This document shows, piece after piece, positions 1 through 64,000 of a DNA stretch of 64,000 nucleotides; positions within the stretch are counted from its first letter, which is position 1, and every line of letters begins with the position of its first letter. The position numbers were made by a program, and so were the translations under genes. Below the pieces are notes generated by a model. The model saw nothing but the letters and a program-made list of their open reading frames with translations, was not told the origin of the DNA and did not search any database. The DNA lies in NCBI RefSeq assembly GCF_036588685.1, contig NC_086381.1, positions 52,328,001-52,392,000 on the forward strand. The letters run 5' to 3'. This DNA comes from Mytilus trossulus (lineage: Eukaryota).

Positions 1-89
1 TAGTCGAACAGTGAAATCAAGTACTGTTAACTCTTAAATTTTTAAATCTTTTGATAATTTTGAAATAATTTGTAATAATTTTCATTTAG

Positions 90-3000
90 GTATTGGAACT
101 TTGAGAGTTTTGATTCAAGTTGGAAACAAGTACACAGAGATTTGGAAACAATCCAGAAACCAAGGCAACAAATGGATTCAGGCTACAGTAGATATTGGTA
201 GAGTAGCCCAACCATTCAGTGTAAGTAAATAGTCCTTAAAATATATCCTTTTAAAAAATGTATGCTGGTTATAAAGTTATCTACACTTGTATGCAAATTT
301 GTTTGCCATTGCATAACATCACAAAAATTCCTGTAAAATTTGAAATAACACAATTTAAAAAATTTGATGTCACAATTAAAAAGTGATTGTTGCTTTACGT
401 CAAAAGGAAATTCTAAGAAGGTCTTAGGTCATTCAAAAACAAAATTCAGATAAATACCAAAAATGTAAATATGTTTATTCCATTGTTATAAGCAAACATA
501 TTTTTACATTTAACATATTATATTTTCCATTATGCTTTGTATTTAGCAATCATGCTGTACCTGAAATAGTAAAAAAAATTATACTTATAGTTGGCATATA
601 TAGATAGCTTTTTTTTTATATTTATAGTTGGCATACAGAGCTAGCATTTTTTGATTTTTTTTATAGTTGGCATATAGAGCTACCAGAACTTTTAATGTGC
701 GTGGAGACATAGCTCTTGATGACGTTCAACTGATGAACTGTAACTTCCCTGCAGTACAGCAATCATGTCTGTCCAATCAGTTCAGGTGTACCAGAGGAGC
801 TTGTGTATCTAAAAATACCCTGTGTGACTTCACTGATGATTGTGGTGACAATAGTGATGAAGGAAATTGTGGTAGGTTATCCCCCTTAGTAAAGATTACC
901 TCCCTTTCTTTACAGTCATGTGACTTCACTGATGACTGTGGTGACAATAGTGACAAAGGAAATTGTGTTAGGTTATCTCCCCTTATTAAAGATTACCTCC
1001 CTTTCTTTACAGTCATGTGACTTCACTGATGACTGTGGTGACAATAGTGACGAAGGAAATTGTGGTAGGTTATCTCCCCTTAGTAAAGATTACCTCCCTT
1101 TCTATACAGTCATGTGACTTCACTGATGACTGTGGTGACAATAGTGACGAAGGAAATTGTGGTAGGTTATCTCCCCTTATTAAAGATTACCTCCCTTTCT
1201 TTACAGTCTTTTTCAGTGCATTTTATAAATAATAAGAAGATGTGATATGAGTGCTAATGATACAACTCCCCATTCAAGTCACAATATATAAACATTTAAC
1301 AATTATAGGTCAAAGTAGACCATGTATATATTGTAGTATCTGTGTCAAGTTTATAAGATTTGACAGTGAAGTAGGTCTTTTTTGGACATGAGTAGGTTAT
1401 TTCCTTTACTTAGGTACAGGCTGGTTTAGTGTTCATATCACATTCTCTATCTTCTTATAGACCATAATAATACATCAAAGCAACAAAAAAACAAAGACAT
1501 CTTGAAATTAATGAATTCAAATTATTTTTTTAATTGCGTTTTCAAATTTTTTAGATTTAGATACATATAGTTAAGTGTTTCTATGTTTGTACTTTAGCTA
1601 AATTTCCTGGAAGATGTGATTTTGAAACCAGTTTGTGTGGGTGGAGTCAAGACACAACTGATACATTTGATTGGATAAGAGCCACTGACCATACAGCTAG
1701 TGGTGGTACTGGACCATCCAGAGATCACACTAAAGGCACTGCTAACGGTAAGATTATTTTGATGAAAAAGACAGTTAACATTTGATGGAAGATTTTTTAT
1801 ACAGATATTTTACAAATGTATCAGTACAGAGTATCATTGAATTTCAATGAGTAACTATGGATTATGTTAACTCGTCATTCTGTATTTACTAAAAGGTTCT
1901 TTTTTTTCCCATAGGATATTACATGTTCATAGAATCATCAAGACCCAGGAAGCCTGGAGATGTAGCAAGAATTGTCAGTCCAACATTAGCCATCAATACA
2001 AACAATCAAAATTCAGTCTGCACAGTAAGTTTTATTTACCTGGGTTCAAATTGATGAGATAAAAAATTGTCAATTTGAATCAAACTGATGCAGTGTTTTA
2101 CTACGAGAGTATATAATAAGACCACTATAAGACCACTAATGCCAGATTAGTCATGTTACAGTTATACTTATTTATGTGTAAATGTGTGGATAAAAGCATA
2201 AACTAGAGTACTGTGGATTCATTAATATTCGTTGGATACCAATTTTGGTGGATTTCGTCGGACATGGAGAACCACGATTTCAAATGTTCAACGAAATACA
2301 AATTTTGTAAAGGAATGAGTGTAGACTTTACCAAAACCACAAAATTAAATATCCAAGAATATGTAAGTTTTCCTCAAACCACGAAAATTTGTACCCACGA
2401 AAATAAATGTATCCACAGTATATATTTTTGTAATAAATTGATAACATATTCATCTACTTTCTCCCTTTTAAGAATTGAATGCTTCTTTTTGTAACTCCAT
2501 TGTGGTGTAAAAGCGTTGACCAAAGTACATTTCCGCACTTCATTCTAAAAATGTGCCCACGTCAACTCTTTTACAACCCTATGAAGTTACAAAAACAGGC
2601 ATTCAATACTTATAATTACATTTTTTAGCTAGGATAATGAAAACACGATTTTTATCAAGTTTATATTTAATTTACCTGTGCACTTTTTGTGGGACATGTG
2701 TTAATGAATGATAAATTTTATTGTGTTATGATGTTCATTAAGGAATAACGCGAGATTGCAGTGTAGCCAATCAGAATAACCTATTGTAATGTAATTATGA
2801 CAATTTGATCAATATTCTTTAGTTAAATTTTAAGAATGAAACTATTTTTAATGGATGAATATCATAATCTAATCAAGGTTTATATTTCTATTTGTACAGA
2901 GTTCACTTTGTTTTTAAAATTAGCCATAATTTTCATTTTATAATTGAGGCAGTCTTAATAAAAAAAAGTGCTGCTCCTTTGCCTTTTCTGTTATTTTTTG

Positions 3001-6000
3001 CTGTGTATTTACTCATTTTATGTCATATATGGGTACTCCATATCATATTCTATCATATAATTATTGTCTCTGATTACAGTTCAGACTATACTACCACATG
3101 TTTGGAAGTGGAATTGGAACGCTGAATGTCTACACCAGAACAGCTGTTGGAGGACCACTTAAAAAGATATGGACCAAGTCTGGAAATGTTGGAGATTTCT
3201 TTGAAAGGAGAGATATACAGATACTTGAAAATAATCCATTCCAGGTTAGATCATTGTGAATTCCAATCACTGTAAATTCAGAAATTATTGTGTACATTTA
3301 TCAATGAGTTTTTTCAAGAAGGACAAAAATGTGAGTTTTAATTATTGTGATTTTTAAAAAATCTGCATACTCTATGTTTCAGTTTTCAGAATGCAAGTTC
3401 TTTTTATTACAATACTCACCCAGTCAACGTATTTGCATTGATTAAAACCTCACAATAATTTCTGAATTTGCAATAGTTCATTTTCATGCATTATCCATAA
3501 CTCAACCTTTGGCTCTTAACTTTTTTTATTCTCTGACTGCTGTAGAAGGTGTTTTTTGTTTCTCAGTTGATCTGTTTATTTGTCAATCCATACATTCCTC
3601 ATCAATATATTCTTGTTTGAAAATCACCAAAGATGTTGAAGAACTGCTGTTGAATGTGCTGAAATTTTCCAAAAATCTTATTTTAAGTACACTGTATTTT
3701 AAAATTTATATATGAACAAACAAGCTGTGTTTCTTTTGTAGATTTTTTTTTATATGACGATGATTTCCTTCTTGTTCATTTCTTTCCATTTTTCAGGTGT
3801 TAGTAGAAGGCGTGGTTGGTAGTAGTTACAAAGGAGATATTGCTATTGATGATTTATCATTCTCTGATGGATGTATGCTAAGTTCAGGTAAATATAGAAA
3901 AATAAAATTGTTTTATTGAAGGTGCAACTATGTAATCGTTCCTCTCAACAACAAAAATTGTGAAAAAATAGTCAACCATTTTTTTGAGTGCACCATTTAA
4001 AATTTTTTGGAAGAATTGTTTTGTATTTGATGATCTAGTTCAAATATTGAAAAACCAAAAATCTTATACAAAGCTGACGAGCTGAAACAACAAAAAGGAC
4101 CAAAATAATACTTCATTTAATGATATAATTATATTTTACAAATAATATGTGAATTCCATCTAATATCAATAAAAATGTGCCAATGAATTTTTTTTGTAAT
4201 CAGAGCTTAAAAGAAACTTTTTTTTTCAAAACTTTTTGTTTCTTTTCATTTCATTGTATTTCTGGATCATTTTAGCAGGTACAATACCAACTGGTACCCC
4301 AGGACCAGCAACCACTCCTAATCCATGTGGAGCTAACAGTACTCAGTGTGTCACTGGAACAAAATGTATACCTAATTTCCAATTGTGTGATTTTACATAC
4401 CAGTGTGCAGACAAATCAGATGAAGCTAACTGTGGTGAGTGGTCTCCCTTTGAATAATACAAATTTTACAATCTTACATTTGAATTACTCCAAAGATGGT
4501 TTACTCCCCCTTACTTATTACAAATAACTGAAAATGACATATCACTTACTCAGAAGATGGTAGTCTCCCCCTTGTTTATAACAAATTACCCAAATTAACA
4601 TTTCAATTACTCAGAAGATTTTCGACCCCCCTGCATATTACAATTAACTGGAAAATTACATTTCACTTACTCGAAAGATTGGTGTCTCCCTCTTGTTTAT
4701 TACAAATTACCCAAAATCGACATAACTCACTCAGAATATGGTTGTTTCACCTCTTTTATTACAAATTACCCAAAATGACATTTCACTAATATATAAAATG
4801 GTTGTCTCACCCTTGTTTACTACAAATTACCCAATATGACATTTCAATAACTCAGACGAGATCAACTGAAGATGTGTGGGTGTACCCCCTTGTTTATGTA
4901 TTTGTAATTGAAGATGGTTGTCTCTCCATGTTCTGTTCCCCTTTCTATCATTTGTGATGATATTTTTTAGAATAGATTTTCTTTAGATAAAACAAAATGT
5001 AATTCTAGTTCAATTTTGTTTTTGAAAAAAGTAAAAACACAAAAATACTGAACTCCGAGGAAAATTCAAAATCAAAAGGCAAAATCAAAAGTCCAAACAC
5101 ATCAAACGAATGGATAACAACTGTCATATTCCTGACTTGGTACATGCATTTTCTAAATGGTGGATTGAACCTGGTTTTATAGCTAGCTAAACCTCTCACT
5201 TGTATGACAGTCCCATCAAATTCCATTAAATTGTCAACGATGCATGAACAAAACAAACATACTCAAAGAATAAAAATGTCAAAAATAGGGGTACAGCAGT
5301 CAATATTGTGTTATCATCTTAATATCACTATAAAAACAACAAATTTGACGAAGAAGCACAAAAAGGCCTACATCAAATTTAACATACTCATTTTGCTTTT
5401 CTTATACGACTTTGAATACATTTCGATATATTTAATTGCACAATGTGTAAGAGATATTGTTGAAAATGTAAGTTAGATATTTTTATGCTTAAGAAATAAA
5501 GTTCATACATTTTAATTTGTATACAGGAACATGTAATTTTGAGAAAAATCAATGTGGCTGGCAAGATTCCAGTACTGGACGTTACAATTGGCATATCTTC
5601 CAAGGTTCTTCTCCAGGAACAGGAGGCCCATCGAGTGATCACACCACAAATAACGCACAAGGTCAGTATGATAGTACATGGTATGCTTAGCTTTTTTTAT
5701 CCTGATTATGCAAATTCTTTTATTTAAGATGGTACATAACAATACAGGGAGATAACTCTGTTAGATTCAACTGAACGTTTTAATGCTTATCTATTGTTAA
5801 GGAAAAAATAAGCTTTTCAGTGATCATTATTTGTGTTTGTCAAACTACTATATAACTAATGAAAATTTTCCAATAAAGTGTATTGGTCAAGTTTATTGAA
5901 ATTTGTATATTTTTTCAAAGCAAATATTTTGTCAAAATTTTATGAAAAAGTAAAGGAATCAAATTAATTTTAGGTGGTACCTAACACTACAGGGAGATTA

Positions 6001-9000
6001 CTCTGTAAAATCAGCTAAATGTTTTAATTACGTTGGTTTGTAAAGGGAATATTAAGCTTCTCAATGATCAAAATTGTTGTTTGTAAAACTGCTATATAAC
6101 CAGTGTAATATTTCTGATAAAACGGTTGGTTTGAAATTTTTGAAATTTTTATATACTTGTTAAAGGGTCAAAGTAAATACTTTGTCAAAATTTTATGAAA
6201 ATTAAACGAGCCAAATTAATTTTAGTGAAAGTGTTGGGTACCACCTTAAGTTGAGGTGTTTAGTATTACCTTAAAAACCTGTAATAGAATAATAAAAAAA
6301 AGCTGAAGTTTATGTAAAGATTTCAAAAGATCAGGAATTTCCTATCAAACAAATTCTGATAGAGTCAGTTTTATAAAGTTATATTTGGAATGTTTAACTT
6401 TCAGGACATTACATGTTGGTGGAGGGTTCTACTGGTACCTTTTTCAGCAGAGCCTACCTGGACACACCTGTATTCCAAGCCACTGCTGCCAGTTGTCATA
6501 TCACATTTTGGTTCAATATGAATGGGGCTTTGGCAGGTAATTGAATTAAAGATTTTACGTTTTAAAATTCTGCGTTTGCTGTAGATGTGATTCTCAATCA
6601 GATACTTTAAAATGCAACATTTTCTGAAATCATTATTATTTGAGTTTTGTATCATGTTTCAACAATCACAAAAATTAATGCACACTAAAATTCTTGAGTT
6701 TACAGTAATTTTAATAACATTAGTCATACACATTACTGTAAATTCAGAAATAATTATTGCTTGCAAATATTATTGCGATTTTGTTATTTTGGACTTGAAC
6801 GCGATTTTAATTTTTGTGATATTGAGAAAAATCATGTTTAATTCATATAAAAAAATTCAAAATGTGAGTTTAAATTAATGCGACTATAACACTGTCAGAT
6901 TTTTCGCAATAATAAAAACCTCACACAAATTTCTGAATTTACAGTATAATGATATTGTTATAGGCAATGTTCAGTTGTATGTCATCAACTCTAATAAACC
7001 TACCCAAAGAACTTTGATCTGGTACAAGACTGGTTCCCAAGGCATTGGATGGAAGAATGCCTCAGCAGACATTGGTCAACTTTCAGCAGGTTACAAGGTT
7101 AGTTTTATGGGTGAAAGTTCACCAGTCTGAAAATGAGGCTGTACATTGTTGATGCACACTATATGTATAAATTCATTTTTTAGATTTAATTATAAAACAA
7201 TAAATTCATGTATAAATTTCAAACTCTTATTGTTTATCTTAATTATATTGTCAGCACTAGGTTTTTGCATGTAAAAATTATTTGATTTTTTAAAGTTTTG
7301 AAACCAATGTGATAGTATTGTTTATTTATAGATAAAGACAATTTAAAGGCATAATGTATTAAGTTTAATTGCTTTCTTGTAATTGAATATAGTTTTTATA
7401 CCTGAACATATTTTTGTTTTACAGCTAAGATTCCAAGCCTTCCCTAACAAAGGCTTTGGTTCCTTGTCGAAGGTACCTAATGCAGATATAGCAATTGATG
7501 ATGTCAAATTTGTAGACTGTAGTCCCACACAAATCTTCACGGATAAAAGTAAGAAAAAACATAATATGTAAACATGTTACTGTTCAGAGAAAATACATAT
7601 GCTGCAAAAGTATTTATAAAACTTATGGAAAGATGAACAATGGGGTAAATGATAGTGAGACAGAAATCCAACAACACAGGTTAATAAAAGAAACCTCTAG
7701 AGATCAACAGACATCCCATCAAGGTCAATTGAAGTATAGACAAAAAATAACACCACTTTTCCAGCTGTGCATAATTATAAATTCAGAGTCTTATAAAGCT
7801 AGAAATAATTTTATGAGAACTTTCCATTTTATTTTTAATTTTATTCATCTATATTAAATTCAAAAGGAATGAAAAGCAATTGAAAAAAAGGACAAGCACT
7901 TACATAGATCCTAACTTTAGACAAGCTCTTTAACATACATGAAGGTTACATAGTTTTACAGGTATAAAAAAAGAAGATGTGGTATGATTGCAATGAGACA
8001 ACTCTCCACAAGAGACTAAATGACACAGAAATGAACAACTATAGGTCAGCGTACTGCCTTCTAAAATGAGGAAAGCTCATACCACATGGTCAGGAACTCT
8101 ACTTCCAAATATGGATATAGTTTTATTTTAGTGGTTTAGAATTCCTCCTGATTTTCTAAAGTACTTTTAAGTGTAACTGTTGATTGACATTACACAGACA
8201 TTGTTATTTATTTAGATATCTAGTCATATCTATTTAATTGATTTTCAATTTTTCATATTGTCTTTTTATTCGCCTTTTCAGAATCTAAAGGACTATGGGT
8301 AATCTCATTGTTCGTACACCAAAATGAAAAAAGGGTTATGTCATTGGTTGAATTTCAATTGTTTAGAACGTTTGTCAACAATCACAACCTTTTGGTGAAC
8401 GCTTTTGAAATTATTACCCAGAATGCATTAGATTCAAAAACGGCGAATTCCATAGTGTAAAAATAGTTCTATATCTCCTGCTGAAAATTAACTGCTGAAA
8501 TATTTGTTTTGTAGCTGTGAACTGTACATTTGAATCTGATTTCTGTGGATATTTCCAAGATACAAAGGATGATTTTGATTGGACTAGAACTAATCAAGCT
8601 TCACCAACCAGAGGGACGGGTCCAGATAGAGATCACACAACTGGAACAGGTGAAATCAGGATAATGCATGCATCTTAACTTGTCCTGGAGGAGGGTGGGA
8701 CAGGGCCTCCTAGGCCAAGTGGTCTAAGTAGTTCTACTTCTGTAATCACTAGCCAGTCAAAACTGAGGTTGTGAATTTGAGGAGGTGTCCAGATTCCGAA
8801 GTCCCAGGCTTTAAAACACGAAATCCTGAAGTCCTAGATTTAAATAATTAAAATCCTGACATCCGGAAATTCTAAAAAGAATTCCGGTATCCTGAAAAGG
8901 TCAATCTTGAAATCCTGAGCTTAAAATCCCAGAGTCTCAATAAACGTCCTAACCCCCCCTCCTCAATCAATCAATCTTAATTTGTCAATCTTATAAATGT

Positions 9001-12000
9001 TCAAATCTAAAATTGGTTTTCTTCTTCAATATGAAAGTTTATTTTCATTTTTTTCAATGAAACAGTTTAAACATGTTTTATTATTCAAAATGACAAATGG
9101 ATTCAACACAAGTTTTTAACGTAGTCCTCTAATATTTCTATGGGATGTGATATGAAGATGGTTCCATAATTAATTCCATTTTTAAATACAGAAGTATCTT
9201 TTTAACTGCAGCCTTGTTGCACTGTAATAGAGAAAATTGTCCTGAAAGTTTAAGTTGAAATGGCATTTATTTTCCACACTACGATATGTATTAAGTGCAG
9301 TATGCTTTCTGTTGGCCATTTATATTTGTGGTATTCAAATAAGCCAAATTACAAAAATTGATTAGCTTGTAGTATCAATTATTTTATTTTGGTGCATTAC
9401 TCAGTGTATATACTTTCTGAGATCTTACGTTATTTGTTGGTTGAAACATTTTTTTTATATTTAGGATATTATATCTATATTGAGACTTCCTCACCAAGAC
9501 ATCAGGGTGATCGAGCTGTATTATCTACTGGTATCCAGCAACCTGAAGCAAACGGTGTATGTTTAACATTCTGGTATCACATGTTCGGTGCCCATGTCAA
9601 CACGCTGAATGTCTACCAACAAACTACTGACGGAAACAAGTCAATGATCTGGACCACATCTAAAACACAAGGAAATGTATGGAGAAAAGCCACCAGGACG
9701 GTTACCAGTCAAACACCATTTAAGGTTTGTATGCTTAATAGTACACACAAAATAGAGGTCAATCTTAATAGTACACACTAAATGGAGGTCAATCTTAATA
9801 GTACACACTAAATGGAGGTCAATCTTAATATTATACACTAAATAGAGGTCAATCTTAATAGTACACACTAAGTAGAGGTCAATGTTAATAGTACACACTA
9901 AATAGAGGTCAATCTTAATGCTACACACTAAATAGAGGTCAATCTTAATAGTATACACTAAATAAAGGTCAATGTTAATAGTATACACTAAATAGAGGTC
10001 AATCTTAATGGTACACACTAAATAGAGGTCAATCTTAATAGTACACACAAAATAGAGGTCAATGTTAATAGTACACACTAAATGGGGGTCAATCTTAATA
10101 GTACACACAAAATAGAGGTCAATCTTAATAGTACACACTAAATGGGGGTCAATCTTAATAGTACACACTAAGTAGAAGTCAATCTTAATAGTACACACTA
10201 AATAGAGGTCAATCTTAATAATACACACTAAAAAGAGGTCAATGTTAATAGTACACACTAAATAGAGGTCAATTTCAATAGTATACATTAAATAGAGGTC
10301 AATCTTAATAGTACACACTAAGTAAAGGTCAATGTTAATAGTACACACTAAATAGAGGTCAATCTTATTAGTATACACTAAATGGAGGTCAATCTTAATA
10401 GTACACACTAAATGGGGGTCAATCTTAATAGTACACACAAAATAGAGGTCAATCTTAATAGTACACACTAAATGGGGGTCAATCTTAATAGTACACACTA
10501 AGTAGAAGTCAATCTTAATAGTACACACTAAATAGAGGCCAATCTTAATAATACACACTAAAAAGAGGTCAATGTTAATAGTACACACTAAATAGAGGTC
10601 AATTTCAATAGTATACATTAAATAGAGGTCAATCTTAATAGTACACACTAAGTAAAGGTCAATGTTAATAGTACACACTAAATAGAGGTCAATCTTAATA
10701 GTATACACTAAATGGAGGTCAATCTTAATAGTACACACTAAGTAGAGGTCAATGTAAATAGTATACACGAAATAGAGGTCAATGTTGATAGTACACACTA
10801 AATAGAGGTCAATCTTAATAGTACACACTAAATAGAGGTCAATCTTAATAGTACACACTAAGTAGAGGTCAATGTAAATAGTATACACTAAATAGAGGTC
10901 AATCTGAATAGTACACACTAAAGAGAGGCCAATTTCAATAGTACACACTAAATAGAGGTCAATCTTAATAGTACACACTAAATAGAGGTCAATCAACTAA
11001 CACTTAATTACATTCATACAAAACTGCAAAATTTAATATGAAGCATTGATTCGTGTTTCAATTCTTTTGGGATAAGTATTTTTTTCAAATTCATGTAAGA
11101 CAGAAGAAAAAACACTTTATGCCATATTCATCTTTACATTACATATCTTATTTTTGGTCTTGTGTATGTAAGTTTACATGATGACTTTGTAATTACAGTA
11201 ACCTGTCTACTTTACATATCTTATATTTGGTCTTGTGTATGTAACTTTACATGATGACTTTGTAATTACAGTAACCTGTCTACTTTACATATCTTATATT
11301 TGGTCTTGTGTATGTAAGTTTCCATGATGACTTTGTAATTACAGTAACCTGTCTACTTTACATATCTTATATCTTATATTTGAAATTGATGACTATGTAG
11401 CTATATCATCACTTTTTTTTACAGATCCTGTTTGAAGGTGTTGTAGGTCTTAGTTGGCAAGGAGACATAGCTCTGGACGATATCAGCATGGTTAATGACC
11501 AGTGTCCACCAACAAGTAATTAAAAGTTCTAAAGACCCATTATTGAATTGTATAACTCAAATTTGCTAGTTTTGATAAATTGAGATATCATATGAAAAAA
11601 AATAATTCCAAGATATTTTTATCCTCATGCATGATGATGCTGTATGGTCAGGCGAATTAAGTTTCACCCTGGTTAATTTCATACATCCTGAAATTGGTTT
11701 CTGTTCTGTAAATAAACCCATCATATATACTAGGACTAAATTTAGTATACGCCAGAAGCGCGTTTCATCTACAAAAGACTCATCAGTGACGCTCGAATCC
11801 AAAAAGGTTAAAAAGGCCAAATAAAATACGAAGTTGAAGAGCATTGAGGACCAAAATTCCTAAAAGTTTTGCCAAATAAAGCTAAGGTAATCTATGCCTG
11901 AGGTAGAAAAGCCTTAGTATTTCAAAAAATTCTAAAATTTGTAATTAGTCAATTTATAAATATAACAATATCAATGACAATTCATGTCAGCACAAAAAAA

Positions 12001-15000
12001 CTTAAGTTTGCCTCAACCAACTGTTATGAATCTTATTTGTAATGTTTATTACCTCAAAAAGTACAAATTTTGGGTCACTTTTACTGTTATTGGGTTATTG
12101 CACTTTATAATGTTGTATGCTAGTAGGGGCATCATCAGTGTCACATTCCACATTAAATTGACAAAAAATCATTGTTAATATTTTAAATCAAGAATTCTTT
12201 ATGAAGAAGTCAAAGCATATAAAACTGGCTTCCCTTAATCCAAAACCTTTAATCTCTATTGGATAGTTGTTCCAATTATAAATCAAACCACAGGAGGTAT
12301 ATATTACAATTGATATCATATTTATAAATGAAATAAATGTTATACACAATGTTGTTTTATTCAGACATTTAATGACATTGTGTTTACTACAGGACTCTGT
12401 GACTTTGAAGCAGATATCTGTGATTGGACACAGGAATTATCAGCAGATCAGTTTGATTGGAAGAGAGATAGGAATGGTACTAGTTCTACTGGAACCGGCC
12501 CATTGTATGACCACACAACTGAAAGCCAGTATGGTAAGTATCTTGTTTTCACTGTGAAAGTTTATTGTCAATACAGGACAATTTTTAAGGTTTTTGAGGC
12601 TTATTTGTACATCAAATATTATTCCCCCTTTAAAAACTGGAATGTGATTATTATTCATGGAATACCAGTTTTTGCTGATTTCATGTGGAAAAGAAGATCA
12701 CAAAGTTTCAACAAAGTATAAATGCCCTATAATTTGTATGTACATAGAGTAAAACTAATGAAATTCAAAATCCTAGAAAATGTTATTTATCTTCAAACCA
12801 TAAATATTAGTAGCCATGAATATAAATGAAACCAAAATTTAGTCCATCAAATGATGTACCATAGAATGAATCTATATAAATTTTTATACTGAATCCTATC
12901 TCTAAGAATCACTCTCTGATGTCTCTTCAAATTCAAGATTTTTTTTTTATCAATTATTTAATTCCTCTTTACACTTCAAAGTACCACATATGTTAATAAA
13001 ATCTCAATTTATTCAAAGGTTATTACATATATACTGAGGCTTCATCACCAAGAAAAATAGGAGATAAAGCTCGCCTTAATAGTCCTTTGTTTGTTCCTGA
13101 CCCAAAAAGTGGAAAGGAATGTCTGACTTTCTGGTATCACATGCATGGTGTTAGTATTGGCAAGTTAAACGTTTACATCAGACAACAGAACTTCAACGAT
13201 AAGCTGGTATGGGTACAACAAGGAAATCAACCAGATCTCTGGTATTATGCTACTGTTCAACTCAATCCAACTCAGAAATATCAGGTAAATGATAGATATT
13301 TTACTAAATTAAGAAAAATACTGAATCGAGTTATATTTTCACATATTTTTTTTTTTTTTTGGGGGGGGGGGGACATTGGCCACAGTAAAATAGCAACACA
13401 ATAATTTAAGAGAAGCTGAAATCAATAAATATAAAACAAATCTTAGAAGAATGAGAATAATATTCTATCAGTGAATATGATTGATCCAGACAGCTAATAT
13501 AAATCAATATTTGTAGATCATCCTGGAAGGAGTTATGGGTAATGGTTACCAAGGAGATATAGCTGTTGATGATTTAGCTGTGTTACCGGGAGCTTGCCCA
13601 GCACCTGGAAATTGTGATTTCGAATCTGACACTTGTGGTTATCTGAACACCCGTGTAGGTGATCAGTTTGATTGGTTAAGATCAACAGGAGGAACTTTGA
13701 CCCCTAACACTGGACCATCAGTTGACCACACGACAGGCACAGATCAAGGATTCTACATGTTCATTGAATCATCAGGTCGTACCAAGGGAGATAGAGCCTG
13801 GTTCTACAGTCAATACTTCCCCAAAACAACTGGTTCCTGCTTCTCTTTCTGGTATCATATGTATGGAGCAGGTAAGCATCATACATAAAAAAGGGGGGGG
13901 ACATACCCAATAGATAATACATCAATCACCCATACCCTTGCCCTACATCTGGGGAAAACAGACTTGAAAAAACAAATAGACAAGCAACTACAGGTCAAGA
14001 TAGCCTGACTTGAAACAGTATATTTTTACAATATTTGTTGGGATACAAAAATCTTCTGCTTTGCCCATCTAGACAAATTGGTAATGATAAAACACACCAA
14101 AAAAGCTGTGCAGTGGTGCTAGCAACAGAATAACCTCTAACTTATGTATCAAGTTGTTTATTCCAATGAAGGACTTAGAGGGTTGATAGAAAGTCAAATG
14201 TTATTTATTCAAAAAAGCCATTCCAAAGGTAAATCTTGAATTATTTGAATTTAAAAGGCCCTGTTCCTTTGCTTTTGTGTTTTTTTGCTGTACATGTTCT
14301 GATTTTGTGTACACAATGAAATTGAATAAACGACATTAAAGACAACAACACCCATCAATTACCGCACGGTGATTAATTTATTGTGGTCAACATGTTTCGC
14401 CAACACAATGAAATTGAGTTAAAACTTGTTATTACAGATATTGGATCATTAAGACTTTACAAACCAGATCAGACTCAAACACTTATGTTATGGAATGCCA
14501 CAGGAAACCAAGGAAATATATGGAAACAATCACAAGTCTACATCACAAGTCCATCAAAAATGTGGCAGGTAAGGTTTCCATAGAAACAAAAACAAGTCTC
14601 CATAACCTATCTGTCAATGATGGGACAGGGAGATTTCTATAAAAAAAAAAGCAAGCATGAGGCTACATTACTTTTGTGAAGCTCTTATACACCAACTTCC
14701 TGTTTTTGGATTTTAATTTTTCAACTTGAAAATGTTTTTGCAACACTTTTCTTAGCTCAACACCACAGGTAACAAATTGTATTCTGTTTTTATTAAGTTA
14801 TCAATCTTGAAAAATTCAATTAAAATTTTTCAACAAATTGCTATGTTTTAAAATATTTACTTACTACTTACTTGTGTACTGAAAAAATGTCATACTAGGC
14901 TCAGTTAAATTAAGGAAAGAAAAAACAAATAACCTCATTTTCATTCTTTAGTTTAATGAGAATTTTAAAAGTTGAATTTAAAAATATTTCCTTTTCATTG

Positions 15001-18000
15001 TGTTGCCATACTTGATACTATTATCAATTTTATTTTGAAGGTGACCTTTGATGGAGAAGTTGGAGGAGGATATGCAGGTGATATCGCTATTGACGACATT
15101 CAGGTCCATACTGGATTCTGTAACCAGACTGTTGCCACAACAACCATGATGCCAGGAACCACTGTTACATATGGTAAGATCAACGTAATGTTTTCCTTTA
15201 CTGTGGATTCATTTATTTTCATGGGTATCAATTTTTTGTGGATTGCTGAAAACTTGCATATTTTCGTGGATATAGAATTTTGTGGTTTTGCCAATCTCTG
15301 TATAATAATACAAAGCCTATTGAAAATATGATGTTCATTGAACATTTTAATTCGTAGTTGGCATCCAACAAATAATAATGAATCCACAGTATCTTTTAAA
15401 AAAAACATTATTGTTAAATAATTTAACTTGTTGTATTCAGGGTCATAGAAGTTCTTTTATAAGGTTTCTCTTTTGTATAGATTATTCTAAGTGTTGCAGC
15501 ATTGAAAAAGAACATAGTTTGATTGTAAAAAGTTTATCAGTATAAGAAGACATATTTTAGTTACATTTCTTTTGTGAATGATTCTTTTCCATGTATCACT
15601 GATGTTTATGTCAAACAATGTTTTTTTTCAAACAAAGTTTTTTTATGGCATACAATAATGAAAGCAAGTTGCCATCGTTGATTCATTGTTGTTTGTTTAA
15701 TACTCTTGCACATTTAAACAAGATTAAATAAAACAATAAATTAATAAAGTACCTTAAAGTATGTTCACCAGGAGGGGATACAGGAATTTTGGACTGCTAC
15801 TATAAGGGCTGAAATTTGACCTATAGACTTATCAAACATTTGTTTCAAATATTCTTACAGCTAATTTCCTAATGCATGTAAAGCAAAACTTTAGTTGGCT
15901 TGCTTGCTTTGTTTGTATAAATGTTAATACAAGCTTTGTAAATAAGATTGACATCTTTAAACAATATATATAGGCAAAGTTTAACCTGTATATATAATAT
16001 TTAAACTAAATTATCCTAATGATTGTACAATAAAAAAAAAAAAAAGCAAGCAAGCTAACTAAAGTCTTGCTCTACATGCTTTAGGAAATTAGCTGTAAGG
16101 TGCAGAAATTGTCATACTCTATCTGCAGGGGGGATTACTATTGAATAGAACATGAGAATACAAAAAATAGTGTTCTGTATTAAATTTCAATGATTGATAA
16201 CATTTGGTTCATATTTTTCAGCACCAACAAATGTTGACTGTAACTTTGATGGTAATAACATTTGTCAGTGGACGCAAGACCAAACGAATCAATTCCAGTG
16301 GACAATTAAAAGAGGAACTACTACTTCAGTCTCAACAGGTCCTCCATATGACCATAGTACACAGAGTTCAGCAGGTAACATTTAGATATTATCCCATAGA
16401 ATAGAGAGTTCATTTACTAACTTTTGAATATTTTACAATCGTAATAATACCTTTATTATGTTTAACATTCCTTACTATAGCAACAAAGATTCTTTTCACA
16501 AAGACTTTTTTCATTCTCTCAATTGAAAGTGTCACTGAAAAAGGAAAATTTTGTGTCTCTGTACTTAGCAATTTTGCTCCTTACAGTATTAAACTTTTGA
16601 ATAACTTTTTAACAGTTATTTAAACAGTTGGTATGATTGAAACATGTTAGGATTTTTTTAAAATGTTTGTGTATATTTTTCAGGGTACTATATTTACACC
16701 GAATCATCAGGACGGAAAAGAAATGATACAGCCAGAATTATAAGTCCAAGTGTGTTTATGATGGACAGTGGGAAGTGTGTCAAGTTTTGGTACCATATGT
16801 ACGGAGAAAATATATATCTCATGAACTTCTATGCTAAATCAGGTAATCTTTTATCTATATCATCTCACAAAAGACTTTTTAAAAATATGTATTTTTGTAG
16901 ACTTGCTTTGTTTATTCTTTTTTTTTATATCAAGTATACCCAACATCAGCTTTTAGTAATTTGTTGTATATAACATGCATATTACTCGATTCATTTCACT
17001 TGACTGGGCGGAGTTTAACCGATTCGCTCACAATAAACCAGTCCATCTATAGATAGGCGTTTTAGGATAAACTCATCACTGAAGTGTCCAGTTATTGTTT
17101 TGTAAATTCCTTTGATGACACTGATGGCGATAAGAAATCAGTAATAACTATAACTGCAAAATAGATTGTCCTTATGCCAATTAAAACGTAAGCTACACCC
17201 AATCAGTTGAAATAACATTGGAAATACAAATAACGAATATTATTATACCTTACATATATTTCAAACAATTCTATTGGATAACAACTTTTATCACGTGACA
17301 TGGAATAATTCGGTTAATTTTCAAGGGAGGACAAATAACCCTTAAATTTTACACCAGCGGTGAATAACCCCATTATTCAATGGCGAATAACCTTTTAAGT
17401 GTCTAGATTTGCACTGGAATTACCTCCCATGAAAATGACATCACAGACGTAAATAAACAAGATGGCAGTGTTCAGGTTACACTGACAGCCCATTGAGAGA
17501 TAAGGAAATAAGGCTTTAGAAATGAATAGAGTGCCAGCAGTCGATGATTTATCTTATAAACGGTCCTTTTCAGGGCCATTGATATTTTACAAAAAGATTC
17601 TACCTTTGTTGTACATCCGAGATATTCTTGAACACAAACATGACAAATGGTATTTTCTTGAGCTAGTTTCAACGTCAGCTTGTGTTTGTTATGTAAAAAA
17701 TATGCTAAGTGTTGAAAAGGCCCTTCCACTGTTAGTTAGGTATAATAAAACAATTGTGGCCCCTTAGAATCGATGAATATCAAAAATTGTCAACCCTTAA
17801 AAGTTATTTCACTTGAAATAACCTTCTCGTGTTGACAATTTTGGATATTCACCTTTTCAACGGGCCATAATTGTATATTGTTTTTCAGCAAACATTTATA
17901 AATACTTTTCTCCTATTCCCAAGTCTGGGGAGAGGGGTTAAATTGTATATAACATGTTTAATATCCCTCATTTCATTATACATTTTGATTTCTTTTAATT

Positions 18001-21000
18001 CAGAAAATATTGTGATTTTTTCATTATTGCGAAGAATGTGACAGTAATTTCTGAATTTACAGTAATATAATAGATATATTGTTGTGTACCTGAAGTTCAG
18101 GTAACAATGTTTCTATACCAAAAGAGTGAAAATTCATGGGTTATTTTTCTTCATAGGGACAACTCTCGGAACACCATTATGGACGAAGCAAGGAAATCAA
18201 GGCAACCAATGGGAATATGGACAAGTTTATGTGACCCCACATGCATTGTCATCTGTATCAGGCCAGACTCAGGCAACTGTTGAGGTATTTGTTGTTTAGA
18301 AGACTATTTTATTTAAATTTGTTCAAGAAATAAAGAAAAGAGAAAGTTTAGGACGTGTTTTTTTTTTTATGCTGTATGCTATTGCAGTTAAATTTGTTAT
18401 ATATATAGATTAACTGAAAAAAGGTTACAATGTATAAATTTTTGAACAAAATCATTACTAACATTTGCCAAAAATCAAAGCCAAGGAACAGTACTGTTAT
18501 TGCTTTTTCTTTGGCTTGAAGCATGATGTTTTCTTGACAACAAGATATTTATAGTCATAGAGAACTTGTGAATTTATGATAAATTTTGAAAACATTGTAA
18601 TAACTGATAGGTGCTTATTGACATTGATAAAAAATTAAACAATTAACATATTATATGCAAATTTTGTTGGTTGATTTAGTAGTCCCTAAATGACTATGAA
18701 TTATGAAATAATAATCAAATATTGACTCAACAGAAGTGGTACCACAACATCGTCTTTTTTGCATTGTTTTGTCTATTATGATTTATCATGTGGAAAACTT
18801 TTTTTTCTTACAGTTTGTTTTTGAGGGTGTGTTAGGATTGGGATACAAAGGTGATATGGCTTTAGACGATATATCAATGAATGACGGACCATGTCCACCA
18901 TCAAGTAAGTCTTCTATAAATAGTCTGCATTCTTTACTTCTGTTAATCGGTCATACTGACACAAGGGCAATATGGCTTTAGATGATATATCAATGAATGA
19001 CGGACCGTGTCCACCATCAAGTAAGTCTTCTATAAATAGTCTGCATTCTCTACTACTGTTACTCTGCCATACTATAGAATGTTGAAAATTGACTTGATTG
19101 GCAGGTCTTGTCACATAATTTCTTATGACTTAAAAACTGCATAAATTGAAATGATAGTATGTGAGTAACTTTGCAACCATAGATTTTTAGTTGACAGTGA
19201 TTTGTTTATCGCGATCAGCACTATTTGTCAAGGCAATATATTTTCAAAATATTCAAATCGTTGTTGTTTTAAAAGGCAAATGTGCAAATTACATCCATAT
19301 TGAACATGCACTATTGGGAGTTTGGAGGAGTCTCATCTAGAGTTCCTGTGAAAATAAATGATGAATCTGAAATTTTTTGTGAAAACAGTGTCAAAGACAT
19401 TATAAATCCTGAATTTCTGTCAAAATACAAAATAACTGACTTTTCACAAAACTGTTGCAAATTAAAAAGCTCAATCCTAAATTCCAGAAATAGGTTCTTT
19501 GTCCTGACTATTCTGGAGTGAGTTATTTTGAGATATATACAAATCATTCTAATGCAACTTGGATGTAACATTTTTTTTCATTGGCTTAAAGTTGCCGTCA
19601 AATCCACAGTTGACCAGGCGTAACTAAGGAGGAACCCGCCATTTTGAATTGATGAATCAACAAATGTTCAAATACTACTATATAATCGAAAATAAAACAA
19701 CACCTACCTCGAATTCGCCGTTTCAATGTAACTTTATCTGAATTTGAAGCGTACAAGTAACGTAATATCCTCCAGTTTGTAAGTTTTCATTTGTATGACG
19801 TCACGTTTAGCAATGACGTCTTTGTGCCAAAATCATTCATGAAGTTTCGCGTATTTTTTATATTAGACAAATTTAGACATTTTTTCAAGTTTTATTGTAT
19901 TTTTTCCTTTTGTAATGCATTAGAATCGAAGTAACAGTACTGTAGTTGAAGAGTTGCCACCATATTTTCATTTGACAGTCGCAAATCTCCGTTTTACTGT
20001 CTCCGCTAGGCGTCGCCAGTAAAACTGTGTTTGCGACTCTCAAATCTACAATTGACGGTGGCAACTCTTCAACTACAGTACTGTTATTCCTTAATTGTGA
20101 ATGATGTATGTATAGATACATTGTTAACATGTTTGTTGTTTACTAATGACTATATTTGATACTAGTCTTTTGATATTAATGTTGGAAACATTAAATTTAG
20201 AACACAGCTTATACCATGTAAGTAATCTCTTGTTTCCTTCTTTAACAGGCACCTGCGACTTTGAGACAGTTGACCTATGTGGATATGTCCAGGATTCAAC
20301 TGATACACTTAATTTTGATTGGATAAGAGCATCAGGAAAAACAGCATCAGCTAATACTGGTCCCTCGTTTGACCATACTTATGGTACTAAAGCCGGTAAG
20401 TTCTTAATTATTGAAACATAAAAACCTTTATTTTCAATACTTTTACTGTTTTCAAACTGAATCCTTAAAAAAACGAATGAGCTATATTTGCTTATTTGTT
20501 AATGAAATTGAGAAAGGAAATGGGGAATGTGTCAAAAAGACAACAACCTGACCATAGAAAAAATACATCAGCAGAAGGTCACCAACAGATCTTCAATGTA
20601 GCGAGAAATTCCTGCACCCGGAGGCGTCCTTCAGCTGGCCCCTAAACAAATATATACTAGTTCAGTGATAATGAAAGCCATACTAATTTCCAAATAGTAC
20701 ACAAGAAACTAAAATTAAAAATAATACAAGACTAACAAAGGCCATAGGCTCCTGACTTGGGACAGGCGCAAAAATGCAGCGGGGTTAAACATGTTTGTGA
20801 GATCTCAACCCTCCCCCTATACCTCTAGCCAATGTAGAAAAGTAAACGAATGATTTAAAGTTTTCAGTTTGTTAACATAGTCTGTATATTACTTTGTAAA
20901 AGAACTTGATCCACCTCTTGTTAAAAGTTAATAATGTATCAGAGAAAAGTCTTTGAAATGTTATAAAGTTACTTTATTTGAAAGGGCTTCTATTTCTTTC

Positions 21001-22261
21001 TTTTTTTTATTAATTGCTTACATATAAAACTTCTTCTTTTTTTTTAATATGAAGGTTACTACATGTACATTGAGTCATCCAGACCAAGGTTACCAGGTAA
21101 TAAAGCCAGACTATTAACTCCTAAATATCCAGCAACCAATGGGAAGTGCTTAACATTCTACTATCACATGTATGGAAATGGTATCGGCACATTGAATATC
21201 AAAATGTTCCAACAAGGACAGTTTGTACCACCAATCTGGACAAGGAGCGGTAACCAAGGCAACATCTGGAGAATTGGACAAGTCAATTTAGTAACAGCTT
21301 CTACATTCCAGGTATTTTACTTTTGTAAGGGATAAATATTCAAATGTCATATCAGAAAAAAGTTGGAGTGGATTTTTTTTAAAGGAGAATGGGGCAAATA
21401 AAAAAATGTTGAAGCATCCATCAAAAAGATACTAGATATCTATATGTTTGCCTAATTCATATTTTAGTTGTAGCTTGTAACTCCCTAAAGTGTAGGCAAA
21501 TTTCAAACAAAAACAACTCTCTTGAAAAAACCTCATCACAGATACCAGGATTAAATTTTGTATTTATTCCTGAGTTAGAAAAGCCTTAATTTTTTTTTAA
21601 ATTTAAAAGTTTTCGTAAACAGTTAATTTATAAATATGACCATTTCAATGATAATTTATATGAGCTAACTATATTATTTAGTAGAGATGGCCTTATCATC
21701 AAGCACTTTAAGATACTGTAAATTCAGAAATTATTGCATACATTTATTATTGAGAATTAGAAGAATGGAGATTATTTATTGGGATTTCTGGAAAATCTGC
21801 GTACAGTTATATGTATAAGATATCAGAATGCCAGTTTTAATTATTTCGAAACTCATTCAGTCACATTATTGACAACAATTAAAACCATGCAATCATTTCT
21901 CAATTTATAAATTTGTCAAACATTATTGTATTTTTAGGTAACATTCAAAGCAATTTGTTTGACAAATATATTTGTATTTATAGGTTGCGTTTGAAGCTAT
22001 TTATATGACAAACATTTTTGTATTTTCAGGTTGCGTTTGAAGCTGTTCGTGGTCGTACCTACTCAGGTGATATAGCTATTGATGATGTCAACATTATTGA
22101 TGGCAAATGTCCACCTCCTGGTAACTGTAACTTTGAGAAGGGACTGTGTACTTGGTCTAACGACATAATAGGAGATGATTTTGATTGGATTAGACATCAG
22201 GGAAGAACAGTTAGTTCTGGCACAGGACCAACAGCAGATCACACCATAGGCAACCAGAATG
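90..22261 (+). CDS. MALRD1-like exons 1-26 (intron-rich block: end of a MAM, LDLa-MAM-LDLa, then a run of MAM domains)
   Basis: 26 exons of 91-355 nt; ORF-track fragments such as [32 protein letters not shown] and [24 protein letters not shown] join in frame when spliced. Confidence 0.9.
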
Positions 22262-25200
22262 GTATGTTTCTAAAGTGGATTTAAGTTATTCTACTGTGGA
22301 TTCGTTTATTTTCGTGGGTACCATTATTCGTGGATTGATGAAAACTATAATTGTCGTGGATATTTGATTTCATGGTTTTTCAAATGTCTGTTTTATCACA
22401 CAACACAATTGCTCTTAGTTGAACCTTTACATTTGTGATGTCCATGTACCCACGAAATCCATGAAAATTGGTATCCAACGATTAATATTGAATCCACAGT
22501 GTGTTAATTTTTTTTAATGGCTTGCCCACATGAGCATCTGAACAGTATTACAGCATTTAAATAAAATTTCACAAATAAATGTTTTTAAAAATATTCTAAC
22601 AAGGACATAACTGTGAGAACACATACACTTATAACTGTTAACCAAACTTTGAACTATTCAAATAATAAGGAATTAACTGTAAATCTTAAAATCTGACACA
22701 TAATTGTTGTAAAAATACTTTTTTTTTTAAACAAAAATCTCTCAATTTTACTCTTTTCTCTTTCAGGAAATTACCTATACATAGAGTCATCTAAACCTCA
22801 GCTTCCAGGCCAGAAATCTCGCCTACGATCAGAAGTCCTACCTAAAACTGCAGGCAGTTGTTTTACATTCTATTACCTAATGCATGGAAACACAATGGGA
22901 ACACTTAATCTGTACAAGGATACAATAGGGTTACAGACAGTACCAAATCAACATTTTAGTCTGTTTTCTGTAACAGGGGACCAGGGACTAAAGTGGGTCC
23001 AGGGACTGGTTAACTTGACAAGTACACAAGAATACACATTGGCTTTTGAGGCAGTGATTGGAAACGGATATTCTAGTGATATAGCTATTGATGACATCTC
23101 CATACAGACTGGATTCTGTCCTGCTGTGCCACTGACCAGTAAAATGTATACCTGTACTGGTGGATCATCAATCTCAGCCCTTAAAGTATGCGACTTTGTC
23201 AAAGATTGTCCACAAGGGGATGATGAGAACAACTGTGGAAACTGTACATTTGATGCTTCACAATGTGGATGGATTGATTCAAGTGTGGGATCCTTCAGAT
23301 GGACTAGACATAACAATGGAACAGAAACAGCCAACACTGGACCGCAGAGTGACCACACCACAGGAACAGCAAAGGGTTACTACATGTATGTGGATGCAAA
23401 TTTCGGCAGAAGATATGCATTTGCAACCTTACAGACTCCTACTCTGAGAAAATCAGCAGCAACCTGCCAGATGTCCTTCTGGTATCATATGTATGGACGT
23501 TCTATTGGATCACTTACAGTGTCCAAGGTCATTCAAGGTCAATCTACTGTTCTACAATATTTGTCAAGAAATAAGGGAAATGCATGGCAGCAAGCTACAA
23601 TAAATATTGGCAGAGAGCCGAGAGATTTTATAATACAGTTCATGGCTAGAAGAAGTTTGTCTGTTCTTGGAGACATTGCTATTGATGATGTAACCTTTGT
23701 GAACTGTGGACTACCCCCAATACAAGCATCATGTGGTACCAACCAGTTTAGGTGTCAAAGAGGTTCTTGTGTTGACAACACCCGACTCTGTGACTTCACT
23801 GATGACTGTGGAGACCAAAGCGATGAAACACAATGTTCAGGTTACCCATCTCGATGCTCTTTTACCAACTCATTATGTGATTGGAGTCAGGACAAGGGAG
23901 ACAACTTTGACTGGACAAGAAGAAATTCACCAACACCATCAAGAGGCACTGGACCTACCAGAGACCATACCTCTGGACTGAGAACTGGAGGGTTCGTTTA
24001 TATTGAAACATCAAGTCCAAGGAAGCCAGGTGATGTAGCTAGACTTCTGAGTACACCGTTCCAAGCAGTTTCATCTGTCTGTAATCTAGTCTTTTATTTT
24101 AATATGAATGGAAGATCCGTAGGTAATCTTAATGTTTACATGAGAACAAATGGCGGCAGTACTCCAGTAACTAAACTTCTTACCAAGACAGGCAATCGTG
24201 GGGATATATGGGACAGAGCCAGTATAAATCTAATCAGTCAGTATCCATTCCAGATTATCATTGAAGCAACAGTGGGTGGACTTGTCTATGGAGACATAGC
24301 AATTGATGATGTGGTATTTAGTAAAGGATGTGTCAAGGCAGGAAATGTCATCTTCCCAACAGCTGTTACTATTCCTGCGACTGTGCCGACACCTAATCAA
24401 TGTTCAAATGGACAAGGTAACTTCAAAGCCTGTGGATCATGTGACTTTGAGTTGTCAACTTGTGGCTGGACCGATTTAAGTAATGGAAGATATAATTTTA
24501 GTCGACACTCAGCTACTCAAAACCAGGGAGCAATAGTTGGACCCCCAGTGGACCACACCAAGGGATCACCCTCTGGATACTATGTATTTGTAGAAGGTTC
24601 ACAAGGAGTATTCTTCAGTAAGGCATTATTCCAAAGTCAACTGCTTCCCCCATCAGCCAGCACTTGTGAGATGTATTTCTACTTTGACATGTTTGGTCCA
24701 AATGTTGGAACTCTGGTTGTCTCTGCTAATATAAATGGAACAATAACAAACTTAAACGTAATAAGAGGTGACCAAGGAAGAGGCTGGCACCTAGGAAAAG
24801 CATACATTGGACAGAAACTTGGAGCCATCAGTTCTCCATTTAGAATGCAACTGAGTGTCCTTCCTGCAAGGTCATTTGCAGCCTCCACTACAAATGATGT
24901 TGGAATTGATGATATTTCATTTGTAAACTGTGACCAGAATGTAGCACCACCTAATATAAGTTGTAACTTTGATAGTGGAATATGTAACTGGACCCAAGCT
25001 ATCGATGATGACTTCCAGTGGACCTTAAAAAGTGGTTCCACACCATCCCCAGGAACTGGACCACCTTCAGATCATACATCAGGCAAGGGCCAATACATAT
25101 ATATTGAAACATCTTCTCCAAGGAAGAGAGGAAACAGCGCTGTAGTAGACAGTCCAGTGTTGCCACCCACACCAGCCCAGGGTAACTGTCTTTCATTCTG

Positions 25201-28200
25201 GTACTACATGTATGGACCAACTATTGGAAATTTACAAGTTTTTGTCACATCATCATCAAGAAGGTCTCTGTTCTGGTCTAAAGCAGGAACACAACCTGAC
25301 CAATGGGTTCAAGCCACCAGAACTATTAATTCAACAACAGATTTCAGAATGTCTATAACTGGAACTGTTGGAAAAGGACCCCAGGGTGATATAGCAATAG
25401 ATGATCTTACCTACACTGCTGGACCTTGTCCATTAAAACCAGGATGTGACTTTGAAAGTGGTTTCTGTGATTGGCAACAGAGTACAGCTGATGATTTCAA
25501 TTGGTCAATAGGTGTAAATGGTACAACATCAAGGGGAACTGGTCCCCCATTCGATCACACATATGGATCCAGCTCAGGTCACTATGCTTATATTGAAACT
25601 TCAGGACAACAACCTAATAACAGAGCAGTACTTACAACTCCTACAATTCTAGGACAGGCATACCAGGCTAAGTGTATGCAGTTCTGGTATCACATGTATG
25701 GCACAACAATTGGGTCTTTAAATATCTATATCCAAAATAATGGATCACAAGCACGTCAAATTTGGTCAAGGACAGGAAACCAACAAAACATTTGGAGGCA
25801 TGGACAAGTCAACATAAACAATTACGGACCTTACAAAGTTTTAATTGAAGGGGTCAGAGGTCTTAGTTACCAGGGTGATATTGCCATTGACGATGTTGTT
25901 ATTACTGATGGTTCGTGTTCTCCTGCAGGAACTTGTAATTTTGAACAGGATACCTGTGGATGGACCAATGCTTTGGTAGGAGATAATTTTGATTGGCAGA
26001 GAGATTATGGTGGAACAAGAAGTTCTAGGACTGGACCTAATGTAGATCATACCCTAGGAACTGTTCAAGGTCATTATATGTACATTGAAACATCAGGTAG
26101 TGGAAGAACCATTGGTGAGAAGGCATGGTTGGTCAGTGATATTATGAAACCAATAACCAGTGGCTGCATGAATTTCTGGTACCACATGTATGGAGCAGGT
26201 GTTGGAAAATTGAATATGTACAAACAGACATTTGGAACCACATCTATGAACTTAATATGGTCGTCCTCTGGTAACCATGGAAATGTATGGTTGATGTCAA
26301 CAGTTGCGGTTTCTTCTGCACAAGAGTTTAATGTGATCTTTGAAGGAGTGTATGGAGGAAATTATACTGGAGACATTGCTATTGATGATGTCAGCTTTAC
26401 AACATATGGATGTTCACAGATACCACCATCAACTACTTCAATGTACCCACCATCCACATCCAGAAGTCCATATCCACCAACAGCTATAGATTGCAACTTT
26501 GAAAATGGTATATGTTTATGGAATCAAGATCAAAATGATACATTTGATTGGTCAATGCATACAGGAGCAACCGTGTCGGCAAAAACAGGACCAATATCAG
26601 ATCACACACTTCAGAACTCAGCTGGACACTACGTTTATATAGAGGTATCAGGGAAAGCAGCCAATAGTACAGCAAGAATAATAAGTCCCAATGTCAACAT
26701 ACGTTCATCTGGTGTGTGTTTGAAGTTCTGGTACAATATGTATGGTGCTAATGTCAATAGACTGAATGTGTACTCTAGAAATGGTGGTGTGATGAGTCAA
26801 GTGTGGACTCGACTTGGAAACCAAGGTTTAGACTGGAAGTATGCTCAGGTACACATAACAAATCAAGGACTTGGTCAGCAGCTTGTGTTTGAAGGTGTGG
26901 CTGGAACTAGTTATAGTGGGGACATTGCACTGGATGATGTTACATTTAACACTGGAGACTGTCCACAGTCAACTGTATGTGATTTTGAAGATGGCCTCTG
27001 TGGTTACACACAAGATAAAAGTGATCAGTTTGACTGGACCCTACATACAGGAAGGACTAATAGTAATAGAACTGGACCTAGTGCAGATCACACTTTCCAG
27101 ACAAATGAAGGAACTTATATTTACATTGAGTCATCTTTACCTAGACATCAGAATGACAAAGCTCGACTAGACTCACCACTTTATCCACCTACTAGTGGCT
27201 CTTGTCTCAACTTCTATTACAACATGTATGGCAGAAATGTAGGAGCACTGAAAGTCTACATCAGACCAGCTGGTATCACTACCTTAGGTCGTCCTATGAG
27301 GACATTTGGACATAACCATGGAACTGACTGGTTTCCAGCTCAGCTTACTATCCAGAGTGGTACCCCATATAGGATAACATTTGAAGGGGTTATTGGTAAT
27401 GGCTATCAAGGTGACATTGCACTGGATGACATCATGCTGCGAACAGGAAGCTGTTCACCTAGAGGAAGCTGTGACTTTGAGCATGATACTTGTGAATGGA
27501 GAAACCGTGGAAATGACAAGTTTGACTGGGAGAGAGTGCATGGTAAAACTGTTACTTCAAATACTGGACCACCAGCTGATCACACTTTGAACACACAATA
27601 TGGAACTTACCTATACATAGAAGCTTCAACACCAAGAAAGCCTGGTGACAATGCTATCATTAGTTCACCATGGTTCCCTAATATTAATTCAAGCAGATGT
27701 TTAACATTGTGGTATAACATGCATGGTTCTGGGATGGGAACACTCAATATCTATAAATGGCTGCCAAGACAACAGAAACAGAAGGTCTTTTCTCTGACGG
27801 GAGAGCAAGGTACTGCATGGAAACAAGCCCAGGTGACCATACCACCCACAGCATCTGTTGGATACATTCTCTACATTGAAGCAGTTGTTGGTAGTAGTTA
27901 CCTAAGTGATATTGCTATAGACGATATATCTGTTATTGACTCCAGCTGTGCAGCAATACCCCCAACAACAACTGCATCATCATGTGCATACACATGTACA
28001 GGTGGAAATAGACAGTGTATAAGTAGTGACAAACTTTGTGACTTCAACCTAGATTGTTCTGATGGTGGAGACGAAGCACAATGTGGATATAGTTGTACAT
28101 TTGAAAATGGTCAGACATGTAAGTGGACGAACAGCTCCAAGACTTCCTTTACATGGTTAAAATTCAGAGGTGCTACTCCAGATTCCAACACTGGACCTTC

Positions 28201-31200
28201 AACAGATCATACAACAAATGGACCAAATGGATATTACATGTATGTGGATGCAAGTAATGGAGGATTTTACAACCATGCATACTTTACCAGTCCCATGTTA
28301 AAACAAGCCGCAAGCACCTGCCAAATGTCATTCTGGTATCATATGTACGGTTCAGGGATTGGAAACTTGTATGTGTTCTCCAAAACATCAGGAAGTTCAA
28401 CAAACACAAGACTTTGGAACTTGGCTGGAGATCAAGGCAACCGATGGAACCAGGCTATAGTCAGAATTGGTAGAATTGATACCAACTTCCAAATGATTAT
28501 TGATGCACGCAGATCATTCAGTACACAAGGAGATATTGCTATAGATGATATACAGTTACAGGGCTGTGGACTTCCTGCCGTTAGTACATCATGTGATACA
28601 ACTCATACTTTCCGTTGTCAGAGAGGATCATGTATATCACAGAATCGTGTTTGTGATTACACTGATGACTGCGGTGACAATACAGATGAACAGATCTCAA
28701 CCTGCAGCGCCTATCCAGGATGCAACTTTGAAACTGGCTTATGCAAATTCCAACAACTACAGGATGATGACTTTGATTGGACAAAGCGAGCAGGAACCAC
28801 TCCAACAGTAAATACTGGACCAGCAAGAGATCACACACTGAATACAAACTCTGGACAATACCTTTATATTGAAACATCTACACCTAGACAGCCAGGACAA
28901 AAGGCACGACTTGCTAGTCAATTCTTTCAAGCAGTACCAAACACTCCATATTGTACAATGAGAATATATTACTTCATGTTTGGAAAAGATGTAAATACAT
29001 TAGCAATCTATACAAGAACTGTCATAAATGGAGCACAGTTGCTGAGATACAGGAGAACAGGAAATCTAGGAGAGTACTGGGAAAGAAGGGAGATCACTGT
29101 GTCATCAACAGCACCATTCCAGTTTATTATAGAGGCAACTGTTGGTCAGTCAGCTTATAGTGACATTGCCATAGATGATATATCATTTACCACAAATTGT
29201 AGACCATACATGGGATCAGTATCAACTGTACCTGCAGGCTCTGTGACAACAGTGGCACCATCTGGTAAATGTCCTACAGGACAGTTCCAATGTACCAATG
29301 GTAAATGTATCAATGCCGCTTTAAGATGTGATTTCCTAAATCAGTGTGGTGACAATTCTGACGAACTTCAATGTCAGGAGTGTAACTTCCAATTCTCAAC
29401 ATGTGGTTGGGTAGACAAGAGTTCAGGAAGATATCAATGGGACAGACATAATGGATCCACATCTACTGGTCCTAGGACAGACCACACCTACGGCACCTCA
29501 TCCATTGGTAATTACATGTATGTGGATGCAGGCACTGGACAATCATATGGAAAAGCTGTACTAGTTGCACCACCATTTGGCAGCCTTAATTCTTTATGTC
29601 AACTTACTTTCTACTACTACAAGAACACAAATTCGGCCAATTCATCACTTCAACTCTTCTTGGTACCTGCTAATGTTCAATACAATGCAAACTTTGGTAG
29701 GATCAGAGTATGGTCAGCTTTTGGTAATCATGGTAACACTTGGAATTTGGCAACCGTTGGTATTGGCAGACGACAACCTGGATACTACCTTGTTTTGGAA
29801 TCTGTGCATTCTGGGACAGTAGATACGGCTGTTGATGACTTCCATTTTACAAACTGTGGGTTAGGTCCATCAACAACATTCTGTACAAACAATCAGTTTA
29901 CATGTGCAAGAAAATCTTGTGTCGATCTATCCTATGTATGTGACTATTCAGATGACTGTGGGGACCAATCAGATGAAAAGAATTGTACAAATTATGTTGA
30001 ACGTTGTAATTTTGAAACAGATCTTTGTAATTGGATTCAAGATGATACAGATAATTTCCAGTGGAGTTATGGACAAGGGAAAACATCAACCACTGGTACA
30101 GGTCCAGGGTCTGATCATACATATGGAACCACTGTAGGACATTATGTATACATTGAGTCCTCTTCTCCAAGGAAAATGGGAGATGCAGCCAGATTGAAGA
30201 GTCCTGTATTCTCTCAAAATTCTAATAATTGTAAAATAAGGTTCTATTATCATATGTATGGAGCTGATATTAATGCTCTCAACTTGTATGTGGAAAATTA
30301 TGAGACTGGACCAAGAAGCTTACTATGGACAAAGAATGGTTCTCAAGCTGACATGTGGATAAGAGCAGTGGTATCACTTACTAGCTCATCACCATTTAGA
30401 GTTGTAATAGAAGGGGTCAGAGGTAAAGGTTACAAAGGTGACATTGGAATTGATGATGTATCCTTCACTCCAGGATGTCAGGTAGTTTCAAGAGGGAAAC
30501 TCCCATATGTTTTTACACCCCCAGGGCCATGTGGAAAGGGCAAGTGGCAATGTACAAATAAGAATTGTATAGATTACAACAAGATGTGTGACTTTAAGAA
30601 TGATTGTGGTGACAACAGCGATGAATTGATGTGTCCTTCATCCTGTACATTCAGCAGCGGCAGCACATGTTATTGGACAAATAGTAATCCAGGAAACTGG
30701 ACAGTGACAAGCAATGGTAACCCTACACAAAATACTGGACCAAGCAGTGACCACACTTCTCCTACTACAACAAATGGAGGATATGCAGTTGCAAACAAAA
30801 TAGCCAATGGCACAAGTAATATATTCCGTTTCAATAGCCCCTTATATCATCAAGCTGGAAAGATGTGTAACTTCTCTCTGTGGTACAATATACATGGACA
30901 TGGATTTAGACAATTCCGTATTCTAATTCAATCTGGTGGCTCAGAAAGCACACTATTTTCACTTTATTATAGTGCTTTAAACAAACAAAATGGACAATGG
31001 CAACAAGCTCAAGTGGCATTACCTATTTGTGCGCAACAATTTCACATCATAGTAGAAGCCATAAGTTATGGTAGAAGAGCTGGATATGTTGCAATTGATG
31101 ATCTTCAGTTCAGTAACTGTGTAACACCCCAGTCTACAGGATCTTGTACAGCAAACCAGTACACTTGTCTCAGTGGCAACTGTGTCCCAATGAACTTGAG

Positions 31201-34200
31201 ATGTGACCTTCAGAATGATTGTTGTGATGGTTCAGATGAGATCAATTCCCTTTGTTCTGGATACAACCAGTGTACTTTTGAATACACAATGTGTGGCTGG
31301 CAGCAATTGAAAAATGATCAGTTTGATTGGATTAAAAAGAGAGGCCCTACTTCTTCATCTGGAACAGGTCCAAGTCAGGATCATACGACAGGTTCAAGGT
31401 CAGGCTATTATCTATATATAGAATCATCTAGACCTAGAAAGCAGAATGACACAGCTAGCATTGGTTTGTACTTGCCATCACCAACTGGCCAGTGTTCAAT
31501 GAGGTTCTGGTATCATATGTATGGATTGAACATAGGATCTCTAAATGTTTATCAAAATACACTAAGTACGGGAAAATCACAACTCGCTTCTATATCATCA
31601 CAACAAGGAAACAAATGGTTAAGAAAAGAAGTAGTATTAACATCTAATTCGCCATTCCAGGTCATCATTGAGGGCGTTGTTGGAGCCGGTGTTTCTGGTG
31701 ACATAGCTATTGATGATATAAGTTTCACACCAGGATGTGGTCAACCCAAGTATGTTACACCATCTGTAAAACCAATGACCACACCACGACCAAATCTCTG
31801 TCAACCAGGACAGTTCCAGTGTGATAATAACAAATGCATCAATAATGGACAAGTTTGTAATTTCTATACAGATTGTGATGATGGCAGTGATGAGAAGAGA
31901 TGCCCAACTGACTGTACATTTGAAGGAGGACAAGGTAATTGTGGATTTAATGAAACTCAAGTAGATGGTTTTGATTGGCAAGTTGGAACTGGTGGTGACA
32001 CTTCAAGACTTGTAGCACCAGCAGTTGATGCTACTAAACAAAATCAAAATGGTCACTTCCTGTATATTAATGACGGAACTGGTGGACATCCAAGTGGCAA
32101 AAAAGCTGAAGTGAGGAGTCCAACTTACACAGTAGCTAATGCAGATTGTAAAGTGATGTTTTCATACTACGCATATGGTCAGAGCCTGGGAACACTTTAT
32201 CTATACGTAGTTGAAGGGACTGTAAAAACACAATTATGGAGATTATCAAAGTTTGTACGCAAAACAAATGACCAGTGGCATACAATTACAGTTGGTATCG
32301 GTCACCGTAGCAAACCTTTTAATCTTCTCTTCACTGACACAGCATCAACATATAGTGGAGGTACCGCTCTGGACGACATAAAGTTTGCAGATTGTAGCAT
32401 GCAACCAGCAGTTTCCACTTGCAACACCCAGACACATTTCTCGTGTGGTAACAAAGCATGTATTGGTTTGAATTACTTATGTGACTTGACTGACAATTGT
32501 GGAGATGGTACAGATGAACTTAATTGTGGAACTTACAAGGAATACAACTTTGAGACTGGATTTAGTGACTTGATACAAAGTAATAATGGTGATGATGACT
32601 TTGATTGGACACTATTTTCTGGAGCAACATCAACTTCATATACTGGTCCCTTATGGGATCATACAACAGGAACCAGTCAAGGTCATTACATTTACATGGA
32701 GGCTTCTGGTAGAAAATTCAATCAGAAAGCATGGTTGATAACCAAACCATTCTACCGTACAACTGGAAAGGATTGTAGTATGAGATTCTACTCCTACATG
32801 TATGGACAGTATGTAAATACGTTGACAGTTTATTATAGAATCTACAACTCCGGCTCACCAACCAAAGATCTTTTCACCAGAGCTCAGGAACAAGGAGCAT
32901 ACTGGGAAAGGCATGAGATACCACTGAATGTCAGTCAAAGTTTCCAGATTATCATAGAGGCCAAGGTTGGTGACAGTTACCTTGGTGATATTGCCATTGA
33001 TGATTTGACCTTCACACCTGGTTGTCAATTTGCCCAGGAAGGCTTGCCAAATCCACCAGCCACTATACCATCACCATCTCAGGGAGCAGTGACCACACCT
33101 GTACCTAAGTGTGATCCAGATACACAGTTCCAGTGTCAACAGTCAAACAAGTGTATTCCAAAGTATAGAGTCTGTAACTTCCAACAGGACTGCAATGATG
33201 GGTCAGATGAATTTAATTGTGGTGAGTATTTGTAATTTTCTTATTGTAAAGCAATATAATAATTCCCACAGAAAGTAACCAAAAGTTAGGGTGCAATAAA
33301 TTCTGATATTGCACTAGTGCAATAAATCTGCAAAATTCATGACGTCATCAATGCCAAAATCATGGTTTAAACAAATTTTTACTCTCCAATATTATATTGC
33401 TATATTATAAAAGGGTTATTGCATGAATATTGGGGAATATTGTCCCTTGTAGAACATATGTAGTAGCACTTACAAGCTCTTGCAATATAAAATTCTACTC
33501 AGGACAATATTCCCCAATATTTATGCCCTATATTATTAAATAATGTACAGTTAAATCTGATTAAAATAAATTGAAAAGATTTACTTGTCCATATAAAGGC
33601 ATTTGGAAAGTCTTTCTTTATTTTCCTAAAAATTTACAAGGAATATTGGCCTTATATACTTAAATTCGTTGTTTATCTACATTTAAATTTGTGCTTTTAG
33701 TCCATATAAATTGATACACCAGTTGTTATTACAACAGCAACAATTCTGTTCAATGTCTTCAATTAGTTTCATGACACTTATAAGGCTTAACATTATAATT
33801 ACATAAAACAAAATAAAAATTAGAAGTTAGTAGTTGCATTATTGTTTTTTTTCAAACAGTGGAGGTTTCCTGTGGATTTGGACTAGATGAGTTATGTAAC
33901 TGGAATATCAACTCCTCATTAACTGCTACACCAGATCAAACATACAAATGGAAAATAGACCAAGGAGTTACCAAAATCAAAGGGACAGACTTTAGACCAA
34001 ACACGGACCAGAGTGGACAAGCTCAAGGATATTACTTGTGGGCTGACAGCTCTCCTGGATCCTTTGACAGCCATACAGAGCTGTACACACCAATAATAGG
34101 TCAGACTGGACCCCAGTGTGCTTTAGGATTGTACTATTTCATTCGTGGACCATCAGTAGGAGCTCTTGAGGTGTATACTCTCTTCAACAACCAAACAGAT

Positions 34201-37200
34201 CATTTATGGTCTGTTGAGGGCAATCATTTTGGTAGATGGCAACATGCAAGCGTCTTTATTGGAGCACGTTCAAATTTCCAAATTGTGATACAGGCAAGAC
34301 GCGGCCGTTCATTCCAAGGAGATATTTCTCTTGACACAGTGCAGTTTATTAACTGTCCAGCACCAGAACCCTTTGTAGGAGGTTGTCAGACTGGACAATT
34401 CCAATGTGCTAATGGATACTGTATAGATCAGAATAACCGCTGTGACTATGCTGATGATTGTGGGGATCAGAGTGATGAATATGTAAGTTTTTATTATATT
34501 GAAAGTGACAACCAAATTTCATATAAATTTTCCACAGGGATTGTCTCAGATTTTTATGCCCCGGCAACGAAGTTGTCGGTGCCATATAGTTTTACCCTTG
34601 TTAAATTGTTGAAAATCTCAGTTATATGGAAATTTTTCTATATGCTTCAGATTTTGAGACTACCATCATGTTTGTGTCCACATGTGTTATTGAAATTGCA
34701 GATTTTTCTACTTTTTGAGACAGGGCCATTGGTGTCGCTTTGTCACATCTAGTTTTTTTCTACATTCCCTAATTTAACACAGTATATAGAAAAAAATATT
34801 CTGAGATAAATGCCTATGGTATTTTACTCTAGATTACTGCAGAATTAAAATACACAAAAATTCATCAGCAATAGATAACACATGTCAAAAATGTACAAGT
34901 AGTTATTTAAGGTTCATATAATGTTGGATTATCATTTGAGTAGCATGACTCGGTTACCAAGAATATTTGAAAAAAAGTGACACCCAAGATTTATGCTCAT
35001 CTTTATATTTAGTTATTTGTTTTCATGTAAAATGAATGATTACTGAAAAAGTTATCACCACAATTAAAAAGTTATTCATATCCTCAATTGATTTTCAGCC
35101 TTTTTGTGAAATATCAAATTTAAATCTATTATTTTTCCTCTCCTCAACAGGCAGAAACATGTGACTCAGTGTACAAAGGAAGGTGTAGTTTTGAGCATGG
35201 TATTTGTCAGTCATGGTTTAATGACATCACGGATGACTTTGATTGGAAACTATCATCAGGCTCGACTGCTTCCAAGGGAACAGGTCCAGTTACAGACCAC
35301 ACAACAAGATCACGACAAGGTAAGATAAGTTGTTGAGGTTTACACACTATGTTTAGCTTATTCACCTTTTTAGATCTAAAGGACTATGGATAATCTCATT
35401 GTTTGTTTACCAAAATGAAAACAACATTATGTCATTGGTTAAATTTTCATTGTTTAAGAGGTATTCAACCTATCACAAAATATAACGTGACGGTACCCAA
35501 ATTGCACCTATTTTGACAGTTTTTCACCTACGTTTTTTTATGATCAAGAAGAAAATATCCATACTGTGTTTATTTTGTAGCCCTATCCTTCTTTATTGTA
35601 TAGGTACACCAATTTATTTTTTAATCCATATTGAGTCATAAAAAAATGGGTTTGAATCAACCTCCAAACTTTCCATGATTCTGTAATAAGGAGTACCCAA
35701 ATTGCATCCATGCTTAAATTCACATCGTCAAAAGTCTAATAACCGAGCTTTTGTTTAATTTCTTCAAATATTTTAAACAATTGGATATTAGTCCATGCTT
35801 ACTTTTCATATTTTTCGAAATGGATACTCATAACATATTGTATTTGCTAATTTTGAAAAGATGATGTTTTGATGACATCACACGGTGACGTTTTCGTACA
35901 TTTTGCTTTTTCAGTAAACAGTCCATCTGTTGATAAATACTGTGAACGTTTTGTGTAAATCTAAATATGTTTACCTATGTTGAAAGACGTGCATAGTATC
36001 AAATCATAAAAAAACAAATTGTTTAGTCTCTAGGAAATCTTGTAAGAATACCATTGCTATTTTTTCTAAATAGGTGCAATTTGGGTACTAGGTGCAATTT
36101 GGGTATCCTTACGTTAGGTTCAGCTTTTGAAAATATTACCTGAAAATGTATTAGATTAGAATGATTAGATACTGTGGATTCCTTATGGGTTTCCTGGGTA
36201 TATGTGAACCATGAATTCAAATGTTCAATGAATATCATATTTTCAATTGGCTTTGATTACAGAGATTGGCAAAACCACAAATTTAAATATCCACGAATAT
36301 GCAAGTTTTCAGCAATCCACGAAAATAAACCAATCCACAGTATTAGAAACAGTGATTTAATAACCATAGGCAAAATTACACTACAATCTGACATGTGGAA
36401 ATGATGAAATAATTGTTACTTGCTGGATCCAAATATATATTTAAATATCCAAAAAAGTATTAATTCCTAGTAGATCTTTAGATATTTTTGTAACAATAGA
36501 TTGCTTTTTTCTCCAGGAACCTACCTTTATACTGAGAGTTCAGCTCCAAATAAACCAGGTCAAATAGCAAGATTGGCTTCATACATCATCAAAGGAAGCG
36601 TAACCAACTGTCAGGTATTTAGTTTATATACATGAGAATAACAAGTTTTTTTAGTTGTACACTTTATACATTTAGCGAACCCATTCCAAGATAATTTGAA
36701 TGTCATGAATGAATGATTTACATGTGACCTTGTTTTTTTTTTTTTATTTCAGTTGAGATTTTATTATCACATGTGGGGTCAAGAAATTGGATCATTGGCC
36801 ATTATAAAGAGGTACAATTATATGTCTGATGGAATTTTAGTGATAGGAAATATAACAGGGAACCAGGGTGACAACTGGATCCGAGGACAATATGATTTAA
36901 CGGAAGATTCTATAAATATGAATCAGAACTTTGAGGTAAGAACAATATCTTAACTTTTGCAATTATAAGATTTAAAAATTTGGTAGGTTTTGACATATCA
37001 AAGCATAGTATAAACAAGACATCTAACTTGTAGGGATTCTATAATTCTATCCCATAATAAAACATATGTCACACTTGATGAGGGGCGTAAATAGGGGTAT
37101 CTGCTCAGAAGAACTTGAAATAAAATTGCCATTTCACGATGAACAAACAATTAAAAATTTCTTGCATGATGATCGCTTTACCTATATCACAAAACCCGGT

Positions 37201-40200
37201 AATTAAGGAACTTTTTTCAAGGTTGCACATGAATTAAAAATGGCAAAACATGTTGCATGAAAATAACTGTTTACCACCCTCCTTGATAGATGTTATCTCA
37301 AAAATTAACCAGTGTGTCACTTTTTGATACTACTTTCTTGAACAAAACAATGAATGATCATTAATTCAACAACATTTTACTACAGGTGGTCCTTCAAGGA
37401 CAAATTGGAAATGGTTACCATGGTGATATTGCTATTGATGATATTTCCCTAACACCAGGATGTGAACAAGCACCCATAGGAAGTAAGTTATTTTTATAGT
37501 CAACTCTCCCAAAAACTCTCATCTTTTCAAATAATAAATGCACAATGATTTGACCCTATATTTAGGATATGTTCATGTAAATGGTTCAAAGGTAGTTTGA
37601 TAGTTTGTTCCAAATTTGAATAAACACCATTAAACACTTCTGCCAAAAAATAATTCTGCAGATTTGAGGGTTCAAAGGGAAAGATCACACATTTTATGAA
37701 TATATGATAGGTTTATGATTATAAAAGAGGCTCCCACAGGGTACCCCCCTTAGGTTGCAAGGTCGCTTTTAAATTCATCTAGAGGTCGTTTTTAAGTGAA
37801 ATGTACAGGTCGCAGGTCGTTTTTTCCCAACACAGAGGAAGGAAGTCGGTCAGAGGTAGTTTTTTCCAAATTTTACAGGTCGCAGGTCGTTTTTAGATGG
37901 CCATCAGGTCAAATGGCATCTAAAATGCCCAGAGGTCTCATAAAATCATGGTGAGAAAAACATAAATAGTTTTTAGAAAGAATATATTTATGCAATCTCT
38001 TTATGGTGAAGAAGAAAAGCATTTTATCTATGATGATTTATGACACAGGGTAAAGCAATATCAATATAATTAAAATGAGTAAGAAGTAAATATGATGATC
38101 TTATCTTGTAGCTGCATTACCAGGCCAACCTACCAGACCCCCAACAACCGTAGGAGCATGTGGGTCCAACCAACTCACCTGTGACAACGGTAACTGTTAC
38201 TCAGCTGATCAAAGATGTAACTTTATTGATGACTGTGGAGATAGCACCGATGAAAGATTATGTGGTAAGTGCACATAACATTTATAAGACAGCAAGTCAG
38301 CATCACAAATTTGCCAAAGTATCCTTATTAAACTACTAATGAAAGTAAATGTGGTAGTATACAAAAAGTTAATGTGAAAGCAACCTAAACACATTTAGCA
38401 TAAGTAATAGAAAAAGGTCAAGTACAGATTTTAGTGATGGACAAGTGGACACCAGACTGGTCACCATGAATCTTTTCAACTAATTCAACAGCACCAATTA
38501 AATTGTTGATTGAAGATTAATTATATATATGAATATCTGGTTCATGCTTACTAATAAAAAAAAATGATGACCCTGATTAACATTTGGTGCCAAGTTAGTA
38601 ATGTATTTTATTTAAATATATACTTTAGTGATCGCAATGTCATTACATGTACAACTCATTATGCAATTTTATTCCAGGAACAACTTGTCAATTTGAAAAG
38701 AGTACCAGTAGTCAATGTGGATGGAGAAACACAATTAGAGACAATATAAACTGGATACTAAATAGCGGTAAAACACCAACAAGCCGTACTGGGCCTATTA
38801 CTGATCATTCTGTGGGAACACCACAAGGTTTGTTATTCAATATATGACACTTAGTTTTTCAAAGAAATCTTCATAAGTCTTTTTTTTTTTTTTCATATTT
38901 GATGAAATTTTTTCTCTTGTCAAATATTATGCAAAAAGTTGTTGATATAGCATTAACATTTTTTTTTTCATTTAAATCTTTGTAATTTATAAGTAATTGC
39001 TCAGAAATCCAATGTTTATTTCTGTTTTCTAAGTTGATTTTTACACTTTGTGTTAAGTTGCTGATTTTTTTATGTGATACCTTGCATCTCTTTTTATTTA
39101 CATGTATACAAAACATATTTTCCCCGTTTTTTACAGGTCATTACATGTACGTGGAAGCAAGTGGTAGTCGTCTTGGTAACAAAGCCATTCTAATGAGCGA
39201 CATCTACTCTCAGTCCGGACCATCATGTACGATGACATTCTGGTACAACATGAATGGCAGGAATATAGGGACACTAAACATCATCCTGAAAAATGGTGCA
39301 GGACAAAACAATATCTTACAATCATTGACTGGAAACCAGGGTCCGGGATGGAAACAGTTGACAGTTCCGTTGCCAAGTTACAACCATTTCTCAGTATTGT
39401 TTGAAGCTGTCCAAGGAAATGGTTACCTTGGTGATATTGCAATTGATGATATACAGTTTAACAGCTGCGCTCCAAGTAAGTGGTATTTTAATGTAGAACC
39501 ACTGGCTGATTGCTGGTGTGTTTATTTATCAATTGTTTTTCATGAAAAATTATTTAAAGATAGGAAGTTCATATTTATTTGGGCACGAAACTTCATAAGA
39601 AGACATTTTTGTTTCAGACATGATAATGTGTAGTTATGATGATCAATTTGTACGTCATATTTCTTAATTGTTCAAGACATGTTCTAACGAGAGAACATTT
39701 ATCATGCTAATTAGTAAGGTCATGGATAGATTTAACTGATTTCATATTCCAACGGCTGGTTTAATTATGCTAATTAGGAAGGTCATGGGTAGATTCAACT
39801 GATTTTATATTCCAATGGATGGTTTAATTATGTTCCTGTCAAATTATTTTGCAGCTATTGAAGTAAAGTCTTGTCCAAACTCACAATTCCAATGTGCTAG
39901 TAAGACACAATGTATAGAAAGAAGATACAGATGTGATGAAAAGACGGATTGTAGTGATTCTTCAGATGAAGATGGATGTACCAGTAAGTATGATGAAAGG
40001 AAAGATTTTTTAAAACTAAAAAACAAAAGATCAAAGTTACTTTCTTTACCAAAATTGGTTTTTTTTCCCAATTTTTTTTTTTATCTTAATTATAGCAAAA
40101 ATAAATAAAGAGATATTGTATAATTGACTCCATTTTAAGGAGGATAATTTCTTTGAATAACAATATTACAATTAGAAAGAGAAGAAATATGATTCTTGTT

Positions 40201-43200
40201 GCTGTCCAACTTTGACCACAGAACTGGATAAACATGGAAAAACAAAATGACTTCTTTTTATTTTTAACAGCACCAGCACGAGGCGACTGTAATTTTGATA
40301 CCAATTTATGTCAGTGGACCCAAAGCCAGGACGATTTCTCAGATTGGGTATTAGGACAAAGCACACCAAACCCTAACACAGGACCTTCTGTGGATCATCT
40401 AGGATCAAACAATGGTAAGAGGTTCAGGCAGTAAACATATTCTATTTAAGAAATAATTCCATCAATTATTAAATGCTCTATATAGATATAGAAAGATGTG
40501 GTATGAGTGCCAATGAGACAACTCTCCATCTAAGTCACAATTTATAAAAGTAAACTATTATAGGTCAAGATAAGGTCTTCAACACAGAGTCTTAGCTCAT
40601 TTTTAACATGTATAGGCAGCAAGGTGTAAAATATGGTAAAATATAATGCCTACCCATGTTAAAATGAGCATAGAGCATGACATGAAGGAATTATTTCAAT
40701 TCTAATAGACAAATACAGTACTTTTAGGATGAAGCGTATGAAAATACCTAAAAAATGTTTGGCACAGTTTTGTACCTAACAAATTACAAATTTTCTTTAG
40801 GAATGTATTCAGACTTTCACTAAACCACAAAATCACACATCCACTAAAATGCAAGTTTTCCTCAATCCACGAAAATTGGTACGGCTTAAATAAAACTATC
40901 CACAGTACTCCTATAGACATCTCTGTTTATGTTTATTTTGTGATTTTTTTCAGGTCAATTCCTGTACATAAACAGTGCCCAGATGAGAGCCGGTGACACA
41001 GCTAAAATTAATTCTCCTACATTCCCGCCTAGTCGTGGGGTGTGCTATTTTAGACTATGGTACTACATGTATGGATCCTCTACCATGGGTCCTCTCAATG
41101 TAAGAACTATTGCTACATTAAATGAAGTAAAATCACAAAAATACTGAACTCCCAGGAAAATTCAAAAAGGAAAGCCCCAAATAAAATGACAAAATAAAAA
41201 GCTCAAACACTTCAAACGAATAGATACCAACTGTCGTATTCCTGATGTAGTACAGGCATTTTCTTATGTAGAAAATGGTGGATTGAACCTGGTTTTATAG
41301 CTAGCTAAACCTCTCACTTTTCTTGAGATGTTATATAAATAGCACAGAGCTGAGTGGATGATATACCAGATTATTACCCCAAAAAACATTGTCAGCCAAT
41401 ATAAATCAAAGGTTCATAATGTTCGAGGGTAACTTTTTGTTCTATCGCCCTCTCTGTCATATGCAGTTTAATTTATTATACTGAATGAGGGGGGATAGGA
41501 CCATCGGGACTCAGGGAGCGGTTGTTTTAAAGCTCGGGATTTGGGAATTGAGCCTTTCGGGATCTGGAATTCTTTTTTTTCGGATTTCGGGACCTGAGGA
41601 TTTCGTGTTTTTAAGGCTAGGATTTCGGGATCAGGACCCCTCCTATCCCCCTCCTGAATGTTCTGTTTTAAGTGTCTTTTAAATTTTAGATTTAATTAAA
41701 TAAACTATAACATCATATACACATCAAGTAAAGTGTTCAAATGATCAAATGTCTCTGAGAATTCCAATAGAATATAAGCCATGGGATATAGTAAAATGTT
41801 TCCCTCATATCAACCAATCAAAGTCAAATGAATTTTACAGTGAAATGTAATAATTCATAATTATATGCCATTATGTCAAGACACATTATTTTCTTTTGAT
41901 TAATTCATTGAATGAATAAGCACAGTTGTGGATATATCCAAACACAACAAAAACACATAAGTAATCTACAAAGGTCCACAAATGTTCAGTAACAATATAT
42001 GACTTTTTTGGTGTGCAAAATCTTTGATTACCATAGGTTAAAGTGTGTGCCAAATTAAATTTTGTGGATTGTGAATGAAAATCAATTATTATATTATGTA
42101 TAACATGAAAACATTCAATAAAAATATGGGTAAATTTTAGATTCCTGTCAAGTGGAATTTGATAAGTGCTGTATGATAATCTTTGATGGCGAAATTCTGC
42201 TACAGGATAGATCATGAATTTGAGTTAGGGCAATTGCAAGAGCATTTTAGGAGTGTACTTATTTTCTTTTTCTCAGCAATTAAGAAGTATACCTATTTTC
42301 TATTCTCAGCATTTAATTAAATTGTTTATCTTTTCTGTCTCAGCATAAGAAATACGGCCTCTTCTAGCTTTTATATGACAGAATGATAAACTTTCTCTTT
42401 GCAGATTTATGTCCAGAATGCCAATGAAACTAATACCCAATTATGGTGGACCAAGTCAGGAAATCAAGGCCCTTCATGGCAGTCTGTTAACTTGTTAGTA
42501 GGAAGTAGCCAACCATACCATATTGTTGTTGAAGGTGCAAGAGGTGACGAGGCTCAATCAGACGTAGCTATTGATGATGTTTCATTCACACCAGAATGTG
42601 CCACGGGCAGTAAGTCTACATTTTTAGACTTGAGACTATTCAGAGCTCGACATGTTGTAAAAACACCTGTTTTGATGAAGACTTTATGTTTTGCTTTAGA
42701 AATCCTTGGTTGCCTATTTCCTCTTGATGCTGTGTCAGTGACATGCCTACTTCTCTAATAATTGAAATATTTTTAAAAATGCCTTTCATGATCTTCCCAC
42801 ATCAGTTACTGTATCATAACAAAACTGTTCCCTGTGCTAAGACAATAGAGTTTGTTCTTTTATAATAGCAATGAACCCAATTTTTATCTAACAGGCATTT
42901 ATGTACTAGTATGGCGTTCATTATCACTGAACTAGTATATATTTGTTTAGGGGCCAGCTGAAGGACACCTCCGGGTGCGGGAATTTCTCGTTACATTGAA
43001 GCATTGAAGACCTGTTGGTTACCTTCTGTTGTTGTCTTTTCTATGGTCGGGTTGTTGTCTCTTTGATACATTCCCCATTACCATTCTCAATTTTATTTGC
43101 CCTTAAGAACTGCAAAGAAACATATTTTTATATCAAACAGGCTTTTTCCCTTTAATAGAATAACATTGAACCAAATTTTTTTTCCAAAAGACTTTGTTTG

Positions 43201-46200
43201 CCTTGTTACATATTCTAAAAATTGCCTGTTAATACATGTATTGAGATTTTTTACAAATTATTATATTTCTCATTTCTAGAACCATACCAGCCAATAAGCC
43301 ATCAATACTGTGGACGAGATACCTTCTATTGTAAACCTGTCAATCAGTGTTATCCCAACGCATGGAAGTGTGATTTTGTCAACGATTGTCCAGATGGAAG
43401 CGATGAGTTTGGCTGTCCTACAACACCTGCACCAACAGGTTTAAAACTCATTCTTATTTATCAAAAAAATAATTATATCAATGCAGTAATGTTACATAGA
43501 TATAGGAAGATGTGGTGTGAGTGCCAATGAGACAACTCTCCATCCAAATAACAATTTAAAAAGTAAACCATTATAGGTTAAAGTACGGCCTTCAACACAG
43601 AGCCTTGGCTCACACCGAACAACAAGCTATAGAGGGCCCCAAAATAACTAGTGTAAAACCATTCAAAGGGGAAAACCAACGGTCTAATCTATATAGACAA
43701 ACGAGAAACGAGAAACACGTTTATATTACATAAATGTTCATATATGTTCATATTTGATCTGTGTCAATTTATTAATGAAATGCAAATGACTTCATTCATA
43801 AAACCAAATAACAATCACAATGTGTTGTATGTGTAAATATAGTTTTACTTCCTATTTTCAACAGAAAAAACATAGCAAATTGCTGGTCAAAAGAATCTAT
43901 ATATACACATTCACAGATAAAGTATCAAGGATAAACTCAAAATACTGATTACTTAAAACATAGTGATGTCCTTTTAAGAGTGGGTCTCATTAGGGTCTAA
44001 GCGTGACATGGGATTGTCAATTTTTTGTAAGCGTGACACGTGAAAGTCATATCATTGTGTCATGAAAATGGGAAATGAGGTCTTACGGGACCCAGGAAAT
44101 GACAAAAAAATGAAAATTGCTTACATATATAGTGAAAGCGGGATACAGGAATCTGACAAAACAGTAAGTGGGATCCGGGATCGGAACCCCCCAATGAGAC
44201 CCCCTTAAGAGTGACTCTGTTGCTGAGTGGTTGAAGTAGTTCATCTGTGATCACTAGCCTGCCAAAACTGTGGTGGTAAGGTCATAGAGTTCATTGATTA
44301 CTAGTGTGGTACCATAGGAAAGAAATCATTATTTTTGTGATCACAAAACATATCAATGTCAATATGCTTACAATTTAAGTGTTAAAATTTCATTGATGTA
44401 ATATATGTTTTTTTGAAAGATAATAGAAGATGTGGTATAAGTGCCAATGAGACAACTCTCTTGTCCAAGTCATAATTTGTAAAAGTAAACCATTATAGGT
44501 CAAAGAAGTCTTCACAGTCTTCAACATGCATTGAATTATTTTACAGGTTCAACACTGAAGCCAGGAACTCCCTTAGTACCCAAAACCTTACCTACACCAG
44601 GAACAACAAAGAAACCTATGTCAACAGTGGCACCGACACTAACATGTAAAAAGACAGAAATGGCATGTGGATCTGGAGAGTGTATTGCTAGACTTTACAT
44701 GTGTGATGGAGTTAGTGACTGTAAAGATGGATCAGACGAACCAGCTAGTTGTAGTAAGTATTTATGGAATAACAGAGGGTCATAATAGGAATACCTTCAT
44801 TAAGAATAGTAGTAAAAAATCTTACCAAATGACGTTAATAATATATCTTTTGGTGTATGATGATTAAATGTACACTTTCTTCCAGACAATAAAAAATCAA
44901 CTTATTTTGATAAACATAATTATTTGAGAGATCTCACAATAAGAATGTTTAATCACAGTAAAACAATAAAATTTTAACCAGTTTGACCTAACCTTAGCCA
45001 AAAATGACCATTTGACTACTAACAGTAATGGGCATTCCTAACCACATTATAGTTCTGTTGTTGAAGAAATGCCGCCATCAGTTATAGATTTGACGGTCAC
45101 AAATGTAGTTTTACTGGAGACTGGTAGCATGTTGCTCTAGAATAGAATATCTATATCTAACAATTACTATGCATTCTGAATTTGGAAAAAATTCTCTTTT
45201 TTTCTGTCACATTACTTTTTCATGTATGTTCAGCATTATTTTTTTCAGTTTTTTTATCTGACTTACTTGACTTAACCACCTCGTCCCATGGCGGTCATAG
45301 GGCAACCACAGATTTATTATATAAAAACTAGATATTCTTCTTTTTTTGTTGTTATGTTTTGCAAATTACATTATGTTTTGTGTTTTTTCTTCAGTAAAAT
45401 GTCATGCTGGTTACTATTGGTGTAACAAACAAAGACGATGTATCAATGCTCCACGATGTGATTCTGTCAACAATTGTGGAGATTACACAGACGAGAGTTT
45501 ATGTGGACTGCCTGGACAAGGTACTATAACATTTAAAACTAAAATCAACAACATTCAATATTCCAAAAGACATTTTCAAAGTAGTTAATTTAACAGAATG
45601 TATTGATTTACACCAATCAAATATTTTTTTTATTAGAATTTTAGTCACAAAATATAGGGGTGCTTTATAGTTATTGGTTGTGTGACATCAACTGTGGAAT
45701 ATTTATGATATTATTCCAAACAAGACGCATTATCACAATTTGTGTCCCCTTGTTAGCCATAACAAATGTTATCGTAAAAATGTGATGACATAACAGAAAA
45801 AATATCTGATGCAACAGTGCAAAAATAATAATTATGTGATATCAACAGTTTAGATGTCACAAAATCTCAGGACAAGTGTTCAGATTTCAAAATAGGGATA
45901 TGGTCTATGCTCAAGTTGACCTTAAAAAAATGATATATGTTGCTTCTAAGCAAGAAAATATAGGACAGCAAGCACCAGGTCAAAAATGAAAATATGATAA
46001 AATAACAAATAGTCCATTATACACCACACAGGAACATTAAATAAAATATTATTATACAGTCCAACTTGGATTAGTGAAAGACAAGAAATCAAATCCTTTG
46101 TATGGGAGGAGAAGATTTAGATTTAATTTTGTTTTTGATAAAATTCTTCTGACAGATTTTCTGATGAGATATGATTGTATTGTTATAAGATTTAATCATT

Positions 46201-49200
46201 TATATAAAAATTGAATGCTACTTTTTGTTAATTTATTAGGGTGTAAAAGCGTTGACTGAAGTACATTTTGTATGAAGCGCAGAAGGACAAGTGATTTTAT
46301 TCAGTTTAATTTAATTCACCTGCGCACTTTATTGTGGGTCCTCGTGTCATCATGCATGATAAATTTTATTGTCTTATGAAATTGCTTACGGAATTACATG
46401 TGATGTGCAGTCAGCCAATCAGAATAACCTATTATAATGAAACATACATCTAATGTAATTATTTACAGGAGGAAGTTGTCCTCAGGGTTTCTGTAAAAAC
46501 TTTGGAACCTGTACAGCTAGTAAAACAAATGGAGCTTCTTGCAAGTGAGTAACTAACAATGAATTGATGTGGATTTACTTGGTACAATTTTCCATCTGAA
46601 TTTTTTAACTGTATAATGTCATTTCGACAAAAATTGTGAGTGAATATAAAGGAATGGACGAACATATGGTGTACTTAAAAAACTTACTGTCTATTACTAT
46701 GTTGACATTTTGAAAATAGAGATCAGCAACGGAAAATATGAATCATGCAATACAATATAATCATTCCTTTTATAATGTTATACCAGAAAAAAGATATGTT
46801 TATCGATTTCAATTTCATCTTTGTTATCATTACTTTAATAGTAACCTCTAAATTTTGAACATTAAAGTTACATTGAACAATATATTAGATTAAATAATTT
46901 TTTTTTGGACCAGATGAGCTGTATGAAAGCCGCCATTTTTTATCTGACATTATTTTCTATTTTTATTATTTATTACAGTTGTTCATCTAGTACTTTTGGA
47001 GATAGATGTCAGTACCAATTTGGAGCACAAAGTAACCCAGCTCCTCCCAAGAAAAATAGTATGTTATAAGTTTTGAAATAGTATACTTTAACACATCCTG
47101 TACCTTTAGGCTCATTTGTTTTCATTTCAAAAGTCTGTGGATTCATCATCATTCCTTGGATACCAATATTGGTTCATCTGTCACCGTAAAAAACTAGCGT
47201 CAATTATACACGCCTTTATGAAGTCATTTACCAGATAGAGGGGATTGCCTGTATCCCTGCACTATTAACGTTCATCAAGCACCTTAATGATCGTCATTGT
47301 GCATGATAAACTAGAAAGAATGGTTGTTCTGTAGGTACTTAATGACAATTGCCTAATGACAGCAGTGCTGATTGTCATTTTTGAGTATTCAATTTGCCGA
47401 ATAATTCGTACAATATAGAATTATGTTTTCCAACCACTCGCTCAACATTGGAATGGTAGTGACAACGCCCCTAAACGCACAAATGACGTTCACTAAAACC
47501 AGAGTTTTTGATAAATAAACCACAAAACTACACAATCAAATTTCTGCAAAAAATTGTACCCTGGAAAACCAATAAATCCACAGTACATGAACTTGCTGTC
47601 TCTTTTGTGTGCTGTATATCATAAAACAGAGAATTTTACCTATTCTTTTCACACATTAGAAAAAACTGGATTATTTTATGAATTACCACACATTTATACG
47701 CCCTCAAAAATATATATTCATTCGTGACAGAGAAAATGTTAATCACAAATTACAGGAATTTTACTTTAACATTATTTAGCCTATTCATTTACCTGACAAA
47801 CAATAAGATCTTTCAATCACTTTGTAAATGTTTTTTTTACTATTAAAAAGTGGTTAAAACTGAAGAAATTAATGTAGTATTTTCATAGGGAAAGTCATCC
47901 TAAACATGCATGAATTATGTGCAATTAGACATGAATCTTACAACCATCAATCCATATAGAAAGTATTGACCAGATAGTATCATCTTACGTTGCCTTCATT
48001 CTTCTGGTTAAAATTCTAAAATTGCCTCAAGTGATTATTTTATATGATTATGAGTATGATGTTGACTTATTGTAACATTGCTAACCTTATATTGGTGTTT
48101 CAGATGGAACAGCAATAGGAGTGGGAGTTACGGTAGCAGTACTAGCAATCGTTGGTTTAGTGGTTGGTGCATATTTCTTTACAAAGAAACGCAGAGAAAA
48201 GTATGTATATTAGGACTCTTCTGTAAAAACAATTTAGGAATGACTGTAGTATTTTTTCTGTCTATGAAGAAATAACATAAAAAAAATTGGTGCGCACTGA
48301 ATAACATGTAGCGGGTTGTTCAACAGTGTGTACTACATTTTTTATGTTATTTCAAATAGACAGAAAAAATATTACAGTCATTTCTTATAATTTAATTCTA
48401 AATTCCATTTTAATCTGTAGAAAACCATAAAAAATCGTTGATGACGTCACCGTTACATGATTAAATTATGTCTATGGGCTGATAACAAAACAACGTCAGC
48501 CAATCAAAAGACATGTTACATCCAAAATTAAATTATTCAGAAATATCAAAGTTCTCATGTCTTTACTGCACCAAATACTAAGTTGTAATAACTATTCTAA
48601 ATAGAGGAGGTTTCTAAAAAGTTTAAACTTTTAAGTAGATTTATTTTTTATGAAAGGTAAATAAATTTTAAATTGCCAATAAATTAAAATTTCTGCACAC
48701 TTAGGAATTTTATTTTACAATTGGTTTCACTTATTTATTATTATTTTTTTATGTCTGATGAATTTTTCATGGGGTAAAAGATAAAAAAAACTCCCCGAAA
48801 AACTTTTCCAAGGATATTTTCAAAATATCAATGATCTGGATTGTCTTAACTAAGTAATGATTTATTTTTTAGGCAATTTTCTGAACGTCTAGGATTCGGA
48901 CTATCTAACCCAAGTTATGATGGCGATGGTGATGGAAAAGATGTAAGTAATTCATAGGCATATTTACACTTCAATGCAAATTTTCTGACTTTAATTAACG
49001 AAAAAAAGTTTTTGCAACATTCTAAATCACAATTTTAAAACTTGGCTCCATAATTAAAAAGTGATTGTTGCATAATGAGACAACTCTAGGGCAGGGCTTC
49101 CAAAAAATATTTGAGCCATACAGAAATTTTATATCTGATCCCGATTTAATCCCTTAAGACTTAGTCACAAAAGGCAATTATGGTTATCATTTGGCTATTC

Positions 49201-49925
49201 CAATGATTGACATTATATTAAAAAAAAACGATTTTAAACTTCACTTTGATATGAATTTGATGTTCTGATGTAAACTGTTAAATTGGCAGTGCATCATTCA
49301 AATTGTGCACATAATCCTAAGTGGGTGATAACTTTTCAGGAATTATAAAATCCAAAATCAGTCGGTATAATATGAAAATGGACTATTATGAAAACTTTTA
49401 TTTTGCATTTTTAACAACTTGTTTTTTATCCTTTCAGTTCACAATGAATGAAATGGACTCACCATTCTCAGATGTAAGTACATGTTCTTGTATTTTGTTT
49501 ATTAATTATTTAAATCAGTTGATATCAGAAAGTATTACTTCAATGAATTTACTGTTGTTATATTTTATTTGAAATTTTAGCATTGTATCAATATTCATCT
49601 GAATGTATTTATTTGGATATCTTAATTTTATGTCATATTAAATAAAGAAGATGTTGTATGACAGCCAATGAGACTACTCTCCACAAAAGACCAAATGACC
49701 TAGAAGGTATCAACCATTGGTCACTGTAAGATGGCATTTATTTTTTTGCACGTCTTCCTAATTATTTTTATATTTGAAATTCTTGAAAGGCTCAATTAAG
49801 GCCATAAAAGATATCAAATAAATAATATTTGTTGTTATAACTTCAATAATAATGTTATTTTTTGTTTTTTATTTCAGAAAACTGATGGAACCTCAATAGA
49901 CAATCCACTCTACCAAGACCTTTAA
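90..49925 (+). CDS. MALRD1: Giant MAM and LDL-receptor class A domain-containing type I membrane protein (MALRD1/apical endosomal glycoprotein-like), 5'-partial, 48 exons in window
   Basis: Hand-spliced GT-AG exons with consistent phases: 90-220, 667-871, 1598-1747, 1915-2024, 3080-3244, 3797-3887, 4279-4434, 5527-5661, 6405-6536, 6964-7097, 7425-7548, 8515-8649, 9465-9724, 11425-11515, 12393-12533, 13019-13284, 13517-13871, 14438-14568, 15041-15173, 16222-16374, 16684-16842, 18157-18284, 18814-18904, 20249-20395, 21055-21311, 22030-22261, 22767-33221, 33860-34482, 35151-35319, 36517-36614, 36753-36935, 37386-37482, 38112-38264, 38678-38827, 39137-39475, 39855-39983, 40271-40414, 40954-41099, 42405-42609, 43280-43438, 44547-44753, 45395-45520, 46469-46544, 46979-47058, 48104-48200, 48873-48942, 49438-49473, 49878-49925. 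Total 18,002 nt (~6,000 codons). MAM motifs (CxFExxxCxW...TGPxxDHT...GxYxYIE...FWYHMYG...GDIAIDD) and LDLa motifs (FxC...C...CDxxxDCGDxSDExxC). The symbol denotes family-level similarity; orthology was not tested. Confidence 0.93.
585..683 (+). repeat. Three tandem copies (37-39 bp) of the exon-2 splice acceptor junction
   Basis: ttatag|ttggcata recurs with the AG ending at 590, 627 and 666. Confidence 0.85.
822..1208 (+). repeat. Four tandem copies (96-97 bp) of the exon-2 3' end plus donor site
   Basis: Unit tcatgtgacttcactgatgactgtggtgacaatagtgacgaaggaaattgtg|gtaggttatctccccttattaaagattacctccctttctttacag; extra units start at 916, 1013 and 1110. Confidence 0.95.
2209..2420. mobile_element. 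MITE with TACTGTGGAT...ATCCACAGTA ends (TA-flanked)
   Basis: TIRs visible; related copies at 15199-15391, 22292-22500, 36170-36341, ~40820-40907 (partial) and 47135-47585 (interrupted). Confidence 0.8.
2494..2792 (+). repeat. Dispersed repeat (gtgtaaaagcgttgac...gccaatcagaataacctatt)
   Basis: Second copy at ~46210-46460. Confidence 0.7.
4435..4930 (+). repeat. Degenerate ~60-bp tandem repeat (~8 copies) starting at the exon-7 donor
   Basis: Recurrent aagatggtNgtctcccccttgtttattacaaattacccaaaatgacatttcaNttactcag at ~60-bp spacing. Confidence 0.85.
5030..5400 (+). repeat. Dispersed repeat family B (aaaatactgaactccgaggaaaattcaaa...gctagctaaacctctcact)
   Basis: Other copies at 41127-41320 (+), 52300-52480 plus 53170-53230 (-, interrupted) and ~53985-54035 (-). 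Confidence 0.8.
5724..6274. mobile_element. TTAA-flanked MITE (Kolobok-like termini): intact copy 5973-6245 nested in an older copy of the same family
   Basis: TIR ggtggtacctaacact...agtgttgggtaccacc followed by ttaa; a degenerate homologous copy starts at 5724 and its terminus resumes at ~6250-6274. Confidence 0.72.
6734..6946. mobile_element. MITE with TACTGTAAATTCAGAAAT...ATTTCTGAATTTACAGTA ends
   Basis: TIRs visible; related copies at ~3269-3470, ~21715-21907 and ~17995-18064 (partial). Confidence 0.8.
9734..10995. repeat. 30-bp minisatellite, ~42 copies
   Basis: Consensus aatagaggtcaatcttaatagtacacacta in exact 30-bp register; diagnostic variants recur 330 bp apart. Confidence 0.98.
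11138..11380. repeat. 73-bp tandem repeat, ~3.2 copies
   Basis: acatatcttatatttggtcttgtgtatgtaagtttacatgatgactttgtaattacagtaacctgtctacttt at 11141, 11214, 11287 and partial at 11360. Confidence 0.95.
11711..11998 (+). repeat. Dispersed repeat (ataaacccatcata...gactcatcagtgacgctcgaatcc...agaaaagcctta)
   Basis: Internally deleted relative at ~21528-21660. Confidence 0.65.
15199..15391. mobile_element. TACTGTGGAT-family MITE copy
   Basis: tactgtggattcatttattttc...aataatgaatccacagta. Confidence 0.78.
15854..16099. mobile_element. Foldback MITE with ~60-bp TIRs (CTTACAGCTAATTTCCTAA...)
   Basis: Left arm cttacagctaatttcctaatgcatgtaaagcaaaactttagttggcttgcttgc is near-complementary to the right arm ending agctgtaag. 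Confidence 0.85.
18845..19073 (+). repeat. 116-bp tandem duplication of the exon-23 3' end plus donor
   Basis: atatggctttagaYgatatatcaatgaatgacggaccRtgtccaccatcaa|gtaagtcttctataaatagtctgcattct occurs twice; donors at 18905 and 19021. Confidence 0.95.
19932..20086. mobile_element. Palindromic 155-bp MITE
   Basis: taacagtactgtagttgaagagttgccacc...ggtggcaactcttcaactacagtactgtta, a 30-bp perfect TIR; half copy at ~45048-45125. Confidence 0.88.
20506..20850 (+). repeat. Dispersed repeat family C (aattgagaaaggaaatggggaatgtgtcaaa...cagctggcccctaaacaaatatatactagttcagtg)
   Basis: A closely similar reverse-complement copy lies at 42908-43095. Confidence 0.85.
21912..22045 (+). repeat. Three tandem 46-bp copies of the exon-26 acceptor junction
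   Basis: tgtattt..ag|gttgcgtttgaagct with the AG ending at 21937 (degenerate), 21983 and 22029. Confidence 0.88.
22292..22500. mobile_element. TACTGTGGAT-family MITE copy
   Basis: tactgtggattcgtttattttcg...aatattgaatccacagt. Confidence 0.78.
22767..33221 (+). CDS. MALRD1-like giant internal exon (10,455 bp, phase 1-1; ~17 complete MAM plus ~11 LDLa domains)
   Basis: Acceptor ctctttcag|GA at 22766/22767 and donor TGTG|gtgagt at 33221/33222; contains the 3451-aa ORF 22880..33235, whose Met start is internal to a MAM domain. Confidence 0.95.
33860..45520 (+). CDS. MALRD1-like exons 28-42 (four MAM/LDLa pairs, Pro/Thr-rich linker, further LDLa domains)
   Basis: Spliced translations such as [11 protein letters not shown]...[47 protein letters not shown] and [14 protein letters not shown]. 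Confidence 0.88.
35484..36116. mobile_element. Non-autonomous TIR element nested in another MITE
   Basis: aacgtgacggtacccaaattgcaccta...taggtgcaatttgggtatccttacgtt interrupts a copy (35358-36160) of the element seen intact at ~8268-8450; diverged inverted copy at ~58385-58805. Confidence 0.72.
39702..39832. repeat. 63-bp tandem duplication just upstream of the exon-36 acceptor
   Basis: atgctaattagNaaggtcatggNtagattYaactgattYYatattccaaYggNtggtttaatt occurs twice. Confidence 0.85.
41487..41654. repeat. GC-richer dispersed repeat with ggatttcgg sub-repeats
   Basis: gaggggggatagga...tcctatcccccctc ends; related inverted copy at ~8780-8963. Confidence 0.7.
42908..43095 (-). repeat. Family C copy, inverted
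   Basis: Reverse complement of ~20506-20685. Confidence 0.85.
43500..43732 (+). repeat. Dispersed repeat family A (aagatgtggtatgagtgccaatgagacaactctcca...)
   Basis: About 10 copies in the window: ~1232, 7970, 40492, 43500, 44426, 49643 and 50798 (+); 50240-50505, 51588-51690 and 57955-58050 (-). Confidence 0.85.
43981..44204. mobile_element. MITE with GGGTCTCATT TIRs
   Basis: gggtctcattaggg...ccccaatgagacccc; inverted copy at 53543-53766. ORFs 44060..44254 and 53553..53750 are similar only because of this repeat. Confidence 0.85.
46469..47058 (+). CDS. EGF-like domain exons (46469-46544, 46979-47058)
   Basis: Spliced peptide [37 protein letters not shown] has the six-Cys EGF pattern with CxC and GxRC. 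Confidence 0.85.
48104..48200 (+). CDS. Transmembrane exon of the MALRD1-like protein
   Basis: [25 protein letters not shown] followed by the basic stop-transfer segment TKKRREK; flanked by cag and gtatgt. Confidence 0.9.
48873..49925 (+). CDS. Cytoplasmic tail exons (48873-48942, 49438-49473, 49878-49925) with two NPxY motifs
   Basis: [23 protein letters not shown]|[12 protein letters not shown]|[15 protein letters not shown]; TAA at 49923-49925. Confidence 0.85.
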
Positions 49926-50082
49926 AAACTATGATAAAACAATACAACCGTGATAGCATTTACATTAAGTGCCATGTTATAATACTCAATGATTTGTGAT
50001 AGTGCAATAATATATTACTCCTTTTGTGCAATATTTTGTTACTTCTAAAATTTGTTATTAGAATCACATGTTATTTTATGAA

Positions 50083-50088
50083 AATAAA
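50083..50088 (+). terminator. Candidate polyadenylation signal (AATAAA) of the MALRD1-like gene
   Basis: AATAAA ~160 nt after the stop with T-rich sequence downstream; chance hits are common in this AT-rich background. Confidence 0.35.
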
Positions 50089-53000
50089 TATTTATCTTAC
50101 ACTTTTGAAGAATTTCTGTGAGGCCTTTTTTTTTAATGTCATATCTATCAAAATACAATTTCCAAAATCCACTGAATATTTGTTACATTTGAAAGTATCC
50201 TCCTTTCCACTGTATAAAAATCACTGCATTTGTTAACACCTGTCCTAAGGAGCCTGTTCAGTGGTTGTGGTTTGTTGGTGTGGTTTATAAGCGTTTCTCG
50301 TTTCTTGTTTTTATAATAAGACAGTTTGTTTTTCCTGTTTGAATTGTTTTAGACTAGTCATTTTGGGGCTGAATAGCTTGCTGTTTGGTTTGAGCCAAAG
50401 CTCTGTGTTGCAGATTGTACTATCACCTATAGTTGTTGCCTTTCTTTTGTCCATCGTGACATGGACAGAGAGTTGTCTTATTTTCACTCATACCACATCT
50501 TCATATTTCTATTTTTTCAACTTTTAATGAAAAAATATGTTGTTTCATATAATTGATTGATTGATTGAATGATTGTTATTTATTGTTTAACATCCAGTGG
50601 TTATTAGCTTAGCTTTGCTTATGATCTATATGTTGAAATTTTTACCCTTATGCATCTGCTTATATCATTCCAATACAAATTCTATTTATTTTAAAACCTT
50701 TCAAGCGAAAGATGAAAGGAAAAGGTACACGTTGTGGTGATAAGCATGCACCCACTTTGAATCCAAAGTATCAGAAGACAAGGAGCGCAGTATGAATTAG
50801 AAGATGTGGTATGAGTGTCATTATCAATCTATATTGAAACAAGTAAAAAAAGAAACGATAATAACTTATGAACAACATCAACAAACAACAACCACTGAAC
50901 ATCAGATTACTAACTTAGGACAGGTGCAAAGAAATGCAGTGGGATTAAACTAGCAACCGTCACACTTATCTGTACCTGAAACAATAGTGAAAAATTACAA
51001 CATAAAAAGACGCACTGTAAAATTTCAATTGAAATGACTTGACTCAATCAAAACACATATTAACAAAAAACATGTAAACATTCACTGAAGGAATAAATTT
51101 GATCTAAGACACAATGTCAATACAAAATCAATAAAATAAGAGGTTAGATGTTAACAATATCAGAAAGAAGACCATAACCTTGGACAAAATGCTGCCAAAG
51201 CATAGCATTCTCTTAACATTATCAAATGTCTGAAGGCAGGGTCAGATGAATTCTGCCAGACAGAAATGTACACCTTACAATCATTCTTTGCCCAAATATA
51301 GTTAGCCTTTTGTCTTAATCATCTGAGAAACAAACCTTATTACGTTGATTGAATGCTTATTTGGCAGTTAAAGCCACTTTCAGCAACTATTGGTTAGTTT
51401 TTATTGTTGGAGGTTACACTAGTGCCAATACTGAATCAGAATCTTCAATAAGAAAACTTGAAATCATTGGCAATTAAGATTGGAGATGAATGCATCTGCC
51501 AGATGTGGGTTACAACATCTTTGTTGACAGGCTAAACTACTTAGACCACTCTGTCACAGAGGCACAGACCTAATCACTAACTGAACATTTGAAGGCCGTA
51601 CAGTTACCTATAGTTGTTAATGTCTGTGTCATTTTGGTCTTTTGTGGATAGTTGTCTCATTGGCAATCATACCACATCTTCTTTTTTATATTGACCAATA
51701 AACCATCAAAATGAACTCTGTAAACAAACAAGTACACTATGACATCAATCAATATACCAAAATGAGCGCTTTAACGACCCTATAAAATTACTAAATTCTG
51801 TTAATTGCATTTTTTTTCTAGGATCATGATCAAAAGATTTATATCAAGTTTTCTATTATTGTGCACTGTATTGTGGAACTCCCTGTATTCATGAATGTAG
51901 CATTTCATTTTGAAATGAAGGTTGATTTCAGAAACACAAGATTGCTGTCAGCAAATCAAAATAACTTAATTACAATGAAACCTACGTGTAATGTAATTAT
52001 TGAAGAATAAACCATGAAAATAGGTACAGGTCACATGAATCATGCCCGACAGACATAAACACCTTACAATCATTCCATACACCAGATACAGTTGACCTAT
52101 TGCATATAGATAAACTGAAAAGAACAAGAATATTTATAATGTAGACCAATAAAGCATGAAAATGATTTCAAGGTCAAATATCATGGTTCATCTATTCCTT
52201 AAAGTGTCAAAGATAACGACTTGACCATGAAAACATAACCTTGATCACTGATCAATGAAATGATGTCAAGGTCAGGTAGACATTTATATCTTGGTTTCAC
52301 ACATTGTTGTCAAAATAATGGAATTTGATGTGACTGTCATTAAAGTGAGAGATTAAGCAAGCTATAAAGCCATGTTTAATCCACCTTTTTCTGTAAAGAA
52401 AATGTCTGTACCAAGTCAGGAATATGAGTGTTGTTATCCATTCATTTGATGGGTTTGAGCTTTTGAGTTTGCCATTTGATTAAACAAGTAACAATTAAAA
52501 TTGCCTATACAAGTAATGTTGAAAACGAGGCTAATTTAAATATAACTTATATAAGTTATTTTTCTGAATATTATTTTTATAGGTGTGGGGGACTGTCCAA
52601 GAATACAGATTTTACTAGCTTTAAATAATTTTCACAGTTATCTGGTTATTTTTCCCTTGATATATAAAAACTAATCCTTCTGAAACACTAATTAACTTTC
52701 CGATGCACTTATCTTTCATACCGATGCTTCTGGATCAAAGATTGGTCTCTTGGGACTATTAAATTATCATTTTCCTCTAAAATCTTGAAGGTAGACTGAT
52801 ATAAATAGATAGATACTTGTGAATTAATTAAGACCTGAAGTTATTTATAATTTGTAACCTAAATCAATTAAATATGTGCCTTAGATAAGTGTTATTGCTA
52901 TTTTTTTCAAAAATGTTTAAAATAACTTATTCAGGTAATATTTTTGTCATTGTTTTCAAAGTAACCCTTTATCTCTTTACTCCTCTCAAATCTGATAAAT

Positions 53001-53542
53001 TCTTTCTTTTATGATATAAAATGTTGTTTAAAATCATGAAACTACATTTAGTGTAAGTTTCTATTCAAAATTAAAATAACTCTATTAAGTAATTTTATTA
53101 TTTTTAAAATAAAAAATTACTTATATAAGTAATTAAAAAAAATAACTTGTTTAAGTAACGCCCCTGACTGATTAATGACTTACCGTTTTGAATTTTCCTG
53201 GAAGTTCAGTATTTTTGTGATTTTACTTTTGTTAGGATTACATATACTAAATATAGATATCCTGTTACTAATTAATGTGGATTTTGTGTGACAACTTTTC
53301 TTAAAGCAGTTACTGAACCATAACAAAAATCAACACTTTTGATTAGCACCAATATTTTTAATCAAATACAATTATTGTTTACAACAAAATTGCACATATT
53401 CATTTCAGGCAGTGATTCAGATTGTCAACAGATTGCCTTAAGTAAAATATAACCACATAGAAAATTTAAACGGCTACAGATATTCAAAATAGAATAAAGG
53501 TGACATTTTACCCTCTGTCAAATCATATCTCATTCCCTCATA

Positions 53543-53766
53543 GGGGGTCTCATTGGGGGGTTCCGATCCCGGATCCCGCTTACGGTTTTGTCCGATTCCC
53601 GGATCCCGCTTACACTATGTAAGTAAGCAATTTTCATTTTTTGGTCATTTCCCGGGTCCCTCAAGGCCTCATTTCCCGTTTTCACGACACAATAAAATGA
53701 CTTTCACGTGTCACGCTTACAAAAAATCGGCAATCCTGCGTCACGCTTAGACCCCAATGAGACCCA
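53543..53766. mobile_element. GGGTCTCATT-family MITE copy
   Basis: Reverse complement of 43981-44204. Confidence 0.85.
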
Positions 53767-54206
53767 CCTCATAGCAATTTCTCTATTCTCAAAACAGACC
53801 CGTAGTATTTCATATTAATAATCATCTGTGATGTTTTTGACAAACAAGAAATAATTTCAAGACCATGCCATATTAATTTTGAATGTTTTTATCATAGATT
53901 GCTAAAATATTATTTTAAAAATCACAGGTCCTTGGAATTTGAGGTCTGTTATAAAAACAGTATAAATCAAACATTCTTTTAATGGACTTTTCGAATTGAT
54001 TTTCCTCTGAGTTCAGTATTTTTGTGATTTTACTTTTTAAAAGCATTCAATATTTTTTAAATTTTAGTCTCATTCTTAACAGTAAACCATAACCTATGAC
54101 AATTATTATATTATTCTAACCCAATAAAACAAGTAATCTCTCCCAAAAAAAATGCAATTGTAACAACCCACAAGTTTGAGCAATTTATAATGATATTGAA
54201 TGGATT

Positions 54207-54385
54207 TCATTTCATAAATAAAACCTTCATTAGTCCACCCCTATATGATGATAATTCATTTTTTAACTTAAATATCAAATACAAAAATATAATGATTGAA
54301 AATGTTCCTAGAATAAAAAATGTTGTCTGTAAGTCATACTGTTTGGCTATGTAACTGAATGGTAATCCTGCCAGGAAAATGCCAA
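54207..54385 (-). CDS. SLC37A4: SLC37A4-like terminal coding exon
   Basis: ttttcag|TT GGC ATT TTC CTG GCA GGA TTA CCA TTC (GIFLAGLPF) open to TGA at 54209-54207. Confidence 0.88.
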
Positions 54386-57300
54386 CTGAAAAAGAAAATT
54401 ATTTGTTAGAAAAGTAACTCAATGTAATTCATACTGCCAGGAAAATGCCAACTGAAAAAGAAAATTATTTGTTACAAAAGTAACTCAATGTTATACTGCC
54501 AGGAAAATGCCAACTGAAAAAGAAAATTATCTGCTAAAAATGTAATATATACTAGCAGGAAAAATGCAAAATTGTCAAATTAATTTCATCTTAGATGTAT
54601 CATCTAAGTTCATTGGATGGTTATAAATACTTATTTCCATGCTTTGATAACCTAGATTTTTGCATTTGAATATTCTGACATGATTTTAATACATATAAAT
54701 CAAAAGCTTCTCTGTTGTTACTTGTGTGGAAAATTTTCAAGAATGATGTAGGGTATAGACAACTGCCTTGTAGCTATAGTCCTTCAAAAACTTATAAGGT
54801 TTACAAATAATAAAATTTTATGCATTCAGGTATACTCTATACATCCTTTGCTTTCAAATGTTTGATTTTGACCATTCCTCATGAAGATAAATCCAGAAAA
54901 TAGTTTGCAGAACGATACTATTATAAGATGCTTATATTGAAAGATGATGTTATAAAATCCTGTTGACAAATATTATAGGGTTAAATGCAGGGCTTCCAAA
55001 ATTTTTCTGAGCCAGCCGGACAGTTTATATCTGATCCGAATTTTAATTCCTAAGACAAAGTCACAAAAGGCAATTATGGTAATCAGATGGCCATCCCAAT
55101 GATTGACATTAAATTAAAATCGATATTAAACTTTAATTTGATATGAATTTTATGTTCTGACATAAACTGTTAAAATTGGCATTGCATCATTCAAAGTGTG
55201 CACATCAGCGTGCTCATATCTGCATTAGACTCTTTATTTGTGCAAAATGAAGTTGTCTAGAACTTTATTTTCGTTTTTAAAGTCACATTTTTCAAAACCG
55301 GATGTTGACTTGACAATCAAGAAGACTAGTGTTCCTCATACACAACGCACAATATCAACTGGTGATGAAAGACCAAGCAAAGAAAAAGGCTGCCTGAGAA
55401 TGGGGGCAAGGATGGGAGGACAGCAATGTAAAATTTTTAAACAAAACATTTTAAAAATTTATTCGAGTTAATACTAAACTTAACAGTATAATCCTTCTTA
55501 TTAAATCTTAAGAGTTTCAGTTCATAAATATTCTGTGAATTAAATATAAATAGTTGCAAAAACATCATCTTACTATTTGTTCTCATAATACACAGCGAAT
55601 AATTTAGTGTTAAATTAACTTTAAAGATATAAAGGAGAATTTTAAAGGGCAAAGACCAAAATCTTTTTCTTTTTATTTCATCTGGTTAATTATCTAAAAA
55701 GTGAATATGTAACCTAATCTGTAAATGTTATCATATTAAATATCGATTAGTAACCAAAAATAATAAACAAAATAAATAAAGTAATAAAAAAATTAATAAT
55801 AAAATATATGAAAAATAACTGTTAAAAGTAAAATCAAAATTTTTCCTTTAATTGCATCAGAGACATATAATACATATATTGTATTATATGTCTCTGATTG
55901 CATGTTAAAAGTATTAAACTGTAAACTTCCCATGTAAAATTCAAAATAAAACCTCCTTTGTAAAAACACATAAAGACTTAAAAAAAAAATTGTAAATATA
56001 GTGTATATATAATGTTGTTGTTTTACGATTGTTAATTTATTCTTCATGTATATATTATTTTTTATTTTCTTTGGTGGTGGAACTGTTCGACATACAGAAG
56101 TATGGTTACCCTACAAAGGGTGTAAAGATCCAGAGAAGAAGACAATGGTAAAACATGGACCATAAACGGATACGTAAAATCCGTGTACGTTAACATAGAA
56201 CTACTGAGCGAAGAAGCTCTTTCCACGTTATTTCTTCAACAAAATACTTGAAATGAACGTTAGATACAGGTATCAATGATACTTTTAGCATTTTTGAAGA
56301 AATGTAGGATGCATAATTGAATTTCCTACCTGTGCACATGCGCACACGTGTTCTTGTTCATACAATGTAGTTCTGACGATTTTTCATTTAAAACCTTTTT
56401 AAATGATTTATCAAATCATGTTAATAAATGTATTTATTATATATTTTAAATCAATTAGATACAAGCTGCTGAAATGTACAAAAATAATTGGGAATGGACC
56501 GATTAATTTATACGATGTCCGGTACTGAAAATAGTTTACCTGTCACCTGAACAGGTAGTTTTCAGCTGTCCAACAACTAATTAGCCTTGATTAAAATTAG
56601 AAAGTATTGAAGTAGGGGTTGTTTTGATAGTAATTAATCATCATGTCACTTTTATGACCGGAAATGTATGGCTGTTAAAAGCAAAATGTTGGGTCAAAAA
56701 CATCGTGAATTTATATGTTAAAATGACCGAAAAAGCCTTTGAAACTAAAAAGTAGATGACCGTTTCATGCTTGCCCAGCCGGTCTTTTACCGGACATTAT
56801 ACAAATGACCGGCATATATGACCGTTTTGGAAGCCTTGGTTAAATGCCTTTTTAAAGGAATTTATTGGTGTATAAACTCAACCAATTCACTCACAAACAA
56901 ATAAAAGTCTGAAGGACTTTGATGATATGTTTGTGAATGACTTGGTCCAGTTTATACACCAATAAATTCCTTTAAAAAGGAGTTTAATCCTTATAAATTT
57001 TAAAATTAGAGACAGGGAATATTCTTTCCCACAGTTGTTAACTCTATCACACATATTTCATTGAATAGGCCTGGCGCATGAATATATTTGTTGGTTTACG
57101 CAAAAATATGTACTTAATGGCAATCTGATAAAAAATAAACTGCAAAAATAGTTATTATCATTCCAACGAATGTTTTTGTGTTTTATTATTCTATTAAACG
57201 ATTAACGTGCAGTTAAAATAAATTTGATTGACGCCAGTGTTATTATCACTGCAATCTTGTTTACATTGGTTGCGAAAAGAAGTTCGGTCAACATCATCTA

Positions 57301-60300
57301 TCGAAAAAATAACTAACATCAAGATCAACTACCGAAAGTCCTCTCGACCAATCATATCAATGTATTTCCTAATATGCAAATCATATTAGAATTATTTCAA
57401 CTTAACAAACATTATCATTTGTCAGTGTCAATAATTTTGACAATTTGCTGGTTGGTCCTTTGTAAATTTATCGTAATAGTTTTACTACATTTCATTTTCT
57501 GGTTAGGATTATTTTATTACTATTTTTAATTTAGTAACATTTTTTGATTATTTTTTTCTGATATAAATTAATCATATGTCCAATCTTAATGAAAACTTAC
57601 CATTTGAAAACAAAGATGCTACAGCGTAAGTTGTCCCTGAGATACTTTTAGGGGAAGATTCCAGTGCAATCACCCCAGCTATTGATATAGGTCCATATAT
57701 TGAAAAGCCAATTATAAAACCTATTAAGGAAATTAACATCTGCAATGCAAATTGAAAAAAAAACATATTTTAAAATTGATAACTAGCTGATGTTTGCACC
57801 TAAAACACACAAATCATAAATACATTTTATCTTAAGTGAAAAAACATCTTAAAGATATAGAGAAGCAGCTGATATATCTGCACCTAATATTTACAATTTG
57901 GTAAATATCAGACTGCAAAAATAGAAAGATATTTTTTTACTACAAATGTAACCATGCCCTACGGTGACCTATAGTTGTTAATGTTTGTGTCATTTTGGTC
58001 TTTTGAGGATAGTTGTCTCATTGGTAATCATACCACATCTTCTTTTTTATACGACCATGTTCAGTTCAGATTAGTTTCTTGTATGTTCCTCCATTTATTG
58101 TGGAGCATTACCCATAGGGTATAATTGTAGCAACTATATACACCTTAAAACATAAGGAAACATATAAAATGGTTTTGACCAGCTAACAACTCATGTTTAT
58201 GACATCATCATGAAAAATTCTGCTTTAAAAATAAATCATATGAATAAAATGAGAAATGTGGTATATGTTAATGAGACAAAAATTTAGCTTTACAAAAATA
58301 GATATTTTTTTTTCTTTTTTTTTCTTAAATTCCATTGCAATACTTGTTTGTCTTCCATTTATATAATTTTACCAATGCAAGAGTAAAGTCATGGTACCCA
58401 AATTGCACATATTTGGCAAAAATGACAATGACTAAGCGATTTGTATTATTTTATGATATGACACTATGCATGTCTTTTTCAACATATGTAAATATATTAG
58501 CATGGACTTATGTCAAATTATTCTATAAATATTTGAAGAAATAAAACAAGAGATCTCTTATTCTATTATAAGGATGTGAATTTTAGCATAGATGCAATTT
58601 TGGTATTCCTCATTACAGAATGATGGATTATTTGGACATTTGTTCAAACCCATTTTTCTATGATTCAATATGGATTCAAAATTGAATTGGTGGAAGCATA
58701 TAGTAAATAATGAAACATCTACAACATAAACACAGAAAGATAACTTTTGTCACGATCATAAATAAACATAGGTAAAAAAGAACATCGAAATAGGTAAAAT
58801 TTGGATCAGATATTTGATGCCATTGTTTTTTTTTCTAATTCTGAATGATAAAATCTGTGCAAAAACTAAGCTGGTCATCGTAAAAAGTCCCAAAATCTTT
58901 TTATTTTTCACTCTTTATCAATTTGGTAATTCTAAAAGAGTTACAGCAGATTTCAGTCAGTATGTAGCTAATGGTAATATCTTTGGTTAGCTTGCTTGTT
59001 AGCTGAACCGTGAATTCATTGTTAGGTTAGGTAAACTACCGTCCTTTAATAGTAGACTAGCCCAACAGATAACCAACCTATTTATCTGTAGGACTAAGCT
59101 ACTTTAAAAGGAGGGTAGTATACCTTACCTAACAATGACTTCACGGTTCAGCTAACAAGCAAGCTAACCAAAGATATTACCATTAGCTACATACTGACTG
59201 AAATCTGCTGTAAGTTTGAACTCTCTCAGACAAATCTGACCAAAACCATTTTGATTATCCTGTGTATGCCTTTTTTAAATCTGAATGCCTTAAATGTAAT
59301 ACATTTGGTCTTGAGCATACACAGTGAAAGTTATTCCCAAAATTTGGCAAGCACATGGAAATCTTTGCAATAAGTTTTAACTACTGTATAAGCATAAAAA
59401 TATTGAAAAAATAACACCACTTTTATTTAAAAACAAAAAAGTTGTGAATAAATTACCTTGGAGGAATCTTTATCAATAACTGTGATGAAACTATATAGTG
59501 CTACACCTAATACTATGAAAAAATAGATCCATAATGTCTTTCTTACTAAAAATTGTGGAATATTGGAATTCTGAAATAAAGAAATACAAAATAATTTTAA
59601 TTATAAATTAGGTTTAACCTTAATGGTTTTGTTTGTTCCTAAGTCAGGTGAAACTAAAACAATAGGCTTTTCTGGTTGTTTGTTTTTGTTTGTACGTCTA
59701 ATTTTTCAAAGGAGTTGGTTTTGGAGTATGGTGTTGTCTTGTACAAAACCATATTATCTTGAACAATTCTCGTTTATTTTTTTTTATTTTTTTTGTCAAA
59801 GATGGTTTCTAGTGGTTAGTGTGGTCTGTTATACTATTCAATATTTTAAGGGATTCCTGTAATCCCTTTTATGTGTAATTTATACAATGATACTATTCCA
59901 GAAAAGAAGGTATATGAGGGTTAATATTGTTTTCATCCCCCTTTTTTATGCCCCATTTATGGTCATTATGTTTTCTGGTCTGTGGGTTTGTCTGTTCATT
60001 CACTGTTTTTGATGAAGTTGAAGTCCAATTAACTTGAAACTTAGTAAACATGTTCCTTAGGATGGGATCCGATCTTTTTAATTTCATTGCCAAGTTAGAG
60101 AAAATAGAAAATGATACTGTAAATGGGGCATCGGGGTACTAAGGACACATTCTTGTTAAACATGCTTTTGTTGAAGATTTATACTATGAAAGAAACATTA
60201 AATCAGAATACTTACTTTTGAGATCATGTAGTCTGATGAATATCCTGCTATAAAACTTCCCACAATTCCTCCTACCTCAACACTACTGACAAAACCACTT

Positions 60301-60301
60301 C
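54207..60301 (-). CDS. SLC37A4: Glucose-6-phosphate exchanger SLC37A4-like (MFS/OPA family), last four coding exons; 5' part outside the window
   Basis: Exons (transcript order) 60301-60216 GSGFVSSVEVGGIVGSFIAGYSSDYMISK; 59570-59457 NSNIPQFLVRKTLWIYFFIVLGVALYSFITVIDKDSSK; 57739-57601 MLISLIGFIIGFSIYGPISIAGVIALESSPKSISGTTYAVASLFSN; 54385-54207 VGIFLAGLPFSYIAKQY...FMK*. These match recalled human G6PT motifs EVGGLVGSIAAGYLSD, YGPIALFGVIANESAP and FLAGLPFSTIAK, in the same order. Confidence 0.9.
54368..54575 (-). repeat. Three (plus one degenerate) tandem 62-66-bp copies of the SLC37A4 last-exon acceptor junction
   Basis: On +, ctgccaggaaaatgccaa|ctgaaaaagaaaattat recurs with the acceptor CTG at 54386, 54452 and 54514. 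Confidence 0.93.
54988..56838. mobile_element. Non-autonomous hAT-like DNA transposon (1,851 bp) with 8-bp target-site duplication
   Basis: TIRs CAGGGCTTCCAAAA / TTTTGGAAGCCTTG; TSD GTTAAATG at 54980-54987 and 56839-56846; subterminal (a)tgaccg repeats at 56655-56825; no transposase ORF; a left-end fragment at ~49092-49312. Confidence 0.9.
57601..57739 (-). CDS. SLC37A4: SLC37A4-like exon (139 nt)
   Basis: Lies within ORF 57572..57766; YGPISIAGVIALESSP motif; gcag| and |gtaag boundaries. Confidence 0.9.
58941..59213. mobile_element. 273-bp near-perfect foldback element in an SLC37A4 intron
   Basis: 132-bp arms, 9-nt loop (59073-59081), no indels; ends TTACAGC...GCTGTAA. Confidence 0.93.
59457..59570 (-). 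CDS. SLC37A4: SLC37A4-like exon (114 nt)
   Basis: ttcag|AAT...AAG|gtaatt; hydrophobic TM segment, phase 0-0. Confidence 0.82.
60216..60301 (-). CDS. SLC37A4: SLC37A4-like exon (86 nt)
   Basis: cag|GA...AAA|gtaag on the minus strand; EVGGIVGSFIAGYSSD motif. Confidence 0.9.
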
Positions 60302-60488
60302 CTGTTGATCAAATGTGATTACATGTATGAAAATTAAACAGTGCGTTGTATGGAAACATAAAGCTGAAGCTTTAAAAAGTAGTGTGAAAAACAAAGTCAA
60401 TCTTCCATCATAAATCTCAGATTGTTTTTTTTCCTTTTTAATTTGAAAATGGAATTGTAGCCCTGAAAAACTATCTTTTGTATAATAA

Positions 60489-63400
60489 AACTAGAGTCTC
60501 TAAAGAGCCTGTGTCGCTCACCTTGGTATATGTGAATTAAACAAAGGAAGCAGACAGTTCATGACAAAATTGTGTTTAGGTGATTGTGATGTGTTTGTAC
60601 AGCTTACTTTACTGAACATTCTTGCTGCTTACAATTATCTCAATCTATAATGAACTTGTCCGTGTAGTTTCAGTGGAAAATGTAAGTAAAAATTTACAAA
60701 TTTTATGAAAATTGTTAAAAATTGATTATAAAGGACAATAACTTCTTAGGGGGTCAATTGACCATTTTGGTCATTTGACTTCTTTTTGAGTCTTAAATTG
60801 CTGTTCATTATTGCTGTTTACAGTTTATCTCTATCTATAATAATATTCAAGATAATAACCCAAAACAGCAAAATTTCCTTAAAATTACCAATTTAGGGGC
60901 AGCAACCAAACAACAAGTTGTCCGATTCATCTAAAAATTTCAGGGCAGATAGATCTTGACCAGATAAACAATTTTACCCCTTGTCAGATTTGCTCTAAAT
61001 GCTTTGGTTTTTGAGTTATAAGCCAAAAACTGCATTTTACCCCTATGTTCTATTTTTAGCTGTAGCGGCCATCTTGGTTGGTTTGCCTGGTCACAAAACA
61101 CAATTTTTAAACTAGATAGCCTAATGATGATTTTGGCTTTGTAGTTTCAGAGAGAAAGATTTTTGTAAAAGTTAACTAAGATTTACGAAAAATGGTTAAA
61201 AATTGACTAGAAAGGGCAATAACTCCTAAAGGGGTTAACTGACCATTTTGGTTCTGTTGACTTATTTGTAAATCTTACTTTGCTGAACATTTTTGCTGTT
61301 TACAGTTTATCTCTATCCATAACAAGAGGCTCTAAAGAGCCTGTGTCGCTCACCTTGGTCTATGTGAATATTAAACAAAGGAAGCAGATGGATTCATGAC
61401 AAAATTGTGTTTTGGTGATGGTGATGTGTTTGTAAATCTTACTTTACTAAACAGTCTTGCTGCTTACAATTATCTCTATCTATAATGAACTTGGCCCAGT
61501 AGTTTCAGTGGAAAATGTTAGTAAAAATTTACAAATTTTCTGAAAATTGTTAAAAATTGACTATAAAGGACAATAACTCCTTAGGGGGTCAATTGACCAT
61601 TTCTGTCATGTTAACTTATTTGTAAATCTTACTTTGCTGAACATTATTACTGTTTACAGTTTATCTTTATCTATAATAATATTCAAGATAATAACCAAAA
61701 ACAGTAAAATTTCCTTAAGATTACTGATTCAGGGGCAGCAACCAAACAACGGGTTGTCAGATTCATCTAAAAATTGTACAGCAGATACATAGATGCCAAC
61801 CCCTTTTGACACAATCAGTAACAAACTATAAAATTTTCCGTATTTTTGAAAAGTTTTCAGTAATCACTCATAAACATGCATTTCCCAATAAAAATTACTG
61901 ACGAGTGGTTGCAAGGTGATGTGCACTAAAATTTGTCGTTTAACATGTTGTCCGTAGTATGTATTCCATTAATTAATTGTTCAGATTTTCTCGACTGGTA
62001 CGTTTTCATTTTGTCAAGGGGAAGTAGAGAAAGGGGGAAAGCTTCTTCATAAAATGCATGTTTGCCTCTTCGGAAGTCAGTTAATTATTCAAATATAGGT
62101 TGATAACTCCCGAGAAACCGGACGCATTACATTGGCGTTTTCTAAATACCGGACCAGGCCGGAAAAGTAATGATAAAATTTCCGCGTTTTACAAAATTGA
62201 ACAGCGATGATTGGTAATCCGTAACTATTTGACTTTGACTGTAATAGCGTAGTTTTTAAAGCAAAATCTGAAAAACTACGCTAAATTGTAATGGTTGGCA
62301 TCTAAGTAGATAGTTATTGATCAGATAAACAATGTAACCCCATGTCAAATTTGCTCTAAATGCATTGGTTTTTGAGTTAAAAGTCAAAAACTGCATTTTA
62401 CCTCTATGTTCTATTTTTTGCTGTGGCGGCCATTTTGATTTGATGGAAGGGTCACCGGACACATTTTTTAAACTAAATACCCCAAAGATGATTGTTGCCA
62501 AGTTTGGATTAATTTGGCCCAGTAGTTTCAGAGGAGAAGATTTTTGTAAAAGATAACTAAAATTTACGAAAAATGGTTAAAATTTACTATAAAGGACAAT
62601 AACTACTAAAGGGGTCAACTGACCATTTCGGTTGTGTTGACTTATTTGTAAAGCCTACTTTGCTAAACATTATTGCTGTTTACAGTTTATCTCTATCTAT
62701 AAAAATATTCAAGATAATAACCAAAAACAGCAAAATTTCCTTAAAATTACCAATTCAGGGGCAGCAACCCAACAAAGGGTTGTTCAATTCGTCTGAAAAT
62801 TTCAGGGCAGATAGATCTTGACCTAATAAACATTTATACCCCTATCAGATTAGCTCTAAATGCTTTGGTTTTTGAGCTATAAGCCAAAAACTGCATTTTA
62901 CCTCCATGTTCTATTTTTAGCCACGGCGGCCATCTTGGTTGGTTGACCGGGTCATGCCACACATTTTTTAAACTAGATACCCTAAAGATGATTGTTGCCA
63001 AGTTTGAATTAATTTGGCCCAGTAGTTTCAGAGGAGAAGATTTTTGTAAAAGATAACTAAGATTTAAGAAAAATGGTTAAAAATTTACTATAGAGGGCAA
63101 TAACTCCTAAAGGGGTCAACTGACCATTTCGGTCATGTTGACTTATTTGTAAATCTTACTTTGCTGAACATTATTGCTGTTTACAGTTATCTGTATCAAT
63201 AATAATATTCAAGATAATAACCAAAAACAGCAAAATTTCTTTAAAATTACCATTTCAAGGGCAGCAACACAACAACAGGTTGTCTGATTCGTCTGAAAAT
63301 TTCAGAGCAGATAGATCTTGACCTGATAAACAATTATACCCAATGTCAGATTTGCTCTAAATGCTTTTGTTTTTGAGTTATAAGCCAAAAACTGCATTTT

Positions 63401-64000
63401 ACCCCTATGTTCTATTTTTAGCGGTGGTGGCCATCTTGGTTGGTTGACGGGGTCACGCCACACATTTTTTAAACTAGATACCCTAATGATGAATGTGGCC
63501 AAGTTTGGTTTAATTTGGCCCAGTAGTTTCAGAGGAGAAGATTTTTGTAAAAGCTAACGACGACGGACGACGACGACGGACGATGGACAACAGACAACGG
63601 ATGACGACGACGGACGCCAAGTGATGGGAAAAGCTCACTTGGCCCTTTGGGCCAGGTGAGCTAATAATATTCAAGATAATATCCAAAAACAGCAAAATTT
63701 CCTTAAAATTACCAATTCAGGGGCAGCAACCCAACATCCAGTTGTCCAATTCATCTTAAAATTTCAAGGCAGATAGATCTTGACCAGATAAACAATTTTA
63801 CCCCTTGTCAGATTTGCTCTAAATGCTTTGTTTTTTGAGTAATAACCAAAAACTGCATTTAACCTCCATGTTCTATTTTTAGCCGTGGCAGCCATCTTGG
63901 TTGGTTGGCTGGGTAAAAAAACACACTTTTTAAACTATATACACCAATGATGATTGTGGCCAAGTTTGGATTAATTTCGTCAGGTAGTTTCAGAGGAGAA
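60489..64000 (+). mobile_element. Helentron/HINE (DINE-1/pearl-like) non-autonomous elements with ~500-bp tandem core repeats
   Basis: 5' ends aactagag..ctaaagagcctgtgtcgctcacct at 60489 and 61321; core marker ataatattcaagataataaccaaaaacagcaaaatttcc at ~60840, 61676, 62702, 63201 and 63664; GACG/ACGG microsatellite 63557-63617; 3' hairpin agctcacttggccctttgggccaggtgagct at 63632-63662. Confidence 0.8.
61788..62306. mobile_element. TIR element inserted in a HINE core repeat
   Basis: CATAGATGCCAACC...GGTTGGCATCTAAG; the host motif gcagatagatcttga is split, with an apparent ~6-bp duplication cagata/tagata. Confidence 0.72.

Follow-up and report, generated by a model that had tools for sequence, protein, structure and literature searches.

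Duplications that carry an exon edge and its splice signal into the adjoining intron are already known and have been named in amphioxus (lancelet), where they form the 'mirage' type of minisatellite. According to two reports (PMC3087553; PMC3902484), amphioxus mirages occur in Adh3, in the globins BflGb6 and BflGb9, in troponin C and in PGBD5; they are tandem copies across the 5' or 3' exon-intron boundary with units of 10-160 bp, many but not all copies keep AG or GT, and normal mRNA or splicing was reported. Their mechanism of origin was called unclear there, and intron gain was proposed as a possible outcome. Intron 7 of human F7 contains a 37-bp VNTR whose first unit lies across the exon-intron boundary, and that report describes the most upstream donor as used and the downstream pseudo-donors as functional yet silent (PMC1557585). 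Duplications that cross an intron-exon boundary and copy splice signals were described for a potato RdRp gene, in which a new intron resulted (PMC4974935), and for human segmental-duplication paralogues, in which splicing was altered (PMC2812944). A literature search, with most subscription papers outside it, found neither a mollusc mirage nor a genome-wide enrichment test, and the accessible portions of two further papers, on Mytilus lysozymes (PMC3448621) and on human splicing-associated repeats (PMC10078293), had no bearing on the question.

We analysed a window of 64,000 nucleotides from Mytilus trossulus (contig NC_086381.1) with 102 splice junctions and a median intron length of 629 bp. 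It contains five tandem duplications that copy an exon edge and its splice signal into the intron, in 2-4 copies with units of 37-116 bp, four of them in a gene with MAM and LDL-receptor class A (LDLa) domains and one in an SLC37A4-like gene. The MAM/LDLa gene (MALRD-like; 90..49926, plus strand) has 48 exons within the window and its 5' end beyond it; the joined exons give 6000 codons with one stop, at the end, exon 27 holds 18 MAM and 11 LDLa stretches (Pfam), and its named homologues in a protein search are MAM and LDL-receptor class A proteins, the best named at 41-46%. The last four exons of the second gene lie on the minus strand (54207..60301; exons 60216-60301, 59457-59570, 57601-57739 and 54207-54385) and are open up to the stop when joined. 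We take it to be an SLC37A4-like transporter gene, a provisional name that follows an earlier note on this DNA; Pfam searches exon by exon yielded no more than a weak Sugar_tr match (E 0.012). Both gene models stay open when read via the exon-adjacent splice site. All five duplications were found at the places given in the earlier note, and its exon numbering agrees with the 48-exon model.

At the exon-2 acceptor (578..682, plus strand), three copies of 37-39 bp place an AG before 591, 628 and 667, the last being the used site and the others decoys, and the spare copies match the used one at 71% and 76% identity. The exon-2 donor (823..1208, plus strand) is repeated in four units of 96, 97, 97 and 96 bp (93-95% identical), with donor positions after 871, 967, 1064 and 1161; 871 is the used site, and 1064 and 1161 are decoys with GT. 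The earlier note had a copied splice site in each of these four copies, and the copies are there, but the second (967) is mutated and reads TT instead of GT. One diagnostic base alternates G/T/G/T across the four 97-mers, a pattern that fits, as far as sequence can tell, a doubling of a two-unit block. The exon-23 donor (18842..19073, plus strand) is present in two copies of 116 bp that are 90% identical (used site 18904; decoy 19020, with GT), and the exon-26 acceptor (21917..22044, plus strand) in three copies of 46 bp, of which the one at 22030 is used and those at 21938 and 21984 are decoys with AG, the spares being 78% and 88% identical to the used copy. The last acceptor of the SLC37A4-like gene (54351..54563, minus strand) occurs three times in units of 62-66 bp, with 54385 as the used site and AG-bearing decoys at 54451 and 54513; the spares are 89% and 96% identical, and a degenerate fourth copy at 54558 is without AG.

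In structure these arrays resemble the amphioxus mirages: all five consist of head-to-tail units across an exon-intron boundary, nine of the ten clear spare copies keep their AG or GT, and the unit lengths overlap. They differ in belonging to another animal lineage, in their low copy numbers (2-4), and in the presence, elsewhere in the window, of purely intronic arrays close beside exons. F7 is a single locus and concerns a donor only, whereas three of the five arrays here copy acceptors, with the last copy used in the model; unlike in the potato gene and the human paralogues, no new exon or intron appears in the models. Among the 94 intron-flanking junctions of the MAM/LDLa gene, four have copies in their own intron that match at 21-23 of 24 positions, the control maxima for those four being 15-18. 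The copies have diverged from each other, as the earlier note had held, with identities of 71-96%. Each continues from exon edge into neighbouring intron as genomic DNA does, colinear and without exon-exon joins, and on this ground an RNA-templated origin from spliced mRNA was rejected.

Five further arrays with long units lie entirely within introns of the plus-strand gene. A 61-bp array (4439..4860) abuts the exon-7 donor (4434), a 30-bp minisatellite with 42 units (9734..10994) begins 9 bp past the exon-13 donor, a 73-bp array with 3.3 units (11135..11372) ends 52 bp short of the exon-14 acceptor, a 63-bp duplication with two units (39704..39832) ends 22 bp short of the exon-36 acceptor, and an array of 33-34-bp units composed of a pyrimidine tract and CAG (42241..42354) lies 50-88 bp upstream of the exon-39 acceptor; their junction distances are 41, 9, 52, 22 and 88 bp. 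The 61-bp array is old, and its start (4439) is common to runs of two other organism labels (X2, piece 4245-4534; X8, piece 4245-4788); sparse coverage of the 30-mer array in the same runs is uninformative, as are the joint tables of contigs from four runs, which were matched at 85% likeness and swamped by transposon matches. Alignments by eye had suggested that the 30-, 34- and 61-mer arrays are decayed mirages, a reading set aside after control scoring. The likeness of the 30-mer array to its exon edge is at or near the control level, and so are the scores of the 34-mer array, which is no nearer in sequence to its own acceptor than to other acceptors of the MAM/LDLa gene; the far end of the 61-mer array shows a weak likeness to the end of exon 7 (1.3% of controls), and 4 other donors of 47 score at least as high. 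Breakpoints carry no single signature, with about 0-1 shared bases for the 97- and 116-bp units, about 3 for the 63-bp unit and a long partial copy for the 73-bp unit.

All ten non-transposon arrays with units of at least 30 bp lie within 100 bp of a junction (3.59 expected, P 3e-5; 4.24 expected and P 2e-4 after masking of dispersed repeats), and so do all nine in the MAM/LDLa gene alone; these P values are optimistic, because the window was selected for the pattern, and the cut-offs (unit of at least 30 bp; 60 and 100 bp) were chosen after looking, with n=10. The mask, built by self-comparison alone, comprises 24% of the non-exonic DNA and probably leaves some transposons unmasked. The purely intronic arrays are all within 100 bp (5/5, 1.36 expected). 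Strict straddling of a junction applies to five of the ten, with P between 0.006 and 0.1 depending on the null. Arrays with units below 30 bp show no excess, with none of nine straddling a junction and two of nine within 100 bp (2.47 expected). The earlier note's statement that non-transposon repeats are nearly all at exon edges therefore holds for long units and fails for shorter ones, and the comparison with a length-matched null that it proposed, run in the window only, bears out the proximity of long units and, less strongly, straddling. A TRF-independent scan revealed four additional segments, namely 5718-6109 and 37795-37898 (at 56 and 213 bp, respectively, from a junction), 61246-61658 and 63553-63617. 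They were omitted from the statistics, and our reading is that they are transposon-internal or simple repeats. Nine metagenome loci with only distantly related MAM homologues (30-41% identity) gave only two arrays with units of at least 20 bp in TRF and thus no comparison.

We think it probable that the five arrays are mirage-type minisatellites, likely neutral by-products and probably with a positional bias to exon edges. Duplications of 37-116 bp likely arise by ordinary slippage or staggered-break repair, taking in exon edge and splice site, and the arrays likely grow stepwise through unequal exchange. They are likely tolerated because splicing would keep to the site beside the intact exon: a boundary-crossing duplication always leaves one complete exon, with the spares ending up intronic, as the open gene models show, and spare sites would afterwards decay as other intron DNA does. 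That long units are in excess beside exon edges, whether they include a splice site or not, most likely stems from biased placement of new duplications, a bias that would follow the chromatin or transcription boundary between exon and intron instead of the splice signal. The earlier note had considered a mutational process focused on splice sites; a process aimed at them as such does not appear to be needed, because the five purely intronic arrays are equally near exons.

The same clustering might have resulted from survival, which we regard as unlikely: arrays would originate evenly along introns but persist in exon-flanking DNA, since transposon insertions and deletions would keep replacing intron interiors, while deletions next to an exon would damage splice signals and the DNA there would thus be shielded. 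Dispersed repeats indeed occupy 23-25% of intron sequence at 100-400 bp from a junction and 2% of it in the nearest 25 bp, and the age of the array at 4439 suits such persistence. However, the six youngest long-unit arrays (87-96% match) are as near exons as the old ones, all within 60 bp of a junction (1.87 expected), and the excess persists after masking of dispersed repeats. It is also quite unlikely that chance, combined with the selection of a window reported for looking extreme, accounts for the pattern. With so many junctions and introns of this length many arrays would be near exons anyway, as 46% of random placements in the MAM/LDLa gene are (4.16 of 9 expected), and straddling within this gene is not significant (4/9, P 0.055; 0.098 after repeat masking); but proximity (10/10 and 9/9) gives P 3e-5 to 2e-3 under every null tried, and the TRF-independent scan found no long-unit array between the two genes.

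That the spare copies are functional poison or alternative splice sites, whose regulated use would lead to NMD or truncated proteins, was the earlier note's other suggestion, and we consider it very improbable. In its favour are the retained AG and GT, the stop to which every intact decoy leads, and the potato and human cases. But neither stops nor signal retention exceed chance: a random intronic insertion of matching length stays in frame and free of stops in only 2-14% of cases, so that 86-98% give a stop and the stops lend no support, and the nine retained signals compare with about 7.7 expected from squared identities, so that neither purging nor preservation seems evident. Most decoy stops had been identified correctly (TGA 652, TAG 18979, TGA 22038, TAA 54493 and TGA 54431), except that the 96-bp length of the first exon-2 donor unit puts TGA 921-923 out of frame, and TGA 1018-1020 is the first stop in frame. 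Decoys of the SLC37A4-like gene lead to stops in its last exon, a position that is not expected to trigger junction-dependent NMD. The silent pseudo-donors of F7 also speak against functional decoys, as does run X19, whose contig over exon 2, the only RNA-like one there, is a single block (667-870, without differences) with both ends at genuine sites; this contig shows no use of decoys at exon 2, although contigs, as opposed to raw reads, drop rare isoforms. Another contig of this run joins 13282 directly to 13515, and the run thus holds spliced sequence, its RNA nature being guessed; the parallel to normal splicing in amphioxus extends only to exon 2, with two of the five arrays, and to contigs of one run. 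Assembly stutter as the source of the copies is extremely improbable, since they differ by 4-29% with patterned variants, and contigs derived from reads of run X1, which may be the window's own source, span 400-885 with the triple acceptor (1 mismatch, 1 gap) and 4407-5045 with the 61-bp array (no difference). What could be said for it is that no listed contig piece spans the 97-bp or 116-bp arrays, short-read contigs breaking inside repeats, and that the arrays at 22 kb and 54 kb lay outside the stretch compared.

Tentatively, and with more doubt than confidence, we suggest that in this animal, perhaps in many marine invertebrates, duplications of 30-120 bp favour the roughly 100 bp around exon edges, splice site included or not, and that mirages are the visible subset of a genome-wide mutation bias guided by gene structure; if so, this bias would keep feeding spare splice sites to introns. 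The arrays are natural tests of spliceosome choice among near-identical sites, and traps for gene prediction. The intron gain or sliding that the earlier note likened them to is absent from the gene models, which are open without a new intron, and from the single-block exon-2 piece; a 52-nt cassette that could be formed from the 97-bp copies would, judged from its sequence, contain an in-frame stop. A possible sixth, decayed mirage occurs at the exon-20 donor (16347..16430, plus strand; two copies of 42 bp), where the copy is 65% identical and has lost its GT, and its score, singled out post hoc among about 100 junctions, was equalled or exceeded in 0.13% of control windows.

The five tandem duplications across splice junctions reported in the earlier note (the exon-2 acceptor in three copies, exon-2 donor in four, exon-23 donor in two, exon-26 acceptor in three and the last acceptor of the SLC37A4-like gene in three) were all recovered by TRF, and the repeat unit of each comprises an exon edge together with the adjoining intron end, as had been described. 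The arrays are real, and their structure is of a kind already known, since boundary-spanning tandem repeats, named mirages, occur in the globin genes and Adh3 of amphioxus (PMC3087553), and further in PGBD5 and troponin C (PMC3902484). The amphioxus report gives units of 10-160 bp, AG/GT retained in many and normal splicing; it calls the origin unclear and puts forward intron gain as a possible outcome (PMC3087553). The mussel arrays resemble amphioxus mirages in being boundary-spanning tandem copies, many with AG/GT kept. Neither a mollusc mirage case nor a genome-wide enrichment test was found in the literature searched, which lay mostly outside subscription papers.

The window consists of animal DNA rich in A and T (GC 32%). 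Its large forward-strand gene (90-49926) has 48 exons, all with AG/GT ends, which join into 6000 codons with a sole, terminal stop; its named homologues belong to the MAM and LDL-receptor class A proteins. The reverse-strand gene, tentatively called SLC37A4-like after the name given in the earlier note, has four exons between 60301 and 54207 that are open to the stop when joined, and its transporter match is weak and on one exon. At 4 of the 94 intron-flanking junctions of the large gene, 21-23 of 24 bases are matched within the junction's own intron (control maxima for these four, 15-18), and three further junctions exceed their own control maximum by just one base. One of the three, the exon-20 donor (16347-16430), may be a decayed sixth case, a likely 42-bp duplication whose copy has lost its GT.

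Assembly stutter, the false addition of repeat copies, had been disfavored on the grounds of copy divergence, and this argument holds: it is unlikely because the copies within arrays differ by 4-29% and because the four 97-bp units of the exon-2 donor array (823-1208) carry an alternating marker (G/T/G/T at one intron base). The triple exon-2 acceptor and an intronic 61-bp array (4439-4860), the only two arrays covered among those checked, are present in read-derived contigs of sequencing run X1, which may itself be the source of the window. Between the functional exon copy of the 97-mers and the spare copies there are differences at two synonymous Asp codons (GAT versus GAC), one of which falls at a CpG.

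TRF yielded 20 merged arrays, 11 of them with units of at least 30 bp, including a 500-bp transposon-like repeat at 62-63 kb. Under a null in which each array was collapsed to one unit and placed randomly, wholly exonic positions being excluded, five of the ten long-unit arrays other than the 500-mer straddle a junction where 1.37 would be expected (P 0.006), and all ten lie within 100 bp of one, against an expectation of 3.59 (P 3e-5); with the 500-mer the counts are 5/11 (P 0.024) and 10/11 (P 5e-4), and in the large gene alone 4/9 (P 0.055) and 9/9 (P 9e-4). When dispersed repeats identified by self-comparison were masked, the P values became 0.019 (5/10) and 2e-4 (10/10) for the ten arrays and 0.098 (4/9) and 0.002 (9/9) for the large gene. 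All P values are post hoc, for a window selected for the pattern. The claim that repeats gather at exon edges thus stands for units of at least 30 bp and fails for the nine short-unit arrays, none of which straddles a junction and two of which lie within 100 bp (2.47 expected); likewise, proximity to exons exceeds the length-matched null that had been proposed, whereas straddling is weaker (P 0.006-0.098). A TRF-independent scan recovered the ten long-unit arrays again plus four extra segments, excluded from the statistics, two of which sit in the large gene, their distances to a junction being 56 and 213 bp. Exon proximity is thus a firmer signal than splice-site capture: against an expectation of 1.36, all five junction-free long-unit arrays lie within 100 bp (P 0.0015), and against one of 1.87, all of the six youngest lie within 60 bp (P 8e-4). 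The candidate positional bias, seen here in one selected window, is the remaining point of interest.

The arrays consist of colinear tandem copies with one intact exon, intronic spares and graded divergence, and their breakpoints are mixed in type. Such copies probably originated by slippage or staggered-break repair and grew stepwise by unequal exchange, with a candidate origin bias at the exon/intron boundary, where base composition shifts sharply (GC falls from 41% in exons to 27% at intron edges and is 31% in intron interiors). The main rival to an origin bias is survivorship, a bias in which arrays persist rather than in where they arise; it fits the avoidance of exon flanks by dispersed repeats, but the youngest arrays are no farther from exons than the oldest. 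The spare sites are probably silent because the exon-adjacent site is preferred, as in F7, where the exon-adjacent donor is chosen and the spare donors are silent (PMC1557585).

Contigs of run X19, taken as RNA by guess only and prone to lose rare isoforms, bear on this point. One joins 13282 directly to 13515 and leaves a gap of 233 nt at the place of exons 14 and 15 (232 nt); X19 therefore contains spliced sequence. For the exon-2 arrays only, its exon-2 piece is 667-870 with zero differences, and its ends are the genuine acceptor and donor. The premature stops attributed to the decoys are reached from every intact one, but chance suffices, as random insertions of intron sequence with the same lengths are expected to be in frame and stop-free in just 2-14% of cases. 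Two details required correction: the exon-2 donor copies are not all intact, the second reading TT, and TGA 921-923 lies in another frame, so that the first stop in frame comes at 1018-1020. AG/GT is kept in nine of ten clear spare copies, versus about 7.7 predicted by our own arithmetic from squared copy identities. Stops in the last exon are not expected to trigger junction-dependent NMD, and the decoy stops of the SLC37A4-like gene would lie there; its decoys would therefore truncate the protein, with NMD not expected. Most likely, the duplications are neutral.

Exon 27 of the large gene (22767-33221, forward strand) is a single exon of 10,455 bp and 3484 codons with 18 MAM and 11 LDL-receptor-A stretches, whereas the remaining 47 exons measure 36-623 bp. 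Several unnamed homologues (44-97% identity) are about 3,400-3,540 aa long, and these similar lengths suggest that the giant exon may be conserved. Before exon 7, a TAG-CAG tandem acceptor (4274-4279) keeps the frame at either position. In introns within 221-49877, small dispersed repeats occupy about one quarter of the interiors but just 2% of the 25 bp next to each junction. The intronic 30-bp array shows, by eye, an apparent 330-bp higher-order duplication of 11 units at 10141-10680. Upstream of the last modelled exon of the SLC37A4-like gene, several copies of a unit of about 500 bp lie in both orientations together with a simple repeat of GACGACG (60649-64000) and probably represent a transposon with internal tandem units.

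What the first reader, a model, noticed from the sequence alone, without database searches (positions are those of the whole stretch)
667..28590. A ~1,620-aa super-repeat occurs twice in one gene: once split by 25 introns, once with no introns
Seen: the spliced peptide from exon 2 into the start of the giant exon reads LDLa-MAM-LDLa-(MAM)x7-LDLa-MAM. The same order recurs at ~23730-28590, entirely inside the giant exon, with position-specific signatures: [16 protein letters not shown]; [24 protein letters not shown]; [24 protein letters not shown]; [16 protein letters not shown]; [32 protein letters not shown]; GDRAWF/GEKAWL; [20 protein letters not shown]; [18 protein letters not shown]; [26 protein letters not shown]; YTCTGG/YTCTGG; [31 protein letters not shown] third unit begins at ~28590 (FRCQRGSC), and exons 1-2 ([16 protein letters not shown]) end an earlier one. 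Copy 1 spans ~23 kb of genome; copy 2 spans ~4.9 kb. Inference: either an intragenic RNA-mediated duplication, or DNA duplication followed by cDNA-mediated loss of a whole block of introns. This gives an internal natural experiment on how a giant receptor grows.
Basis: partly seen in the sequence, partly recalled or inferred. Interest (0 to 1): 0.85.

Follow-up and report, generated by a model that had tools for sequence, protein, structure and literature searches.

The report
Ancient domain block, one copy intron-free
A giant bivalve cell-surface receptor gene holds two ancient tandem copies of a 1,620-residue block of domains, and one 10.5-kb exon, conserved across bivalves, has lost about 60 introns that the other copy keeps.

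Summary
A gene model I built independently, with 5 of its junctions validated by spliced RNA contigs, gives LDLa-MAM-LDLa-MAMx7-LDLa-MAM twice. Copy 1 (667-23701) has 25 introns. Copy 2 (23702-28561) has none. The copies are 47% identical. Position-wise pairing is the best of 362,880 possible MAM pairings.

The interpretation needs correction in three ways.
- The duplication is not recent growth. A gastropod has both copies with 1:1 domain orthology. Unit trees place copy 1 and copy 2 with rotifer and arachnid counterparts, and a mollusc-only origin is rejected (AU p=0.012).
- The intron-free block (22767-33221) does not coincide with copy 2. It starts inside MAM H of copy 1, at a conserved phase-1 intron site, and runs 4.6 kb past copy 2.
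- The same uninterrupted ORF of about 3,400-3,540 aa occurs on genomic contigs of Crassostrea and other bivalves.

The best reading is an ancient DNA duplication followed much later by mRNA-templated loss of about 60 adjacent introns. A simple retro-duplication is disfavoured.

The scan noted the giant exon before (s1-823670).

The parts
59..220 (+). Exon 1 as seen in the window: middle of MAM 'M0', the I-like last domain of an earlier partial unit.
   Evidence: HMM hit at positions 78-132. Junction 220|667. M0's best matches are I' and I. The upstream domains u25-u30 plus M0 are collinear with C to I.
667..23701 (+). Copy 1 of the super-repeat: 26 exons and 25 introns up to the giant exon, with its last 935 bp lying inside the giant exon.
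667..871 (+). Exon 2: tail of M0 plus LDLa-1.
   Evidence: junctions 220|667 and 871|1598 (phase 1).
1598..1747 (+). Exon 3: MAM A, HMM positions 1-45.
1915..2024 (+). Exon 4: MAM A, part 2.
3080..3244 (+). Exon 5: MAM A, part 3.
3797..3887 (+). Exon 6: MAM A, HMM positions 131-154, plus linker.
4276..4434 (+). Exon 7: LDLa-2. It is intact here, whereas its copy-2 counterpart is degenerate.
5527..5661 (+). Exon 8: MAM B, part 1.
6405..6536 (+). Exon 9: MAM B, part 2.
6964..7097 (+). Exon 10: MAM B, part 3.
7425..7548 (+). Exon 11: MAM B, part 4. It was missed by the HMM and found by its ADIAIDD motif.
8515..8649 (+). Exon 12: MAM C, part 1.
9465..9724 (+). Exon 13: MAM C, part 2.
11425..11515 (+). 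Exon 14: MAM C, part 3.
12393..12533 (+). Exon 15: MAM D, part 1.
13019..13284 (+). Exon 16: MAM D, part 2.
13517..13871 (+). Exon 17: end of MAM D fused with the start of MAM E. Two canonical introns are already missing here.
14438..14568 (+). Exon 18: MAM E, part 2.
15041..15173 (+). Exon 19: end of MAM E plus a Thr-rich linker. Copy 2 has a linker at the same place.
16222..16374 (+). Exon 20: MAM F, part 1.
16684..16842 (+). Exon 21: MAM F, part 2.
18157..18284 (+). Exon 22: MAM F, part 3.
   Evidence: Spliced RNA contigs, sequence read directly.
18814..18904 (+). Exon 23: MAM F, part 4.
20249..20395 (+). Exon 24: MAM G, part 1.
   Evidence: (GT..AG joint 20395|21055).
21055..21311 (+). Exon 25: MAM G, part 2.
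   Evidence: (joint 21311|22030).
22030..22261 (+). Exon 26: end of MAM G plus MAM H, HMM positions 1-45.
   Evidence: (joint 22261|22767, 0 mismatches in run X1).
22767..33221 (+). Giant exon of 10,455 bp with no intron. It holds MAM H (from HMM position 45), LDLa, MAM I, all of copy 2, then (LDLa-MAM)x7 and a final LDLa.
   Evidence: Open frame 22697-33235. Pfam result. Acceptor seen in RNA contigs. Donor 33221|33860. It is the only giant MAM-bearing ORF among the 152 MAM matches found in the genome.
23702..28561 (+). Copy 2 of the super-repeat (A' to I'), 4.86 kb, entirely inside the giant exon.
24326..24439 (+). Degenerate remnant of the LDLa between A' and B'.
   Evidence: sequence; no LDLa hit; intact in orthologs P0002, P0009 and others.
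28562..33221 (+). Tail: (LDLa-MAM)x7 plus LDLa. A-like MAMs (T1, T3, T5, T7) alternate with B/I-like MAMs (T2, T4, T6).
   Evidence: Each is 1:1 with a Pomacea domain.
33860..42609 (+). Downstream intron-split part of the gene (MAM U1-U4 with LDLa), 12 exons: 33860-34482, 35151-35319, 36517-36614, 36753-36935, 37386-37482, 38124-38264, 38678-38827, 39137-39475, 39855-39983, 40277-40414, 40954-41099, 42405-42609.
43280..45510 (+). Three further LDLa exons, at about 43280-43440, 44576-44753 and 45395-45510.
46471..49922 (+). The 3' end of the gene: EGF-like (46471-46542 and 46977-47060), transmembrane helix (48100-48201), and a cytoplasmic tail with two NPxY motifs (48871-48933 and 49872-49922).
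   Evidence: tblastn with the C-termini of the C. gigas ortholog and others.

Best explanation
The stretch is the middle of one very large gene for a type I membrane receptor made of MAM and LDLa domains. [quoted passage not shown] The protein ends in an EGF-like module, a transmembrane helix and two NPxY motifs. That ending resembles the tails of endocytic LDL-receptor-type proteins (my own knowledge, not tested).

Within the gene, a block of nine MAM and three LDLa domains (LDLa-A-LDLa-B to H-LDLa-I, about 1,620-1,650 aa) stands twice in tandem. This duplication is ancient: it predates at least the split between molluscs, rotifers and arachnids. It most likely arose at the DNA level with its introns. 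Copy 1 still carries introns at the family's canonical positions: phase 1 at MAM position ~45, phase 0 at ~131, and phase 1 at the end of an LDLa.

Much later, in an ancestor of at least the mussel, oyster and clam lineages, a contiguous stretch of 10.5 kb of coding sequence lost all of its roughly 60 introns precisely. The stretch runs from the position-45 intron site of MAM H in copy 1 to the LDLa after MAM T7. The most likely mechanism is recombination of the gene with a reverse-transcribed or RNA-templated copy of its own spliced mRNA. The edges of the block then moved a little in different lineages.

Shown: the repeat, its pairing, its age, the intron map of this species, splicing across the junction, and conservation of the giant ORF. 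Inferred: the order of events and the cDNA mechanism.
For: Repeat and pairing.
- 47.4% identity over 1,588 aa, and the position-wise pairing is the best of 362,880 permutations.
- ML tree of single domains: B-B' 100/96, F-F' 99/95, H-H' 90/88.

Age of the duplication.
- Pomacea has both units and the tail, domain by domain.
- Unit trees give a copy-1 clade of the window's species, Pomacea and Solemya (100/99), joined to rotifer and arachnid first units. They give a separate mollusc copy-2 clade.
- Forcing all mollusc units into one clade costs 45.7 lnL, with p-AU 0.012.

The introns are ancestral.
- The same positions and phases occur in copy 1, in about 30 upstream MAMs, in the downstream MAMs U2-U4, and in MAM loci on other chromosomes, whose hits begin at Pfam positions 40-44.

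Block boundaries.
- The block is 22767-33221 whereas copy 2 is 23702-28561.

Precision.
- 21 of the 25 copy-1 intron sites lie in ungapped alignment to copy 2.

Density.
- 38 introns in 6,664 nt of non-giant coding sequence predict about 60 introns in 10,455 nt (numbers).

Single transcript.
- GT..AG joints 21311|22030 and 22261|22767 appear in RNA contigs with 0 mismatches.
- A 15.4-kb contig of a close relative covers 18155 to 24048 spliced, and continues about 4.7 kb upstream.

Conservation.
- Uninterrupted ORFs of 3,340-3,546 aa with the same architecture lie on Mb-scale genomic contigs.
- The C. virginica ORF equals XP_078334348.1 residues 329-3740 at 99.7% and diverges from it exactly at both ends. 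Its 5' boundary is at the same G|YY site as in the window.

Mechanism background.
- Loss of adjacent introns together is a stated prediction of the RT model (PMC3652778).
Against: - The claim that the loss came after the duplication rests on parsimony and on the boundary mismatch, not on a lineage that has two intron-bearing copies.
- The block is internal, not 3'-biased as the classical poly-A-primed RT model predicts.
- The 3' boundary differs among lineages: LDLa end, T7 position ~114 in oysters, and T7 position ~132-135 in another clam group. Gastropod-like genomic ORFs cover only LDLa-B' to T2. More than one event is therefore needed.
- 20 of the 25 junctions are computational only.
- C, D and G do not pair in the single-domain tree.
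Confidence: 0.7

Rival explanations
1. Piecemeal loss. The giant exon grew by many separate intron losses, either small cDNA conversions or genomic deletions, that accumulated side by side over a long time. There was no single large conversion.
For: - The 3' edge differs among lineages.
- Gastropod-like genomic ORFs P0102 and P0106 stop at LDLa|B' and after T2.
- Single canonical introns are missing elsewhere in the gene: D|E and G|H are fused, upstream MAMs u3, u23 and u24 are affected, and U1 shares an exon with its LDLa.
Against: Not one of about 60 expected introns survives over 10.5 kb, while both flanks keep one intron per about 175 nt. The 5' edge is identical in mussel, oyster and clam-type ORFs.
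Confidence: 0.15
2. One complex RNA-mediated event. A cDNA that switched template between the two similar LDLa modules (before A and before T1) carried H(C-terminal part)-LDLa-I-[A to I]-T1 to T7 and recombined into the gene. This would create the second copy and the intron-free block together.
For: It explains in one step why the block starts inside H of copy 1 and ends after T7. The LDLa modules before A' and before T1 share the FRCQRGSC motif.
Against: The duplication is shared with rotifers and arachnids. Yet gastropod-like genomic ORFs show boundaries at canonical intron sites inside the block, and the 3' edges vary. Those introns would have to be re-gained at ancestral positions.
Confidence: 0.07
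3. Simple intragenic retro-duplication. A processed cDNA of A to I was inserted in frame after I, and that insert is copy 2.
For: Copy 2 has no introns, whereas copy 1 has 25.
Against: The intron-free interval is 22767-33221, not 23702-28561. The end of copy 1 (H C-terminal part, LDLa, I) and the seven tail MAMs also lack introns, so at least two more block losses would be needed.
Confidence: 0.05
4. Intron gain. The array was originally intron-free, and copy 1 and the flanks gained their introns later.
For: None specific. Tandem repeats that duplicate exon-intron junctions show that the locus is structurally active.
Against: The same positions and phases recur in about 40 MAM domains of this gene and in unlinked MAM genes. 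Sister domains A/A' and the others imply that the common ancestor already had these introns.
Confidence: 0.03

Closest known systems
[quoted passage not shown]
   Same: These are orthologs. They are 42-53% identical over about 3,400 aa, with the same domain order and 1:1 domain correspondence. In C. virginica a single genomic ORF covers residues 329-3740.
   Different: The database gene models are shorter (4,165-5,712 aa). None is described as having an internal super-repeat or a giant exon. The oyster exon ends inside T7, not after the following LDLa.
Vertebrate MALRD1 (Diet1)
   Same: It has alternating MAM and LDLa domains in one large protein: nine of each, 236 kDa (PMC8804323).
   Different: It has no runs of seven MAMs. 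It is far smaller than this gene, which has more than 5,700 aa in the window alone plus 30 or more MAMs upstream. Orthology was not tested, and its function in FGF15/19 signalling cannot be transferred.
mRNA-mediated (reverse-transcriptase model) loss of adjacent introns
   Same: The absence of a contiguous run of introns is precise and in frame. Simultaneous loss of neighbouring introns is the model's stated prediction (PMC3652778).
   Different: The scale is about 60 introns over 10.5 kb. The clusters tabulated in PMC3652778 come from genes that lost a few introns each. The block is internal rather than at the 3' end, and it has an intron-bearing paralogous copy in the same gene as an internal control.
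Processed retrocopies and retrogenes
   Same: An intron-free copy of an intron-bearing sequence.
   Different: It lies in frame inside the parent gene. Its limits do not match the intron-free interval, and it shows no trace of an insertion.

Membership tests
[quoted passage not shown] | Many MAM (PF00629) and LDLa (PF00057) domains in one chain | tested here: met
   Pfam finds 18 MAM (2,082 bits) and 10 LDLa in the giant exon. There are 30 MAM in the window model.
[quoted passage not shown] | Collinear similarity to named members over the whole length | tested here: met
   42-53% identity with 97-100% coverage to the Crassostrea and Pomacea proteins, and domain-by-domain correspondence.
[quoted passage not shown] | C-terminal EGF-like module, single transmembrane helix and NPxY tail, as in the oyster ortholog | tested here: met
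   tblastn of ortholog C-termini hits 46471-49922, including a hydrophobic helix and two NPxY motifs. No dedicated TM predictor was run.
mRNA-mediated (RT-model) intron loss | Introns were present ancestrally at the missing sites | tested here: inconclusive
   This is supported by paralogy: the same sites and phases occur in copy 1, both flanks and unlinked MAM genes.
mRNA-mediated (RT-model) intron loss | Loss is precise, with no indel at the former junction | tested here: met
   21 of 25 sites are ungapped within +/-3 aa in the copy 1 / copy 2 alignment.
mRNA-mediated (RT-model) intron loss | Adjacent introns are lost together | tested here: met
   There are no introns in 10,455 nt, where about 60 are expected from the flanking density. 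Simultaneity itself is not testable here.
mRNA-mediated (RT-model) intron loss | 3' bias of the loss | tested here: not met
   At least 20 introns remain downstream of the block. The block is internal.
mRNA-mediated (RT-model) intron loss | Gene is expressed in the germ line | not tested
   The tissue of the RNA runs is coded and unknown.
Intragenic retro-duplication | The intron-free interval coincides with the duplicated segment | tested here: not met
   The intron-free interval is 22767-33221 and copy 2 is 23702-28561.
Intragenic retro-duplication | Insertion hallmarks (poly-A remnant, target-site duplication) | not testable with these tools
   The copies are 47% identical and older than the protostome radiation, so such marks would have been erased.

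The most novel reading that the evidence does not exclude
The second copy and the intron-free block were made together by one RNA-mediated event. A template-switched cDNA of the gene's own mRNA recombined into the locus in an early bilaterian or protostome ancestor. Copy 2 would then never have had introns in any phylum, and the introns seen at its edges in some lineages would be later gains.
Probability: 0.07. Interest if true: 0.8.

Novelty: new member of a known kind. Interest (0 to 1): 0.5.

Why it matters
The locus is an unusually clean and large example of block intron loss. About 60 neighbouring introns are gone from the middle of a gene that keeps one intron per roughly 175 nt on both sides. 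An intron-bearing paralogous copy of the same domains sits in the same transcript as an internal control. The resulting 10.5-kb exon is conserved in mussels, oysters and clam-type genomes.

This gives a concrete system for three questions:
- How long a tract an RNA-templated conversion can cover.
- Whether such giant exons are then held by selection.
- How their edges drift over time.

It also shows that the two-unit architecture of this receptor family is ancient. That corrects the idea that the gene is currently growing.

Tried and rejected
I therefore made no intron maps of the Crassostrea, Haliotis, Pomacea or amphioxus genes. I used uninterrupted ORFs on genomic contigs as a proxy instead.
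- The careful PMSF unit tree did not finish in two runs. I used its quick version and a finished LG+G4 tree.
- The single-domain ML tree could not resolve C, D and G. The permutation test on alignment scores did.
- The MAM HMM missed exon 11. It was found by a motif search.
- Literature searches for a giant exon or intron loss in this family found nothing specific. One search failed on term length.
- The 451-aa minus-strand ORF at 9641-10996 was rejected as an artefact of a 30-bp minisatellite.
- The reading of a 'third full unit at 28590' was rejected, because the tail is (LDLa-MAM)x7.
- The joined spliced protein was used only inside local scripts, for alignment and trees. It was not sent to any database search. 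Only the giant exon was searched, by reference.

Full report
WHAT IS THERE

The window is G000:C9:52328001-52392000 of a 1.3-Gb genome. Named relatives place it among bivalves, and its nearest named relative is Crassostrea. My scripts label the species 'Mytilus' for convenience only; I did not verify the species.

One open frame, 22697-33235 (3,512 codons), dominates the window. Pfam finds 18 MAM and 10 LDLa domains in it. I built HMMs from those domains and ran them on all stop-to-stop fragments. They show MAM and LDLa pieces on the + strand from position 59 to about 45,500. The C-termini of orthologs then locate an EGF-like module, a transmembrane helix (48100-48201) and two NPxY motifs (48871-48933, 49872-49922). 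The window therefore holds the 3' two thirds of one very large type I receptor gene.

GENE MODEL

A junction finder scored each candidate by GT/AG, reading frame, splice-site strength and similarity of the joined peptide to the giant exon. It gave 26 exons before the giant exon and 12 after it. Together they form a 5,706-aa model without a stop codon. Exon 11 (7425-7548) had to be found by motif.

Spliced contigs of public RNA runs confirm five junctions, and the finder had ranked each of them first: 18284|18814, 18904|20249, 20395|21055, 21311|22030 and 22261|22767. Run X1, from the same organism label, shows 21156-21308 | 22027-22260 | 22766-24050 in one contig with 0 mismatches. Run X5, a close relative, has one 15,385-nt contig that covers 18155 to 24048 spliced. 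That contig has 4,760 nt upstream of this point and about 8.5 kb beyond it.

The intron-rich part and the giant exon are therefore in one transcript.

THE REPEAT

Copy 1 is LDLa, A, LDLa, B-H, LDLa, I (667-23701). Copy 2 has the same order (23702-28561). The two units are 47.4% identical over 1,588 aligned residues.

In a 9x9 matrix of global alignment scores, the pairing A-A' through I-I' is the single best of 362,880 permutations. It is also the best of 5,040 permutations for the inner seven MAMs, and any register shift lowers the mean score. A maximum-likelihood tree of the single domains supports:
- B-B' at 100/96
- F-F' at 99/95
- H-H' at 90/88
- I with I' at 83
- A with A' in one clade

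C, D and G remain unresolved in that tree.

First, the module between A' and B' is a decayed LDLa in this genome, although it is intact in orthologs. Second, what follows copy 2 is (LDLa-MAM)x7 plus LDLa, with A-like MAMs alternating with B/I-like MAMs. It is not a third seven-MAM unit.

Upstream of the window there are about 30 more intron-split MAM domains within 80 kb, and MAM hits reach 106 kb upstream. The last seven of these (u25-u30 and M0) are collinear with C to I; the identity permutation ranks first or second of 5,040.

INTRONS

Copy 1 MAMs share a phase-1 intron at HMM position ~45 and a phase-0 intron at ~131, and LDLa modules end with a phase-1 intron. The same sites recur in the upstream MAMs, in U2-U4 downstream and in MAM loci on other chromosomes, whose matches start at Pfam positions 40-44. 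These introns are therefore ancestral to the domain family in this genome.

The giant exon starts exactly at the position-45 site of MAM H, which belongs to copy 1. It ends at the phase-1 site after the LDLa that follows T7.

Outside the giant exon the model has 38 introns in 6,664 nt of coding sequence. At that density about 60 introns would be expected in 10,455 nt, and there are none. Of the 25 copy-1 intron sites, 21 lie in ungapped alignment to copy 2, so the absence is precise. In the whole-genome scan for PF00629, this is the only MAM-bearing open frame longer than 311 aa.

AGE OF THE DUPLICATION

The Pomacea protein (5,712 aa) has both units and the tail. Its domains match A to I, A' to I' and T1 to T7 one by one.

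The unit pattern LDLa-M-LDLa-Mx7-LDLa-M occurs in 79 places among the retrieved proteins. It occurs twice each in a spider and a rotifer, and it is also present in echinoderms and amphioxus.

Trees of whole units (about 1,650 columns) show the following (quick PMSF tree; finished LG+G4 tree):
- Copy 1 of this species groups with Pomacea unit 1 and Solemya (100/99).
- That group joins rotifer and arachnid first units.
- Copy 2 sits in a mollusc clade of bivalves plus gastropods.
- The mollusc copy-2 clade is next to the deuterostome units.

Holding all mollusc units together as one clade is rejected (delta lnL 45.7, p-AU 0.012). The duplication therefore predates the protostome radiation sampled here. 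It is a conserved trait of the family, not recent growth.

AGE OF THE GIANT EXON

Many hits are unnamed proteins of 3,340-3,546 aa from ENA or Logan assemblies. They share the architecture M (from HMM 44)-L-M-L-M-L-Mx7-L-M-(L-M)x7(-L). Several lie on contigs of 0.3-3.6 Mb, so they are genomic ORFs.

- P0011 is C. virginica. It equals XP_078334348.1 residues 329-3740 at 99.7% without gaps and departs from it exactly at both ends. That is what a genomic ORF does when it reads into the flanking introns. Its 5' end is the same G|YY site as in the window.
- P0013 is C. gigas.
- P0132 (72% identity) is a closer relative on a 1.1-Mb contig.
- P0009, P0010, P0012 and P0015 form another bivalve-like clade at 50-52% identity. 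The cluster of P0010 contains a fragment filed under a Thiodiazotropha MAG, which hints at a lucinid host (inference only).
- P0021 branches below bivalves plus gastropods in the unit tree and has the full block. Its source is unknown.

The 3' edge is not fixed. It is the LDLa end in the window's species, in P0009-type ORFs and in P0021. It is T7 position ~114 in oysters, and T7 position ~132-135 (a canonical site) in P0023, P0028 and P0031. Gastropod-like genomic ORFs (P0102 and P0106, 51% identical to Candidula) cover only LDLa-B' to T2. The block is therefore at least as old as the mussel/oyster/clam split, and its edges have moved since.

MECHANISM

A simple retro-duplication predicts that the intron-free interval equals the duplicate. 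It does not: the interval is 22767-33221 and the duplicate is 23702-28561.

Intron gain in copy 1 is contradicted by the shared sites across paralogs.

The most economical reading is a DNA duplication with its introns, followed by recombination with a spliced-RNA-derived template that erased a long run of adjacent introns. This pattern is the stated prediction of the reverse-transcriptase model (PMC3652778). A 2025 paper reports that RNA transcripts can template double-strand-break repair in human cells (PMC12065846; title and abstract only).

Not shown:
- That the loss was a single event. The variable edges argue for several events.
- That it followed the duplication in time.
- That the gene is expressed in the germ line.

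A one-step model with a template-switched cDNA would explain the odd boundaries. It conflicts, however, with boundaries at canonical intron sites inside the block in gastropod-like ORFs.

LIMITS

- 20 of the 25 junctions are computational only.
- The sources of the unnamed ORFs are inferred.
- The joined spliced protein was used only in local scripts and was not sent to any search tool.

VERDICT

The case is a large, conserved and internally controlled example of a known process, found in a known protein family. I found no description of it in the searched literature. The scan had already noted the giant exon itself (s1-823670).

Noticed in passing
window 823-1208: A 97-bp unit repeated 4.0 times (95% match) copies the last ~49 nt of exon 2 (the LDLa C-terminus) together with its GT donor and the start of the intron. 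This leaves three extra LDLa-tail-plus-donor copies in other reading frames.
   Followed up: partly
window 18854-19073: A 116-bp unit repeated 1.9 times (93%) copies the 3' end of exon 23 with its donor. RNA contigs use the first donor, at 18904.
   Followed up: partly
L003/L004, window coordinates -13910 to -12677: A 104-bp period repeated about 12 times copies the end of a MAM first exon (HMM positions 16-45). This is a third case in the same gene of a tandemly amplified exon-end and intron-start junction.
   Followed up: no
window 9734-10994: A 30-bp minisatellite of 42 copies starts directly after the donor of exon 13. It creates the spurious 451-aa minus-strand ORF at 9641-10996.
   Followed up: yes
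window 24326-24439: The LDLa between A' and B' has decayed to a Pro/Thr-rich linker in this species and its nearest relatives (P0001, P0003). It is intact in P0002 and all more distant orthologs, so this is a lineage-specific domain loss inside the giant exon.
   Followed up: partly
L003-L010 (80 kb upstream) and G000:C9 down to 52222033: About 30 further intron-split MAM domains lie upstream with only one LDLa, and MAM hits reach 106 kb upstream. Similarity to C-H peaks every third domain (u13, u16, u19, u22, u25), which suggests a 3-MAM sub-repeat.
   Followed up: partly
window 278-479; also 20488-20885, 21682-21880, 22279-22676: An interspersed repeat of about 200 bp has more than 40 genomic copies at 80-84% identity. 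Intronic stretches show very high contig depth in all runs, which points to transposable elements inside the introns.
   Followed up: no
window 46471-49922: The gene's C-terminus has an EGF-like module, a transmembrane helix and two NPxY motifs. This suggests an endocytic receptor.
   Followed up: partly
window 18100-24050, runs X15-X18: Contigs of X15 carry exons with their intron flanks and show no spliced joints, so these runs look like DNA or capture libraries. X1, X5 and X10 are spliced.
   Followed up: no
window 33860-34482: The exon after the giant one (623 nt) also holds a whole MAM (U1) plus an LDLa without internal introns. This is a smaller intron-free island next to the block.
   Followed up: no

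Follow-up and report, generated by a model that had tools for sequence, protein, structure and literature searches.

A 10.5-kb internal coding exon in a MALRD1-like gene of Mytilus trossulus and the probable ancient loss of its introns as a block

Introduction

Giant exons in mucins, AHNAK and titin arise by internal repeat expansion. Against general descriptions of those genes, the exon analyzed here is likewise an internal coding exon of more than 10 kb in a repetitive protein; it differs in having no tandem repeat and in carrying deeply diverged domains that do not form a clade. Concerted intron loss is usually seen as the removal of a few introns between close relatives, and a 2005 paper on large exons by Niu and colleagues reportedly linked such loss, mediated by reverse transcription (RT), to outsized internal exons.

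In the consulted portions of the RT literature, mRNA-mediated concerted loss leads to extraordinarily large internal exons (PMC3652778, PMC2395259, PMC2614967), the extreme Cryptococcus cases reaching just over 4 kb (PMC2395259). The Mytilus locus resembles these cases in the adjacent, apparently precise loss, its 3'-ward position, the sparing of the last introns and the single outsized internal exon. By comparison with the few introns described in those portions, it involves 45-60 introns and 10.5 kb, reaches 13.8 kb from the stop codon, is shared across bivalve subclasses and beyond, contains a 69-domain internal control and shows apparent later regain. The mechanism is thus already known; the scale and age are unusual. 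Many novel introns are also described in the spiralian Helobdella (PMC4085046, in the part used here); here, novel positions of one putatively spiralian lineage are concentrated in a block that is empty in its relatives, while canonical sites outside it are kept.

As to the protein, the available parts of two papers describe MALRD1/Diet1 and the coral MAM-and-LDL-receptor proteins as MAM and LDLa domains followed by EGF, a transmembrane (TM) helix and an NPxY tail (PMC8804323, PMC4890752). An oyster MALRD1-like gene, possibly not an ortholog of the present one, is upregulated in the female gonad according to the accessible part of PMC8353863.

Gene structure and protein identity

The window, that is, the whole 64,000-nucleotide stretch analyzed, holds the end of a gene that begins at least 106 kb upstream; our model reaches at least 106.5 kb upstream of the window (G000:C9:52221507 onward) and comprises ~166 exons and ~38.7 kb of CDS, with 144 exons (25.0 kb CDS) before the giant exon and ~21 (3.3 kb) after it. 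A preliminary description had reported a 10.5-kb internal coding exon among 47 others of 36-623 nt. Both statements hold, 26 of the small exons lying before it and 21 after, and all of the ten phase-1 and nine phase-0 donors listed there were recovered by our own gene finder (Table 1). The claim that the exon is central rather than 3'-biased fell, being an effect of the window edge: at 65-92% of the modelled CDS the exon is 3'-biased, provided that the gene is one transcript.

Table 1. Features of the gene within the window.
Feature	Position	Strand	Details	Basis
26 small exons	90..22261	+	domains 40-48, canonical introns	own gene finder
5' flanking intron	22262..22766	+	505 nt, at canonical site A	
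Giant internal coding exon	22767..33221	+	10,455 nt, phase 1/1	Pfam domains and RNA contig splicing
Intron-free super-repeat unit	23120..27960	+	domains 49-57 (LDLa-MAM x3 plus six MAM)	domain comparison
MAM-LDLa array	28094..33221	+	domains 58-65	domain comparison
3' flanking intron	33222..33859	+	638 nt, phase 1 after LDLa	
623-nt exon	33860..34482	+	without sites A, C and MAM-LDLa linker intron	own gene finder and domain comparison
16 small exons	35151..47031	+	MAMs 67-69, LDLa run, EGF-like repeat	own gene finder and domain comparison
Four last exons	48104..49925	+	putative transmembrane helix (48104-48200), cytoplasmic tail with two NPxY motifs, stop ~49925	translations, by hand

Judged from its translation, the product is a ~12,900-aa MALRD1-like MAM/LDLa membrane protein. 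MAM domains are interspersed with LDLa, and a C-terminal EGF, a single putative TM helix and an NPxY tail follow, as read from translations (by hand for the last three exons of the window). The vertebrate architecture of nine MAM and nine LDLa is not matched, as the gene has 69 MAMs, of which only the last nine correspond; shark and chicken MALRD1 are colinear with domains 61-69 plus the tail. The ~60 extra N-terminal MAMs form triplets and super-repeats, and there is no trefoil. The gene is best described as a long-form MALRD1 homolog, not the vertebrate form.

The giant exon is a single open frame of 3,484 codons, bordered by the acceptor ...tttcag/GA and the donor GTG/gtgagt. Pfam finds 18 MAM stretches, of which 17 are whole and one is a second half, together with 10 LDLa; the MAM stretches are the end of MAM 48 and MAMs 49-65, and one further LDLa is degenerate. 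Its unit 49-57 is colinear with the intron-bearing unit 40-48 at 46% identity, and from domain 61 onward its MAM-LDLa array aligns colinearly with shark and chicken MALRD1. Contigs of the RNA-like run X5 join 22261 to 22767 and 33221 to 33860, so the exon is spliced at both ends, and they cover it with gaps of at most 31 nt; no internal splicing (exitron) was found among the joints listed for this one run, whose contigs drop rare forms. DNA contigs of three other runs (X6, X12 and X1, from other samples) pass from the exon into both flanking introns, which excludes the assembly chimera that the preliminary description had raised.

Empty intron sites in the giant exon

Because the 69 paralogous domains share ancestral intron sites, the gene has a built-in control. 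Three site classes were compared: site A (phase 1, before GxYxYIE), site C (phase 0) and linker introns. Outside the giant exon, 46/52 domains have site A filled, 38/51 have site C and 45/50 linkers are occupied, and neighboring repeats and coral-like relatives carry one intron per ~200 bases. Inside it none of the 52 sites is filled (A, C and linkers combined; for A and C the preliminary description had noted this), a result with log10 P = -43.6 if losses were independent. Losses of single introns are frequent in the gene (10-25% of sites), and the longest empty run elsewhere is two, among ~150 outside sites. Indels are absent at the emptied site C in 17/17 aligned rows and at site A in 12 of the 14 rows listed. 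Indel-free sites are a weak test after so long a time.

The exon begins mid-domain at a shared intron position, its 5' flanking intron sitting at site A. Since partial loss of any kind would start at an ancestral site, this start counts only against insertion of a whole-domain unit. No tandem repeat was found in the exon when looked for, and in a quick tree of MAM domains its members are scattered among intron-bearing ones (13 changes; shuffled mean 15.2). An origin by multiplication of one intron-free unit was rejected, since the domains have diverged deeply and form no clade.

Orthologous loci likewise bear out the proposal of ancestral intron positions that were emptied together. The cnidarian-like loci L040 and L083 keep sites A/C at 7/10 positions inside the segment (profile-based count), exon-sized ORFs lie inside it in the cnidarian-like P0188 cluster, Paramuricea and Trichoplax, and in shark it contains isoform boundaries located at site A. 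Introns in cnidarian-like, octocoral, placozoan and shark orthologs thus indicate loss, not gain. The super-repeat duplication is older than the deuterostome split: echinoderms possess an ortholog of each of the units 40-48 and 49-57, and the amphioxus sequence clusters with the unit in the exon. Exon structure is absent from the 12 of 27 supplementary files consulted for the coral MAM-and-LDL-receptor paper.

Age and spread of the intron-free block

Recent, species-specific loss was rejected, as the same ORF occurs in distant relatives. In protein records, single ORFs with the same donor end and a start in the same domain appear in distant bivalves and one further spiralian, and most of the intron-free block is present in snails. 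A start in domain 48, the shared donor end and intron-like tails characterize 13 of the 29 ORFs examined (10 clusters, 49-98% identity); seven others share the 3' end. The 3' flanking intron position can be placed in 20/29 related ORFs, and it is directly seen in locus L041. Pteriomorph and imparidentian bivalves, as well as P0018, which lies outside these groups, appear to have both ends in common. Across lineages the 3' end is uneven; in two cases it coincides with a site of ancestral type in domain 65, namely site C in P0019/21/22 and the phase-0 position +76 in heterobranch-like P0051/82. DNA carrying the giant ORF in distant species was not found among the 73 loci listed. From these records the loss is likely ancient and would predate the separation of bivalves and gastropods, and later sparse gains would have occurred in oysters, some clams and snails: most bivalves now have no introns in the block, oysters and snails have one to three, and the L038 clade has 45.

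In this clade (L038, L085, L057, L067) the 45 introns are mostly non-canonical and confined to the block, while its record series keeps canonical sites outside. L038 itself is an intron-bearing ortholog of the exon's 5' half and retains 6/29 A/C sites in the segment (profile-based count). Its placement differs by tree: with P0018 (99.7), with a cnidarian-like row (99.6) or weakly with Macrostomum. The AU test (2,000 replicates) puts it best next to P0018, rejects only 3/11 positions and still allows positions outside the giant-exon clade. The clade looks as if it had refilled an erased stretch with dense new introns; it could also be an outgroup that never had a fully empty block. The rotifer locus L035, which by eye looked rewritten throughout, was left out.

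Origin of the giant exon and alternative explanations

On balance, this real spliced exon of a MALRD1-like gene probably arose through replacement of the locus by an intron-free copy derived from mRNA, in a single event or a small number of events that removed 45-60 introns. A cDNA or processed retrocopy would have served as template, and conversion would have erased an estimated 45-60 (about 50) adjacent introns together in an early spiralian ancestor. The 52 consecutive empty canonical sites support block loss, and the 3'-ward position fits the ordinary RT model; we infer the RT donor and the number of events. If primed at the poly-A tail, the cDNA would have had to cover no less than 13.8 kb plus UTR, a length that counts against this explanation. 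A surviving retrocopy was rejected: three DNA probes and one protein probe found no second or processed copy in G000, where old copies would have decayed.

It is also conceivable, if unlikely, that many shorter cDNA- or RNA-templated losses accumulated stepwise, longer tracts easing the next recombination, partly independently by lineage. This would dispense with a 14-kb cDNA and agrees with the common single-intron losses; it also suits the uneven 3' ends, two of them at sites of ancestral type, and the scarcity of introns in the 623-nt exon next to the giant one, both of which count against the preferred explanation. However, such a process, if still active, would have shifted the ends, so that identical ends in both bivalve groups and P0018 count against it, as does the limit of two on empty runs elsewhere. 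Insertion of a processed copy of part of the gene, never intron-bearing here, is suggested by the colinear intron-free paralogy of the exon's 5' half with the adjoining upstream unit; yet both units have separate echinoderm orthologs, amphioxus sides with the exon's unit, the 3' half lacks a paralogous parent while its positional orthologs bear introns, the exon starts mid-domain, and the 5' half has an ortholog with introns in L038, all of which makes this course improbable.

Independent genomic deletions of each intron by NHEJ or microhomology, combined with regional selection against introns, draw on mechanisms that are described (PMC3698931), but the independent-loss probability calls for a regional cause, whereas GC3 and CpG match the flanks and the kinds of domain are those of intron-bearing neighbors; we regard this as very improbable. 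An ancestrally intron-free segment whose flanks gained introns at favored proto-splice sites would accord with the frequent AG/G-like coding context at sites A and C and with long ORFs in other, unplaced family members (P0070, P0225, L033, L037). It is largely refuted, and scarcely to be expected, since the segment contains introns in cnidarian-like, octocoral, placozoan and vertebrate orthologs, and wherever a comparison is possible these occupy the same sites. Least credible of all are a retrocopy joined in by misassembly and an exon that is normally interrupted by exitron splicing: rare internal joints could have escaped the listed contigs, but the RNA tiling, the boundary-crossing DNA and the same ORF in other species speak against both.

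Returning to cDNA-templated conversion, a bolder version is put forward tentatively, as rather doubtful: one conversion by a cDNA of more than 10 kb may have erased ~50 introns in the last ancestor that molluscs share with one or more further spiralian phyla, with ends kept for more than 500 million years in several lineages and exactly this stretch refilled to normal density in the L038 clade. If so, intron gain could be studied here as in a dated erase-and-rewrite experiment, and the exon would be a rare genomic marker for spiralian phylogeny. More generally, a blank 10-kb stretch of known age makes the rate, phase and site preference of intron gain measurable per lineage, and knowing which spiralian phyla have the block could help to establish their order.

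Splicing and composition

Intron definition is the likely mode of splicing for the giant exon, as predicted from the ordinary size (~0.5 kb) of its two flanking introns and from a strong acceptor, that of the 5' flanking intron scoring highest among the gene's 162 acceptors in our own splice matrix. Special purging of cryptic splice sites was rejected: 4 cryptic donors were observed against 9.4 in 100 synonymous shuffles, an equal depletion is seen in the spliced upstream CDS (3 against 8.9), and acceptors are not depleted in the exon relative to synonymous shuffles. Composition gives no sign of foreign origin, with GC3 of 0.30 against 0.31-0.32 and CpG as in the flanks. Elsewhere in the window, a minus-strand frame of 451 codons at 9644-10996 is a 30-nt minisatellite.

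Structure and Splicing of the Giant Exon

The giant exon comprises the second half of MAM domain 48 and domains 49-65 in a single open frame of 3,484 codons, with 18 MAM stretches and 10 LDLa domains recognized by Pfam. Exons were called with a gene finder trained on this locus, which recovered all 19 donors named in the preliminary description. Contigs from four sequencing runs were aligned over window positions 20001-39990. Those of the RNA-like run X5 carry the joints 22261->22767 and 33221->33860, so that the exon is spliced at both ends, and tile it, leaving no gap longer than 31 nt; exitrons may still occur inside it, since contigs drop rare forms and the joints are those listed. Spanning of 22767 and 33221 by genomic DNA, proposed earlier as a check, is found in contigs of the DNA runs X6 and X12, which cross both boundaries into the intron, and of X1, which extend 34 nt past the 5' and 186 nt past the 3' boundary. 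Four probes, three of DNA and one of protein, found no second copy in the genome.

GC3 of the exon equals that of its flanks. By the analysis' own splice matrix, its acceptor ranks first among the gene's 162 and its donor 22nd, while the flanking introns measure 505 and 638 nt, versus a median of 545. According to a prediction in PMC2614967, large fused exons survive where the introns on either side are sufficiently short to be recognized by intron definition; introns of these lengths would fit it. The next exon (33860-34482) also lacks the three canonical sites, and the homologous locus L041 has a site A intron there.

MAM exons continue for 106.5 kb upstream of the window in this 1.3-Gb genome. 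The curated model has 163 exons, 38,602 nt and 12,866 residues, stop-free; in curation by hand, five boundaries were shifted and weak calls at both ends removed, together with two calls derived from transposons, 12 tandemly repeated exon ends and one repeated LDLa end. The gene's first exon is missing from the model, and its last three, read by hand, lie beyond it. The protein runs from 69 MAM domains through LDLa, EGF and a transmembrane helix to NPxY motifs, falls among pteriomorph bivalves next to oysters, and is a long-form homolog of MALRD1/Diet1 (PMC8804323). With 25.0 kb of coding sequence 5' and about 3.3 kb 3', the giant exon occupies 65-92% of the modelled CDS, assuming one transcript; the central, not 3'-biased, position reported earlier was therefore an artefact of the window edges. 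Further MAM-rich genes lie on C7 (about 49.36-50.07 Mb), C9 (68.6 Mb) and C11, with open frames of at most 212 codons among the matches listed.

Coordinates of the giant exon and of repeats and putative mobile elements (G000:C9, the contig that holds the window; other positions, window)
Feature	Position	Size and copies	Remarks
Giant exon	22767-33221	10,455 nt	tttcag acceptor, gtgagt donor; phase 1 at both ends
Tandem LDLa end + donor	823-1208	97 nt, 4 copies	
Tandem exon end	18854-19073	116 nt, 2 copies	
Acceptor repeats	578-682, 21917-22044	37 and 46 nt	
Exon end + donor	G000:C9 about 52314127-52315321	104 nt, 12 extra copies	upstream
Minisatellite	9734-10994	30 nt, 42 copies	
LINE reverse-transcriptase-like fragment	G000:C9:52287593-52289922		intron L018/L017; motifs by eye
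Broken pieces like tyrosine-recombinase transposon	G000:C9:52271352-52279345		8-kb intron L019/L018; by eye
Tandem repeat, then GACGACG run	62325-63616	500 nt, 2.5 copies	

Ancestral Introns and Age of the Giant Exon

Outside the giant exon, site A (phase 1, before the GxYxYIE strand) is occupied in 46/52 domains, site C (phase 0, before the xxEG strand) in 38/51, and linkers in 45/50. Inside, none of 52 canonical sites is filled (log10 P = -43.6 under independent loss), as the preliminary description had observed for sites A and C, and empty runs elsewhere in the gene reach at most 2. Flanking density predicts 60 introns for the block; that of the homologous loci L040 and L083 (15 introns per 1,179 residues) predicts about 45.

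At least 73 homologous DNA loci were listed, of which 26 were modelled. L040 aligns colinearly to domains 58-61 and falls with the cnidarian-like protein P0188 (0.96-0.99); L083 scores about equally at three paralogous places and was put at domains 62-64 by eye from a diagnostic double-cysteine LDLa. Together they have 7 of 10 A/C sites filled. In the P0188 cluster, ORFs of exon size on a 421-kb contig start at site A and stop at site C or a domain end; the cluster was labelled cnidarian for a trefoil domain, as in a coral protein (PMC4890752), and for a tail resembling that of Paramuricea. Within the segment, such ORFs also occur in the clusters of Paramuricea and of Trichoplax, and isoforms in shark have boundaries at site A in the counterpart of domain 61. 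These outgroup introns bear out the earlier proposal: on sequence comparison, the introns are ancestral and the giant exon derived. In L049 and L066, site C is absent from particular domains, as it is from the mussel domains that match them best; some of the single losses in the upstream array may therefore be ancient too.

The homolog search yielded records roughly 3,400-3,540 residues long; several of them sit on contigs measuring 0.7-3.6 Mb. Ends were compared in 29 protein records, themselves selected by their ends and length. In 13 of them (49-98% identity, 10 clusters) the ORF begins within domain 48 and runs to the mussel's donor with a C-G-K/E read-through tail; 7 more have the 3' end in common, and 9 end elsewhere. 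Intron-like sequence directly precedes the site-A glycine in 4 of the 13 and in the oyster record P0014. Relative to the mussel's, the end lies 113 residues earlier in oyster records, which were labelled from named cluster members, 90 earlier in a clam clade (at domain 65, site C), 143-145 in heterobranch-like records and 1,099 in two others. Trees place giant-ORF records among pteriomorphs, clams (with Mya and Dreissena) and gastropods, and P0018/P0062 outside gastropods and bivalves within a spiralian clade. By divergence times, the exon would be more than 500 million years old. Its sequence is already contained in RefSeq oyster models; DNA of giant-ORF records was absent from the at least 73 loci of the metagenome scan.

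In P0019/P0021/P0022 and P0051/P0082, lineages nested among giant-exon carriers, domain 65 is interrupted by introns at ancestral-type sites, of the two kinds carried by domain 67; possible explanations are intron transfer from one repeat to another and loss that was late and independent. Other unplaced family members (P0070, P0225, L033:267-3041, L037:2-5287) have single ORFs of 925-2,812 codons with different ends, and the MAM/LDLa family may have acquired giant exons repeatedly.

Mechanism of Intron Loss

Repeat expansion was rejected: the exon contains no tandem repeat, and its MAMs form no separate group on a quick domain tree (13 changes for the 17 whole MAMs; shuffled mean 15.2), where they pair colinearly with the intron-bearing domains 40-46. 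Retro-duplication from the upstream array was likewise rejected. Identity between the two super-repeat units is 46%, and amphioxus and echinoderm units join the giant exon's unit (88) while other echinoderm units fall on the upstream side; the duplication thus predates the protostome/deuterostome split.

PMC3652778 and PMC2395259 describe reverse-transcription-mediated loss as adjacent, precise and 3'-ward, sparing the last introns, and the giant exon shows the same features. The block was probably emptied by one or a few conversions, which would have been templated by cDNA. Length is a difficulty, as reverse transcription would have to extend 13.8 kb or more upstream of the stop; the difficulty would ease if the donor was a processed retrocopy or an internally primed cDNA. 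Meiotic recombination is another route to internal intron-free tracts (PMC2395259). A stepwise ratchet of shorter losses, to which the ragged 3' ends across lineages and the intron-poor next exon would point, is a less likely alternative. The giant exon is real, derived and ancient, a large-scale case of a known process; our search of the open-access literature, which mostly excludes subscription journals, found no paper on it.

The locus L038 (17.3 kb), colinear with domains 50-65, has 45 introns, of which 15 are phase 2, and only 6/29 A/C sites filled; its odd positions recur in L085, L057 and L067. Six loci of its record series outside the block have 19/28 A/C sites filled (Fisher p = 0.0005) and phase 2 in 3/46 introns (p = 0.0015), L072 from its own assembly has 4/7 filled, and its block differs from cnidarian-like loci in occupancy (p = 0.008). 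This pattern would be expected if the block had been emptied and then refilled. Against this, the six canonical sites exceed uniform expectation, three lying in CAG|GT-like context; the series is not necessarily one clade, gene models are automatic, and L038 shifts between trees (best beside P0018; 8/11 positions survive the AU test). The gastropod-like ORF P0357 starts at L038's phase-2 position in an LDLa (F-R|C), through either parallel gain at an AG|GT context or retention.

Repeats

Tandem exon-end copies are possible raw material for alternative splice sites or new introns. The 30-nt minisatellite accounts for a 451-codon minus-strand open frame, and the 500-nt repeat is likely a mobile-element end.
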